Source: a virus. From it: a stretch of DNA of 29,280 bases. The translations under genes and the position numbers were made by a program. Shown here piece after piece: positions 1 to 29,280 of the stretch. Where the stretch lies: IMG/VR virus record IMGVR_UViG_3300045988_140557, positions 1 to 29,280 of that record. One strand, written 5' to 3'. Every line of letters begins with the position of its first letter. Within the stretch, counting starts at the first letter, position 1. Under the pieces are notes generated by a model. The model was given only the letters and a program-made list of their open reading frames with translations, was not told the origin of the DNA and searched no databases.

Positions 1-55
1 AATAAAATCTGAACTAATAATCTCATTCCAAACATAATCTTTTCAAATTGGAGAT
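1..55. repeat. Terminal 55-nt overlap identical to 29226..29280. This is the closure overlap of a circular assembly, not a biological repeat.
   Basis: Read directly: the first 55 nt equal the last 55 nt. A long minus-strand ORF stays in frame across the junction. Confidence 0.9.
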
Positions 56-1245
56 ATATCAGATTTAACTGATTGAGTAATATTAATAGATAAATTAATA
101 ATACTTGAACTATTCTTTATAACAGATACTCCAATAGTTGCTTTTCTGGAAGATAATCCAGAATTTTCCGCAATGTTCAAACTAATAGTTGCTACACCTT
201 GAGAATTTACAGATAACTTCTGTCCACTAATCCAACCTACAGGAATACTAAATACAACATCATCTAAGTTATTAGAACCTGTTCCTATTATATTTAATGT
301 AGATGCAGTTCAACTTACTTCATAATTAGTATTAGGAATCATTAAAGATGTTGCAGATTGTTTAATTGGAACTGTAGCTTCAAGAGTGTAACCTCCAGAA
401 GTTGTTGCAGTAACCATTGCACTAAACTCTAAATTATTAGTAGTTTTATTCTCTGGAACAGTTAATACAAAATAGTTATCAACACTATCCTTTTTAATAT
501 TACTAGCTTGAGGACAGGTAACATTAAATGAGGTAATAGTTTCTTCTGCTTTAGTTGTACTTAAATGAAACTCTTCAGTAACAAAAGCAGCTGCTCCATA
601 AGTTCCAGAAGAAGGAGTTACTACTAATTTTAAATCTTCAGGAATATTACTCTTTTCAATCTTAAAGTTATAAGTAGAACTAATAAATTTATTAGTATCA
701 TAGTAAGCCCCTAATTGGATAGTTGCAGTTAAATCAGTATTTCATTGAGTATTAGCTCTTACTGTAACTTTAAACTTAATAGAGCAAGAATCTCAATCCA
801 GAACTTTCATATTAACTAAAGCTGTAGCATTAACAACTGCTGCATCTCATTTAATAATATCTGATCTATTTAATATATACTCTACTGTATATTCTCCACC
901 AGTATTTGGTACTTTAATGCTGTCATTAGCAGGATAATATCCAGGAGCTTTACTATGTAAATTAATTGGTAAATGTTCCACTAATAAAGCAGTAGTAAGA
1001 CCTCTAGGATACAAATGAAATACAGTAGAAGAATCAGTAGTTATTGTTGTAGGAGATAAAAATTGTATTGTACATCCAGAAGTACTAGGTTCTTGTATAG
1101 TTACATTTAAAGGCCCTTCTTCAGTATAATTAAATCCCCAAGTCCAATAATATTCTCCAGTAATTCCCCATCCAGGATTATTCCATTTAACAGGAAAACT
1201 CCTTGATGCATTATATATTCCTAATTTACTTGGTATAAATGCCAT
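1..1245 (-). CDS. N-terminal part of a 725-aa virion tail/baseplate-type protein. The ORF starts at ATG 1245, runs off position 1 and continues 29225 -> TAA 28293.
   Basis: I checked triplets from 849 down to 1. The only in-frame stops are TGA, at 847, 793, 742, 310 and 43; there is no TAA or TAG. The frame is continuous with 28905..29198 and 28293..28676 through the 55-nt overlap. The sequence is Ser/Thr/Asn-rich and beta-sandwich-like (e.g. ...SSRKATIGVSVIKNSS...). Confidence 0.7.
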
Positions 1246-1247
1246 TT

Positions 1248-1727
1248 TTAAAAGTTTTTAAATACATTATCAACTTGTGTTTCTAAATCTTTTGTTATTG
1301 CATTATCTAATAACATATAAGCATCTAATTCAGTTAATGATTCCTCTAATAGATGCTTGCCTTCAATTCCCCTTCTAGAAATCTTTCTTGCTATTAAATA
1401 TGCTAATTGATCAATAGTTGGAAGTGATCCGTTATATGGACGAGGTAATACAGGTTTAGTTTGTATCCATCTTTTTATATCACTAATAGGAGGAAACTTT
1501 CCTGCATTTCTACCATCCTCAACATACTTCCAATAATCTTGTATTTGCAAACTAACTTCATATACTTCATCTTGATCTTCAACTATATAATTAAGTGTAT
1601 TACCAAGAGTTCCCGTATCATCTGAACCAGTTTGTAGTAATTTCTGCCTATATATAGAAAGTAATTGTTCTCCATATTGTTTTAAGACAGCTTCTAAATT
1701 GGGAAAATCCAAAACTTGATTTGCCAT
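1248..1727 (-). CDS. Head-tail joining / tail-completion protein, HK97 gp10-like (tentative).
   Basis: Intact 159-aa ORF. It has a DTGTLGNTLNY motif resembling the DTGxLrnS signature of gp10-type proteins. It is the first gene of the tail module. TAA stop. Confidence 0.4.
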   Translation of the reverse strand: MANQVLDFPNLEAVLKQYGEQLLSIYRQKLLQTGSDDTGTLGNTLNYIVEDQDEVYEVSLQIQDYWKYVEDGRNAGKFPPISDIKRWIQTKPVLPRPYNGSLPTIDQLAYLIARKISRRGIEGKHLLEESLTELDAYMLLDNAITKDLETQVDNVFKNF

Positions 1728-1769
1728 TTTTACTAAAATATATCATTCTCATATTGAGTATCTAAACAC

Positions 1770-1794
1770 AAATAGGGAGATTTACTCCCTATTT
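1770..1794 (-). terminator. 10-bp stem / 5-nt loop hairpin (AAATAGGGAG attta CTCCCTATTT) directly beside repeat element A.
   Basis: Perfect inverted repeat with A/T-rich flanks. On the minus strand it is followed by TTTGTGTTT. Confidence 0.55.
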
Positions 1795-1797
1795 AAG

Positions 1798-1847
1798 TGT
1801 CAAGTTTTTTACTCACTTTTAGTAGTTAAAATAAATAAAAACTGACA
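1798..1847 (+). repeat. 50-nt intergenic element, copy A: TGTCAAGTTTTTTACTCACTTTTAGTAGTTAAAATAAATAAAAACTGACA.
   Basis: The first 18 nt are identical in copies A-D. The termini are inverted (TGTCA...TGACA). Confidence 0.85.
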
Positions 1848-1992
1848 TTTTAGTGTTTAGCTTTTCAAAGATCTATTTGCCTTTTTTCTTCTTTTCCTTT
1901 ATCAAGTAAGTAACAAATAATATTCAAGAACTCTTGAATCTGCATATCATATACTTGATGCCAATTTAACCTTGTTACTTCACTAACCCTGT

Positions 1993-2652
1993 CTATTCAA
2001 CAAATCCAGTTCCATTTTTGACTAAATTCAGAGTTTGTCTCGCCTGAACTATCCTCTTCCGTAATTGATATTTCTTTACTGGATCTTTCTCCTTTTTCAT
2101 CAATTTCTTCATCTCCCGCATTGAAGAGATTAGGGTAGCTATGGTTAAGCTCTCTAATAATTTGCAAAAAAAAACCATAATGTCTGTAACAATAGTAATT
2201 GGAATTTTATCATATAATTCATCTGCTAATTCCATTACATCATAGCCCTCATTATACTTCTTTCCTTTAGGAATTAAAAAGCATAAGAATATATACTTCT
2301 GATTCTTTTCATAATCTTTATAAAAGTTCTGAAAATCAATATACTGAGCAGCAGTCATATTTCTGAGATTTAATTGAACTGTATATTTATTACCATCAAT
2401 GTCATATTCAGTTTCTGGAACTTTGGATTTATATTTATTTACAATAAAATGAATTTTACTAAGTTCTATAGATAGTTGATCTACAGTCATATTTAATAAA
2501 GCATCCCTTGCTTCATCTGGGTTATCTGTAAGTAATGCATAGATCTCAATACTCCTATCTAAATCTGTCATTTTTACATCACTCATAATAAATGCATTTA
2601 AAGCTTGGAATTTCTTTAAAGATACTTCTTCCCATTTAGTTGCTACATTCAT
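1993..2652 (-). CDS. Hypothetical protein (219 aa) immediately downstream of TerL.
   Basis: Intact ORF with no TGA. Its ATG lies 2 nt from the TerL stop. TAG stop. I recognise no motif. Confidence 0.5.
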   Translation of the reverse strand: MNVATKWEEVSLKKFQALNAFIMSDVKMTDLDRSIEIYALLTDNPDEARDALLNMTVDQLSIELSKIHFIVNKYKSKVPETEYDIDGNKYTVQLNLRNMTAAQYIDFQNFYKDYEKNQKYIFLCFLIPKGKKYNEGYDVMELADELYDKIPITIVTDIMVFFCKLLESLTIATLISSMREMKKLMKKEKDPVKKYQLRKRIVQARQTLNLVKNGTGFVE

Positions 2653-2653
2653 A

Positions 2654-3901
2654 CTATTTAATTTTAATATTATAATGTCCTTTGTTTGTATTTAATGAGT
2701 CATAGGCTAACATTAATGAAATTACTGTATCATCATTAAATCCAGATGGAGCATTATAACTAACATTTCCAGTTTTTGGATTATATGAAGCCTCATATAG
2801 TCTTAACTCATTTAAAAGTTTATCATCTTTTAATAATCCTATCTTTTCATTCTCCAAAGCAGCTTGAAGCTTATTAACTATATCTGCCTTACTCTTATTA
2901 GTAGTTAAGAATCGTATAATTCTGATTTTCGGATTCTTCCGAACTAACATATCATAGAAGACACTACCAATTGAGTTTTGTTCAACTTGTACAATCTTTA
3001 TAAATCCTTGATACTCAGTTAGTATATTTGTTAATAAATCAACTTGCTCTGTTGGAGTTTTATCGTTAAAATACTTTATAAAGACCATTTGCCCAGATTC
3101 ATTTAAAGCAGTAACACAAGTATAGTCTTTACCACTTCCAGTAGCTCAGTCTATTCCTATATAAAGACTCTGATAATCTGGTTTTTTCTCAATTATGCAA
3201 TTAGCTATATTATTAAATAAACAGCCATCATCATCTGCAAATTCCCCTAAGTATTCAGTTCTAAATTTATTTTTTGAGGTTGTAAGTCGATACATCTCTA
3301 ACTTCTCTTTATCTAAAAGCATAGATGTATCTTCTAAAGCCCAATCAAATGATTTATAGAACTTGTCATATTTTGGATCTAACCCTTTAGTAAAGCAGTC
3401 ATAAAAGAAACCCTCTCGGAACCTTGGAGTACTAATAATTAATATTGGAGCAGACCAAACATCAGCTATAGGAGTTAATATTTCAAATACTTCATCCGAT
3501 ATATATGCTGCTTCGTCTATTACTAATAATCCACTTACTGTAAATCCTCGTAATGAATCTTTTTGCTCTGCAGATTTAAATAGTATTTCACTCCCATTAG
3601 TAAACTCTATTTCTAACAATGACTCATTTTTCTTTTTAATAAGATCACATTCTCCAAGAGCTTTTATGATTTCCTTAAATATTTTTCTACTATTAGTTAA
3701 AGTGGGTTCTACTATACAACTAATACTGCCTGGATAATTTATAGAGAATCTTAATAATTCATTTTCTGCCATAAATGACTTTCCACATTGTCTTTTAGCT
3801 TTTACTGTAAATATTTTTCCAGATCTATAAGAGTCATTCATTGCAGTATGTACTTTGTACTGATAAATAAATGGCCTATATCCTTTATATATCCTTGTCA
3901 T
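2654..3901 (-). CDS. terL: Terminase large subunit (415 aa), made of fragments 3146..3901 and 2654..3088 joined through TGA 3146-3148.
   Basis: Walker A (KAKRQCGKS) and Walker B (LLVIDEAA) lie in the N-terminal fragment. Read-through gives GID-W-ATGSGKDYT, which starts an RNaseH-like nuclease domain in the same frame. There is no TAA/TAG in the 3089-3145 gap. TAG stop. Confidence 0.85.
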
Positions 3902-4337
3902 TTATAATGGGGTCTCCAAATTTAAATTGGCATTCATTATTTTGAATATTAACTTGAATTTCTGGTTGATTTAATCCAAACATAGAATTTATTGTTTTAA
4001 TAACTTCAGTAGCAGATCTTACATCATTTTTACTAACAGCAATATCCAATAATGTTTCCAATCTTGTTAATTGTATATGTCTTAAATTCTTTATAAGATT
4101 ATCGTTTTTATCTGCAATAATCTTATAAGCTTCCCTAATATATTTAGCAGCAGTAGTTTGTCCAACTCCATATTTAGTTTGAAGTTCTTCACTTACTTTA
4201 TTTCTAGATCATCCTTTATTAAATAATCTTGCTGCATAAAGATATTTAGTTTTTTGTTCGTCTATTTGATTCTCTTTTACCTCTTCCTTTCTTGGCCTCC
4301 CTGTTTTCTTCGGCAGCTCTTGATCCTTCACTTTCAT
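3885..4337 (-). CDS. terS: Terminase small subunit candidate (150 aa; one TGA at 4209-4211).
   Basis: Not in the ORF track because TGA splits it. Translation: MKVKDQELPKKTGRPRKEE...YLYAARLFNKG-W-SRNKVSEELQTKYGVGQTTAAKYIREAY. This is a basic N-terminus plus a helix-turn-helix. It ends 17 nt inside terL and overlaps the upstream ORF by 92 nt in another frame. Confidence 0.55.
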
Positions 4338-4581
4338 TTGTTTTTAATTTTTCTTGATATTCAAAATAGATTGGAGCAATCCTCTTTATAAGATTAAGTA
4401 TACAAGTAGCACAAGCTACGCTCATTCTATATTCTTGTTCAATTAAGTATTCATAAATCTCTTTAAGCTTAATTACATCCTGCTTTTGTACATTTCTGCA
4501 ATAATTAGACTTAGTTGCAGTTACAAATCTATCTTCAAATCCTCTTAAATATTTAAACTGCTCTTCTGTTAATTGTTTCAT
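4246..4581 (-). CDS. Hypothetical protein (111 aa) with a basic C-terminal tail.
   Basis: Intact ORF with a TAA stop. Its charged tail overlaps the terS start. Confidence 0.45.
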   Translation of the reverse strand: MKQLTEEQFKYLRGFEDRFVTATKSNYCRNVQKQDVIKLKEIYEYLIEQEYRMSVACATCILNLIKRIAPIYFEYQEKLKTNESEGSRAAEENREAKKGRGKRESNRRTKN

Positions 4582-4670
4582 AATTAGCGCTTTTTAGTAT
4601 AAGTAAATATAGAAATTAACTTTCCATTCTTGTAGTGATAAATAACTTCTGTTTCCATAAAATATAATTT

Positions 4671-5000
4671 TTAATCAATAAGTTTGTATATAACATCTAT
4701 TAGTTTAGTAGATGCATCTTTTAATAATATCATAATATCTTTAATAATTGGAGTCATAAATGCTAATAGTGCAATATATCCAACCATTAAAATTGAAAAT
4801 TGACTTGTAATAAGAATATATATTAATCCAATTCACCAAGTCATACATAAACTGCAATCTAAAGGTTTTAGTCTTCAATCTTCTTTATAAGGCATACCTT
4901 TAAATAGTCTTTTTCAAATACTATGTTTAAAACTATCTAAAGCTCCAGATAAATCAATTATAAAGACTATTATTACTGCTATTATAAATAATTCTAACAT
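4671..5000 (-). CDS. Small integral membrane protein (109 aa) with a CxxC motif. Three TGAs at 4914, 4875 and 4833.
   Basis: Absent from the track. The table-4 translation is MLELFIIAVIIVFIIDL...KPLDCSLCMTW-W-IGLIYILITSQFSILMVGYIALLAF..., giving about 3 hydrophobic helices. TAA stop. Confidence 0.55.
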
Positions 5001-5239
5001 AATCTCTCTCTTATTTGTTTAATAAATCTTTGAATTGTAGTATGACTAATTCCCAATATTCTTCCCACTTCTCTATAACTGCGATATTCAGCATATAATA
5101 TGATTACTGTCTTATCTGCCTTATTAAGCTCAAGTCATTTTGGATATATACTTAATAATCTATCATCCATATTTGTAAACATACTATAGTCTATCTCATA
5201 CTCAGTAAGCAAATCATCAATATTAATCTTCCGTTTCAT
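4994..5239 (-). CDS. Sigma-70 region-4-like HTH protein (81 aa; TGA at 5135-5137).
   Basis: The translation contains ...LNKADKTVIILYAEYRSYREVGRILGISHTTIQRFIKQIRERLC. This resembles the sigma r4 / LuxR-type HTH layout. TAG stop. Confidence 0.45.
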
Positions 5240-5531
5240 TTAATCAATCCTCCAATTCGTCATTTTGTTGTTCAAGTGGTTCTTTAACAATCTCATAATA
5301 TTTCTTATAAGTATAGTAATATCTACTTGTTTTACTAAACCAATAATTCTTAAATAATCTTGTAATCCAAAATTTCAATTCATTTTTGCTATCAAGCTGA
5401 TTTAATTTTGGATTTGATGTTTCCAGAAGGTCTAGTACACACATCTGGAAACAATCATCATCCATTCCAAATTTAAGTTTTAACTCTTGGCAGAAGTCAT
5501 AGTATTTGGTAATAATCTCATTATTTGTCAT
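5223..5531 (-). CDS. Sigma-70 region-2-like protein (95 aa to TGA 5244; 102 aa if TGA is read).
   Basis: DDDCFQMCVLDLL and ELKFWITRLFKNYWFSKTSR resemble the sigma r2.1-r2.4 pattern (xDxxQxxfl ... Wlxxixxnxxxdxxr). It sits directly upstream of the r4-like ORF. Confidence 0.4.
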
Positions 5532-5955
5532 TTGCTATATAGTTACTAAATTCTGTATTTACATCTATCTTGATGGCTTTCTTTAAAGACAACTCTGTTT
5601 TTAATGAATAGCCATAAGTTCCTCCAAAATCTGTTGTAGAACAACCATATTTCATAGAATCCTTTATAAAGGCTTGTTTTATATCTTTAAATATATATAC
5701 TCCATCATCAAATATTATTACTAATATAGAATTATTTCTTGATAGCATATCAAATTTATCCCTATTAATAATAGTGGTTGGATATTTATTAGAATTAAAT
5801 CTTCTCCTTTTAACTTCAATTATATAATCAATTCCATTCCAATTAAATGTTCCATCATATCTGGAATAATCATCTTTACATCATTCTATATCTATATTAA
5901 ATTTCTCTTTAAATAGATTCTTTGTAAAGACTAAGCTTCTTATATCTGTTTTCAT
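5521..5955 (-). CDS. PD-(D/E)xK-like nuclease candidate (144 aa; TGA at 5881-5883).
   Basis: Extending the track ORF 5521..5748 upstream through TGA gives MKTDIRSLVF...IE-W-CKDDYSRYDGTFNWNGIDYIIEVKRRRF..., a D...E-x-K arrangement. The start has a TAATG overlap with the upstream gene. Confidence 0.4.
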
Positions 5956-6194
5956 TATTTTATATTATTAATTTTAAGTGTTAAATCACAATATTCTTCA
6001 TATAAATTAGATACTTCTTCACTTGCTGGATTAACCCACATTACTGAATCTAATTTATGTTTTAATTCTGCTCTTTCTAATCTTAATTCAAATGTTTTAT
6101 GTTGTCTTTCCTGATAGACTTCATTTACTCTAAAACCTGCAATAATTGAAGATGCAATTAAAAGGCCAACTAAAATTTTATTTATTTTTTTCAT
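5955..6194 (-). CDS. Small N-terminally anchored membrane/secreted protein (79 aa). It is the first gene of the minus-strand block.
   Basis: Intact ORF with the hydrophobic N-terminus MKKINKILVGLLIASSIIAGF. Confidence 0.5.
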   Translation of the reverse strand: MKKINKILVGLLIASSIIAGFRVNEVYQERQHKTFELRLERAELKHKLDSVMWVNPASEEVSNLYEEYCDLTLKINNIK

Positions 6195-6239
6195 AATTTT
6201 ATTATTTAATATGTTATTACTTGTTTTATTATTGTACTA

Positions 6240-6271
6240 CAAAGATAATACATTTTTATTCAATTTCCAAA
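6240..6271 (-). promoter_or_regulatory. Promoter for the minus-strand block: TTTG-N20-TATCTTTG.
   Basis: On the minus strand, TTTG is at 6271-6268 and TATCTTTG at 6247-6240, about 45 nt upstream of ATG 6194. It fits the Bacteroidota -33/-7 consensus. It also fits a generic TTGnnn-N17-TATnTT promoter. Confidence 0.55.
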
Positions 6272-6347
6272 TTTTTTAGGTATTATTTTTATTATTTTCA
6301 AAAAAATATTACTATTTGTATTTTTATTATATTTTAATAAAAACAAT

Positions 6348-6833
6348 ATGATTTACATAATTAAATTAACTAAAACGAATTTTATTAAAGTTGGTTACAC
6401 CACTAATATAAGTGGTAGACTAACTGCTTATAAAAACACTATTCCAAATGAAATGATAGAATTTTTTATAGCAAAAGAAGGAACTAGAGATGATGAAAAT
6501 TATTATAGAGATAAATATAGAGCATATAAAACTAAGAGTAATTCAGAATGGTTAAAACTTCCAGATGAATTAATTGTAGAGCTATTATCAGATTTTAAGA
6601 GTGCAAATAATATAAAAATAAATAAACAAAGTAAAAAAGAGTGATATAATGAGAATATAGATAAATTAGTAGAATTGTGTTTATCTGGAGTATCATTAAA
6701 TAGAGCTGCAATTCAATTAAACGCACTAAATTGAGATTGAATAAAATATGCTAATCAAAGATATGAAAAAGAGAATGGTAAAAAATTAACAAAACTTTGG
6801 GTAAGAAAAATAAAGAAAAGTTTTGCAGAATAA
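6348..6833 (+). CDS. T5orf172 (GIY-YIG-superfamily)-like domain fused to a C-terminal HTH (161 aa). The fusion requires reading TGAs at 6642, 6732 and 6738.
   Basis: The N-terminus, IYIIKL..IKVGYTTNISGRLTAY...SEWLKL, fits the T5orf172 pattern. After TGA 6642 the same frame stays open to TAA 6831 and reads NENIDKLVELCLSGVSLNRAAIQLNALN-W-D-W-IKYANQRYEKENGKKLTKLWVRKIKK. Confidence 0.6.
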
Positions 6834-6852
6834 AAATTTATTATTATATTTG
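6822..6852 (+). promoter_or_regulatory. Promoter candidate: TTTG-N19-TATATTTG.
   Basis: TTTG at 6822-6825 and TATATTTG at 6845-6852. It overlaps the end of the T5orf172-HTH gene. Confidence 0.45.
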
Positions 6853-6900
6853 TAGTGTAAAGAAAAAAAATAATTTTTATTAAAAATAATACCTAAATTA

Positions 6901-6932
6901 TTTGGAAGTATAAAAATAATGTTGTATCTTTG
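6901..6932 (+). promoter_or_regulatory. Promoter candidate: TTTG-N20-TATCTTTG.
   Basis: TTTG at 6901-6904 and TATCTTTG at 6925-6932. The -7 box and the following GTAGTA are shared with the 6240 promoter. Confidence 0.5.
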
Positions 6933-6960
6933 TAGTATGAAACTAAAACTAATAATTCTA

Positions 6961-6986
6961 GGCAGGTGAAAATCCTGCCACTTTTT
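6961..6986 (+). terminator. Intrinsic-terminator-like hairpin, GGCAGG tgaaaat CCTGCC followed by ACTTTTT.
   Basis: 6-bp GC stem, 7-nt loop and a T-run. It lies about 30 nt downstream of the 6925 promoter box and 10 nt upstream of element B. Confidence 0.55.
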
Positions 6987-6995
6987 GAATCTTAC

Positions 6996-7045
6996 TGTCA
7001 AGTTTTTTACTCAAATTTAGTAGTAAGAAAATAAAAATATTGACA
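6996..7045 (+). repeat. 50-nt intergenic element, copy B: TGTCAAGTTTTTTACTCAAATTTAGTAGTAAGAAAATAAAAATATTGACA.
   Basis: It carries the 18-nt invariant core and the TGTCA...TGACA termini. Confidence 0.85.
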
Positions 7046-7075
7046 AAAACTTTAACTATTTAAATTATTAAAATT

Positions 7076-8797
7076 ATGAAAACATATTTAAACAATTTGA
7101 TTAATGAGTTGCCAACTAACTGTTTATTTGATAAAGGAAAAGTTGGATGTGGAGGAACTTCAATGGCAATTGAATGTAATAAGCCTTATGTTATTTGTGT
7201 TCCATTTACTAGCTTAGTTGAAAATAAACTTCAACAATATCCAAATGAAAGACGTACTGAGAAGATATTTGGAGTTTATGCTGGAGTTACTATTAAAGAG
7301 ATTAAAGATTACGTAGATAGTGTTAAATGCCCTAAAATTATTGTTACATATAACTCACTTCCAAAAGTTATTTCTGCAGTTAATACTAAAGAATATAGTT
7401 TATTAGTAGATGAATATCATATACTATTTAATCAGTATAGCTTTAGAAAGGATGCTATTAAACCTGTTTTAGAGAACTATAAATTATTTAAAGATTTTAC
7501 ATTTATGACTGCTACTCCTCTTGAAGAAGAGTTTGTATTAGATGAATTAAAAGATTTAGAATTAGTAAAACAAGAATGGGATGATGTTATTGAAACTAAG
7601 GTACAAGCTGTTAAATGTAAGAATGTTGAAGCTTCAACTATTAAATTAATTAATGCTGTTCTTAATAATCAAGTAGAAGGTAATGTTTATATATTTGTAA
7701 ATTCTGTAGACTTTATAAAGAATCTTATTCAGAAAGCTAAACTTACAGAAGAGAATACAAGAGTTATATACTCCAAAAACAATAAAACCAAATTATCAAT
7801 TCACAATTCTACAGTATTAGATGAACCTAAGAAAATAAATTTATTAACTTCTACAGTATTTGAAGGTTCTGATATTTATGATGAAAATGGAAGAATTGTA
7901 GTAGTAAGTGATGCTCAAAAAGCACAAACTCTTCTTGACATCTCAACTTCTATTCAACAGATTGCTGGTAGAATTAGAAATAGTAAATATTTAAACTGGA
8001 TAACTCATCTTTACTCAGCAACAAGATATGCAGATATTAGTTATGAAGACTTTAAAAAGAAGAATATCCAGAATATTGAGGAAACTAAGATTGCTGTAGA
8101 TGCTTACAATGCAATGCCTGAAGTTGCAAGAAAGAAACTTAAGGAATTTACATCCGATACTTATATCCAAGTAAATGATGATTTTACATTTACATTTGAT
8201 CCAAATATGGCTAAGGTAGATATTTTTAACTTTAAAGTGACAAGAGGTTTATATTCTATTAGAACAAATCTTAATAAAGAGTATATAAAGAATGGATTTA
8301 AAAAAGTAGTAGAATGTGAAGACAACTCTATTAAGATTGATTTTGAATCTGATAATAAACCATTTAAAGAACTAATTAAAGAAGTTAGAGCAGAATGGGA
8401 AAATAAATTTAAATTGAATACTCCACTCTTAAATGATGCTATTATTAAATATCCTTGGCTGCCAGAAGCTATTAGTAAATTAGGATTCGAAAAGATGGCA
8501 AGTTTAAAATATTGCATTTCTGATATTAAAGATGCTCTATTAAAGAAATCAAATAAAAGTGCAGATAACAAAGCAGCTAAGAAGTTAAATCAATCAATTA
8601 CTCTTGGAATGTGGTATTCTAACGCTGATATTAAAAAGTTTGTTAAAGAAGCTTATGAAATTAGTGATATTACTATTACTCCAAAAGCAACAGAAATTGA
8701 TAAATATTATGAAGTTAAAAAATGCCAGAAAAGAGTAAATGGTAAACAAACTGAAGGTTATGTAATTATTAATAAAAAGTTTGTATTTAATAAATAA
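7076..8797 (+). CDS. Superfamily-2 helicase (573 aa), the likely replication/recombination protein.
   Basis: Motif I-like GKVGCGGTS, motif II LLVDEYH (DExH), motif III MTATP and motif VI QQIAGRIRN. Intact under any code, with 5 TGG and 0 TGA. Confidence 0.6.
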   Translation: MKTYLNNLINELPTNCLFDKGKVGCGGTSMAIECNKPYVICVPFTSLVENKLQQYPNERRTEKIFGVYAGVTIKEIKDYVDSVKCPKIIVTYNSLPKVISAVNTKEYSLLVDEYHILFNQYSFRKDAIKPVLENYKLFKDFTFMTATPLEEEFVLDELKDLELVKQEWDDVIETKVQAVKCKNVEASTIKLINAVLNNQVEGNVYIFVNSVDFIKNLIQKAKLTEENTRVIYSKNNKTKLSIHNSTVLDEPKKINLLTSTVFEGSDIYDENGRIVVVSDAQKAQTLLDISTSIQQIAGRIRNSKYLNWITHLYSATRYADISYEDFKKKNIQNIEETKIAVDAYNAMPEVARKKLKEFTSDTYIQVNDDFTFTFDPNMAKVDIFNFKVTRGLYSIRTNLNKEYIKNGFKKVVECEDNSIKIDFESDNKPFKELIKEVRAEWENKFKLNTPLLNDAIIKYPWLPEAISKLGFEKMASLKYCISDIKDALLKKSNKSADNKAAKKLNQSITLGMWYSNADIKKFVKEAYEISDITITPKATEIDKYYEVKKCQKRVNGKQTEGYVIINKKFVFNK

Positions 8798-8811
8798 AAA
8801 TATTATATTTG
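8780..8811 (+). promoter_or_regulatory. Promoter candidate: TTTG-N20-TATATTTG, ending 5 nt before ATG 8816.
   Basis: TTTG at 8780-8783 and TATATTTG at 8804-8811. The mRNA would have a very short leader or none. Confidence 0.45.
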
Positions 8812-8815
8812 TGAT

Positions 8816-9094
8816 ATGGAAGGCGATATTAAAGAAACAATTAAACAAACAGAAGAGTATATTAAAGAATTGGATAAATGAATACTTGAGTGTAAAGAAG
8901 CTACTAAAAGATTTGGAGATATTATAGACAAAGTATTAAAAGATAAAGATTATTTATTTCTAAATTTGATTAATTATGGATGATTTATTAAAAAAGCTTG
9001 AAGAACTGGAATACATAATAGTTCAATTAAACGAACTGAAGGGAGGTTTAGTTTGGGAAGAAGTAGAAGAAATGCCAAAACCAGAAATTACTAA
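8816..9094 (+). CDS. Small ORF with an uncertain end: 21 aa under table 11, 55 aa if TGA 8981 terminates, 92 aa under strict table 4.
   Basis: MEGDIKETIKQTEEYIKELDK-TGA-ILECKEATKRFGDIIDKVLKDKDYLFLNLINYG-TGA-... The part beyond 8981 overlaps the next ORF out of frame and looks non-coding (rich in R/S). Confidence 0.3.
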
Positions 9095-9113
9095 TGCAAC
9101 ATATACTGATTAA
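8976..9113 (+). CDS. Small acidic coiled-coil ORF (45 aa).
   Basis: MDDLLKKLEELEYIIVQLNELKGGLVWEEVEEMPKPEITNATYTD. TAA stop. The start lies in an ATGGATGA overlap with the previous ORF. Confidence 0.4.
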   Translation: MDDLLKKLEELEYIIVQLNELKGGLVWEEVEEMPKPEITNATYTD

Positions 9114-9114
9114 T

Positions 9115-9258
9115 ATGAAATACCAAACCTATAAAGTATGCATAAATGGAGTGTATTATGTATATGTAATACCAGAAAATAGTAGGTTTTTAGTGGACTT
9201 ACAAACAGGAGATTTAATACCTAAAGAAGATGATAAATTATTTGAAATGATGGAATAA
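9115..9258 (+). CDS. Small ORF (47 aa).
   Basis: MKYQTYKVCINGVYYVYVIPENSRFLVDLQTGDLIPKEDDKLFEMME. TAA stop, followed by a terminator. Confidence 0.35.
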   Translation: MKYQTYKVCINGVYYVYVIPENSRFLVDLQTGDLIPKEDDKLFEMME

Positions 9259-9262
9259 ATGA

Positions 9263-9290
9263 AAATAGGAGGGTTTATGCCCTCCTATTT
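9263..9290. terminator. Bidirectional terminator hairpin at the convergence of the plus and minus blocks.
   Basis: 11-bp stem AAATAGGAGGG / CCCTCCTATTT with a 6-nt loop and A/T runs on both sides. The HNH stop codon lies inside it. Confidence 0.7.
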
Positions 9291-9608
9291 CTGTTTAAAT
9301 CTTTGATAATTACTAACCGATGAATGAATAGCTTTATGACAAACTGAACATAATGTTATTAAATCTTCCAAATGTTCCTGCTCATTATATAAATTCTCAT
9401 ACGTCTTATGATGTACCGATAAAGACCTATTTCCGCCTTCCTGAACGCATCAATTACAAGTTTGGCAGTGGTAGTTATCCCGCAATAATATTTGCTCTCT
9501 AATGGCCTTAAAATCCTTTGATCTTATATATCTTTGGTACTTTAAATATTCTTCACTTCTTACTTTCTTCTTTGTCTTATGAAGCAGTTTACTTGATTTG
9601 GAGTCCAT
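9285..9608 (-). CDS. HNH endonuclease (107 aa; TGA at 9450-9452).
   Basis: Absent from the track. Translation: ...NYHCQTCN-W-CVQEGGNRSLSVHHKTYENLYNEQEHLEDLITLCSVCHKAIH. This gives CxxC ... HH ... CxxCH. TAG stop. Confidence 0.8.
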
Positions 9609-9610
9609 AA

Positions 9611-10063
9611 TTATATAATTGTAAATTTCTGTCTTCTCTGCAAACCCTCTTTATTCTTCAATCCTAAATGAATTCAACTAGCTATTCCATTTCTAGGTTT
9701 CTCATAAATAAGTTGATCAAAATCATACTTTTCAATAGCTTCAGTAATCCAAACCTGAAATTCTTTCATTTGACCATTACTTGGAATTATATCTGCTGCA
9801 TATCCTGTTAGATGGGCAGATGTCAAAGATCCTCTTACAGCTTTATTAAGCTCATTACATCTATAACCTGAATTCACACTTATTGCTGGATTTCCCAACC
9901 GATTAACATCACAATACTCTGCCCAATCACTTCTTAATGGGTCTAAAAGTTTCTCGACTAACTCTATAAGGTGTTCAGTAATCTCTTTATTTGGAGTATT
10001 ATCTATCTTCTTAATAGAAGCTGTATCAGATCTTGTTAATTCACTAATAGTAAAATATTTCAT
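9611..10063 (-). CDS. Endolysin, peptidase M15 (VanY / L-Ala-D-Glu peptidase-like), 150 aa. The track ORF 9674..10063 is extended through TGA 9674.
   Basis: SGYRCNELNKAVRGSLTSAHLTGYAADI matches the M15 SxHxxGxAxD motif. Read-through adds ...NGIAS-W-IHLGLKNKE..., which supplies the C-terminal W-x-H region. TAA stop at 9611. Confidence 0.8.
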
Positions 10064-10224
10064 TATTTAATAATATCTTTAAGCATAGTATAACGGTAAA
10101 ATAAATGACATCCAGCACCAAGTGCTATGAGTACTAATGTAATCCAAAATGGAATTACTTTTACCATTAAAAATACTAAGATTATAATTACTATTGCTAT
10201 TAAATATTTTATCCAATATTTCAT
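10063..10224 (-). CDS. Holin-like protein with two transmembrane helices (53 aa).
   Basis: MKYWIKYLIAIVIIILVFLMVKVIPFWITLVLIALGAGCHLFYRYTMLKDIIK. TAATG overlap with the endolysin start. Confidence 0.55.
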   Translation of the reverse strand: MKYWIKYLIAIVIIILVFLMVKVIPFWITLVLIALGAGCHLFYRYTMLKDIIK

Positions 10225-10227
10225 AAC

Positions 10228-10881
10228 TTATTTATTTAAAATTATACTTACTTTAATTCCTGCATCTCTTAGTTTTACTCAAGTATCAACTGGCATCTCA
10301 TTATCACAATAAGATAAGCCTAAAACTCCAATATCTCTATCTTCTGATTTTAAATAGAATATTGCAATCTTATTAACACCATTAGATTTAAATGCATAAT
10401 ACATTCTCCTATCTAATTCCTTTATATCTTCAACATCTCCGAATCATCCGCCTTTTTTAGATGTTTTCAATATAAATAAATAATCAGATAATAGGAAATC
10501 TTTATAATGACTTGAAACTGGAGCAACTCCAGGTTCTGTTTCTTCACTATTCATAATTCCATAAGTAAATGGAAGTCCTCCTAATCCTGAAGTGCCATTA
10601 TGATACTCAATAACTCAAGCTCTATCTGCATTCGTATCATTTAAAAGATCTTTAATAATATATCTAACCTTAAGATCTGCTTCTTGTCGTATTACTTGAT
10701 TAGTATTATGAACTGTTTCTATATAACTTACAACTTTATCATATATTATTCCTGGATTAGTACTTATAATTATTACATAAGAAATAAATATAAATCCAAA
10801 TCCACCTTTAATTATTTTCCACAGTCCATATTTATCTACTCATTCTAATACTTTTCCAAACCAGTTTAATTTATTTTCCAT
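10228..10881 (-). CDS. N-terminally anchored membrane protein (217 aa; TGAs at 10840, 10615, 10444 and 10279). Possible lysis accessory protein.
   Basis: Absent from the track. I verified the triplets line by line. Translation: MENKLNWFGKVLE-W-VDKYGLWKIIKGGFGFIFISYVIIIS... TAATG overlap with the upstream gene. TAA stop. Confidence 0.55.
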
Positions 10882-11306
10882 TACATATTATCAGAACAAG
10901 TACCCAGAGTGTTGTCTACAGCTAAATCAACTCTAACAAATACTCCAGTGCAAATATCTTTAAACTTCTGATAAAATGGAGTAAAAATTAAAGGATAAGA
11001 AATATCAACTTCTGGATATTGGTTATTAAATCGGTTAATTATATTAGTTAATGCTAATATTCCAGCTGATTGCTCTTCAAGCTGATTATTATCAGTCTCA
11101 TCCCATCTTGCTATAAAATAGAGATTTAAAGAGTAAGTAATAGTATCCTCATCCATATTAAATGTATTTGGAGTTATATAAAATACATTATATTCAATAG
11201 TTGGGATACTATTAAGTTCATATATATCCTTACTTCCTACAAAATTAATATTGGGTTCTTCAAGAGCACAAGCCTTTAAATTGTTTATTAATTCAAAATA
11301 CGTCAT
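10881..11306 (-). CDS. Hypothetical virion/neck protein (141 aa, taking ATG 11306 as the start).
   Basis: The ATG lies 1 nt after the upstream stop. The longer track start (11408) would overlap the connector gene by 100 nt. Confidence 0.45.
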   Translation of the reverse strand: MTYFELINNLKACALEEPNINFVGSKDIYELNSIPTIEYNVFYITPNTFNMDEDTITYSLNLYFIARWDETDNNQLEEQSAGILALTNIINRFNNQYPEVDISYPLIFTPFYQKFKDICTGVFVRVDLAVDNTLGTCSDNM

Positions 11307-11307
11307 C

Positions 11308-11991
11308 TTACTTACTCTTTTTATTGTTATCACTTGAAGGGAAATCATAAGCTCTTTGTAGAGGACCTTCACAAGAATTATATCTCCAATCTTTACCTCT
11401 AGCTCCACCTAACCAAATAGTACAAGATGAACTTGAATACATATTTGGATACATATCTTTAAGAGGTTTATAAGAATACAATTCAGGAAAATCATTATAA
11501 TATGTAATTACCCAATTTTGCAATCTTGTTTTAAAGAAATCTGCTTTATCTCTATAATATTTCTTAATAAGATTAACTTGATTAATATCAGAAGTTAAAT
11601 CTTTCTCATCATCAGTCCTCATAACCCCAAAGTTACTAAGCTTAAACGAAATAGGTATAGTAATCTCACTTAATACTTGATAAAGTAAATAAGGCTGAAT
11701 ATAGTAATCTAGCAATTCTTTATATCTATGATTTTCTGGGTCATCTATAGAAGTAGGATCATAAATAGGAGGTTCTATTGGATGAACTGGTTTATTTGGA
11801 TCTTTTCAATCAATTACTAATTTCTGAATCTTTTCTAAGAGCTTAGTTCCAATTAATGACTGAAGCTCAATATCTTGTGCAAGTTTAATTGCTGACTGAA
11901 GATATTTACCAGAAACATTATTGTCTAGATTAGATTCTGATTTTATATAATCTTCAGATATTAATAGTACATTTCTATAATTATTTTCCAT
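11308..11991 (-). CDS. Head-tail connector/adaptor candidate (227 aa), made of fragments 11806..11991 and 11308..11715 joined through TGA 11806.
   Basis: The two fragments share a frame and the gap has no TAA/TAG. The N-terminus ISEDYIKSESNLDNNVSGKYLQSAIKLAQDIELQSLIG resembles gp6-type adaptors. It lies directly downstream of the portal gene. Confidence 0.45.
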
Positions 11992-13073
11992 TATTCAACT
12001 TGTTTAGTATCAGCTTCATTAAGGCTAAATGGTGAAATTGTGATTGAATTCTGCATTCCAAAAATCTTATCAAATGAATCACAAATCTCTTTCTGAATAG
12101 GTCTAATCATAGTTCTATTATAAAGCTTGAATGAAGATTCAAATTCTTGCTCATTAAAACCAGTTGAATCTGAGTTAATTCCAAATAAGTTAGGATTAGC
12201 TCGGAAGGCACAGAATATTTGATCTCTGGTTCTCTCAGATAATGATTGATATTTCTCATCAAAATCATCAGAATCTAATCTTTCAATAGTAGTCTTATTT
12301 GCCTCATCTGCATTATATGAAATCAATATTCTGCCAGCATTCTGATAACCAGAGAACTTCTCATTAATATTCCTCTCAATCTCCTCTCTAATTTCATCTG
12401 TAGGTTCCCCATTATTAAAGTTAATAATAAGATTACCCATAAATCCATTATTGATGTTATTTAAATGGAATTCATTAATATTTTTCTCAGTTTCACAAGA
12501 TAAAATAGCGGCTCCATAAACAGGAATAGGATATACTCCTCTTGTTATATAACCTTTATTATAAAATATACTAGCTGGATTTTCATCTCCAGCTCCAAAT
12601 TTTGGATATTTTATAGCTTTTACAGACCAAGCTGTCCAATCAGTTGCATAATATAATATATCATTCTTTTCACTTGACCTTACATTCATAAAATCAATAT
12701 GATAGATCTCTGCAACTCTTCCGAGCATATCTCTAATTACTTGGATAGCATAACCTCCAAATATCATCTTATCAATAGTGATTTTTCTCATTATATCAAC
12801 TATTGTTTCACCTTTCTTGTTTACAACTACTTCAAATCCTGGAGCATTACATTTAACATCATTACCAACAATAAAGTCAGCAGAACCATTAATGATAGAT
12901 TGGAGAGTAGCAACATTTAAATATAAATCCCATAGATATAACGGATATTTGTTATCTTCTCCTCACATTACATAATCTTTTCCTCTTGCTTTAGTTTCTG
13001 TAGGTAATACGATATTACTTGCAATAAATGGATCAATAGCGCTTAACTGAACTTTTGTTTTATTTTCGCTCAT
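11991..13073 (-). CDS. Portal protein (360 aa). The track ORF 11991..12791 is extended upstream through TGA 12963 to ATG 13073.
   Basis: The extension reads MSENKTKVQLSAIDPFIASNIVLPTETKARGKDYVM-W-GEDNKYPLYLWDLYLNVATLQSIINGSADFIVG, which looks like a portal N-terminus. The body is acidic and helical. Confidence 0.65.
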
Positions 13074-13452
13074 AACTTACGTATGTATTAGGTTTGTCGT
13101 ATTGATAATTATTATTTTCATAATCTCCAATTCTTATTAATCCTGTTCCCAATATAGGTATTGGTTTACCAGCAACTAATATCTGAGTACCATTAGTAAG
13201 AGTATTATTATATGTAACCAGAATAACTGGATTACCATATAACTCTGATCTAAATGGATTGTTTACATCAACTATAACTTGAAATTTATTTGGATTAGTA
13301 AATAAAATATATTGATATTCACCGTCTCTCATTCCTTCTTGAAGTGTAATATCAAACTTATAGTAGATATTCTCAGAATAATTCTGATTTTCAAGATTAA
13401 ATGTATAAACTTCTTTAGTAGTTGTATTTTGAAGAATTAAACTGTAGTTCAT
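13060..13452 (-). CDS. Hypothetical beta-rich protein (130 aa).
   Basis: Intact ORF with a TAA stop. It overlaps the portal start by 14 nt. Confidence 0.45.
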   Translation of the reverse strand: MNYSLILQNTTTKEVYTFNLENQNYSENIYYKFDITLQEGMRDGEYQYILFTNPNKFQVIVDVNNPFRSELYGNPVILVTYNNTLTNGTQILVAGKPIPILGTGLIRIGDYENNNYQYDKPNTYVSYERK

Positions 13453-13453
13453 A

Positions 13454-13482
13454 TTTTACATAGTTTTACATTACTTTTACAT
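13454..13482 (-). repeat. Three tandem ATGTAAAA repeats (10-11 nt period) abutting start codon 13452.
   Basis: Plus-strand TTTTACAT occurs at 13454-61, 13464-71 and 13475-82. Confidence 0.8.
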
Positions 13483-13527
13483 ATCTTTTTCTTAAAATAT
13501 AAACCAATTTACTAATGTATTAAAATA

Positions 13528-13555
13528 ATTAAAGGAGACCTAAGCCTCCTTTAAT
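13528..13555 (-). terminator. Hairpin ATTAAAGGAG / CTCCTTTAAT (8-nt loop) abutting element C.
   Basis: 10-bp inverted repeat. On the minus strand it is followed by a T-rich tract. Confidence 0.5.
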
Positions 13556-13604
13556 GTCAAGTTTTTTACTCACTCAAAGTACTAAGAAAAAATAAAAACT
13601 GACA
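13555..13604 (+). repeat. 50-nt intergenic element, copy C: TGTCAAGTTTTTTACTCACTCAAAGTACTAAGAAAAAATAAAAACTGACA.
   Basis: It carries the 18-nt invariant core. It starts 1 nt after the stop (13606) of the LRR paralogue on its right. Confidence 0.85.
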
Positions 13605-13605
13605 A

Positions 13606-14592
13606 TTAGTTTGAACTTGCTAAAGTTCAGTTTTTAGATGCAGCTAATGATTTCTGTTCCTCAGTAAGTGCATTATAAACGTTAGTATAAAAAGTTAAAG
13701 TTTTGGTATCCTTTCCAGTTAAATCACTAACATTTGTAATAATATCAGTTACTGATTGACTATTTAGTACTCTAAAATTTGCTAAATTCATACTTTTATC
13801 AGCTCCTTCAACACCCCCAAAATAAGTTACAACACTACTAGCTGTACCACAAAGTGCTGTTTTATTAAGATCTTGGTATAAAGAACAATTTGTTAATTTT
13901 ATTTTACCTACAGATGTGATATTAGATGAATATGAGCTAAAATACTGAGTAAAAGTTACTTGCCCATTTATAACTTCAATTTCAGGGACACTAATAGGAA
14001 CAGCAGAATCAGTAGTTACTTGATTAAAAAAATATTCTAATGCACATACACTAGTTTCATACTTATTTGTTATTGTTATATTTTTTGGAAAAGATGAGGA
14101 TAAATAAAATGTGCGCGTACAATATCCTCAACTAGCGGATTGAGGATTAATAAATTCTAGAGTATCAATACTGCCTGCAAAACTAGAAAATGTATATGAA
14201 CGTTCGGCCTGCAGTTTTATCTCATTAATATGTATATTACTAGCATATTGAAATGTTCTTTCCGCAGCATATAATATATCTGGATTAATATGATCAGATA
14301 TATCAATAGGATCTTGAAATGAAGCCATATGAAATCAATAATTACAATCTTGTGGAATTTCATATTCAACGTTATCATAATGATCTTTATCCATTTTAGA
14401 ATTTGAAAATGTTAATCCATAATCATTTAAATTAATCTTTCCTCCACCTCCAGAAATCTGTCCTATCTTATCTGCATAGCTTCTAAAGGTATCTGAATCT
14501 GATACAGCAACACCTTTAGCTACAATAGCATCTTTAATGGCACTCTTAGTACCTTCAAGATACGTTAATTTATCAGAAATTGTATTTGCCAT
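13606..14592 (-). CDS. Receptor-binding-type protein, LRR paralogue 3 (328 aa; TGAs at 14335, 14128 and 13627).
   Basis: Fragments 14335..14592 and 14128..14328 plus the untracked 13606..14127 share one frame, which I verified line by line. The C-terminus ...VYNALTEEQKSLAASKN-W-TLASSN is paralogous to the other two. Confidence 0.6.
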
Positions 14593-14593
14593 A

Positions 14594-15031
14594 TTAGATT
14601 ACTTCACCATTAATTGTATCAAGAGTAGTTGAAATATTACCAATCTGAGCTTGAATTGCTGAGATTTCTCCATCTAACTCTGTCATCTTTGTATTATATG
14701 CATCTGTAGTTACATAGTTTGATAACTCACTTTTATCTGCTTTAAGTGCAACTTCTCCTTTAAGATTAGTAATCTCAGTATTAATTGGAACAAGTTTAGC
14801 ATCAATAGATTGATCTACTAAAGGGGGGACTTGCTCTTCAATACTTTCTGTTACTTTAGTATCAATTAACTCTTCTGCTTTCTCTTCAGAAATGTAATTA
14901 CCTTTAGGTTGGAATCTTTCATCTGCTTCAATCTTAGTATAAGAACCAACAGGAAGTTGTCCAGATTCAATACCACATTTCTTACTTACATAGAAAGTTT
15001 GTGTATTTTTAGTATTCTTAAGTATAATCAT
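14594..15031 (-). CDS. Coiled-coil fibre-associated protein (145 aa).
   Basis: Intact ORF with heptad-like repeats (...NLKGEVALKADKSELSNYVTTDAYNTKMTELDGEISAIQAQIGNISTTLD). Confidence 0.4.
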   Translation of the reverse strand: MIILKNTKNTQTFYVSKKCGIESGQLPVGSYTKIEADERFQPKGNYISEEKAEELIDTKVTESIEEQVPPLVDQSIDAKLVPINTEITNLKGEVALKADKSELSNYVTTDAYNTKMTELDGEISAIQAQIGNISTTLDTINGEVI

Positions 15032-15033
15032 AA

Positions 15034-15270
15034 TTATCTAACTTTTATTGATTCTTCATACTCTTTTGAAGCTTTAATAGCTAATTCTTTATATTCAGAA
15101 TCCTGCTCTAATGTTATCTCTCTTAAATGTTCTAAATCACAATTTAATGGACAAATACACTCTTTAAATGAGTTATACCCTTTAATATCCATTTCGTCTT
15201 TATAGTTAGTAAGAAGCATATTATCTTCAGGTTTAACTACTTTATACTTTTCTTTAATTTCAATTTTCAT
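15034..15270 (-). CDS. Hypothetical acidic protein (78 aa).
   Basis: Intact ORF with a TAA stop. Confidence 0.4.
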   Translation of the reverse strand: MKIEIKEKYKVVKPEDNMLLTNYKDEMDIKGYNSFKECICPLNCDLEHLREITLEQDSEYKELAIKASKEYEESIKVR

Positions 15271-15277
15271 AGTGTAT

Positions 15278-16195
15278 TTAATTAGAATATGATATTGTTC
15301 ATCCTTTAGAAACTATCTGGGCTTTTTGATCTTCAGTTAAAGAGTCAAAGATTACTTTATTAAAAACAATAGTAGGATTCTTAGATGCGTCTGAATATAG
15401 TCCTTCTATTATATTATTTATAGATTGAACAGTAAGTGCAGGTAATCCTCCTAAATGTAATGTATATGTAGTCATAGTGACTCCCATCCCAATATTTGTA
15501 AAACCTCCAATATCTGTAAGTAGGGTGAAATCTTTAGATTCTTGATCTCTCTCATCATCAGTTCTGAATAAATCAGAAAAATTACTCCAGTTACTTGCAT
15601 CATATTGCGGAACAGATTGAAGCCTATAACAGTACCTAAACATTTGATAAACAGTAACTTTTTCAGTTGAAGAAAAAGTTATCTGAGGTGCTGTTTTTAA
15701 TTGTTCTGAATATCTAAATAATCCAGTACAATCTACAGCATTAGATAGATCTAATGGATCTATTTCTGTAGCTCCAATTCCAGATAAGGCACCATACATC
15801 CTCTTTTTACCAATAAAAATATCAGGTAATATATATGTTAAACTACGACATCCAGCAAATAAATAATACAAATCAGTATCTGTATTTTCAGTAATATATT
15901 TTTGAGCATCTATAGATGTAGTTAACTGATACTGTAATGATGAATCTGCTCTAAATATAGAAGTTTTTGGGTTAGATGAAGTAGGATTTATATATCAACT
16001 AATAACATCTGGATTATTACATTCTGTAATTATTGAATTTACACTTCCTAAATATTGTCTTGCAACTGCTTTACGAAAAGTATCATCTATAAATGGAATT
16101 GGAGGACAAGGCCAGACTTTGGTACTGCCAACATAAATAGCAGTACCTTGTCTGTCACCTACATAAAATGTTTTTAAATTATCTCGAATATTCAT
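15278..16195 (-). CDS. DUF285/BspA-like LRR protein, paralogue 2 (305 aa; TGAs at 15995 and 15299).
   Basis: Fragments 15995..16195 and 15299..15871 share one frame. It has LFAGCRSL, GLFRYSEQL and QMFRYCYRLQSVPQYDASNWSNFSDLF repeats. The C-terminus is ...SLTEDQKAQIVSKG-W-TISYSN, ending at TAA 15278. Confidence 0.6.
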
Positions 16196-16196
16196 A

Positions 16197-18284
16197 TTAC
16201 TCTACAATTAAATATTGAGTATTTGGATCTTTAGTTGATAAACTATCATACTCTGATTGAGTTAGAACAGTAATAGTATTTATTTGAGGTTGGGTTCCAG
16301 TTCCAGCTTCAATATAGTTTCCAGCAGGCTGAATACCTAAATCTGATAAACTCTTATTGCCAGATAACTCAACAGAATTAATCTGAGGTTTATTTGTTAA
16401 CTGAGTATAATCGGTAGTCCCTCCACTACCAGATATTTCAAGATTACCTTCTCCTAAAATACTTTCACCATTAATAGTCTTTATATTAGTCCCAGAAACT
16501 AACTCTTCTTGTAATTCTTTATCATAAGTTTCTACCATAACTGGTTGATTTTCTATAATATATGCCATCAGAGTTATGTTATTAGTTTCTGATAAATATG
16601 TTGCATAAGCAATAAAGATTCTCTGAGATTCTGAAGAGGCATACTGTCAATAATTAGAGGTTAACGTCATTTCAGTAGTTTTAATTCTAATTAAAACAGC
16701 TCTATTATTTGCCGCAGCTTCTGCAACTCTATTAAAATCTGTCTCATTTGGTATTTGCTCATTTTCTACTGTAATAGAAGGAACATCGCCTACATTAATA
16801 TTACCTTCCCCTAATAAAGAAAGATTGTTAATTGTTCTAATTGATTCTCCACTAACAAGAGTATCCTGTTTGGTAGCCATCTCTTTATCAAGAGAATCAA
16901 TCTTTTCACCATTCTCTGCAACTGTACTCTTTAAAGTACTAATATCTGTACTATTAGTAGCTACTTCTCCAGATAAAGATTCAACTGTAGTAGAATCAGC
17001 TTTAAGAGCTAATTGTTCATCAACATAAGTCTTATCTGCTTTACCTGCTAAATCCCCAGATACTTCAGCTTCAGTTACAAAGTTGGAATCATTAGTAAGC
17101 TCACTAACTTTAGTTGGAATATCACTTTTTAAAGCATAATCCCCAGCTGGTTGATATCCAGATAAATCTACAGATAATTGGGATTTATCTTCATTAAAAG
17201 CTAATGGAGCTTGAGGAGCAAATACGCCTTGCTTAGTTGCAAGTTTCTCATCTACTTCTTCTTTAGTATAGCCTTTATTAGTAAGATCAACTTCTGTTGT
17301 CTTAACAGTCATTTGACCATTATTAACTATAATAGCATTAATTGTTACTAATACTCTATTATCTTTAAAATAGTATCCATATAAATCAATAGTATTAGTA
17401 TGCTCTACTACAGTCATTGGGACCACTATAATATCTTCATTATATGTTATCTGCCCAAATAAATAGAAGTCCATATTACTTCTAATAAAGTTATATATTT
17501 CTAACTGTCTATCTGGATCATTTACATCTAAATTTAAGAAGAAGTGATTCTGAAATGCAGATATTACATTATCAACAATAGATATATTAGCACCAGCAGT
17601 TAGTATTCCTTGTTTTGCATTTATAGCTTTATTAATTTCTATATTTAATTGGTCTATCTCAGCCTTTGTATATTTATCTGATAACTGAGCATATAAATCA
17701 GCATTAATTAGACCTGCAGAATTAGTTTCAGTATTATAAACAGGAAGTTCTTCAGCGTCTCCAGTTTGATTTCCAAGTATTGGAGCTATTGTTACTTTAT
17801 CAGGAATAGCTTTAATCTGAATTGATGGAACTATTACTGTAGGATTAATAAGCTCTGCCCCATTTAAAGATGGTTTGTTACGAATAGTATTATAATCTGC
17901 AGAAACAGTATTCTCTTCAATTACTATACCATCACCTTGAACAAGTGTATTTTGCTTTCCAGCAGTGGCTTCAGTAATCTCTGCAGTTACCTCTTCTTTA
18001 GTTGGATAGTCAGCTAGTTTCTCAGTAATCTGATTATCAACATCTTCAATAGAAGGAATTCCTAATTCTTTAGAAGGAACATTTCCATTTAATTCAACCC
18101 CATTAATTTCAGGCTTAAATTGAAGATCTTGATAGTTACTTGATCCTAACTGAGAACCATCCATAACCTTTACCTCATCATCTTTATCTATTACTATAAC
18201 CTTAGTAACATTTGACTTATCAATTGTATCTACTTCTAATACATTTAGGTAAGGCAGAATTGTCTTTTCAGTTTCGTTTGCCAT
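16197..18284 (-). CDS. Tail fibre (695 aa), made of fragments 16647..18284 and 16197..16568 joined through TGA 16647.
   Basis: Both fragments carry the same repeat families. These are (D/N)Y(Q/T/N)xLxxKPxINGxEL (three or more copies) and (T/S)INxxS(I/L)LGEGN(I/L) (two copies), plus QPAG(D/N)Y (two copies). Confidence 0.65.
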
Positions 18285-18297
18285 AATATATTATTTA

Positions 18298-19527
18298 TTA
18301 AATTAAAATCCAGTTTTTACCTGCAGCAACAGCTTTCTGCTCTTCAGTTAGCTTATCTAAATTAGTAGTTCCTAAAGTTAGAGTCTTTTGGGAAGATCCA
18401 ACTAAATTTGCAAGTGCATCAATAGTAGCTACTAAAGAATCTACTGTTAATTGTTTACAATCTGATAAAGTTAAATCCTCTTTAATACTACCATAAAAGT
18501 TTAATCCAGTTAAAGCTTGACAATTGTAGAACATAGAACTCATATCCATACAATTAGTAAGATTAATCTTACAAGTTTGTAAAGCAGTACAATCTTGGAA
18601 CATATAAGAACTATTCATTAAGTTCTCTGTATTAGAATTAAAATGAATTAAACTTGAACACTCCCTAAACATAGAAGATGTATTACCTACTGATGGCATA
18701 TCAAATACAAAATCTTCAACTACTGTACAATTATCAAACATACTATGTGCATTAGTAAGACTTGTAAAAGATCCTGCTGCAAAGTTTACCATTCCAGTGC
18801 CTGAGCTATGACTGAACATTTGGAATCCAGTTTCAAGAGCTGGAAGATTAAATGTATAAGCAGAATTGAAATCTGTTAAATAACATTTATTAGTTCCATC
18901 AACTAATGTATCCCATCCACTTACTAATCCAGCATCTGCATCAGTAACCCCAGCTAAACTTGTATATTTATCATTAATATTTGGAGTTGAAGTAGTTGGA
19001 ACATTTACTGTTACTTCTAACATCTCTATATAATCATATCCATCTCCAGGAATGATAGTTGTGGTGCCATTTTCTGTAATAGATACTTGCTTATTATCTT
19101 CAACAGGTATTTCTACATCTACCTCAACTCTTGAAAGTCCTGTATATCCAGAATCAGCAGTAATTTCAGTCATTGAAATATTTTTATCTATAGTTATATG
19201 TTTATTCTGTAAAGTAGGAGCAGGCACATTAATAGTAGCTTCAACTTTTTCCATAACATCATAATCAGAGTCAGGAAGAATCTCTATTGGTCCATTCTGA
19301 GTAATTGTAATTGCTTTGGAAGCTTGAACTGTAGGAACTACTACATCAACAGATACATTTACCTTAGACATTCCATCATACCCTTCATCTGGCAGTACTT
19401 CAAACTCTGCATTTTGAGTATATTCTACTGATTTTTCTTGTAACTTACATTCAGCAGCTTTAATTAAATCTAAATTTTTAGTTGTAGTATTTTTAGCTAC
19501 TGGTTCTGATGTGAATACTATTGCCAT
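18298..19527 (-). CDS. DUF285/BspA-like LRR protein, paralogue 1 (409 aa), with four N-terminal ~35-aa repeats.
   Basis: The SMFxxCxxL units recur about every 24 aa (HSMFDNCTVV, SSMFRECSSL, SYMFQDCTAL, SSMFYNCQAL). The N-terminal repeats follow I(T)xNGxxxIxPdxGYDxxxxVxVxV. The C-terminus is LTEEQKAVAAGKNWILI. Confidence 0.65.
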   Translation of the reverse strand: MAIVFTSEPVAKNTTTKNLDLIKAAECKLQEKSVEYTQNAEFEVLPDEGYDGMSKVNVSVDVVVPTVQASKAITITQNGPIEILPDSDYDVMEKVEATINVPAPTLQNKHITIDKNISMTEITADSGYTGLSRVEVDVEIPVEDNKQVSITENGTTTIIPGDGYDYIEMLEVTVNVPTTSTPNINDKYTSLAGVTDADAGLVSGWDTLVDGTNKCYLTDFNSAYTFNLPALETGFQMFSHSSGTGMVNFAAGSFTSLTNAHSMFDNCTVVEDFVFDMPSVGNTSSMFRECSSLIHFNSNTENLMNSSYMFQDCTALQTCKINLTNCMDMSSMFYNCQALTGLNFYGSIKEDLTLSDCKQLTVDSLVATIDALANLVGSSQKTLTLGTTNLDKLTEEQKAVAAGKNWILI

Positions 19528-19580
19528 ATTATTTTTCTATAAAATATAAATTATTCATTATGTGGTATATAAACAAAATA

Positions 19581-19608
19581 AGGGGCAAGTAAATTAATAC
19601 TCGCCCCT
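19581..19608 (-). terminator. Rho-independent terminator after the capsid-tube operon.
   Basis: On the minus strand, GGGGCGAGT ... ACTTGCCCC (one mismatch) is followed by TTATTTTGTTT. It lies 11 nt after the stop of 19619..20143. Confidence 0.65.
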
Positions 19609-19618
19609 CTTTCTGTTA

Positions 19619-20143
19619 TTAAGCACCTACAACGCTTTGGATAGCTTCTGCAGATAACTCATAAGGATAAGAATCTGAATCTGTTGAAAGTGTCAGAGTA
19701 TAAGCATTCTGATCACCTTTAGCAGTACCAGTAACACCCGTACCAGCGGAAGCGCTTACATAATCATCTTTACCTAAGAACCAATACTTACCATTGCTGT
19801 CTTCAACAACAACTGCAAGCTGACCAATTGATAAAGCTGCAATCTCTACTCGTTTTGCGGTTTCCATCTTTGTAAATACAAGAGCAAGCTCATTACTTAC
19901 ATAATTAACACCCGCACTTTCATCTACATTTAAAGTTGAGGTTAGAGAACCAGTAGCCTTTCTAAATTGGTAGTTATACCATTTAGCTGAAGTCTCAAGA
20001 GTAATAGCTGAAATCATATTGCTATCAGGATCAACCGTTACACTCTTAACATCTGCATACTGAGTAATCCAGACCTGTTTGATACCACCCAATGAAGGTT
20101 GGCAATCAAGTGTGATTCCTGCGATAGTTATTAAACAAGCCAT
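19619..20143 (-). CDS. Major tail (tube) protein candidate (174 aa); a capsid accessory protein is the alternative.
   Basis: Intact ORF with no TGA and elevated G+C like the capsid gene. It lies directly after the MCP and before a strong terminator. It has a beta-rich composition. Confidence 0.4.
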   Translation of the reverse strand: MACLITIAGITLDCQPSLGGIKQVWITQYADVKSVTVDPDSNMISAITLETSAKWYNYQFRKATGSLTSTLNVDESAGVNYVSNELALVFTKMETAKRVEIAALSIGQLAVVVEDSNGKYWFLGKDDYVSASAGTGVTGTAKGDQNAYTLTLSTDSDSYPYELSAEAIQSVVGA

Positions 20144-20183
20144 AATTTCAATATCATTTAGAAGTTAATAAAATCTATTGAAA

Positions 20184-21089
20184 TTAAGCCTTGGCACCTA
20201 ATACTACTTCATCAGGGAAAGCAACTTGTACACCAGCGTTAAATTCAATAGCTAATCTGAACTCGCGGAAATCCTGTGAATACCACAATTCGAATTTCTC
20301 TTCGTCGTTCATCATATCTACACCATAGAAGAAGTTCTTGTCTAACTGACCAGCAACAATCTTATCAGTTCCATTAAGACCATTAACAGCAATAACTTTA
20401 ACCTGCGAACCAGGAAGATAAATCTCACCATCAAGGCTCTCTCCGCTATAGTGGAAATAATTCTTCTCAACAAGTTCATTTACGAACTTACGGAACATAT
20501 CGGCACCAACAAGAATAGAAGCGCCATCAAGAACCTTCTCAGGAATTGCATTATAAACTGCCATAATGTCAGTATAAGCAGATGCTCCAGCAATTGCTAC
20601 ATCTACAGTGCCAGCATCAGCAGCAAGAATCTTAAGCAGACCGTCAAAATACTTCAAGTTATTAGTAGCTGAAGTCGTATCACCCTGCCAGATAGCTACC
20701 TCAATAGCCTCTTTTACATTCTCTACAACAGCATTTACGAAATCCTCTTCAAAAGGAAGCGTCTTCTGACCAGCGGCTACCTTAACTGCATACTGAGTCC
20801 AGTATTTCAGCATAGCCTTATCGCAATATGCCATATTAATCTTAATATTACCAGTCTTAAGAATTCTCTGCGAAAGAGTCTGAGTTCCAGCCTCATCCCA
20901 ACCACAAGTAAGACCATCACCGAACTGCATATCGGTAGATAACAGGTTAAGAGCAGCATCAGTTTTAATATCTGTCTGAAGATTGAACAAACTTGCACTC
21001 TTAGCTTTTAAAACAGCTTCCTTAATAAGAGGGAGACGTCTTTGCTCCACATAAGCAGGAAGCGTTGCCATTACAGGACTATTTGCCAT
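20184..21089 (-). CDS. Major capsid protein, HK97-fold type (301 aa).
   Basis: It follows the protease and scaffold genes. It has the highest G+C in the window. It has no TGA and four TGG. Confidence 0.7.
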   Translation of the reverse strand: MANSPVMATLPAYVEQRRLPLIKEAVLKAKSASLFNLQTDIKTDAALNLLSTDMQFGDGLTCGWDEAGTQTLSQRILKTGNIKINMAYCDKAMLKYWTQYAVKVAAGQKTLPFEEDFVNAVVENVKEAIEVAIWQGDTTSATNNLKYFDGLLKILAADAGTVDVAIAGASAYTDIMAVYNAIPEKVLDGASILVGADMFRKFVNELVEKNYFHYSGESLDGEIYLPGSQVKVIAVNGLNGTDKIVAGQLDKNFFYGVDMMNDEEKFELWYSQDFREFRLAIEFNAGVQVAFPDEVVLGAKA

Positions 21090-21110
21090 AATTATTTAAA
21101 ATTTTATAAA

Positions 21111-21716
21111 TTAACCAATAAAGTTTTTAAGCTTTCTATCTATTTCTGCTATCCCACTCATAGGAGCAGTTGTTTTATTTTCAAGTGTTTCCTCTGCTGA
21201 AAAAGCAGCACTCATCTTACTCATTTTTTCTACAGTCTTTTCAGTAGCTTCTGATTTTCCTTCAAGTTCTGCTACTTTCTTAACAAGCTTATCTACAATA
21301 TCGTAAAGCTCATTAATTTCGCGATGAATAGCGTCGATTGCATCAGTCTCAGTTTCTTTAACACCGTCTGTTTCAACAGCAGGATCAGCAACTTCCTCAG
21401 CTTTTACTTTCTTAGTTCCACAAGCAGCATCAACCTCAACAGTTCTCATACCCTCTTCTGGATCAACTTCAGCTTTAGGATCAGTAATGGATTCTACTTT
21501 ACCGTCTTTAACAACAATCGTTTTGCCATCCTCGGTAACATACTCACCATCAGCAGCAGGTGCATATTCGCCATTTTCATCAGCTACATAAACATCCATA
21601 CCTTCTCTCAGATCCTCATCTGAATCCCAAGTAAGCACAGCCTTGTCAGTTTTAACATCACTGAACTTTGCAAGCATCTTAGCTAACTCAAGTTTAATTT
21701 TTGTGAATTTACTCAT
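21111..21716 (-). CDS. Scaffolding protein (201 aa).
   Basis: Highly acidic, Glu/Lys/Ala-rich helical protein lying between the protease and the MCP. Confidence 0.6.
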   Translation of the reverse strand: MSKFTKIKLELAKMLAKFSDVKTDKAVLTWDSDEDLREGMDVYVADENGEYAPAADGEYVTEDGKTIVVKDGKVESITDPKAEVDPEEGMRTVEVDAACGTKKVKAEEVADPAVETDGVKETETDAIDAIHREINELYDIVDKLVKKVAELEGKSEATEKTVEKMSKMSAAFSAEETLENKTTAPMSGIAEIDRKLKNFIG

Positions 21717-21722
21717 AATTAA

Positions 21723-22316
21723 TTAATGTTTAACTCTTTTTATTTTTCTCAACATTTTTTGAATCTCTTTAAGTTCCTCATATTCATCAGACTGTCTTTC
21801 TAAAGTGAACAATCCCTCAATAGAGAATCCTTTAAACTTGCCAGCTTTAATTGCATCCCATATAACAGGATTATTTACTTTATAAGTAGCAAATAATGAA
21901 CCATCTGGACAATCAGCAAATTCAACTGGATTAATTCCTCTATCTATATCTTTAATATATAGCTCTTGAAGAATTATTCCAGGAATTACTGAATCTTCTA
22001 AATGTTCAATATTTACATCAGTAGTTCTCTTATCATACATCATTTTTTCAGCCATTAAACGGAGAGTTTCTTTATCATATTGAATATAATATTCTCCGTT
22101 TTTACTATCCCGTCTAAATATAGGTATATCACATACCATTAAACAAGAGGTAACTATATGTTTTTCTTCATCCATCGAGAACTTCTGAGATTCCCCAAAA
22201 GCAAGCCAATTAACTTGGGTTGCAGGTTTACTGGTCAATGCTACAAACTCTATTCCATCACAATCATCAGCAATAATTGCTTGATATAATGGAAGATCAT
22301 TATACATTTTTTCCAT
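21723..22316 (-). CDS. Prohead protease candidate, XkdF-like (197 aa).
   Basis: It is the first gene of the head module, immediately upstream of the scaffold gene. The N-terminal pattern LPLYQAII...GIEFVALTSKPA resembles XkdF-type proteins. Confidence 0.45.
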   Translation of the reverse strand: MEKMYNDLPLYQAIIADDCDGIEFVALTSKPATQVNWLAFGESQKFSMDEEKHIVTSCLMVCDIPIFRRDSKNGEYYIQYDKETLRLMAEKMMYDKRTTDVNIEHLEDSVIPGIILQELYIKDIDRGINPVEFADCPDGSLFATYKVNNPVIWDAIKAGKFKGFSIEGLFTLERQSDEYEELKEIQKMLRKIKRVKH

Positions 22317-22395
22317 TTTTTATTAATATATAAGCTATTTTAAAAATGTAATATTGTTACAATCTTTTATTTTTATATATTTATATATTATCAAA

Positions 22396-22444
22396 TGTCA
22401 AGTTTTTTACTCACTTTTGTATCTAAGATAAATAAATTTTGACA
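22396..22444 (+). repeat. Intergenic element, copy D (49 nt): TGTCAAGTTTTTTACTCACTTTTGTATCTAAGATAAATAAATTTTGACA.
   Basis: It carries the 18-nt invariant core and the TGTCA...TGACA termini. Confidence 0.85.
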
Positions 22445-22495
22445 TAGCACTACTATATAAGCACTGATAATCAGCAACTTACATAGTAGTATGTC
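22441..22495. repeat. Long imperfect hairpin bridging element D and the partial copy E.
   Basis: GACATA(gca)CTACTAT pairs with ATAGTAGTATGTC, giving 6+7 bp with a 3-nt bulge. The 26-nt loop contains its own CTGA/TCAG mini-stem. Confidence 0.7.
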
Positions 22496-22513
22496 AGAAA
22501 TTTTACTCACTTT
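22492..22513 (+). repeat. Partial element copy E (TGTCAGAAATTTTACTCACTTT) overlapping the tape-measure stop codon.
   Basis: 18 of 22 nt match the 5' end of the element consensus. Confidence 0.7.
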
Positions 22514-24845
22514 AGAAACTTGCATTTGATTCTGTAACTGCAACTTTAGTTTGAGCGTTAGTAATATCACTCTCAACTACATAACATTTAACAGGTTGAT
22601 TCAATTCATCAGTCTCTTTATTGCCAAGTAAGTTTCGAGTATATTCTACAGGAGCAGTATTTAAAGCAGCAGGAGCAGTAGTTCCTGCATCACTTCCAGA
22701 ACCACCCGATGAAGGTAATTGTTCATTTTGGATAGCCTTAACATTAGCAATACCAGCTATAACAGCTGTAGCAGCTGCAATAGGAGCAAGAATAGGACCT
22801 ACAAAAGGTATACCTACCATAGCTTTATATGCACCTTGAGCAGAACTGATAGTATCAATAATAGCTTGAGTAGTAGCTAATGCTTTATAAACTTTAAATG
22901 ATTTCTCTCTTTGCTTCTCTGATTTTGAATCATCACTGGCTTCTTGTTTAAATACATTAGCTAAAGCTCCACTTAAAGAAGAAGCCACATTCATAGTTGC
23001 TTGAATAGCTTGTTGTTTTTTAGCTTGTCTATCTTTAAATGCTTGAAGATCTGCTTCTTCTCTTGCATTAGCAGCTTCTGATAAAGCTATATCATTAGCT
23101 TCTTGCTGTAATTTAATTGCTTGAGATTGATTAGCATATTCTTGTTCAGTTATCAGTTTATTATTATATTGCTCATCTAAGATAGCTTGCTGTTGAGACA
23201 TCAATTCATTCTCTCTTGTAATTCTTTCTTTAGTGAGATTATATAACTGTTCATTATAAGCTAATGTATCTTGATATTGTCTTTGAACATCTTCTCCAGA
23301 TTGATAGAAATCAGTTGAACCAAATTGTTGAACTCTAGTTTCGTAACTTCCAGATTTACCTGCAGATAATGCAGCCTCTTTATTTGCAAATAATTGAGAT
23401 TCCCTATCCTGCATTTCTTGTAATGCAGACAATCTATTTTCTAAGTCTTCCCTATAACGTTCATTATTATTATCTAGTCACTCTTTATTATATGCATCAT
23501 TTACCTGCTTTAATCTCTCATTATATTCTTTAACTGTTATTAATTTGAGATTGTAGGCTTCTTTAAGTGCATCTAATTGATTCTGGTAGTTTCTATTTAA
23601 TTCATCAAGTTCTCTTGCTTCATCATCTAAAAGAAGCTTCCTATTTTCTTCATAGAAATCGTTAATAACTTTAAGCAGATCTTGATTATGTTTCTTTCTA
23701 TCTTCTATATTCTTTAGATACTGAGCTTTAGCATCTTCTCTCTGCTTACGTTCTGCAGCAATCTCCATTAACTTAACTTTTTCATAAGCTTCAGCAGATT
23801 TTTGCATCAAATCATTACGTTTCTCAAGATAAGTATTATAAATACCAGAAGCTTCATCATAAGCTGCTTTTTGATCATCATTTAACTTACTTAAAAAGAA
23901 ATCAACTTCATTAGAACTATTCTTTAATCCTCATTGTATGGCTTCGGAATAATCTTCCCAAGTTTCATATCCAGATTTCTTAAATTCTTTTTTGAAGTAT
24001 TTATTACTTTTAAGTATATTAGTAAATGAGTCAGAATATGCTTTAGTTACACTACCAAATTGTTGAAATAATTCAGCATCTAAATCTCCTAATGCTTCAG
24101 CATAATCTTTCCAAATTTGTATTTCACTTTTTTTACCAGCAGCTAAATCTCTCTCTCTTTGTCTCTCTAATCCTGCAATTTCAGTATTAGCTCTGGCATA
24201 GCTTGTTCCTCATTGATCAGTTATATCTTTTAAACCAGAAATACTAATTTTTAAATCATCAATTCCTGATGCTGCTTTAATTGCAAAATCTATTAGCATA
24301 CCAAGAGCTACAACTAAAGCCCCAATTCCTGTAGATATAATTGCAGACCGTAGCACACCCATTGCTACAGATAATCCTCCAGTTGCAGCCGTAGCACCAC
24401 CCATTGCTACAGATAAGGCTTTAAATGATTTTACTCCATTAAGAATACCTTCACCTAAACCTTTTAATCCTCCTATTCCTTGTACTATGGCAATTGCTGC
24501 TTGCAATTTAACCATAGTTTTTTGAAGATTCTCTGTATCTTTTCCAAATAAAGTAAATGCTGCACTAACAGCTGAAACTCCTCCAGCTAAACCTCCTGCT
24601 ACTTGATTGATACTGTCAAACGCCTTAACTGCATTTACAGTTTTACCTTGCATAGATTCTGTAGCAACACCTAACTTATTTTGAACATTAACAAGTTCTT
24701 CAAGCTTTTTAGTATAGTCAGTACTACCAATCTCAAGATCTTCAAGTTCAGCCGTCAAGCCAGCTACTTCTTCTCGTAGCTGCTTGATCGACTTTGAACT
24801 AGTTTTAGTATCTATACTAATTACTTTTTTAATTTCTTCAGCCAT
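22512..24845 (-). CDS. Tape measure protein (777 aa), made of fragments 24210..24845, 23478..23810 and 22512..23432 joined through TGAs 24210, 23931 and 23478.
   Basis: All fragments share one frame and I checked the gaps triplet by triplet. It has long coiled-coil segments. It also has Gly/Ala-rich hydrophobic blocks (GGLAGGVSAVSAAF, GGATAATGGLSVAMG, VGPILAPIAAATAVIAGIANV). Confidence 0.7.
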
Positions 24846-24846
24846 A

Positions 24847-27800
24847 TTAGTTTATAGTTACATTTTTAACAGTATCTTCTGTTAGTGTTAAATTCTCTGT
24901 ATATTTAACTGTTCCTGTTGGTCCATCAGTCACTTCAAATTTAAACTGAACACCTTTTTGAGCATATATTCTATAATTTCCATTATCCCGCATATAAGCC
25001 ACATTCAAGAAGTTATCGTTTTCTGTAAGTATCTGAATTACTCCAGTTGGTATAGCGCCACTTGGAGTTTCTAATTTGCCTGTAATAAGAACAGCTTTAT
25101 TTGGGTCTGGAGTTTGAGTAAACATACATCTAGGACCATCTACGCCTCCTTGTTTATAAAGACTAAAGTAGAAACTTCTTTGGTCATATTTAGTATTCTC
25201 ATTATAAGTAACTGTTAATTCTGTTTCTCCAGGTTGCCCAGATTCAGGTGTAATGCTTACAATTTCATTTGGACTATATCATCCTAATTCCCAAGGAATA
25301 TTAGAAGTAACTGTAATCTTTTTAGTTCCAGCTTGATAATCTACTATTGGATCTGAATCGTCAAATGATATATACTCACCTGAATTTTGAATTCCAGCTA
25401 AATAACTATTAATATCTTGAACTTTAATAAATTCACATCTAACAGTAGAATCTGAATTAATATCATAAGCATCTATCTTATTAAGTACCCAGTATGAATC
25501 TTCAAAATAATAGAATTGTCTAAGTAAATCATATTTAACATCTAAATCATCTAATCTTACAAAGCAGGTGACTTTTTTAGTATTTACATCAAATTGATCA
25601 TTATAAAATTTACTCCAGAATCTACTATATAAAGTAGATTGTTCCAAATAACTAACTTTATCAATATATATTTCTCTTGGAACTCCAAAATCTCAAGATG
25701 AAGATATGAAGTTACTTGAAATAGTATATCTTATAAATTGTGGTAATGTAGTTCTTTTAATTGCAATTTTTGATCCTGCAGAATTATTTTCACTAGTAGT
25801 ATAAATGTAACAAGGTTCACCATCATTAAGAACCGACATTTCAGTAACATCATCTGTAATTCAATAATTAATTGGATTGCCAGCTATATCATTCATACTA
25901 ACTGTATCATTATAAAACAATAAAGCACTCTTTATTTCCTCAAGACTCTGTTCATTATTGTCTAATGTGTAAAAACAAGTTTTTGCAAATATATCATTTC
26001 CAGGAACATCTCACCATTCTGTAGTCTTTCCTTGATCTATAAAATTAGCTCCATATAAATCCTGATCACTAGTTTTTACTTCTGTAGAAGTTCTATTAAA
26101 TAAACTATATGTAATATTATCATTCATAAATGCAGGCACATAAGTATTTCCAGAATTAAAGAAATTTCTAAAATACTTGTCTGCATCTCTAGCAGATACC
26201 ACATTTTGAAATATATTTCCAGAATATAAATCAGTATTATCACTATTAAAATTGTATCCAGTATTTAATCTTTGCTGACCATAGTCTATATCATACTGTC
26301 TATCATACTTCTTAGCATAATACGTTTCTGGAGTTTCTAATGACATAGTATATCACTTTTTATCAAATAATATTGGATTTACATTAAAGTCTTTAGAATA
26401 ATCAATTCTTTTACTCCAATCTGAAATTATATCCTTAAAAAAGTTATTTCTAGTATATATTCTAATTGTTTTACTATCAATATCTTTTGTAAAATACAAT
26501 CCAAATAGTTTTGCATAACTTAATAAGTAATCAGCAGGAGATTGTTCTGTCTTTAATAATTTCTGCTTAGTAATTAAAGCATCAGAAGTAACTGCTGAAG
26601 GCCAAGAAGCTTTTAGCGTATATTGATCTTCATCATATAAAAATTCTGACCATCCAGCAACTCTATTAGCAGTAACATCATTTGGATGCATATTATTTAA
26701 CTGCCATACAGCATCTTGGTTATATAAATTTTCAGTTCTTCTTACAATTTGTATATTTACTAAAATCTTATTAACTTTAGGCATATCTTTTACAGTAAAT
26801 CTGAAAGTATTAGTATTATTATCACTTTTGAAATAATACCTATTTCCACTATCTTTTACAAAATGCCCAAGAATAGTTTCAACAGGTGCATCAGTTAAAG
26901 GATAATAATTAAACCAATAATTAGGTCCTGCTGGATTTTGACCTTGAATAGAATTAGTGAAATTATATAATGGAGAATATGCTATAGGTCTAGAAGGAGA
27001 AGATGTATCATCAGCATCATATATTAATATTTGTGCTGTTACAGAAGTTCTATAAGGATGATTCGTATATTCTGCATTTCCAGATTTTCCATTTAATACA
27101 TAGGATAGGTATAAATCATTACCTGCAGAAACATTTGCATTATAGAATAACTGAAAATCAACATTAATATTAACAAGAGTATTAGCTGGAGTGGCAGATA
27201 AATCAATTACTTGACCTTCACCAGGAACTATTACATCACTTCCTGTAATACTAAATCTGCCCCAGTTTACTGAAGTAGTTGTTCCTCCAGGTTTTAATCC
27301 ACACCAAAATAAATCATTATATTTAGTAAGTTTGGCATTCTCTGTAATATTATCTGATTCTTCATCTTCAGTAGATCCCAATAAAGGCAATGCAACGAAT
27401 GCTTTATTTCAATATGGATTTGAGTAATTAAAGAAATCTGGGTCCATTATAACATCATATCCAGAATTCTCTTTTCTACAGATAGTTTCAATTAACTTAC
27501 TCAATTTTAAAGCTGGCCTTTGCATATAACTTCTAAGGTCTCTCATCTCCCATTCTGTATATGCTCTATTTAATTTAGCTAATCCATATCCATTATAAGG
27601 TGTATATGTAACTCCTGAATCTGTCTTACTAACTGGAAACAAAGTATCACCAATAGTATTTATTAAACAGGTTTCATTATCAAAATTTTCATATAAACCA
27701 TTATATGCTGGAATAAATGTTAAATAGTCATAGATTTGACTGCCTTCATTTACTTTAGTCCAATCAAAACAAGTATTTACAAAATCTTTGTTAATATAGA

Positions 27801-28290
27801 AATTCATTTCAGTATCAGCAGGAAGAGCATTTCCAGCTTCATCAGTTACAAAGTATTGTAAATCAGCAAGAGTCCTAATAGTACCATCTTCTTTATATTT
27901 AAGCCCATAAAAGAAATCTCCTAATCCTCCATATAAAGTAATATTATAAGTAATAACAGCTTGTTTTATAGATATACTATTTAATTGCATATATCCAGAT
28001 TCAACTAAATATCCATTATTATAAATTCCAAAATCAACTCGTTTGGAAGGATCAAAATATACTCCAGAGAAATTACCTTCTTTTATATGGAGAAATCTAT
28101 CTAACTTATAAATCTCTCCAAAAATCTTATTATTATTCTTTGTGCCAGGTATAGAAATCGTCTTACTAAACGAGTTCTTGACTATAGTGGGGTTTTGGAA
28201 ATCCTCAACAGTATATGTCATAGGAAGACTAATTCCCTCACTACAGTCAACCTCTTTATTTGCAATAAATAGTTTAATATTCTTTCTCAT
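24847..28290 (-). CDS. Giant tail/baseplate (host-interaction) protein, 1147 aa, with an Ig/BACON-like segment near the C-terminus. Five track fragments are joined through six TGAs.
   Basis: The TGAs are at 27409, 26353, 26011, 25861, 25693 and 25279; all are in one frame and I verified the gaps. The junctions read sensibly (NPY-W-NKAF, DKK-W-YTMS, TEW-W-DVPG, INY-W-ITDD, SSS-W-DFGV). The segment ...VTSNIPWELG-W-YSPNEIVSITPESGQPGETELTVTYNEN...R resembles a BACON/Ig-like module. Confidence 0.65.
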
Positions 28291-28292
28291 AA

Positions 28293-29280
28293 TTATTTAC
28301 GATAAGTATCTTGAGAAGCTTCTACATTAATTGTATAATAGAACTTGTTTTTACCTTGATTAGTATAAGTTTTATATTCACAATTTGTATCTGTAATTAA
28401 TACTGGAGTGATAGTATTATCTTTAAGATTATGCAAATATACTTTAGTACTCTCAATTAAATTAAACATCTTAAAAGCTTGAATATCATTTAAATAACCA
28501 GTATAAAGAATCCAGCTTGAAGTTATAGTATTTAAATACTTATTCCTTGCAAATTCTTGAGATGTATTTAATACTTTGCGAGTATATGTTTCAGATTTAA
28601 TTTCATCAGTCTTTCTAACATTACCCTCAACAAGTAATGAATCCCATCCTCCTGCTGAATTAGTATAATATAACACATAATCTTTACCTGTGGTATCTAT
28701 ATCATATCTAATCTGTCTATCACTAATATTTCCGTCTTCTACAAATCCTACTATTAAATAGCTCCCACAAGGCCATAGTTTATTGCTTAAATCTTCTGTA
28801 TATGTATATCCATTAATTCCAGAATTTAAACTAATATCTATAGCAGTTGATGTTCCATCTACATAAAAAAATCTATTAACAACTCCCGTTCCAGTTGGTA
28901 AAATTCAACTTGCTACTAAATATTGTCTTGGATCAACTAAACCAGTAATAGGATCACTTAACATAGTACCTTTAGTCAAATCTCTATCTTTATAACTCCA
29001 GTCATTGAAGAAAGTAATTGGTTTTTCATTTCCACTAGATGTTATCAAAGTAAATGGTTTCAAATATTCTGGAGATATTATAGTTTTTGAAGTATTAAAT
29101 ATAATCCCATTAGATAGATAATTTTCAGCAACATTATTTAATAAAAACTCTACTCTATCAGTTTCAGGATATTTATAAGCTTTTCCAGCATAGACCATAT
29201 CCCCTGCATAATCTAAATGATATTCAATAAAATCTGAACTAATAATCTCATTCCAAACATAATCTTTTCAAATTGGAGAT
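28293..29280 (-). CDS. C-terminal part of the 725-aa tail/baseplate-type protein that starts at 1245 (positions 29226-29280 duplicate 1-55).
   Basis: Fragments 28905..29198 and 28293..28676 share one frame. They are joined through TGA 28905 and an open 28677-28904 stretch. TAA stop at 28293. Confidence 0.7.
29226..29280. repeat. Second copy of the 55-nt terminal overlap (duplicates positions 1..55).
   Basis: Exact identity to 1..55. Confidence 0.9.

Follow-up and report, generated by a model that had tools for sequence, protein, structure and literature searches.

In-Frame TGA Read as Tryptophan in a Complete 29-kb Gut Phage Genome without a tRNA of Its Own

Genome Organization and Gene Content

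The window analyzed here, i.e., the whole stretch of 29,280 bp, begins and ends with the same 55 bp, matched exactly, which marks it as a complete circular phage genome of 29,225 bp (1..29225). Its GC content is 29.5%, and the minus strand carries 30 of its 33 genes. Genes were delimited at TAA and TAG only, which by itself precludes either codon in frame; under this rule, the gene set tiles 95% of the genome, and its off-frame triplets include 383 (+1) and 735 (+2) TAA and 298 (+1) and 201 (+2) TAG. The open reading frames (ORFs) at both window ends are one 725-aa gene running across the 55-bp overlap, which corrects the sequence-only reading that preceded this analysis. The public record of the contig (ENA ERZ1689618, NODE_371_length_29280) already carries gene calls made with code 4, and the proteins of 725, 777, and 1147 aa called there equal those of the present gene set. 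The genome belongs to a tailed phage from human stool that is virulent and uncultured; Pfam found no integrase in the window. The main features are:

1..1245, minus strand: N-terminal 415 codons of the 725-aa tail or baseplate-like gene, which crosses the circle junction; TGAs at 847-849, 793-795, 742-744, 310-312, and 43-45, swapped with TGG in relatives
2654..3901, minus strand: terminase large subunit (TerL), 415 aa; Pfam Terminase_6N (residues 37-231) and Terminase_6C (248-401)
3885..4337, minus strand: putative small terminase, 150 aa, named by position only; TGA at 4209-4211
4671..5000, minus strand: small membrane protein, 109 aa, holin-like by its hydrophobic segments; TGAs at 4914-4916, 4875-4877, and 4833-4835
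4994..5239, minus strand: sigma-70 region-4-like helix-turn-helix (HTH) protein, 81 aa; TGA at 5135-5137
6348..6833, plus strand: 161-aa protein matching PHROGs phrog_4284, 5032, and 8130; three TGAs (6642, 6732, 6738)
7076..8797, plus strand: SF2 helicase with a C-terminal extension, 573 aa; five TGG, no TGA
9285..9608, minus strand: HNH endonuclease, 107 aa; Pfam HNH at residues 51-96 (E = 4e-5)
9611..10063, minus strand: peptidase M15 cell-wall hydrolase (endolysin), 150 aa; Pfam Peptidase_M15_3
10228..10881, minus strand: 217-aa membrane protein adjoining the endolysin; four TGAs
11991..13073, minus strand: portal protein, 360 aa; Pfam Phage_portal; TGA at 12963-12965 (codon 37)
13606..18284, minus strand: tail-fiber region with a Phage_tail_C match; genes at 13606-14592 (three TGAs), 15278-16195 (two), and 16197-18284 (one)
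14594-15031 and 15034-15270, minus strand: two small TGA-free genes within the fiber region
18298..22316, minus strand: TGA-free block of structural genes (12 TGG, 0 TGA), namely, a BspA/DUF285-like fiber protein (Pfam DUF285/LRR_5), a 174-aa structural protein, the major capsid protein, a scaffold-like protein, and an XkdF-type prohead protease (Pfam Peptidase_S78_2)
20184-21089, minus strand: major capsid protein (MCP), 93% identical to an NCBI nr protein named 'Major capsid protein'
22512..24845, minus strand: tape measure protein (TMP), 777 aa; TGAs at 24210-24212, 23931-23933, and 23478-23480
24847..28290, minus strand: tail protein, 1147 aa; six TGAs (27409, 26353, 26011, 25861, 25693, 25279) and 13 TGG
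28293..29225, minus strand: C-terminal part of the 725-aa gene; TGA at 28905-28907, TAA stop
29226..29280, no strand: second copy of bases 1-55 (55 bp), either overlap left by the assembly or a direct terminal repeat, and a sign of circularity

Several assignments need qualification. Among the genes that the sequence-only reading had found missing from the standard-code ORF track, HNH is borne out by Pfam, while 'TerS' and a 'nuclease' were named by position only, with no family match for either in Pfam, PHROGs, or NCBIfam. The 81-aa HTH protein reaches NCBIfam sigma70-ECF with E = 1.2e-5, below the curated cutoff, and its orthologues in relatives match Pfam Sigma70_r4_2/HTH_50. The 1147-aa tail protein has a weak, sub-threshold match to viral BACON at residues 986-1042. 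The SF2 helicase is likely a replication initiator, judging from its AlphaFold model (pLDDT 82), for which Foldseek returned DEAD-box helicases and the HSV-1 origin-binding protein (E ~1e-8).

TGA as a Sense Codon for Tryptophan

Under the standard code, ORFs of at least 100 aa cover 79% of the window, the longest being 577 aa. Reading TGA as sense lifts coverage to 94% and the longest ORF to 1149 aa, so the comparison of translation tables proposed with the sequence-only reading came out in its favor; in a control with TAG as sense, coverage was 81.5% and the longest ORF was the same as under the standard code. All 21 positions at which that reading had placed a break between same-frame ORFs are in-frame minus-strand TGA (tca on the plus strand). 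Its hand tally of about 43 TGA against about 70 TGG is close to our count of 43 and 67 in-frame codons in the 33 genes, and the gene ends, which it gave as TAA or TAG (four) and never TGA, are 29 TAA, 4 TAG, and 0 TGA. It was right about the lengths of the TMP (777 aa) and the tail protein (1147 aa) and wrong about the fragments they are fused from: with three and six TGAs, respectively, these are four rather than three, and seven rather than five.

Protein homology and the Pfam domains of TerL, portal, HNH, and M15 span the TGAs or continue past them, which was the outcome foreseen for profile alignments. In TerL, the TGA at 3146-3148 is codon 252 (GID-W-ATGSGKDY) and lies between the ATPase and nuclease domains, flanked by the two Pfam matches, as expected if it joins the two halves of the protein. 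TerL proteins are matched over the full length by tblastn, PDB alignments of the nuclease domain cross the TGA position, and codon 252 is TGG in 16/16 relatives; the TGA of the putative small terminase is likewise TGG in 15/16. Similarly, reading through codon 37 restores the portal N-terminus, the HNH TGA at 9450-9452 is codon 53 (CQTCN-W-C), inside the Pfam match, and the M15 TGA at 9674-9676 is codon 130, two residues ahead of the invariant His132, confirming that essential residues of the endolysin lie downstream of a TGA.

The residue can be read from relatives. Across ~50 related gut-phage contigs, the positions of the window TGAs hold TGA in 310 cells, TGG in 99, and TAT in 12. In a masked test, TGA was set to X in the queries, which were then aligned to standard-code relatives with a GC content of up to 62%: the column of portal codon 37 holds W in 10 and Y in 7 of them, that of tail protein codon 646 W in 5 and Y in 1, and that of codon 401 of the 725-aa gene W in 3. 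M15 codon 130 is W in 27/27 homologues, and a C-terminal motif common to window paralogues is written with TGG in one and TGA in two. These data confirm TGA as a sense codon and support Trp as its meaning in genes written in code 4, the table that had been thought most likely, where UGA is read as Trp and only UAA and UAG are stops.

Two other readings of TGA have a negligible probability. Glycine (table 25), the meaning of TGA in Absconditabacteria/Gracilibacteria phages, is met in the masked alignments as three single cases of isolated Gly at poorly aligned or variable positions, and is refuted by the alignments at large: GGN replaces a window TGA in none of the cells of the ~50 related contigs, against 99 for TGG, and W or Y fills the conserved TGA columns. 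True stops, whether in pseudogenes or from assembly errors, sporadic programmed readthrough, or selenocysteine, would account for nothing beyond the fragmentation of standard-code ORFs and are refuted as well, since all 43 interruptions are TGA and never TAA or TAG, the TGAs are kept or swapped with TGG over dozens of independent assemblies, homology and catalytic residues run on downstream, the base following in-frame TGAs shows no bias, and Rfam gave no match to a SECIS-like or other element.

Graded Use of TGA among Genes

The use of TGA is not genome-wide, as had been claimed, but strongly gene-dependent: 14/33 genes have none, and 58% carry at least one. In the window, TGA makes up 39% of Trp codons, against an A-ending share of 71%. 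Four grades can be distinguished. (i) TGA is absent or nearly so in the MCP, scaffold, 174-aa structural protein, and SF2 helicase, with family-wide counts of 0/155, 0/25, 1/114, and 0/49, respectively. A second count for the helicase, over 176 cells, gave a TGA share of 2%, whereas G-to-A changes at K/E/Q codons reached 28%. (ii) TGA is rare in the portal and protease. (iii) Its use is neutral-like in the terminase, tape measure, tail protein, and one membrane protein (the 10228 gene, with a family TGA share of 55%), where TGG-to-TGA change is neutral. (iv) TGA is dominant in two fiber genes, 13606-14592 and 16197-18284 (80-88% in the family, compared to 26% for 15278-16195), and in the small membrane protein at 4671-5000 (74%).

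TGG-to-TGA change is suppressed ~10-fold relative to K/E/Q G-to-A change in the MCP, 174-aa protein, scaffold, portal, and helicase; counting polymorphic columns in these five proteins gives 4/16 versus 80/124 (Fisher p = 0.005). Restricted to the window, the comparison of the TGA-free block with the remaining genes gives p = 1e-4. The MCP gene prefers G-ending codons generally (A-ending share 0.29), and its lack of TGA is partly due to this preference.

In functional terms, the lysis, tail, and fiber genes and small regulators are recoded; the helicase, the single large non-structural gene free of TGA, stands with the capsid, scaffold, and protease genes on the other side. An 'early' module kept cleanly in standard code is not seen: TGAs are present in small regulatory genes and in both plus-strand genes flanking the helicase.

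Decoding Machinery and Host

The phage encodes none of the known machinery for a code change (suppressor tRNA, RF1, or Trp-tRNA synthetase, TrpRS), either in its own genome or in related loci. ARAGORN and Rfam found no tRNA in the window or in ~110 related loci, a relaxed ARAGORN run on the window returned noise inside genes only, and no gene of the complete genome matched a release factor or TrpRS family. Suppressor tRNAs were detected in only 35% of code-4 phages by Borges et al. (bioRxiv 10.1101/2021.08.26.457843), and for gut phages, many of whose genomes are incomplete, published surveys put their frequency at only ~35% under TGA recoding and 13-40% under TAG recoding.

The host is probably a standard-code, Shine-Dalgarno (SD)-independent, peptidoglycan-bearing gut bacterium, most likely a member of Bacteroidota. 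The lack of SD sites, the cell-wall hydrolase, and the occurrence of helicase homologues in integrated elements of Bacteroidota type together point, indirectly, to such a host rather than to a mycoplasma. SD-like motifs precede only 2/33 genes (6%). The helicase homologues (45-48% identity) adjoin integrases of Arm-DNA-bind_5 plus Phage_int_SAM_5 architecture, which we take to be of Bacteroidota type, on contigs with BACON and DPP-IV genes, no SD sites, and host genes ending in TGA. One homologue, 45% identical to the window helicase, comes from a prophage with TAG recoding and a standard-code host; neither the helicase nor the integrase of that prophage has an in-frame TAG. The Bacteroidota assignment draws on this one mosaic gene (45-48% identity), the absence of SD sites, the sub-threshold BACON match, and one MAG bin. 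One relative was binned with an alphaproteobacterial MAG, and neither a matching spacer nor a prophage junction nor an assignment to a taxon was found to link the phage family with a host.

Relatives are plentiful, with 57 IMG/VR loci, mostly from one human fecal co-assembly. MCP homologues from all sources number 4068 at E ≤ 1e-20, the best 120 of which all lie on contigs ≤33 kb; one relative, whose MCP is 66% identical and whose GC content is 28%, has no TGA. Bacteria known to use code 4 are uncommon in the human gut. None of the code-4 lineages listed by GTDB-wide screens falls within Bacteroidota or the common human-gut taxa.

Possible Sources of UGA Decoding

Our overall reading, to which we give a probability of roughly 60%, is that of a code-4 phage on a standard-code, Bacteroidota-like host, with UGA suppression supplied in trans. 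An unmodified host could then produce the head proteins and the replication helicase, and packaging, tail assembly, and lysis would need UGA suppression and might be gated or tuned by it. This activity may be due to a host tRNA-Trp variant, to the suppressor tRNA of another element, resident or co-infecting, or to a phage function that interferes with release factor 2 (RF2). The model has a missing part, because a protein with six UGAs would hardly be made with active RF2 and no efficient suppressor.

A bolder form of this reading, which we consider doubtful, is that a 33-gene, tRNA-less phage in such a host obtains its UGA-to-Trp decoder from a source new for phages. Candidates would be a host tRNA-Trp(CCA) whose anticodon stem is shortened to 4 bp, a small phage protein disabling RF2, or a suppressor tRNA borrowed from co-occurring recoded phages, represented by 85-168-kb contigs that have a fiber domain in common with the window. 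For the first, tests in E. coli found that tRNA-Trp(CCA) variants with a 4-bp anticodon stem read UGA, and Bacteroides oleiciplenus has both 4-bp and normal 5-bp stem variants (PMC13092985). If true, the graded avoidance of TGA in high-copy virion proteins would be the mark of a costly, sub-stoichiometric suppression that tunes late-gene output.

An unlikely but serious alternative is that the phage mirrors a host that natively reads UGA as Trp, with tRNA-Trp(UCA) and no RF2, such as a member of Mycoplasmatales, of a code-4 branch of Eggerthellaceae, or of a lineage in Patescibacteria, so that no phage-encoded machinery would be required. Proteins with 3-6 UGAs are explained most parsimoniously in this way, which also fits a complete genome without tRNA, release factor, or TrpRS, with 0 TGA stops, and with TGAs in every functional module, including regulators and the terminase; moreover, the recoded phages on 85-168-kb contigs that have the fiber domain in common use TGA neutrally (66-77% versus 75%). 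However, the TGA share of the window is far under the neutral expectation and under that of bona fide Mycoplasma phages, TGA is selectively kept out of abundant virion proteins and the helicase, and the near-absence of SD motifs is unlike Mycoplasma phages. The conserved peptidoglycan hydrolase speaks against wall-less hosts, the relatives are numerous in human stool, for which lists of code-4 bacteria name no common gut lineage, and the helicase homologues reside in standard-code hosts that read as Bacteroidota-like.

More improbable still is that the phage relies for late gene expression on a co-infecting or resident recoded partner that donates a suppressor tRNA, for instance one of the 85-168-kb-contig family, whose members are heavily TGA-recoded. 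Residues 471-661 of the 16197-18284 product form a fiber domain common to these large phages at 72-88% identity, both phage types co-assemble into chimeric contigs, and both are TGA-recoded and devoid of SD sites. Yet the common domain indicates gene exchange or the same host only, no tRNA was found in the 21-kb pieces scanned, a minor part of the genomes of the large phages, and no phage with a full structural module is known to depend obligately on co-infection.

Comparison with Known Recoded Phages

Reports of gut phages with recoded stop codons go back to 2014 (Ivanova et al. 2014; Borges et al., bioRxiv 10.1101/2021.08.26.457843). Thus, the TGA-to-Trp recoding found here is real but of a documented kind, and the unusual trait is that the phage has no tRNA of its own for TGA. 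In practice, annotation of the genome must use code 4; public databases hold many truncated products of this phage family, e.g., 127-129-aa M15 fragments that end at TGA. A closed, tiny, tRNA-less genome, well represented in human stool, is also a compact test case for stop-codon decoding, and it bears on recoding as a gate for packaging, tail, and lysis genes, with capsid and replication genes readable by an unmodified host.

Because its host appears to use the standard code, the phage is grouped with the alternatively coded gut phages (Ivanova 2014, Borges 2022). Like the TGA-to-Trp phages among these (e.g., members of clades Jade and Agate and certain crAss-like phages), it has low GC and TGA aligned to Trp, recoded lysis and tail genes, a replication gene in standard code, and close relatives that are TGA-free. 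Recoded phages of standard-code hosts in Borges et al. have 26-71% of their genes recoded, a range that includes the 58% of the window. Unlike them, the window is only 29 kb, complete, and without suppressor tRNA, RF1, or TrpRS; its capsid and scaffold genes, which encode the structural proteins of highest abundance, are TGA-free rather than recoded, and its small regulators carry TGA.

The Mycoplasma phages P1, MAV1, and phiMFV1 resemble the window in reading TGA as Trp, using TAA and TAG stops only, having low GC, and encoding no tRNA. In contrast, TGA makes up 77-95% of their Trp codons and occurs in 82-93% of their genes (39% and 58% in the window), SD-like motifs precede 36-73% of their genes (6% in the window), and their records annotate no cell-wall hydrolase, whereas the window has an M15 endolysin.

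Small TAG-recoded (code 15) prophages of standard-code Prevotella/Oscillospiraceae, such as Garnet and Topaz (Borges et al.), are of a similar size class, and recoded stops are missing from their integrase or replication genes, as from the window helicase; they differ in being temperate and in reassigning TAG, the window having TGA and no detected integrase. Finally, code 25 phages of Absconditabacteria share in-frame TGA throughout and the lack of TGA stops, but their TGA is Gly and occurs in ~90% of genes, whereas the TGA columns of the window are Trp.

Genome organization and gene content

The window has a GC content of 29.5%, and its bases 1-55 are repeated exactly as its final 55 bases; the genome is therefore circular, with a length of 29,225 bp. 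With TAA and TAG as the sole stops and each gene started at its first ATG, it yields 33 genes, which occupy 95% of its length and of which 30 are on the minus strand. The public gene calls (ENA ERZ1689618, NODE_371_length_29280) include products of 725, 1147 and 777 aa, so TGA was taken as sense there too. Pfam matches identify a large terminase, TerL (Terminase_6N and Terminase_6C), a portal protein, an XkdF-type prohead protease, an HNH endonuclease and a Peptidase M15. The capsid protein matches PHROGs phrog_11320 and phrog_1623, and an NCBI nr protein 93% identical to it is named ‘Major capsid protein’. One fibre has a Phage_tail_C tip, a DUF285/BspA-like protein is recognized by its family match, and an SF2 helicase by its predicted fold; the labels ‘TerS’, ‘holin-like’ and ‘scaffold’ reflect position or composition. 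The majority of the small genes had no function match in PHROGs or NCBIfam. Among GenBank phages, 25 kb of the window found no megablast match, and TerL found relatives at no more than 29% identity by tblastn.

Two small overlapping genes at 4994-5531 encode 102 and 81 aa, the second resembling sigma-70 region 4; together, they might act as a phage sigma factor in split or minimal form. Neither the Bacteroides -7 motif TAnnTTTG (35 found, 45 expected) nor sigma-70-like promoter sites (104 found, 120 expected) are enriched in the window. Gene order is collinear with that of four related loci (L127, L129, L130 and L132) except for homing-endonuclease genes of GIY-YIG or NUMOD type, inserted at varying sites among the portal, DUF6712 and M15 genes or close to them; their counterpart in the window is the HNH gene at 9285-9608.

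TGA is a sense codon

A sequence-only reading had proposed that TGA is used as a sense codon, most likely for tryptophan, throughout this genome. Every position that it named is an in-frame TGA on the minus strand, and its examples and codon tally were borne out with small corrections: we counted 43 in-frame TGA and 67 TGG. Coding density points the same way. Open reading frames of at least 100 aa cover 79% of the window under the standard code (longest, 577 aa) and 94% with TGA as sense (longest, 1149 aa); reading TAG as sense, as a control, gives 81.5% and again 577 aa. The 33 genes end in TAA (29) or TAG (four) and never in TGA, the absence of in-frame TAA and TAG following by construction from the bounding of frames at these two codons. 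The frames obtained in this way follow one another along the whole genome and correspond over their full length to known protein families, and the base 3′ of in-frame TGA, where readthrough contexts would leave a trace, has no bias.

Public databases hold many homologues of the M15 peptidase (150 aa, 9611-10063) of only 127-129 aa. These are gene calls ended at the in-frame TGA (protein clusters P0145-P0163, P0173-P0185 and others), some under the names ‘YcbK (DUF882)’ or ‘putative chitinase’.

TGA encodes tryptophan

On sequence comparison, TGA in the window is tryptophan, and four independent lines agree on it. (i) Close relatives: in 16 IMG/VR loci, about 81-95% identical in nucleotide sequence over the aligned regions, the codons opposite window TGA are TGA (310 cells, a cell being one relative's codon at one alignment position), TGG (99), TAT (12) and GAA (one), and never a glycine codon; conversely, window TGG lies opposite a relative's TGA in 86 cells. 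The TGA position of TerL is TGG in 16 of 16 relatives. (ii) Distant relatives: tblastn queries had TGA masked as X, so that the query could not bias the residue, and reached more distant phages without any gain under table 4, some with 61-62% GC. In these standard-code relatives, the portal has W (10) or Y (seven) at codon 37, the tail protein has W (five) or Y (one) at codon 646, and three relatives have W at codon 401 of the 725-aa gene. Conserved TGA positions are thus aromatic, while variable ones are L, I, F or K, with glycine in three isolated cases only. (iii) The M15 peptidase: codon 130, a TGA two residues before the invariant His132, is opposite Trp in all 27 homologues, the most distant of which is 44% identical. 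(iv) Paralogues: three fibre-like proteins share the C-terminal motif LTE(E/D)QK...(K/G)(N/G)W(T/I)(L/I), and the window itself supplies both codons at its W.

C-terminal motif ends of the three fibre-like paralogues (13606-14592, 15278-16195 and 18298-19527, the third with DUF285/BspA-type leucine-rich repeats)
LTEEQKSLAASKN-TGA-TL
LTEDQKAQIVSKG-TGA-TI
LTEEQKAVAAGKN-TGG-IL

The alignments at TGA columns, which the sequence-only reading had put forward among its checks, therefore return Trp rather than Gly, and the same four lines exclude table 25 (TGA as glycine). On the same evidence, the TGAs cannot be explained by pseudogenes, errors of sequencing or sporadic readthrough; the absence of a bias after TGA adds to this.

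TGA is unevenly distributed among genes

The claim of genome-wide use is too broad, as 14 of the 33 genes contain no TGA. Five of them form a contiguous block at 18298-22316 (12 TGG, no TGA) that encodes a fibre-like protein, the 174-aa structural protein, capsid, scaffold and protease; the plus-strand helicase has five TGG and no TGA. Compared with the remaining genome, the absence from the block and the helicase is significant (Fisher p = 1e-4), and a similar gradient runs through the relatives.

TGA as a share of Trp codons across relatives
20184-21089, capsid: 0/155
Scaffold: 0/25
174-aa structural protein: 1/114
7076-8797, plus strand, helicase: 0/49
Portal: 9%
Protease: 12%
Terminase large subunit: 33%
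Tape measure: 43%
Tail: 45%
10228-10881, membrane protein beside the endolysin: 55%
4671-5000, small membrane protein: 74%
13606-14592 and 16197-18284, fibres: 80-88%

To tell selection apart from slow evolution, we set TGG-to-TGA change against the synonymous G-to-A changes that the genes show in their codons for Lys, Glu and Gln. In the capsid, 174-aa, scaffold, portal and helicase genes, 80 of 124 K/E/Q columns are polymorphic, as against four of 16 Trp columns (p = 0.005); by cells, the difference is about 1% versus 16-32%, although the relatives are phylogenetically non-independent and cell counts overstate events, for which reason tests were based on columns where possible. In the tail, tape measure, terminase and 10228 genes, the two rates are equal (15 of 19 Trp columns, 83 of 111 K/E/Q columns). 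Suppression in the first set and equality in the second indicate, at the level of codon comparison, gene-specific selection against TGA in the virion proteins of highest abundance as well as the helicase, with neutrality elsewhere. Part of the capsid's lack of TGA is due to a general preference of that gene for G-ending codons, the A-ending share of its Lys, Glu and Gln codons being 0.29 compared with about 0.71 for the genome; the helicase (0.74) has no such preference. Codon usage sets off an island at 20184-21089 (the capsid gene) and 19619-20143, with a capsid GC3 of 0.32 against about 0.14 elsewhere; behind the island comes a strong terminator-like hairpin (19580-19609).

The phage carries no recognizable UGA decoder

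ARAGORN and Rfam found no tRNA gene in the closed genome, and a scan of about 110 related loci was equally negative. With Rfam at E ≤ 1, only two chance matches appeared, and ARAGORN at lowered thresholds gave candidates solely within coding sequence, which we regard as noise. No window gene matches release factor or Trp-tRNA synthetase families in Pfam, PHROGs or NCBIfam. The 573-aa helicase was considered as a code-switch factor and rejected: its predicted structure resembles DEAD-box helicases and the HSV-1 origin-binding protein, and nothing in it relates to translation. It is the sole large TGA-free non-structural gene and, by its modeled fold, an SF2 helicase. Thus, UGA appears to be read as tryptophan without a phage-borne decoder, and decoding would come from the infected cell or another element; a non-canonical or borrowed source seems improbable.

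A cell that uses the standard code could produce the helicase and head proteins at once. UGA suppression would be needed for the portal, terminase, TerS-like protein and endolysin (one TGA each), for the tape measure (three) and tail (six), and for the fibres and two membrane proteins (three and four). Since packaging, tail assembly and lysis genes would all depend on it, the level of suppression may gate or throttle these steps.

Which host?

We favor a host that uses the standard code, with a probability of roughly 65%. The weak point of this model is the six-UGA protein, which needs efficient suppression and keeps alive the alternative of a host that natively reads UGA as Trp (code 4). We consider such a host unlikely on several grounds. 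TGA makes up 39% of window Trp codons, compared with 71% for the A-ending share, and occurs in 58% of genes, whereas in the Mycoplasma phages P1, MAV1 and phiMFV1 it makes up 77-95%, fitting their A-ending bias, and occurs in 82-93% of genes. Shine-Dalgarno-like motifs precede two of 33 window genes, compared with 36-73% of genes in the Mycoplasma phages. Mycoplasmatales have no cell wall, yet the phage has retained an intact peptidoglycan peptidase. Human stool assemblies contain many relatives (57 IMG/VR loci, the bulk of them from a human faecal co-assembly; 4068 capsid homologues at E ≤ 1e-20 from all sources). Code-4 bacteria, in contrast, are known from few groups: recent GTDB-scale surveys list only Mycoplasmatales, a few endosymbionts, some Patescibacteria and two Eggerthellaceae genera, the latter from mammalian stool (equids, primates, elephants).

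For the standard-code host, sequence features hint at Bacteroidota. The lack of Shine-Dalgarno motifs extends to the window's relatives and to the large recoded phages described below, and Shine-Dalgarno-independent initiation is typical of Bacteroidota. Helicase homologues at 45-48% identity adjoin integrases with an Arm-DNA-bind_5 and Phage_int_SAM_5 architecture, which we take to be of Bacteroidota type. Their contigs, of about 52% GC and without Shine-Dalgarno sites, carry BACON, DPP-IV and OmpA-like genes, and the host genes on them terminate in TGA. In one case (L147, ENA ERZ28598220 scaffold_71, 132 kb), the element is a prophage recoded at TAG whose host uses the standard code. At about 5900-21740, its coverage is 0.95 under code 15 and 0.54 under the standard code, its helicase homologue and integrase have no in-frame TAG, and the adjacent host genes, among them those for glutamine synthetase and TerC, are in the standard code. 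Weaker hints are a viral BACON match, below threshold, in the tail protein of the window and the binning of one distant relative with a Bacteroidaceae MAG. The capsid scan of GTDB genomes that found this relative gave two phage-sized contigs (47-49% identity) in bins of different phyla, the other with an alphaproteobacterial MAG, and so gives no pointer to the host.

No integrase was found in the window, and none of the 120 best capsid matches (87-96% identity) lies on a contig longer than 33 kb; the phage therefore looks virulent, or at least non-integrating. A relative of the window is joined to a large TGA-recoded phage on the 148.6-kb contig IMGVR_UViG_3300045988_175865 (loci L046, L080, L116 and L141). 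Integration is an unlikely source, as the flank is phage rather than host DNA and the junction falls within a shared fibre domain; the contig is probably a co-assembly chimera rather than a prophage. Another relative (L127) lies on a 193-kb ENA scaffold, LIJU14-1...scaffold_39.

The large phages comprise 14 IMG/VR contigs of 85-168 kb (L133-L146, e.g., IMGVR_UViG_3300029720_000001) and positions 1-9119 of L116/L141, with about 32-33% GC and a coverage of 0.60-0.71 under the standard code versus 0.93-0.98 under table 4. Their TGA share (66-77%) about equals their A-ending share (75%), and no tRNA was found in their readable 21-kb pieces. The fibre domain common to them and the window (residues 471-661 of the 16197-18284 product) is 72-88% identical.

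Evolutionary setting and comparison with known recoded phages

All relatives with at least 88% capsid identity gain coverage under table 4, and one at 71% is also recoded. At 66%, a 30-kb relative with 28% GC and the gene order of the window (L056, IMGVR_UViG_3300029905_000019) has almost no in-frame TGA on its coding strand and no TGA stops; with TGA effectively unused, it could represent the pre-recoding state. Relatives beyond that distance, whose GC content ranges from 32% to 62%, are standard-code phages. The recoded clade is therefore nested among standard-code and TGA-depleted phages, the route to recoding proposed by Borges et al. (bioRxiv 10.1101/2021.08.26.457843).

TGA-to-Trp recoding of gut phages is already known, and the window is a further example. 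Ivanova et al. (2014) reported it together with TAG-to-Gln recoding, and Borges et al. provided a survey; recoding is routinely screened for in the Metagenomic Gut Virus catalogue (MGV) and Dutch cohort studies, and proteomic support exists for TAG recoding. The window genome works like these phages. It differs from them in that it is small and closed, demonstrably lacks a tRNA, keeps its capsid module free of TGA, and carries TGAs in its small regulators.

Follow-up and report, generated by a model that had tools for sequence, protein, structure and literature searches.

A repeated AU-rich palindrome beside terminators in a TGA-recoded phage genome resembles bacterial extragenic palindromes

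We identified a repeated intergenic palindrome in the 29,280-nt window (the whole stretch of DNA that was analysed), which looks like a new phage counterpart of bacterial extragenic palindromes and not like a phage-specific promoter. The reading that we put forward, tentatively, is that the element may be an extragenic palindromic boundary hairpin which lies beside terminators and is replaced as a discrete unit. In this proposal, the variable T-rich 5′ arm and the sequence-constrained A-rich 3′ arm would fold into an AU-rich hairpin in the transcribed spacer, where it would directly follow the final stop codon of a module and abut the base of a GC-rich intrinsic terminator; the hairpin may then be an added barrier or a cleavage site (a target of a double-strand-specific RNase, or a block to a 3′ exonuclease), and the fates of the upstream and downstream messages would thereby be separated. 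The next module would be re-started from a TTTA-N19-21-TATATTTTA box after the terminator, not from the element; the unit itself behaves as a discrete cassette that is exchanged, and at site A inverted, while the flanking sequence stays otherwise the same. We infer that the element may act at the RNA level, in the processing or stability of messages. Its cassette-like exchange is a side property.

Bases 1-55 of the window are repeated at 29226-29280 (repeat finder), which makes the window a complete circular assembly, 29,225 bp long. Under the standard genetic code, which we rejected, the large genes are broken; with TGA read as sense, the fragments merge into ORFs of 1147, 777 and 695 aa, in-frame TGA codons (38 in all) are found in early and late genes alike, and no gene stops at TGA. 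A tRNA scan of the genome found no tRNA genes. All genes lie on the minus strand except those in 6348-9258, so transcription would run one way around almost the whole circle. We infer a Bacteroidota host from the TTTG-N20-TAnnTTTG early promoters, the absence of Shine-Dalgarno sequences ahead of genes, and the Bacteroidota-type integrases (Arm-DNA-bind_5) found in more distant relatives; a Mollicutes or other code-4 host was set aside, since these same features point to Bacteroidota. There is no DNA match and no cultured relative among the GenBank phages, where the best TerL match is 29% identical. The phage family is an uncultured, gut-type, TGA-recoded one, and homing-endonuclease genes have been gained and lost across its genomes.

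The 18-mer TGTCAAGTTTTTTACTCA, which forms the core of the element, occurs in four exact copies (1798-1815, 6996-7013, 13555-13572, and 22396-22413), all on the plus strand; allowing up to three mismatches adds no further match in the genome, and none of 100 dinucleotide shuffles contained four matches (mean 0.07). Four exact cores on one strand are thus far above chance. A fifth, degenerate core with four mismatches reads from 22509 to 22492 on the minus strand, and the repeat finder returned families of 63, 41, and 30 nt at the coordinates expected for the copies; the copies given in the preliminary description are confirmed. Read on the minus strand, each copy consists of a TGTCA(A/G) end, a T-rich arm, a TAC(T)...(A)GTA loop, and the core TGAGTAAAAAACTTGACA; the T-rich arm on the 5′ side is variable, and the A-rich arm on the 3′ side is TGAGTAAAAA(A)-x-TTGACA. 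The terminal TGTCA...TGACA repeats and the inner TAC(T)-N7-(A)GTA reported earlier are present, and A and T tracts lie in phase within the copies. Copies A and C and the degenerate core at site D start 1 to 3 nt past a stop codon (Table 1). Copy B shares the absolute orientation of the other copies, yet its surrounding genes are on the plus strand; it carries the ATT allele, so that 7019-7012 reads TAAATTTG, a perfect match to the -7 box. At site D, CTTG-N19-TATATAAA (box at 22379-22372) mimics the -33/-7 geometry of the host. Each major operon of this genome has a copy of the element upstream of it, in the direction of the genes.

Table 1. Positions of the element copies, hairpins, and candidate promoters in the window.
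Feature	Position	Strand	Description
Element copy A	1796-1849	-	TGTCAG, T-rich arm, TACT..AGTA loop, core TGAGTAAAAAACTTGACA from 1815 to 1798; starts 3 nt past the stop of a conserved unannotated reading frame
Element copy B	6994-7047	-	core from 7013 to 6996; in the 5′ leader of the helicase gene (7076-8797)
Element copy C	13553-13606	-	core from 13572 to 13555; begins 1 nt past the stop of g13606
Element copy D	22394-22446	-	core from 22413 to 22396; no GC hairpin after it
Degenerate core	22492-22509	-	TGAGTAAAATTTCTGACA; 2 nt after the tape-measure stop codon
Nested hairpin	22449-22490	-	ACTACTAT...CTGA-TTA-TCAG...ATAGTAGT; between the degenerate core and copy D
GC hairpin A	1770-1794	-	AAATAGGGAG-TAAAT-CTCCCTATTT, then GTGTTT; terminator-like, 3 nt past the core
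GC hairpin B	6961-6986	+	GGCAGG-TGAAAAT-CCTGCC, T-run ACTTTTTG; called as a plus-strand terminator; terminator or attenuator
GC hairpin C	13528-13554	-	TTAAAGGAGGC-TTAG-GTCTCCTTTAA with a T-rich tail; minus-strand terminator by terminator scan
Terminator hairpin without element	19580-19609	-	head/receptor-binding boundary; TATATTTT box after it at 19541-19548
Terminator hairpin without element	9262-9291		between the convergent minus-strand late genes and plus-strand helicase operon
Box A	1735-1742	-	TATATTTT, -7-like box with the ATG (1727) 7 nt downstream and TTTA 20 nt upstream; candidate module promoter
Box C	13494-13501	-	TATATTTT, after terminator C; TTTA 19 nt upstream
Tandem promoters P1 and P2	6822-6932	+	Bacteroidota-type, upstream of hairpin B and the helicase gene; P1, TTTG (6822)-N19-TATATTTG (6845-6852); P2, TTTG (6901)-N20-TATCTTTG (6925-6932)
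Early promoter	6240-6271	-	canonical Bacteroidota-type, TTTG-N20-TATCTTTG with A6 ahead; predicted to drive the operon starting at 6194, which holds g5223 and g4994

The GC hairpins that had been described beside three of the copies (1770-1794, 6961-6979, and 13528-13554) are present, so that three of the four element sites (A, B, and C) adjoin a GC terminator hairpin. At copies A and C the gap between core and hairpin is 2-3 nt, and a T-rich tail follows the hairpin. The terminator calls are on the minus strand for hairpin C and for those at 19580 and 9262, and on the plus strand for hairpin B. The loop of hairpin A is flipped in the relative L120; the changes seen in hairpin C among relatives (G.U to A-U and back) are compatible with a minus-strand RNA only. 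The element itself is an AU-rich hairpin with no T-run after it and does not have the form of an intrinsic terminator, which the adjacent GC hairpins do have. Hairpin B lies about 28 nt downstream of the -7 box of P2 and has its T-run on the plus strand, so copy B is locally downstream of a terminator, in the helicase leader; this disagrees with the earlier proposal that copy B fires antisense into the early genes, and a copy that lies past its terminator and antisense to local transcription also counts against the boundary hairpin. The further claim that the element marks every module boundary was too strong, as the terminators at 19580-19609 and 9262-9291 lack it; the first of these shows that the element is not needed at a boundary.

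A separate motif, TTATATTTTA, was found after these terminators. Its TATATTTT form occurs seven times on the minus strand, four of them in intergenic DNA (only about 4% of the genome), where the boxes follow terminators A, C, and 19580 and precede g4246 and the terminase genes; at site D, TTATATATTA is found 7 nt before the ATG. At A, C, and 19580 a TTTA lies 19-21 nt upstream of the box, inside the T-tail of the terminator, and similar boxes are present in relatives that lack the element. Judging from position, the module promoters are probably the TTATATTTTA boxes that follow the terminators, rather than the element. Ahead of the 6194 operon the sequence reads AAAAAATTTG-N20-TATCTTTG.

The 50-nt copies are predicted to fold more stably than their shuffled versions (z of -3.6, -2.4, -1.95, and -2.55, and up to -5.5 when the neighbouring hairpin is included). 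Each single copy is predicted to form an AU-rich hairpin of roughly 14-20 bp, and at site D the degenerate core is predicted to pair with the left arm of copy D, which together with the nested hairpin gives a stem of about 35 bp (-40 kcal/mol, z -5.4). The element strand is the more stable one in 33 of 36 variants (mean -11.8 kcal/mol, vs. -7.8 for the complement), because the stems use G.U pairs; the inverted copies at site A have a weaker sense-RNA hairpin (about -8.6 vs. -12.6 kcal/mol), which counts against the boundary hairpin. The ends of the element fall into three classes, TGTCA(A/G)/CTTGACA, TGTAACT/(G/A)GTTACA, and TGTCTAT/GTAGACA, which co-vary as a stem, with a few uncompensated intermediates. 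In the arm alignment, 86.5% of the cells can pair (78.1% when shuffled), and the covariation score is 0.193 (0.055 when shuffled, and at most 0.068 in slid controls); none of 500 shuffles reached either observed value, with the left-arm register picked by best pairing, which favours the result somewhat. Four pairs have changed on both sides in this register-fixed alignment. RNAalifold found no consensus structure in the raw MAFFT alignment, in which the arms are misaligned. Template switching in quasi-palindromes could also produce matched double changes without selection. Besides the promoter, the preliminary description had offered a structured RNA, a processing site, a strand-specific DNA hairpin, or a regulator site as fallback roles; these stay candidates, and their hairpin part is now backed by the folding and the co-varying ends.

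To place the element in its phage lineage, we searched IMG/VR with the exact core, which gave 59 loci, mostly contigs of about 30 kb, and defined clades by TerL and capsid searches. The loci overlap and most relatives come from one IMG/VR dataset identifier, so the counts given here are redundant; loci fetched by the exact core are also biased toward invariance, and those anchored on capsid, TerL, or g5223, which are free of this bias, agree with them. A profile search of all fetched loci (about 60 contigs) finds the element only at the same four syntenic sites (65 matches at D, 52 at C, about 17 at B, and, at A, about 15 in the sense orientation and 17 inverted). No copy is present in clades that fall to 62% or below in TerL identity or to 71% or below in capsid identity; in these distant clades, the genes at site A overlap (TAATG), and site D consists of a spacer of 60 nt. 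That these relatives manage without the element counts against the boundary hairpin.

Within the clade, spacer variability is highest in the left arm and loop and lowest in the core, which varies only in A5/A6 length, in its head (TGAGA/TTACA, in lineage L090), and in alternative right ends. The core is therefore invariant, as first described, in this genome, and among relatives it has A5/A6 length variants and alternative arm sequences. Orthologous resident copies keep the core while the rest diverges, implying selection on resident copies; since this 18-nt arm stays fixed while its pairing partner drifts, a purely structural role falls short. Similarly, the single orientation first described is true of this genome and not of its relatives: the type-2 unit at site A is always inverted relative to the genes, still between the stop codon and the terminator hairpin. 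For example, the site A flanks of L001 and L047 are nearly identical, with a few point substitutions between them, and the unit that they enclose is a sense type-1 in one and an inverted type-2 in the other; homology is lost exactly at the edges of the unit, the stop codon and the foot of the hairpin. No arm type occurs in both orientations at the same site. Arm classes, together with the AAG/ATT and A5/A6 alleles, recur across different sites, which requires some exchange among them. Contact with the GC hairpin at sites A, B, and C is kept in every variant and relative, even where the hairpin sequence is different; in relatives in which the helicase is replaced, copy B is missing and copy C is kept.

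Any model of the element must explain six facts: the stem with its matched changes, the fixed arm, the contact with terminators, the four sites, the tolerance of inversion and order, and dispensability. We rank the boundary hairpin first, as it would account for position, stem, terminator contact, and dispensability; inversion would be tolerated imperfectly, and the fixed arm is left with no reader.

The preliminary description took g5223 as a sigma region 2 protein and proposed the element as a late promoter for an encoded sigma-like pair, g5223 and g4994, and we found neither claim supported. For g5223 there is no match in Pfam or PHROGs, none in the PDB for the single sequence or for a 19-homologue profile, and none by Foldseek against the PDB (best E 4.6) for a confident AlphaFold model (pLDDT 85) made from a 97%-identical database homologue, so that neither sequence nor fold matches sigma. 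The partner g4994 is a small, early HTH protein that passes the HTH_50 cut-off and scores just under the Pfam cut-offs for Sigma70_r4 and Sigma70_r4_2 (25.4 bits for the latter, cut-off 25.7). In the element-less L085, L087, and L089 the pair has syntenic counterparts, small neighbouring genes of comparable size, one of which has an HTH Pfam match. Six lines of evidence thus run against a late promoter: the results for g5223 and for g4994, the presence of the pair in element-less clades, the inversions at site A, the stem covariation, and a host that is not of sigma-70 type; for a promoter read by a phage sigma in general, the lack of sigma similarity in g5223, the element-less clades with the pair, and the 17 inverted matches at site A led us to reject it. 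A sigma-70-type promoter (TTGACA-N16-18-TATAAT) was also rejected: after TTGACA, copies A-C have a hairpin and no -10, and only copy D has a TATATA, 16 nt past TTGACA. The TTGACA arm is not kept as a hexamer and changes to GTTACA or TAGACA together with the opposite arm; sigma-70-type matches in the genome are below shuffle expectation, and the host promoter type here is the Bacteroidota TTTG/TAnnTTTG.

A broader promoter reading, rather unlikely in our view, would have host sigma-A or a phage factor start transcription inside the core A-run, or would make the element a small-RNA gene. Copies A, B, and C would then each give an RNA of about 45-50 nt (the 3′ half of the core plus the terminator hairpin), as sibling small RNAs or an attenuated leader, and copy D the message of the head operon. 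Small RNAs usually have an invariant 5′ segment and then a variable terminator hairpin, the layout seen here, and the placement of the copies ahead of the major operons agrees with a promoter. In addition, ATT alleles read TAAATTTG-AGTA, like the TATCTTTG-TAGTA of the early promoters, and type-1 copies at D have A6-CTTG, 19-20 nt, and TATAT(A/T)3, copying the early A6-TTTG-N20-TAnnTTTG; spacer length is reported to be variable in Bacteroides promoters. However, the TAnnTTTG box is perfect only in ATT alleles (e.g., copy B at 7019-7012, with TTTG 24 nt upstream), other alleles reading AAGTG, GAGTG, or ATATG at this position, and the -7 position as a whole is highly variable (AAGT, ATTT, GAGT, GGGT, GTGT, ATAT). 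Type-2 copies at D have no -7-like box past the core, about half of the site A matches are inverted and point into the upstream gene, and stem covariation of the ends is not required by promoter function; the unsupported sigma-like pair, with its counterparts in element-less clades, and the below-chance count of sigma-70-type matches weigh on the same side. It is on orientation that a directional promoter fails.

The fixed, asymmetric 18 bp, kept at four sites and across relatives while neighbouring sequence drifts, could instead be bound as double-stranded DNA by a protein (from the phage, an HTH protein such as g4994; from the host, an architectural protein of the IHF/HU kind) and would then serve as an operator, roadblock, or bend, largely independent of orientation. 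The flips in orientation without loss of the core, the in-phase A/T tracts, which suggest bent DNA, and the presence of an early HTH protein agree with such a site. We nevertheless regard it as quite unlikely: no candidate phage protein tracks the element, as g4994 has counterparts in element-less clades, the T5orf172 gene is absent from some element-bearing genomes, and relatives without the helicase keep copy C. The covariation of the ends and the constant contact with the GC hairpin would be left unexplained, and on these two, stem and terminator contact, a plain protein operator fails.

The exchange seen at site A raises a reading in which the element is a selfish, REP- or MITE-like mini-palindrome that inserts at, or is copied into, terminator feet with little or no benefit to the phage. 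Its termini co-vary in three classes and so define sub-families; the classes and alleles common to different sites point to exchange; the unit has discrete boundaries and both orientations between the same flanks; presence differs among clades, with overlapping site A genes (TAATG) in distant relatives; site D holds a degenerate remnant; and homing-endonuclease genes come and go in these genomes. In a mosaic breakpoint scan (a crude window-BLAST profile), all four bins that contain an element rank in the top 8 of about 97; tail-fibre genes hold many of the other breaks. Against a selfish element stand the mere four fixed sites occupied across about 60 contigs, the absence of a transposase or RAYT-like gene among the proteins scanned and of a consistent target duplication, and the core kept in resident orthologous copies, which implies selection. 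Nor is any host genome multi-copy: among 185,579 species-representative genomes (GTDB), the 18-mer has 25 single, unrelated matches, about the number expected by chance. We consider this reading unlikely. A related reading, to which we give a low probability as well, is that these are a family of miniature palindromes of the phage's own, analogous to REP/RAYT or MITE systems: a phage or host enzyme would read the invariant arm, and copies would be made or flipped into terminator feet, rewiring boundaries, with a dual role in message processing.

A fourth alternative, very improbable, is a strand-specific single-stranded DNA hairpin signal in replication (a priming or initiation site, or a nickase site). 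It fits the 4.5 copies on one strand in this genome, the greater stability of the hairpin on one strand, and copy B, which adjoins the helicase gene and is not present in relatives with a replaced helicase. But many relatives have site A inverted, copy C is kept where the helicase is gone, the contact with terminators is left unexplained, and there is no primase or HUH-type nuclease among the proteins scanned.

Several narrower candidates were also rejected. Cruciform extrusion that would give a core/-7 promoter spacing does not fit the distances, and a RAT-like overlap of element and terminator arm does not apply, as the two hairpins are separate. A mini-ORF (MSVFIYFNY) in the element is not conserved in type-2 copies; an active invertible switch has no recombinase gene to be found and would conflict with the one orientation per arm type per site; and the likeness of TGTAAC...GTTACA to integron attC sites concerns one sub-type only, with no IntI. 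For a CRISPR-repeat mimic there was no match among the Rfam CRISPR-DR families, and the element is not known to resemble any CRISPR repeat type. Rfam 15 as a whole, including its CRISPR repeats, gave no gathering-threshold match and none at E ≤ 5 at any copy, and the sequences occur in none of the papers searched, in agreement with the earlier view that no element with this sequence has been described.

Among known systems, the promoter-early stem-loop (PeSL) cassettes of T4-type phages would be closest in idea, REP/BIME palindromes in form, and the RNase III sites of T7 in proposed mechanism; the element lacks a defining feature of each and was assigned to none. PeSLs are proven strong sigma-70 early promoters with terminators, which are present in dozens of copies in hyperplastic regions, flank dispensable ORFans, and mediate modular shuffling (Arbiol et al., 2010, PMC2839356; Comeau et al., 2014, PMC4122927). 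Like them, the spacer described here is a repeated composite intergenic motif that runs from a stop codon to the next ATG, has an AT-rich part, a promoter-like hexamer, and a terminator stem-loop with G.T pairs, and marks junctions where neighbouring genes of close relatives differ; here too a terminator stem-loop and then a promoter-like box follow the element, and the junctions coincide with mosaic breaks. In contrast to PeSLs, the element keeps to four fixed positions that separate essential modules, its host uses another promoter type, and its likeness to a promoter is read from sequence; what is conserved is an AU-rich palindrome in its own right, next to the terminator, for which PeSLs have no counterpart.

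The REPs of enterobacteria number hundreds of copies in a cellular genome, spread by RAYT transposases through recognition of a GTAG head; they have been linked with message 3′-end stability or attenuation, and sometimes adjoin IHF sites. REP/BIMEs and the element are both short imperfect palindromes with a conserved stem sequence, in transcribed spacers after stop codons and in either orientation. The differences are the 1-4.5 copies per phage genome, at four sites, with no copies found in host genomes; the many copies, RAYT, and 5′ GTAG of REPs were not found here, with no transposase-like protein among those scanned. MITE-type features are present in part (co-varying terminal repeats, both orientations), with no consistent duplication and with four sites only. 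The RNase III hairpins of T7 and lambda, of about 20 bp and with shared sequence, lie between cistrons at module boundaries and are dispensable; the element resembles them as a predicted hairpin between cistrons of long one-directional transcripts, at module boundaries and dispensable; its predicted stems are roughly 14-20 bp at single copies and about 35 bp at D. The sites of T7 are all transcript-sense and not fused to terminators, whereas the element flips and its cleavage is putative. In lambda nutR, boxA and a boxB hairpin lie between the cro stop codon and terminator tR1, and nut sites, which have a small conserved boxB loop and an N protein of their own, act in sense RNA only. The element is similar in its repeated arrangement of conserved sequence and hairpin between stop codon and terminator, but its orientation is unfixed, on which an N/nut-type RNA site fails, and the hairpin past the core is variable in sequence, as a plain terminator would be; we identified neither an N-like nor a Q-like gene in this phage. 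Sigma-ABfr promoters of Bacteroidota have a -33 TTTG and a -7 TAnnTTTG (Ryan et al., 2020, PMC7366714). The A6-CTTG of the core resembles the A6-TTTG of the -33 region of the phage early promoters, and ATT alleles make the TAAATTTG box, but the full -33/-7 pair at the usual spacing is found only in type-1 copies at D.

If the element is a functional boundary hairpin, it would show a small Bacteroidota-type phage splitting a 26-kb one-directional unit into separately controlled modules; to our knowledge, hardly any transcription signals of such phages have been mapped. Should it prove mobile, the element would be a rare REP- or MITE-like repeat kept inside a phage genome, and a handle on module exchange. 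The element, the TTATATTTTA box, and the host-type early promoters make up a testable transcription map for the uncultured, TGA-recoded family, and the sequence of the element is a clean lineage marker.

The window holds a complete phage genome, 29,225 bp long and either circular or terminally redundant; its two ends overlap with an identical 55 nt (1-55 and 29226-29280). TGA is a sense codon across all of it: 38 in-frame TGA codons are spread over early as well as late genes, and none of the genes uses TGA as a stop. No suppressor tRNA gene was found in the window, even though the promoters, which are of the Bacteroidota kind (TTTG-N19/20-TAnnTTTG), point to a Bacteroidota host with the standard code.

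Late operons are preceded by a recurrent box, TTATATTTTA, with a variant, TTATATATTA, at site D (see table). At copies A and C of the 50-nt palindromic element and at the 19580 boundary, where a terminator hairpin stands without an element, the box comes after the terminator and has TTTA 19-21 nt upstream; on the minus strand, four of the seven occurrences of TATATTTT are intergenic. Similar boxes are also present in L085 and L087, two related contigs that lack the element. We consider the box a candidate middle/late promoter or leader signal. Directly upstream of the g13060 ATG, ATGTAAAA is repeated at a spacing of 10-11 nt, which suggests a protein-binding array, since this spacing corresponds to helical phasing. 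Ahead of the helicase gene, the terminator hairpin starts ~28 nt past the -7 box of P2, the second of two host-type promoters there; with the hairpin lying between P2 and the gene, helicase expression would need read-through, and P2 would otherwise yield a tiny RNA of ~45 nt.

Features of the phage genome and of related contigs
Feature	Position	Strand	Remark
Conserved reading frame (...VSEVTRLNWHQVYDMQIQEFLNIICYLLDKGKEEKRQIDLWKAKH*)	1851-2008	minus	runs on in -1 frame beyond the g1993 stop codon
g3885, putative small terminase	3885-4337	minus	AT-hook-like KTGRPRK at start
g5521	5521-5955	minus	D...EVK motif
Box TTATATTTTA	1735-1742, 4659-4666, 13494-13501, 19541-19548	minus	recurs upstream of late operons
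Box variant TTATATATTA	22324-22333 (site D)		upstream of late operon
P2, canonical host-type promoter, then terminator hairpin	6901-6986	plus	ahead of helicase gene
ATGTAAAA, three copies	13455-13490	minus	upstream of g13060
Homing-endonuclease-type families	e.g. 6348-6833, 9285-9608		HNH_3/NUMOD4, GIY-YIG/NUMOD3, NUMOD1, T5orf172
GC-rich block, ~340 nt	L085 5520-5860; L086 7270-7610		between two duplicated early promoters

The reading frame that ends 3 nt ahead of element A is kept at the equivalent position in relatives of both the 59% and 62% TerL clades. Either a small gene overlapping g1993 or an extension of g1993 by programmed frameshifting may explain it. Pfam and PHROG searches gave no match for g3885 or g5521; the motif in the latter is suggestive of a PD-(D/E)xK nuclease.

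Free-standing homing-endonuclease-type genes differ in presence and intergenic position among close relatives (L188-L195, L090 and L104, compared with the window), and in L193 and L194 a 261-aa HNH/HTH protein takes the place of the helicase. In the 59% TerL clade, the early promoters flanking the GC-rich block are duplicated as a 62-nt repeat (84% identical). The block itself contains no called genes, and a search of Rfam at E<=0.1 gave no match; a novel structured RNA may be encoded here. One relative, L120, carries the loop of terminator hairpin A (1780-1784) flipped to its reverse complement, ATTTA versus TAAAT, with the stems unchanged. Like the inverted element at site A, it represents a palindrome-mediated inversion, here a small one.

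Follow-up and report, generated by a model that had tools for sequence, protein, structure and literature searches.

To our knowledge, two-piece sigma factors are represented in bacteria by a single case, SigO-RsoA, and in phage T4, only by analogy, by gp55 and gp33. The region-4 part of the bacterial pair is borne by SigO (22.5 kDa) and the region-2-like part by RsoA (9 kDa), with sigO preceding rsoA; in single-chain ECF sigma factors, the linker threads the RNA polymerase active-site cleft and RNA exit channel. SigO-RsoA of Bacillus is described as a two-subunit sigma factor (Xue et al. 2016, as cited in PMC7826278), and control of the pair by an integral membrane protein has been reported (Davis et al. 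2016). The T4 proteins, termed a 'split sigma', take the place of the host sigma at the beta' coiled-coil, the sigma-2 site, and at the beta flap, the sigma-4 site, when late genes are transcribed (Geiduschek & Kassavetis 2010, PMC2988020); gp33, which lacks sequence similarity to sigma and does not read DNA, depends on the sliding clamp gp45, and the gp55 and gp33 genes lie far apart and are separately regulated (PMC2988020). Here, two overlapping genes of a gut phage, ORF1 and ORF2, are described that, taken as a whole, are best explained as the two halves of an ECF-type sigma factor, putatively acting together, a reading that we consider likely. In the literature searched, the coverage of which was incomplete, no account of split ECF-like sigma factors encoded by phages was found.

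The pair is located in a 29,280-nucleotide stretch of viral DNA (IMG/VR record IMGVR_UViG_3300045988_140557, positions 1 to 29,280), the whole of which is referred to as the window. The features of the locus are as follows:

5521..5955 (-), 144-aa upstream neighbour, conserved, part of the syntenic module, with a PD-(D/E)xK-like IEVKRR motif
5223..5531 (-), ORF1, 102 aa under translation table 4, sigma-2-like half with an acidic C-terminal tail
~5424-5462 and ~5322-5372, conserved ORF1 motifs DDDCFQMCVLDLL and FWITRLFKNYWFSKTSR, respectively
5223..5242 (-), ORF1-ORF2 junction, with the ORF2 ATG (5237-5239) within the last ORF1 codons
4994..5239 (-), ORF2, 81 aa, sigma-4-like half
~4997-5131, ORF2 regions 4.1 and 4.2 with the helix-turn-helix (HTH); recognition-helix area at ~5015-5086
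4671..5000 (-), 109-aa downstream neighbour, conserved, with three predicted transmembrane (TM) segments and the motif KPLDCSLCMTWW

TGA encodes tryptophan throughout this genome: 38 in-frame TGA codons were found across 21 of 33 genes, there were no TGA stops, and TGA codons aligned with TGG tryptophan codons of standard-code homologues. ORF2 contains one such codon (5135-5137) and ORF1 another (5244-5246), and synthesis of both proteins would therefore depend on TGA read-through. Under table 11, ORF1 would stop at its TGA (5244..5531 (-), 95 aa), leaving a gap of 4 bases (5240-5243) before the ORF2 ATG. An earlier note on this DNA had given this position correctly and called it an odd placement, which it is not: the TGA is an ordinary tryptophan codon, and ORF1 therefore continues to a TAA stop and overlaps ORF2 by 17 nt (5223-5239). 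The seven-residue tail gained in this way (WLNETED) is kept in close relatives, with tyrosine in place of the tryptophan in other relatives. The ORF2 frame is +1 relative to that of ORF1 and is closed by a TAA (5240-5242) directly 5' of its ATG; the separate frames and the closing TAA were thus confirmed as the note had described them. The halves have predicted sizes of ~12 kDa (ORF1) and ~9.5 kDa (ORF2), and ORF2 begins with a basic N-terminus, after which comes a conserved helix.

As in SigO-RsoA, the sigma-2-like and sigma-4-like functions are distributed over two polypeptides encoded by adjacent genes, and both systems are ECF-related. The sigma-2 half comes first and the sigma-4 half second, the arrangement of an unsplit gene and not that of sigO-rsoA; SigO-RsoA is bacterial and chromosomal, whereas ORF1/ORF2 is phage-borne. 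The membrane-protein control of the Bacillus pair has a possible counterpart in the conserved 3-TM protein gene that follows ORF2. Among NCBIfam matches at E<=1 to ORF1, ORF2, the joined pair and fused relatives, none was named SigO or RsoA. The likeness to T4 is that two small phage proteins would replace the host sigma. Unlike in T4, both ORF1 and ORF2 are sigma homologues, ORF2 carries an HTH that gp33 lacks, and the genes overlap; no sliding clamp gene was recognised in the annotated parts of the 29-kb genome. Membership of the gp55/gp33 families was rejected, as no such PHROG or Pfam family was matched at E<=10.

ORF1 alone had no match in Pfam, NCBIfam or PHROGs. The best Pfam match of ORF2 alone was to a generic HTH model (HTH_50, 1.1e-7), its score against Sigma70_r4_2 was 25.4 bits (cut-off 25.7), and no Pfam sigma model was matched above its gathering score by these window proteins. 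In NCBIfam, residues 37-80 of ORF2 matched positions 117-161 of the ECF-sigma model TIGR02937 (E = 1.1e-5). When ORF1 and ORF2 were joined in silico, the same model was matched in one colinear stretch (35.4 bits, E = 7.5e-9), with residues 22-182 aligned to positions 25-161 of 165. Seven controls, in which the N-terminal part was shuffled (four of them), reversed or unrelated, scored 21.3-25.3 bits, and in six of them the match was confined to the sigma-4 part; the alignment of the reversed-ORF1 control was longer and scored 23.6 bits. ORF1 contributes ~10 bits in colinear position, whereas the control sequences do not. For the corresponding pair of lineage L012, 40.7 bits were obtained, with 29.2 bits for the sigma-4 half and 15.0 bits for the sigma-2 half (model positions 28-97).

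With single-chain ECF (group 4) sigma factors, those of phages among them, the pair shares a sigma-2/sigma-4 architecture without regions 1.1 and 3, the TIGR02937 profile match and the predicted fold of a fused relative, and the sigma-4 domain, with regions 4.1-4.2 and the HTH, is present in ORF2. Since ORF1 alone is undetectable, the sigma-2 domain can be recognised at the family level only. In ORF1/ORF2 the linker is broken, the domains being encoded by two ORFs in different frames rather than on one linker-joined polypeptide. Divergence from ECF sigma factors is such that curated cut-offs are not reached, either by the joined pair (35.4 vs 42.9 bits for TIGR02937) or by the best fused relative (42.0 bits). 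Searches of PDB sequences gave no sigma factor and spurious matches only for the ORF1 family profile, and weak matches for the fused-form profile, with sigma-H first (E = 0.012).

With the ORF1 profile, at least 523 clusters (defined at 50% identity) were retrieved at E<=1e-3 among 1.84 billion representatives. Neither ORF is a chance reading frame: the close homologues of ORF1 comprised 23 proteins of 98-104 aa and one 157-aa form with an N-terminal extension, and the 107 homologues of ORF2 were nearly all 79-88 aa long, with a few shorter, truncated calls. Columns D26, Q29, L36, W55, R58, K61, N62, W64-K67 and S69 are invariant in the ORF1 family, and the motif N-x3-SKTS-x-YYY of the sigma-2 half is specific to the family. 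Pfam Sigma70_r2, matched by 32 of 135 ORF1-family members (best E = 8.9e-6), is by far the commonest Pfam match in the family, and PF08281 matches are precomputed for many close ORF2 homologues. Among the 150 ORF1-family representatives listed (of 523 clusters), 16 were at least 156 aa long, and 15 of these carried a C-terminal sigma-4-like HTH; single-chain forms (156-245 aa) accordingly made up ~10% of those listed. All eight fused relatives tested matched TIGR02937 end to end (E = 1.6e-4 to 7.3e-11), and the ORF2-family profile matched the C-terminal halves of three of the fused proteins (P0147, P0233 and P0255). By sequence comparison, each half is homologous to the matching half of the single-chain relatives.

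The AF2 model of one fused relative (P0227) contained two confident domains separated by a disordered linker (residues 85-108), and the division point between ORF1 and ORF2 corresponds to this region of predicted disorder. In Foldseek comparison with the PDB, almost all matches of this model were sigma factors, the best being sigmaE (1or7_B, probability 0.99), with E-values of only 0.01-0.4 and low TM-scores, the latter because of domain orientation. The N-terminal domain homologous to ORF1 was included in the full-length alignments to sigma factors. The model of ORF1 itself is helical and gave no useful Foldseek match in the PDB; its BFVD matches were viral proteins of 160-230 aa (TMq 0.6-0.72). 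Some of the BFVD matches carry the name sigma-70 family.

A single-chain relative occupies what gene order and sequence similarity indicate to be the orthologous locus in lineage L021, where a 133-aa gene, a 156-aa fused sigma gene and a 109-aa TM gene follow one another. In BLASTP, the 156-aa protein was matched by ORF1 at residues 9-89 (E = 2.5e-14) and by ORF2 at residues 111-152 (E = 2.4e-10), while the 144-aa and 109-aa neighbours matched the 133-aa and 109-aa proteins (35% identity, E = 6e-28, and 34% identity, E = 4e-18, respectively). Neither neighbour had a Pfam or PHROG match. The 109-aa 3-TM protein follows ORF2 or the fused gene in seven lineages, L021 included, and is absent in L019; its gene stands in the usual position of the anti-sigma gene in ECF operons, and the protein could be an anti-sigma factor. 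The split form is found in eight lineages, standard-code ones included, and in all eight examined the two genes are adjacent and overlapping. In the relatives L001-L003, a gene for an HNH homing endonuclease (~514 nt) lies between the halves, and homology to these relatives resumes exactly at position 5239. No match was found among INPHARED phages (megablast of positions 4000-8000; tblastn of ORF1), and no relative was found among the GTDB species genomes scanned with the ORF1 alignment, which therefore yielded neither host nor prophage; the phages with this family probably infect Bacteroidota.

The central proposal of the earlier note, a sigma factor split into region-2-like and region-4-like genes, is supported by the TIGR02937 match of the joined pair, by the fused relatives and by the L021 synteny. 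The sigma-70 region-2-like signatures that it quoted for ORF1 do occur and fall on the columns that are invariant in the family, and its expectation of two polypeptides rather than one is borne out by the retention of the split in eight lineages and by the HNH gene between the halves in relatives. The Pfam check that it suggested went nearly the other way, as ORF1 was unmatched and ORF2 scored best as a generic HTH, but the deeper tests support a sigma factor.

Two kinds of candidate regulatory sites were found in the window:

6240..6271 (-), Bacteroidota-type promoter-like site, TTTG-N20-TATCTTTG
1788..1850 (-), 50-nt element, TGTCAR-N17-TAnnnn-N7-GTGAGTAAAAAACTTGACA, then a hairpin

The former lies upstream of a block encoding 79-aa and 144-aa proteins, ORF1, ORF2 and the 109-aa protein, and is probably a host-RNAP promoter feeding the sigma genes. 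All four matches to this motif in the window fall in the early region (6240-8811), where a host-type promoter had already been noted, and the sigma operons of L007, L008 and L016 are likewise preceded by the motif. A scan for sigma-70-type promoters gave 83 sites, fewer than the 106 in shuffled sequences and below chance, so the sigma-70 promoter model is inapplicable here. Behind the host-type promoter-like motif, the ORF1/ORF2 pair heads a block that continues into the genes for the terminase and structural proteins. Xpf of PBSX, named a 'positive control factor', and the RinA/ArpU family are sigma-like activators of late genes in phages or prophages; they too are small sigma-related regulators whose genes head a packaging and morphogenesis block and precede the terminase by a few genes, and they are single polypeptides, unlike ORF1/ORF2. 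The Xpf-type model PRK06930 gave weak matches (E = 0.0015-0.03); membership of RinA/ArpU was rejected, as no such NCBIfam model was matched at E<=1 by ORF1, ORF2, the joined pair or fused relatives.

Further copies of the 50-nt element are located at 6986-7048, 13545-13607 and 22395-22436, with a partial copy at 22491-22520. Its ends are dyad-symmetric (TGTCA...TGACA), and its sole plausible -35/-10 pair is situated upstream of the 18 nt that are most conserved. The element is a candidate regulatory or promoter site only. As the promoter of the sigma pair it is unsupported: terminator-like hairpins follow it, the conserved 18 nt are misplaced, and it was not found in L016, the sigma-4 recognition helix of which is nearly identical to that of the window's ORF2. 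A link between the pair and the element is neither supported nor refuted, and no target promoter of the pair was identified. Rfam searches of the window and of L016 returned no RNA family.

The sigma-derived halves could have ceased to work as one unit, with ORF2 serving as an HTH repressor or activator and ORF1 as a modulator that binds RNAP; ORF1 might, for instance, compete with the host sigma for the beta' coiled-coil or be a minimal sigma like gp55, with no need of a sigma-4 partner. Such roles would agree with the generic HTH_50 score of ORF2 alone and with the dyad-symmetric ends of the 50-nt element, which would suit a dimeric HTH protein, and initiation can be directed by a protein with sigma-2 alone, as is known from T4 gp55 (PMC2988020). 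We nevertheless regard this division of labour as unlikely: the adjacency and overlap of the genes in 8/8 lineages, their evolutionary interchangeability with single-chain forms at the same locus and the scattering of fused forms among split ones (in a rough tree) are all as expected for two parts that work on one and the same complex. Were ribosomes to undergo a programmed +1 frameshift in the overlap, a full-length single-chain sigma would result, with the separate products as by-products, and ORF2 is indeed in the +1 frame in 8/8 lineages, with overlaps of 8-50 nt; this constant phase is accounted for by descent from one fission event by a 1-nt insertion. In seven of the eight lineages the ORF2 frame is already closed at 0-21 nt 5' of the ATG (78 nt in L012), the stretches remaining for a shift are only ~8-60 nt (128 nt in L012) and have no slippery motif in common, and the sequence with the HNH gene that parts the halves in L001-L003 makes fusion impossible there. 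Frameshifting is, on this evidence, very improbable.

That the two-ORF form reflects a frameshift introduced in sequencing or assembly, or the recent decay of a single-chain sigma gene into a pseudogene, is suggested by the existence of single-chain relatives, but merits hardly any credence, as the same form occurs on hundreds of independent metagenomic contigs (501 for the ORF2 homologue P0027), survives in lineages only 33-37% identical and has conserved ends of its own, namely the acidic tail of ORF1 and the basic head and helix of ORF2. A non-sigma pair, in which the HTH of ORF2 would be of the terminase-small-subunit, NUMOD1 or Fis type and ORF1 an unrelated helical protein, would accord with public annotation, where ORF2 homologues bear names including 'NUMOD1 domain', 'TyrR family HTH' and 'response regulator' and ORF1 homologues are all 'hypothetical' or nameless. 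The colinear TIGR02937 match backed by controls, the predicted sigma-like fold of the fused relative and the prevalence of Sigma70_r2 in the ORF1 family leave this reading with a minimal probability.

As two halves of one ECF-type sigma, ORF1 and ORF2 would be made together from the overlapping genes. ORF1 would dock on the beta' clamp coiled-coil and handle the -10 region and DNA melting, and ORF2 would dock on the beta flap tip and read a -35-like element; the acidic tail of ORF1 and the basic N-terminus and helix of ORF2 might replace the missing linker non-covalently. Together they would redirect the host RNA polymerase to middle or late phage promoters. More generally, we tentatively propose, stopping just short of calling it probable, that there is a large, hitherto unrecognised family of gut-phage sigma factors that normally consist of two polypeptides and assemble on the host RNAP without a covalent sigma-2/sigma-4 linker. 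The sigma gene seems to have undergone repeated splitting and fusion, and related phages have either form at the same locus; each half could therefore have its own dosage and regulation, or be exchanged without the other.

The finding adds a natural and abundant split-sigma family (at least 523 clusters, essentially all unannotated), in which both halves are true sigma homologues and split and single-chain forms are found at the same locus. It puts a putative function on a common 'hypothetical protein' of gut phage genomes, the ~100-aa sigma-2-like half having been missed by domain-based annotation and the sigma-4-like half inconsistently named. The family would provide a system for studying the purpose of the ECF inter-domain linker, the way in which the halves come together and the reason why phages keep them apart, and it may be a source of orthogonal two-input transcription parts for Bacteroidota.

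The sigma-2-like and sigma-4-like halves, ORF1 and ORF2, are encoded on the minus strand, and the two-gene pair described in the earlier note (separate ORFs in different frames, the second closed by a TAA before its ATG) was confirmed, with agreeing coordinates:

5223..5531, minus strand: ORF1, 102 aa (table 11 would end it at the TGA at 5244-5246, giving 95 aa)
4994..5239, minus strand: ORF2, 81 aa, with a single internal TGA at 5135-5137

Relative to ORF1, ORF2 is read in the +1 frame; the genes share 17 nt, and TAA 5240-5242, directly 5' of the ORF2 ATG, shuts the ORF2 frame. The sigma motifs quoted in that note were found in the window, where they correspond to invariant columns of the family alignment. 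Its description of the ORF1 TGA as oddly placed did not hold: this is an ordinary Trp codon, and the tail WLNETED beyond the TGA is conserved among close relatives, with Y in place of W in others.

TGA is a sense codon read as Trp in this genome. ORFs of at least 60 aa total 9,972 aa with table 4 versus 7,114 aa with table 11, the 38 in-frame TGA codons are spread over 21 of 33 genes, all genes terminate at TAA or TAG, and Trp encoded by TGG in standard-code homologues aligns to TGA in the window. A search of the window returned no tRNA gene, and so no suppressor. ORF1 and ORF2 have one TGA each, while the early gene of 573 aa and several of the structural genes have none. Bases 1-55 are an exact copy of 29226-29280, and the window is therefore a circularly closed phage genome of 29,225 bp (G+C 29%), in which an ORF open at the window start (..1245, minus strand) and 28293..29198 form one 726-aa gene, as in the related L008-L011. 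Most genes form one long minus-strand series, made up of the sigma block and the terminase, structural, portal and lysis genes; a short divergent block (6348-9094) is on the plus strand. Related genomes were roughly 30 kb; one relative, L009, lies at about 171-191 kb of a far longer ENA scaffold of 198,436 bp. This may reflect a prophage, a concatemer or a misassembly, and could point to the host.

Judged on single-sequence searches alone, the finding would stay undecided. The Pfam matches were weak: ORF2 scored just below the cut-off for Sigma70_r4_2 (25.4 bits, cut-off 25.7) and lower for Sigma70_r4 (21.6, cut-off 24.1), but its best match was the generic HTH_50 (E=1.1e-7), and ORF1 matched no Pfam or NCBIfam model and no PHROG significantly. 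The best NCBIfam match of ORF2 was the sigma70-ECF model TIGR02937 (positions 117-161, E=1.1e-5).

The split sigma-factor reading (region-2-like plus region-4-like) was nevertheless supported by fused relatives, by a controlled match of the joined pair and by a shared locus, and ORF1 and ORF2 were shown to correspond to the two domains of an ECF-type sigma factor. Neither the close homologues of ORF1 (23 of 98-104 aa and one N-terminally extended form of 157 aa) nor the 107 homologues of ORF2 (nearly all 79-88 aa, apart from a few truncated calls that are shorter) included a chain carrying both halves. An exhaustive ORF1-family profile search yielded 523 clusters at E<=1e-3; among the best 150, 134 were at most 133 aa and 16 were 156-245 aa, and 15 of these 16 long forms had an N-terminal ORF1-like domain, a variable linker and a C-terminal region-4-type segment (for example, LxWYxxxLFxxY...G.S...L...TGI....I..TI...K). 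TIGR02937 matched end to end in all eight long relatives tested (E 1.6e-4 to 7.3e-11), residues 13-177 of the top one, P0217, aligning with model positions 5-164 of 165 (42.0 bits, cut-off 42.9). By far the commonest Pfam match in the ORF1 family was Sigma70_r2 (32 of 135 members, scanned singly; best E 8.9e-6). The long relatives were also matched, in their C-terminal halves, by a profile built from ORF2 and its counterparts in other lineages (residues 96-154 of the fused P0147; E=1e-10 at a nominal database size of 1e6).

When ORF1 and ORF2 were joined in silico, residues 22-182 gave a colinear match to TIGR02937 positions 25-161 (35.4 bits, E=7.5e-9), compared with 25.2 bits for ORF2 alone. 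Seven control joins, in which ORF1 was replaced by four of its own shuffles, its reverse or two unrelated neighbouring proteins, scored 21.3-25.3 bits, and six aligned over the sigma-4 part only; the reversed ORF1 gave a longer alignment at 23.6 bits. Scores were also additive for the pair of another split lineage, L012 (40.7 bits; sigma-4 half 29.2, sigma-2 half 15.0 over model positions 28-97). The AlphaFold2 model of ORF1 was a helical bundle (pLDDT 81) with a low-confidence C-terminal tail; it matched no PDB structure, and in BFVD it matched viral proteins of 160-230 aa (probability about 1, TMq 0.6-0.72), several of them named sigma-70 region 2, RpoE or sigma-70 family. The model of the fused P0227 (pLDDT 86) matched almost exclusively sigma factors in the PDB (sigmaE, sigmaL, sigmaH, AlgU, CnrH, SigK, SigW, sigma32, sigmaS and sigmaA; best match 1or7_B, E=0.012, probability 0.99), with low TM-scores, as expected for two domains in differing relative orientation. 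Because its confident domains (1-84 and 110-179) are joined by a disordered linker (85-108), the split point in the window lies where the single-chain form is disordered.

The shared locus was seen in L021, a TGA-recoded phage in which the fused sigma gene (P0147, 156 aa) comes after a 133-aa gene and before a gene for a membrane protein of 109 aa. The 144-aa upstream neighbour in the window matched the 133-aa protein by BLASTP (35% identity, E 6e-28), ORF1 and ORF2 matched residues 9-89 (39.5%, E 2.5e-14) and 111-152 (40.5%, E 2.4e-10) of the fused protein, and the 109-aa downstream neighbour matched its counterpart (34%, E 4e-18); this is thus one locus, with a single gene there and two genes here. 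The two-gene form was present in eight lineages (the window group, L004/L016, L007, L012, L014, L015, L018 and L019), of which L012, L014, L015, L018 and L019 use the standard code, and ORF1 identity across them drops as low as 33-37%. ORF2 was in the +1 frame in all eight, with an overlap of 8-50 nt and its frame closed 0-78 nt upstream of the ATG, and no slippery motif was common to their junctions. Window bases 5284..5240 are replaced in L001-L003 by a gene of about 514 nt for an HNH homing endonuclease, and homology restarts exactly at the ORF2 ATG; with this gene between the halves, a fusion protein therefore cannot be made there. The split is thus real and maintained, and the expectation of two polypeptides rather than one was borne out. 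ORF1 tails were acidic in every lineage, including where the HNH cassette replaced the tail, and a conserved helix came after the basic ORF2 heads. In a rough tree of the sigma-2 domain built by neighbour joining, weak since the domain is short and divergent, fused forms fell into 11 separate groups among split forms, which suggests that the gene was split or fused repeatedly.

Close relatives differ in which homing endonuclease genes they carry (HNH, I-HmuI-like and T5orf172/MUG113-like). These genes concentrate at the junction of the two sigma genes and on either side of the pair, replacing the last codons of ORF1 or ORF2. The homing endonuclease genes seen were:

6348-6833, plus strand, and 9285-9608, minus strand: window
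3248-3761 and 3965-4474: L001-L003
9222-9716: L009/L011

The sigma pair belongs to a conserved four-gene module. The upstream protein (about 135-175 aa; window 5521-5955, minus strand) has a PD-(D/E)xK-like (E/D)xK motif, and the downstream one (about 109 aa; 4671-5000, minus strand) has three transmembrane segments and the motif KP(F/L)xCxLC(M/L)(T/S)(W/F)W, its gene occupying the usual position of an anti-sigma gene; neither window protein had a family match. Promoter-like motifs of Bacteroidota type (TTTG, 19-21 nt, TAnnTTTG) occurred at four window sites:

6240-6271, minus strand: promoter-like site by motif, TTTG-N20-TATCTTTG, with the sigma genes encoded behind it
6822-6852, 6901-6932 and 8780-8811, plus strand: further motif sites

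All four lie in the early, divergent region, oriented with the downstream genes. The motif also lies upstream of the sigma operon in L007, L008 and L016, and is conserved in divergent relatives (sites at L007 47-78, L008 8608-8808 and L016 7070-7676); sigma-70-type sites in the window were fewer than chance. No Shine-Dalgarno sequences were noticed by eye upstream of genes, which together with the early-region motifs points to a Bacteroidota host. L019 encodes an integrase with Pfam domains typical of Bacteroidota. L016 has 908 nt of non-coding sequence (6812-7719) whose core, about 450 nt and richer in G+C, is flanked by two copies of the early promoter motif. This stretch had no match in Rfam and may represent a non-coding RNA.

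The obvious candidate target of the sigma pair is the 50-nt element suspected earlier, TGTCAR-N17-TAnnnn-N7-(G/T)TGAGTAAAAAACTTGACA, present in five copies, always in gene orientation and at boundaries of co-directional gene blocks:

1788-1850, 6986-7048, 13545-13607, 22395-22436 and 22491-22520, gene orientation: 50-nt element

Close relatives carry the element unchanged. After each copy comes a hairpin whose arm sequences vary between copies and genomes while the stem is kept. Three points argue against the element as the target: the 18 nt that never vary (TGAGTAAAAAACTTGACA) are placed downstream of TGTCAR-N17-TAnnnn, the sole plausible -35/-10 pair; terminator-like hairpins come next; and L016, whose sigma-4 recognition helix hardly differs, does not have the element. 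Its role may be that of a promoter, of a terminator-linked signal or of a site bound by a protein. Three ATGTAAAA repeats (10-11 nt spacing; 13453-13485, minus strand) lie directly upstream of ATG 13452 of a 130-aa gene, itself before the portal gene, and are conserved in L016 (1960-1995).

In public records, ORF1 homologues were nameless or 'hypothetical protein', none with a Pfam domain, and ORF2 homologues went under differing names ('specialized sigma subunit', 'response regulator' (DAV62102.1), 'NUMOD1 domain', 'TyrR family HTH'). A literature search found no description of such a split-sigma phage family. In B. subtilis, SigO-RsoA is the recognised natural case of an ECF whose sigma-2 and sigma-4 parts sit on two different chains; split ECFs of this kind and phage ECFs were not captured by the ECF reclassification (PMC7826278). 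T4 gp55/gp33 has been termed a split sigma by analogy, gp33 having no sequence similarity to sigma, not reading DNA and being encoded far from gp55 (PMC2988020). Unlike these, the window pair is phage-borne with both halves sigma homologues, and its genes overlap, keep the order of the unsplit gene and have single-chain orthologues. Its interpretation as a variant of the two-subunit sigma factor is supported. Homology and split are well supported, and the halves may act jointly on RNA polymerase: by analogy with ECF holoenzymes and T4 gp55/gp33 (PMC2988020), ORF1 would bind the beta' coiled-coil and ORF2 the beta flap, and together they would steer the host RNA polymerase to phage promoters of the packaging, structural and lysis genes that come after them on the same strand.

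Follow-up and report, generated by a model that had tools for sequence, protein, structure and literature searches.

A conserved tryptophan position written as TGG or TGA supports tryptophan recoding in a small uncultivated phage

Reassignment of TGA to Trp is already known in gut phages. In the crAss-like, Jade and Agate code-4 phages, in-frame TGA aligns with Trp, and the genomes, mostly of 100-200 kb and of animal or human gut source, are low in GC, prefer TAA and have lost the TGA stop; structural and lysis genes are heavily recoded, early genes are in standard code, and some genomes carry a tRNA-Sup(UCA), RF1 or TrpRS (bioRxiv 10.1101/2021.08.26.457843). The Garnet and Topaz recoded phages, of 24-34 kb, include prophages in standard-code Prevotella and Oscillospiraceae; they are temperate, read TAG as Gln and have a recoding-free integrase (bioRxiv 10.1101/2021.08.26.457843). 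Phages of Absconditabacteria and Gracilibacteria use code 25, in which TGA is Gly, and need no suppressor tRNA of their own (PMC10746230). In published work, a suppressor tRNA was detected in only 35% of genomes recoded at TGA.

The window, that is, the whole stretch of DNA analysed here (1..29280), is a complete circular phage with 34 genes and 29% GC, made up of a 29,225-bp circular unit and a 55-bp assembly overlap. The sequence very strongly suggests that this is an uncultivated tailed phage of gut-type metagenomic origin, whose complete genome uses TGA as a sense codon for Trp (code-4-type). Like the crAss-like, Jade and Agate phages, it is low in GC and of gut source, has heavily recoded structural and lysis genes, prefers TAA and has lost the TGA stop (TAA 30, TAG 4 and TGA 0 across the 34 genes). 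Unlike them, it is complete at 29 kb, has no tRNA and no code-change gene that could be found, and carries TGA in genes of every module except the head module g28-g32. It resembles the Garnet and Topaz phages in size and in a host that is probably from Bacteroidota, with about 57% of genes recoded against 71% in Garnet, but it shows TGA to Trp instead of TAG to Gln, and no integrase was found in the genome. With the code-25 phages it shares TGA as a sense codon genome-wide, but Gly is never the aligned residue.

In-frame codons total 44 TGA and 70 TGG, the TGA codons being spread over 20 of 35 gene calls. The terminase, portal, tape-measure and tail genes are full-length only if TGA is read as sense (code 4), and the public gene calls of the contig agree with this model. 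Megablast of 12 kb of the window against INPHARED gave no match, nor did tblastn of the major capsid protein and g20 against cultured phages. Every examined member of the phage family is recoded.

The three genes considered here lie on the minus strand of one cassette and may all encode tail-fibre or receptor-binding proteins that end in the same capping module of ~60 residues. The putative receptor-binding or tail-fibre protein g28 (18298..19527, 409 aa, no in-frame TGA) consists of N-terminal beta repeats, a DUF285/BspA-type LRR region and the C-terminal module (residues ~349-409, 18301..18483, by hhalign and HMM boundaries). It ends ...KLTEEQKAVAAGKN-W-ILI-stop, with Trp406, the reference Trp of the module, translated from TGG at 18310..18312. 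In g26 (15278..16195, 305 aa, module at 15281-15454) the in-frame TGA codons are at 15995-15997 and 15299-15301, and the end reads ...SLTEDQKAQIVSKG-TGA-TISYSN-stop. In g23 (13606..14592, 328 aa, module at 13609-13800) they are at 14335-14337, 14128-14130 and 13627-13629, and the end reads ...ALTEEQKSLAASKN-TGA-TLASSN-stop. The positions and C-termini given for these codons by the first-pass annotation were reproduced by translation. Between the three genes, and on the same strand, are the 695-aa tail-fibre protein g27 (16197..18284; Phage_tail_C tip, Pfam PF24243, E = 2e-9), with a single in-frame TGA (16647-16649), and two genes devoid of TGA: g25 (15034..15270, 78 aa), to which no function is assigned, and g24 (14594..15031), a 145-aa coiled-coil-like fibre-associated protein. 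On the 3' side of g23 there is a terminator-like hairpin (13528..13555, minus strand), preceded by a conserved intergenic element (13554-13587). None of g23, g26 and g28 received a functional name from PHROGs or NCBIfam.

The three proteins had been described as paralogous LRR proteins. The module is indeed homologous in all of them, but it is the only part detectably shared, and g28 is the only probable LRR protein. Homology detected by hhalign is restricted to the last 55-62 residues (probability 97%). With X in place of the disputed column, BLASTP gave E = 1e-9 for g23/g28, 2.6e-6 for g23/g26 and 0.006 for g26/g28, and each of the three copies scores about 1e-24 against a column-masked HMM. 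No Pfam or NCBIfam model covers the module, which carries the cap motif ...LTxEQKxxAxxK[GN]W[TIV][IL]. In the Pfam scan, g28 matches DUF285 just above the cutoff (25.2 bits against 25) and LRR_5 below it (22.8 bits), g26 has a sub-threshold match to DUF285 (E = 0.03) and g23 lacks any LRR match. The AF2 model of g28 (pLDDT 84, above 90 for residues 190-409) predicts an LRR fold, whose best PDB matches in a fold search are BspA-type LRR proteins, all of them weak (E at least 0.015). In its MFxxCxxL-type repeats and its predicted LRR solenoid, g28 resembles the DUF285/BspA-type LRR surface proteins (PF03382, PF13306; PDB 4h09, 4fs7, 6mlx). The element common to the three proteins is the C-terminal cap, and g23 and g26 are not demonstrably LRR.

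The first-pass annotation had also placed the two TGA codons exactly at the position of the g28 Trp, and masked alignment, HMM and hhalign all agree (13627..13629 in g23, 15299..15301 in g26). With 3 TGA among the 328 codons of g23 and 2 among the 305 of g26, the probability that both genes have one on the single invariant-W column by chance is ~6e-5. Among 30 copies of the module, taken from the window and from 17 related contigs or loci and aligned after masking of the column, with X standing for TGA, the codon is TGG in 20, TGA in 10 and nothing else. The exchange can be seen between orthologues whose flanks are almost the same, as one locus has ...KN-TGG-SINRVA (L004) where three others have ...KN-TGA-SINR[IV]A (L003, L005, L006); the latter three also retain ...KN-TGA-TLASSN in their g23 orthologues.

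A profile search of 1.84e9 protein representatives matched the module in 8,496 cluster representatives. In the best 150 of these matches, the column is W in 157 of 157 full module copies, and the module lies at the very C-terminus in 131 of the 157. For standard-code relatives, GTDB was scanned with a search pattern that leaves the disputed column out. The 15 standard-code MAG loci recovered have TGG in 13, TAT (Tyr) in 2 and Gly in none. The alignment with database homologues proposed at the outset thus gives Trp, rarely Tyr in standard-code relatives, and no Gly. In two standard-code loci, L018 and L032, a TGA directly follows the motif, where homologous proteins end, which is consistent with a stop there.

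Could the TGA codons of g23 and g26 be real stops, the proteins ending ...KN and ...KG, with no translation of the six codons up to TAA? Only seven codons separate each of them from the end, and spacing to the next gene would stay normal after truncation. Against such stops, none of the best 150 of the 8,496 matches terminates just before the W column, and the orthologues either retain TGA with the same tail or have TGG there. Homology also continues beyond the TGA as W-[T/I/V/S]-[I/L], so the shared motif does not end before it; T-L in g23 and T-I in g26 fit this pattern. In the g28 model the W is predicted to start the last beta strand (E406-408), after a helix at 395-403. Since 42 other in-frame TGA codons occur in the genome, including those inside the terminase, the portal and the 1147-aa tail protein, we consider termination at these two sites highly improbable.

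The Trp meaning is also supported by the rest of the genome. In X-masked alignments, TGA is paired with a non-TGA codon 46 times: with TGG in 29 pairings, with Tyr or Phe in 11 and with other residues in 6; by distinct sites, W accounts for 21 of 33. The background in aligned columns is 5.7% Gly and 0.7% Trp. An independent test site is provided by the endolysin g16 (Peptidase_M15_3 by Pfam, 9611-10063, minus strand), with no sequence match in PDB, in which TGA codon 130 (9674..9676) aligns with W in 5 of 5 endolysins of cultured standard-code phages.

These data bear on a code-25 meaning, in which TGA would be Gly and the host a member of the Gracilibacteria or Absconditabacteria. Code-25 phages infecting these groups have been described (PMC10746230; bioRxiv 10.1101/2021.08.26.457843), and a phage without tRNA, with TGA across its modules and low GC, would suit hosts that have peptidoglycan, low GC and phages needing no suppressor tRNA. 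However, Gly is the partner in 0 of 46 pairings and 0 of 33 distinct sites despite its share of aligned columns, the module column holds W, or occasionally Y, in every homologue, and the endolysin site is uniformly W, making this meaning extremely improbable. TGA is also the selenocysteine codon of bacteria. In this phage 20 genes have it, at a total of 44 sites, Cys (TGT) is the partner in 1 of 46 pairings, Rfam detected no SECIS or Sec-tRNA element and the module column is Trp in homologues, so that we regard selenocysteine as a negligible option. The earlier proposal that TGA stands for Trp and not for Gly or selenocysteine is therefore supported by the 157 W residues in the database copies, the 13 TGG and 2 Tyr codons in the 15 standard-code loci, the TGG/TGA exchange between orthologues, the genome-wide pairings and the endolysin site.

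A simple history very probably accounts for the cassette. An invariant Trp sits two to three residues before the end of the conserved part of the module, and under strong A+T pressure (29% GC) a single G-to-A transition would have changed TGG into the now-synonymous TGA in g23 and g26, g28 retaining TGG. Translation would therefore pass both TGAs and reach the TAA six codons downstream. TGA is not a neutral synonym: it accounts for 39% of Trp codons, where other NNR pairs have 70-88% A-ending codons, and the head module g28-g32 has none (0 of 12, p = 0.003), which marks it as a disfavoured codon.

The reader of TGA would be a UCA-anticodon tRNA charged with Trp. ARAGORN and Rfam found no tRNA in the phage genome, and about 100 related loci also have none. 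Relaxed ARAGORN, including intron and mitochondrial modes, gave only matches of aberrant length, every one with a tca anticodon being inside a gene. The one element that emerged when intergenic regions were compared with those of relatives is repeated and associated with promoters or terminators, and no tRNA-like RNA was seen; Pfam scans covering 23 of the 34 genes detected no release factor or aminoacyl-tRNA synthetase domain. Since the phage encodes no tRNA, the decoder would have to be supplied by the host or by something unrecognisable in the sequence. TGA is present in the genes opening both divergent transcription units (g9 codon 25, g7 codon 35, g11 and g13), which are candidate early genes by position, so decoding would have to be available from the onset of infection.

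A scan of GTDB genomes with the major capsid protein found no prophage and no binned contig, and hence no direct host. For the endolysin, the portal and the tail-tube-like g29, the closest or only cultured relatives are in Bacteroides and Nonlabens phages. A Shine-Dalgarno motif precedes 2 of the 34 genes, one relative carries a BACON-domain protein, and g17, a small membrane-protein ORF, adjoins the endolysin g16. The host suggested by the endolysin, the portal, the tail tube, the lack of Shine-Dalgarno sites and the shared fibre genes is of Bacteroidota type, for which the standard code would be normal.

It is possible, if somewhat doubtful, that the host itself reads UGA as Trp, being Mollicutes-like or of an unrecognised code-4 lineage, and that the phage shares its code. 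The lack of tRNA in a complete genome and in about 100 related loci would fit, as would TGA in the candidate early genes of both divergent units, the absence of TGA stops and the recoding of all examined family members. Moreover, a ~168-kb phage family with ~96%-identical fibre segments has TGA at 65-72% of Trp codons, and DUF285 is a family rich in Mycoplasma members. However, the Peptidase_M15_3 endolysin and the neighbouring g17 argue against it, because a host of a phage with an endolysin should have peptidoglycan, unlike the known code-4 Mollicutes. The relatives in Bacteroides and Nonlabens phages, the scarce Shine-Dalgarno motifs, the BACON-domain protein and the under-use of TGA also disagree with such a host, and we know of no code-4 Bacteroidota gut lineage.

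The Bacteroidota-phage affinities and missing Shine-Dalgarno motifs would instead fit a standard-code Bacteroidota host in which TGA is suppressed during infection by a factor not detectable here, as would the avoidance of TGA in head genes and its under-use overall; our confidence in this second account falls just short of balanced. The factor may be a non-canonical RNA, a modification of host tRNA-Trp, RF2 inhibition or a suppressor provided by a co-resident recoded phage. On the other hand, intergenic space is small and has no conserved tRNA-like element, early-looking genes already need TGA decoding, and the 23 genes covered by Pfam yielded no release-factor or tRNA-synthetase gene. For a fully TGA-recoded, tRNA-free family whose features point to a peptidoglycan-bearing, Bacteroidota-type host, the explanation could be either an unrecognised gut bacterial lineage that natively reads UGA as Trp or phage reassignment of UGA in a standard-code cell without an encoded suppressor tRNA, although we rate this pair of outcomes as unlikely.

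Reading the residue aligned with an in-frame stop translated as X is a published method (bioRxiv 10.1101/2021.08.26.457843). The comparison of three paralogues is the within-genome form of it and thus adds no novel type of evidence; the control itself is genuine and correct, and illustrates a known recoding. Annotation of this genome and of ~100 relatives from IMG/VR and other metagenomes needs TGA as Trp, since without this reading over half of the genes come out truncated or split, and the three-gene cassette offers a compact teaching example of TGG drifting to synonymous TGA. A small, complete, tRNA-free genome with TGA in probable early genes and Bacteroidota-phage signatures is also a clean test case for those recoded phages that lack an explanation, in which the question is who decodes TGA.

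A 148-kb IMG/VR contig was considered as a prophage in a host genome and rejected, as it is a join of a ~168-kb TGA-recoded phage and a family member. The junction lies within a shared fibre gene. Window positions 16443-16875, in g27, are 95.8% identical in nucleotide sequence to a fibre gene of a contig that is chimeric with a large recoded phage.

Three minus-strand genes of the window, g28 (18298-19527), g26 (15278-16195) and g23 (13606-14592), end in a homologous module with an invariant Trp position (the column), which is TGG in g28 (18310-18312) and TGA in g26 (15299-15301) and g23 (13627-13629). These C-termini and codons exactly match those of the first-pass annotation, in which TGA was taken to be Trp. 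With the disputed residue written as X, BLASTP found C-terminal similarity at E = 1e-9, 2.6e-6 and 0.006, a column-masked HMM gave ~1e-24 per module copy, and the hhalign probability for the module was 97%. The motif does not stop before the TGA; past it the similarity goes on as W-T-L and W-T-I, which fit the family pattern W-[TIVS]-[IL]. The same annotation had called the genes three paralogous LRR proteins. Their common C-terminal module is real, but LRR character is demonstrable for g28 only, the one protein to reach the Pfam DUF285 threshold, and when g23 and g26 are aligned with the g28 family profile to profile, the match is limited to the last 55-62 residues. In the AlphaFold model of g28 (mean pLDDT 84; >90 for residues 190-409), N-terminal beta repeats, an LRR solenoid and a helix-strand cap are predicted, W406 starting the final strand of the cap; the best PDB fold matches, which are weak, are BspA-type LRR proteins. 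The ~60-residue module (...LT.EQK..A..K[GN]W[TIV][IL]; 18301-18483 in g28) occurs in 8,496 cluster representatives, nearly always at the extreme C-terminus, and has no model in Pfam, NCBIfam or PHROGs.

Among 396 homologues of g28, mainly on metagenome contigs of 25-33 kb, every one extending to the C-terminus has K[NG]W. Because some of these proteins may be translations under code 4 (TGA read as Trp), codons were examined directly. A comparison in which the column was masked and TGA became X covered the window and 17 contigs that are related to it or share the module. It found 30 module copies, whose codon at the column is TGG (20) or TGA (10) and no other. Some orthologues differ solely at this codon, with ...KN-TGG-SINRVA in one relative (L004) and ...KN-TGA-SINR[IV]A in three others (L003, L005, L006). 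A profile search of a library of 1.84 billion protein cluster representatives pointed the same way: among the best 150 of the 8,496 matches, Trp occupies the column in 157/157 full module copies, 131 of them at the extreme C-terminus, no protein ends just before the column, and rows without Trp are confined to partial hits on an unrelated LTxxQKxLV repeat.

Standard-code relatives were sought in one genome per GTDB species, using a search pattern without the column. The scan gave 15 loci (GC 36-52%) in MAGs of Acutalibacteraceae, Ruminococcaceae, other Clostridia, Alistipes and Elusimicrobiaceae, with an ORF structure essentially equal under either code. The column is TGG at 13 of them and TAT at two, both copies of one phage; Gly was found at none. 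At two loci (L018, L032) TGA lies directly after the motif, at the end point of homologous proteins, consistent with its being a stop there. The copies with Tyr (TAT) are on 31-kb phage contigs, L024 (JAZUSQ010000024.1) and L025 (JAZUPW010000065.1), which have identical statistics over the fetched stretches and were placed in different bins, an Elusimicrobiaceae MAG and an Acutalibacteraceae MAG. This binning is a warning that host calls from bins are unreliable for these phages.

Sense TGA is not confined to the module. A code-4 reading of the window yields 35 gene calls, in which in-frame TGA occurs 44 times (in 20 of the calls) and TGG 70 times, and stops are TAA (30) or TAG (4), never TGA. 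Only with TGA as sense are the terminase, the portal, the tape-measure protein (3 TGA) and a 1147-aa tail protein (6 TGA) intact, and public gene calls for the contig follow the same model. All window proteins were compared with code-4 ORFs of related loci, TGA being X on both sides and only well-aligned columns being used. The non-TGA partners of TGA codons were TGG (29), Tyr/Phe (11) or other residues (6), with no Gly among the 46, against a background in aligned columns of 5.7% Gly and 0.7% Trp; by distinct TGA sites, Trp was found at 21/33 and Gly at 0/33. Codon 130 of the endolysin gene (...IAS-TGA-IHLG) is opposite Trp in 5/5 endolysins of cultured standard-code phages, which infect Bacteroides, Achromobacter, Burkholderia, Pseudomonas and Brevundimonas. 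Together, the column homologues, the genome-wide pairings and the endolysin site exclude Gly (code 25, described in other phages; PMC10746230), selenocysteine, and real stops at the C-terminal TGAs of g23 and g26, and bear out the first-pass claim that TGA is Trp.

TGA is a disfavoured codon in this phage, making up 39% of Trp codons as against 70-88% A-ending codons in other NNR pairs. The head/tail-tube genes g28-g32 (g29-g32 at 19619-22316), with a GC content of 36-37% versus 29%, use TGG for all 12 Trp codons and TGA for none (Fisher p = 0.003). The most highly expressed genes seem to avoid TGA.

TGA-to-Trp recoding has already been described in gut phages, and the method of masking in-frame stops as X to see which residue lies opposite them is published too (bioRxiv 10.1101/2021.08.26.457843). 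The three-gene comparison demonstrates the recoding correctly, and unusually tidily, from within one genome, and any real novelty would lie only in the missing decoder. ARAGORN and Rfam (E <= 1) found no tRNA gene in the window; relaxed ARAGORN settings gave only candidates of aberrant length, and those among them that have a tca anticodon are all within genes. No tRNA was found in ~100 loci of relatives, nor release-factor or synthetase domains in Pfam scans of 23 of the 34 genes. Since a suppressor tRNA is reported to be detectable in only 35% of TGA-recoded phages, and small recoded prophages are documented in standard-code Prevotella, this is a known gap (bioRxiv 10.1101/2021.08.26.457843).

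Both divergent transcription units have TGA in their first genes (at codon 25 of g9 and codon 35 of g7, and also in g11 and g13). A host that natively decodes UGA as Trp would fit a phage and relatives without tRNA, the lack of TGA stops and the recoding of the whole phage family. The known code-4 bacteria are wall-less Mollicutes, and against these stand the peptidoglycan endolysin g16, adjoined by a small membrane-protein ORF (g17); the best relatives of that endolysin in cultured phages, which are enzymes of Bacteroides phages (50% identity); a portal that matches only Nonlabens (Flavobacteriia) phages; a tail-tube-like g29 that matches only Bacteroides and Nonlabens phages; a Shine-Dalgarno motif upstream of just 2/34 genes (background 9%); and a BACON-domain protein in a relative. 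The endolysin, the portal, g29, the Shine-Dalgarno scarcity and the BACON relative point to a Bacteroidota host, for which the standard code is expected. Suppression of TGA by undetected means in such a standard-code host is about as likely as native decoding. The sequence before the start codons of all 34 genes is A/T-rich; scarce Shine-Dalgarno motifs with A/T-rich upstream sequence are typical of Bacteroidota and their phages.

A ~168-kb phage family (L066, L115, L131, L123-L136), which is very heavily recoded, with TGA making up 65-72% of Trp codons, and of which IMGVR_UViG_3300029720_000001 is an example, has fibre-gene segments in common with the 29-kb family, one with 95.8% nucleotide identity to window positions 16443-16875. 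In IMGVR_UViG_3300045988_175865 (148,631 bp; L066, L115, L131), the two are joined inside that fibre gene, either as an assembly chimera or by real exchange. Whichever the origin of the join, it suggests a common host.

The window (source contig NODE_371_length_29280, ENA assembly ERZ1689618) has 55 identical bp at its ends (1-55 and 29226-29280), a k-mer overlap, and the genome is therefore circular, with a length of 29,225 bp. One tail gene (725 aa) crosses the junction, its halves, g1 (1-1245) and g35 (28293-29279), being cut at positions 1 and 29279; joining them leaves 34 genes. GC is ~29% and nearly all genes are on the minus strand. Pfam identified a large terminase (g4), portal (g21), prohead protease (g32), Peptidase_M15_3 endolysin (g16), HNH nuclease (g15) and tail-fibre tip (g27). 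The phage is tailed and belongs to an uncharacterised 29-31-kb family, and a 12-kb megablast against 50,697 deposited phage genomes gave no nucleotide match. A probable extra gene of ~110 aa (4246-4581, minus strand), without TGA and overlapping the annotated start of g5, is not counted in the 35 calls. TCTTA(C/G)TACTAAAAGTGAGTAAAAAACTTGACA, an intergenic element of 33 nt, has four copies on the minus strand (1797-1830, 6995-7028, 13554-13587 and 22395-22428; 0.02 expected) and is kept in close relatives. Three of the four copies are followed by a GC-rich hairpin, which differs between them, and a T run, and the element probably serves as a promoter or regulatory site next to terminators.
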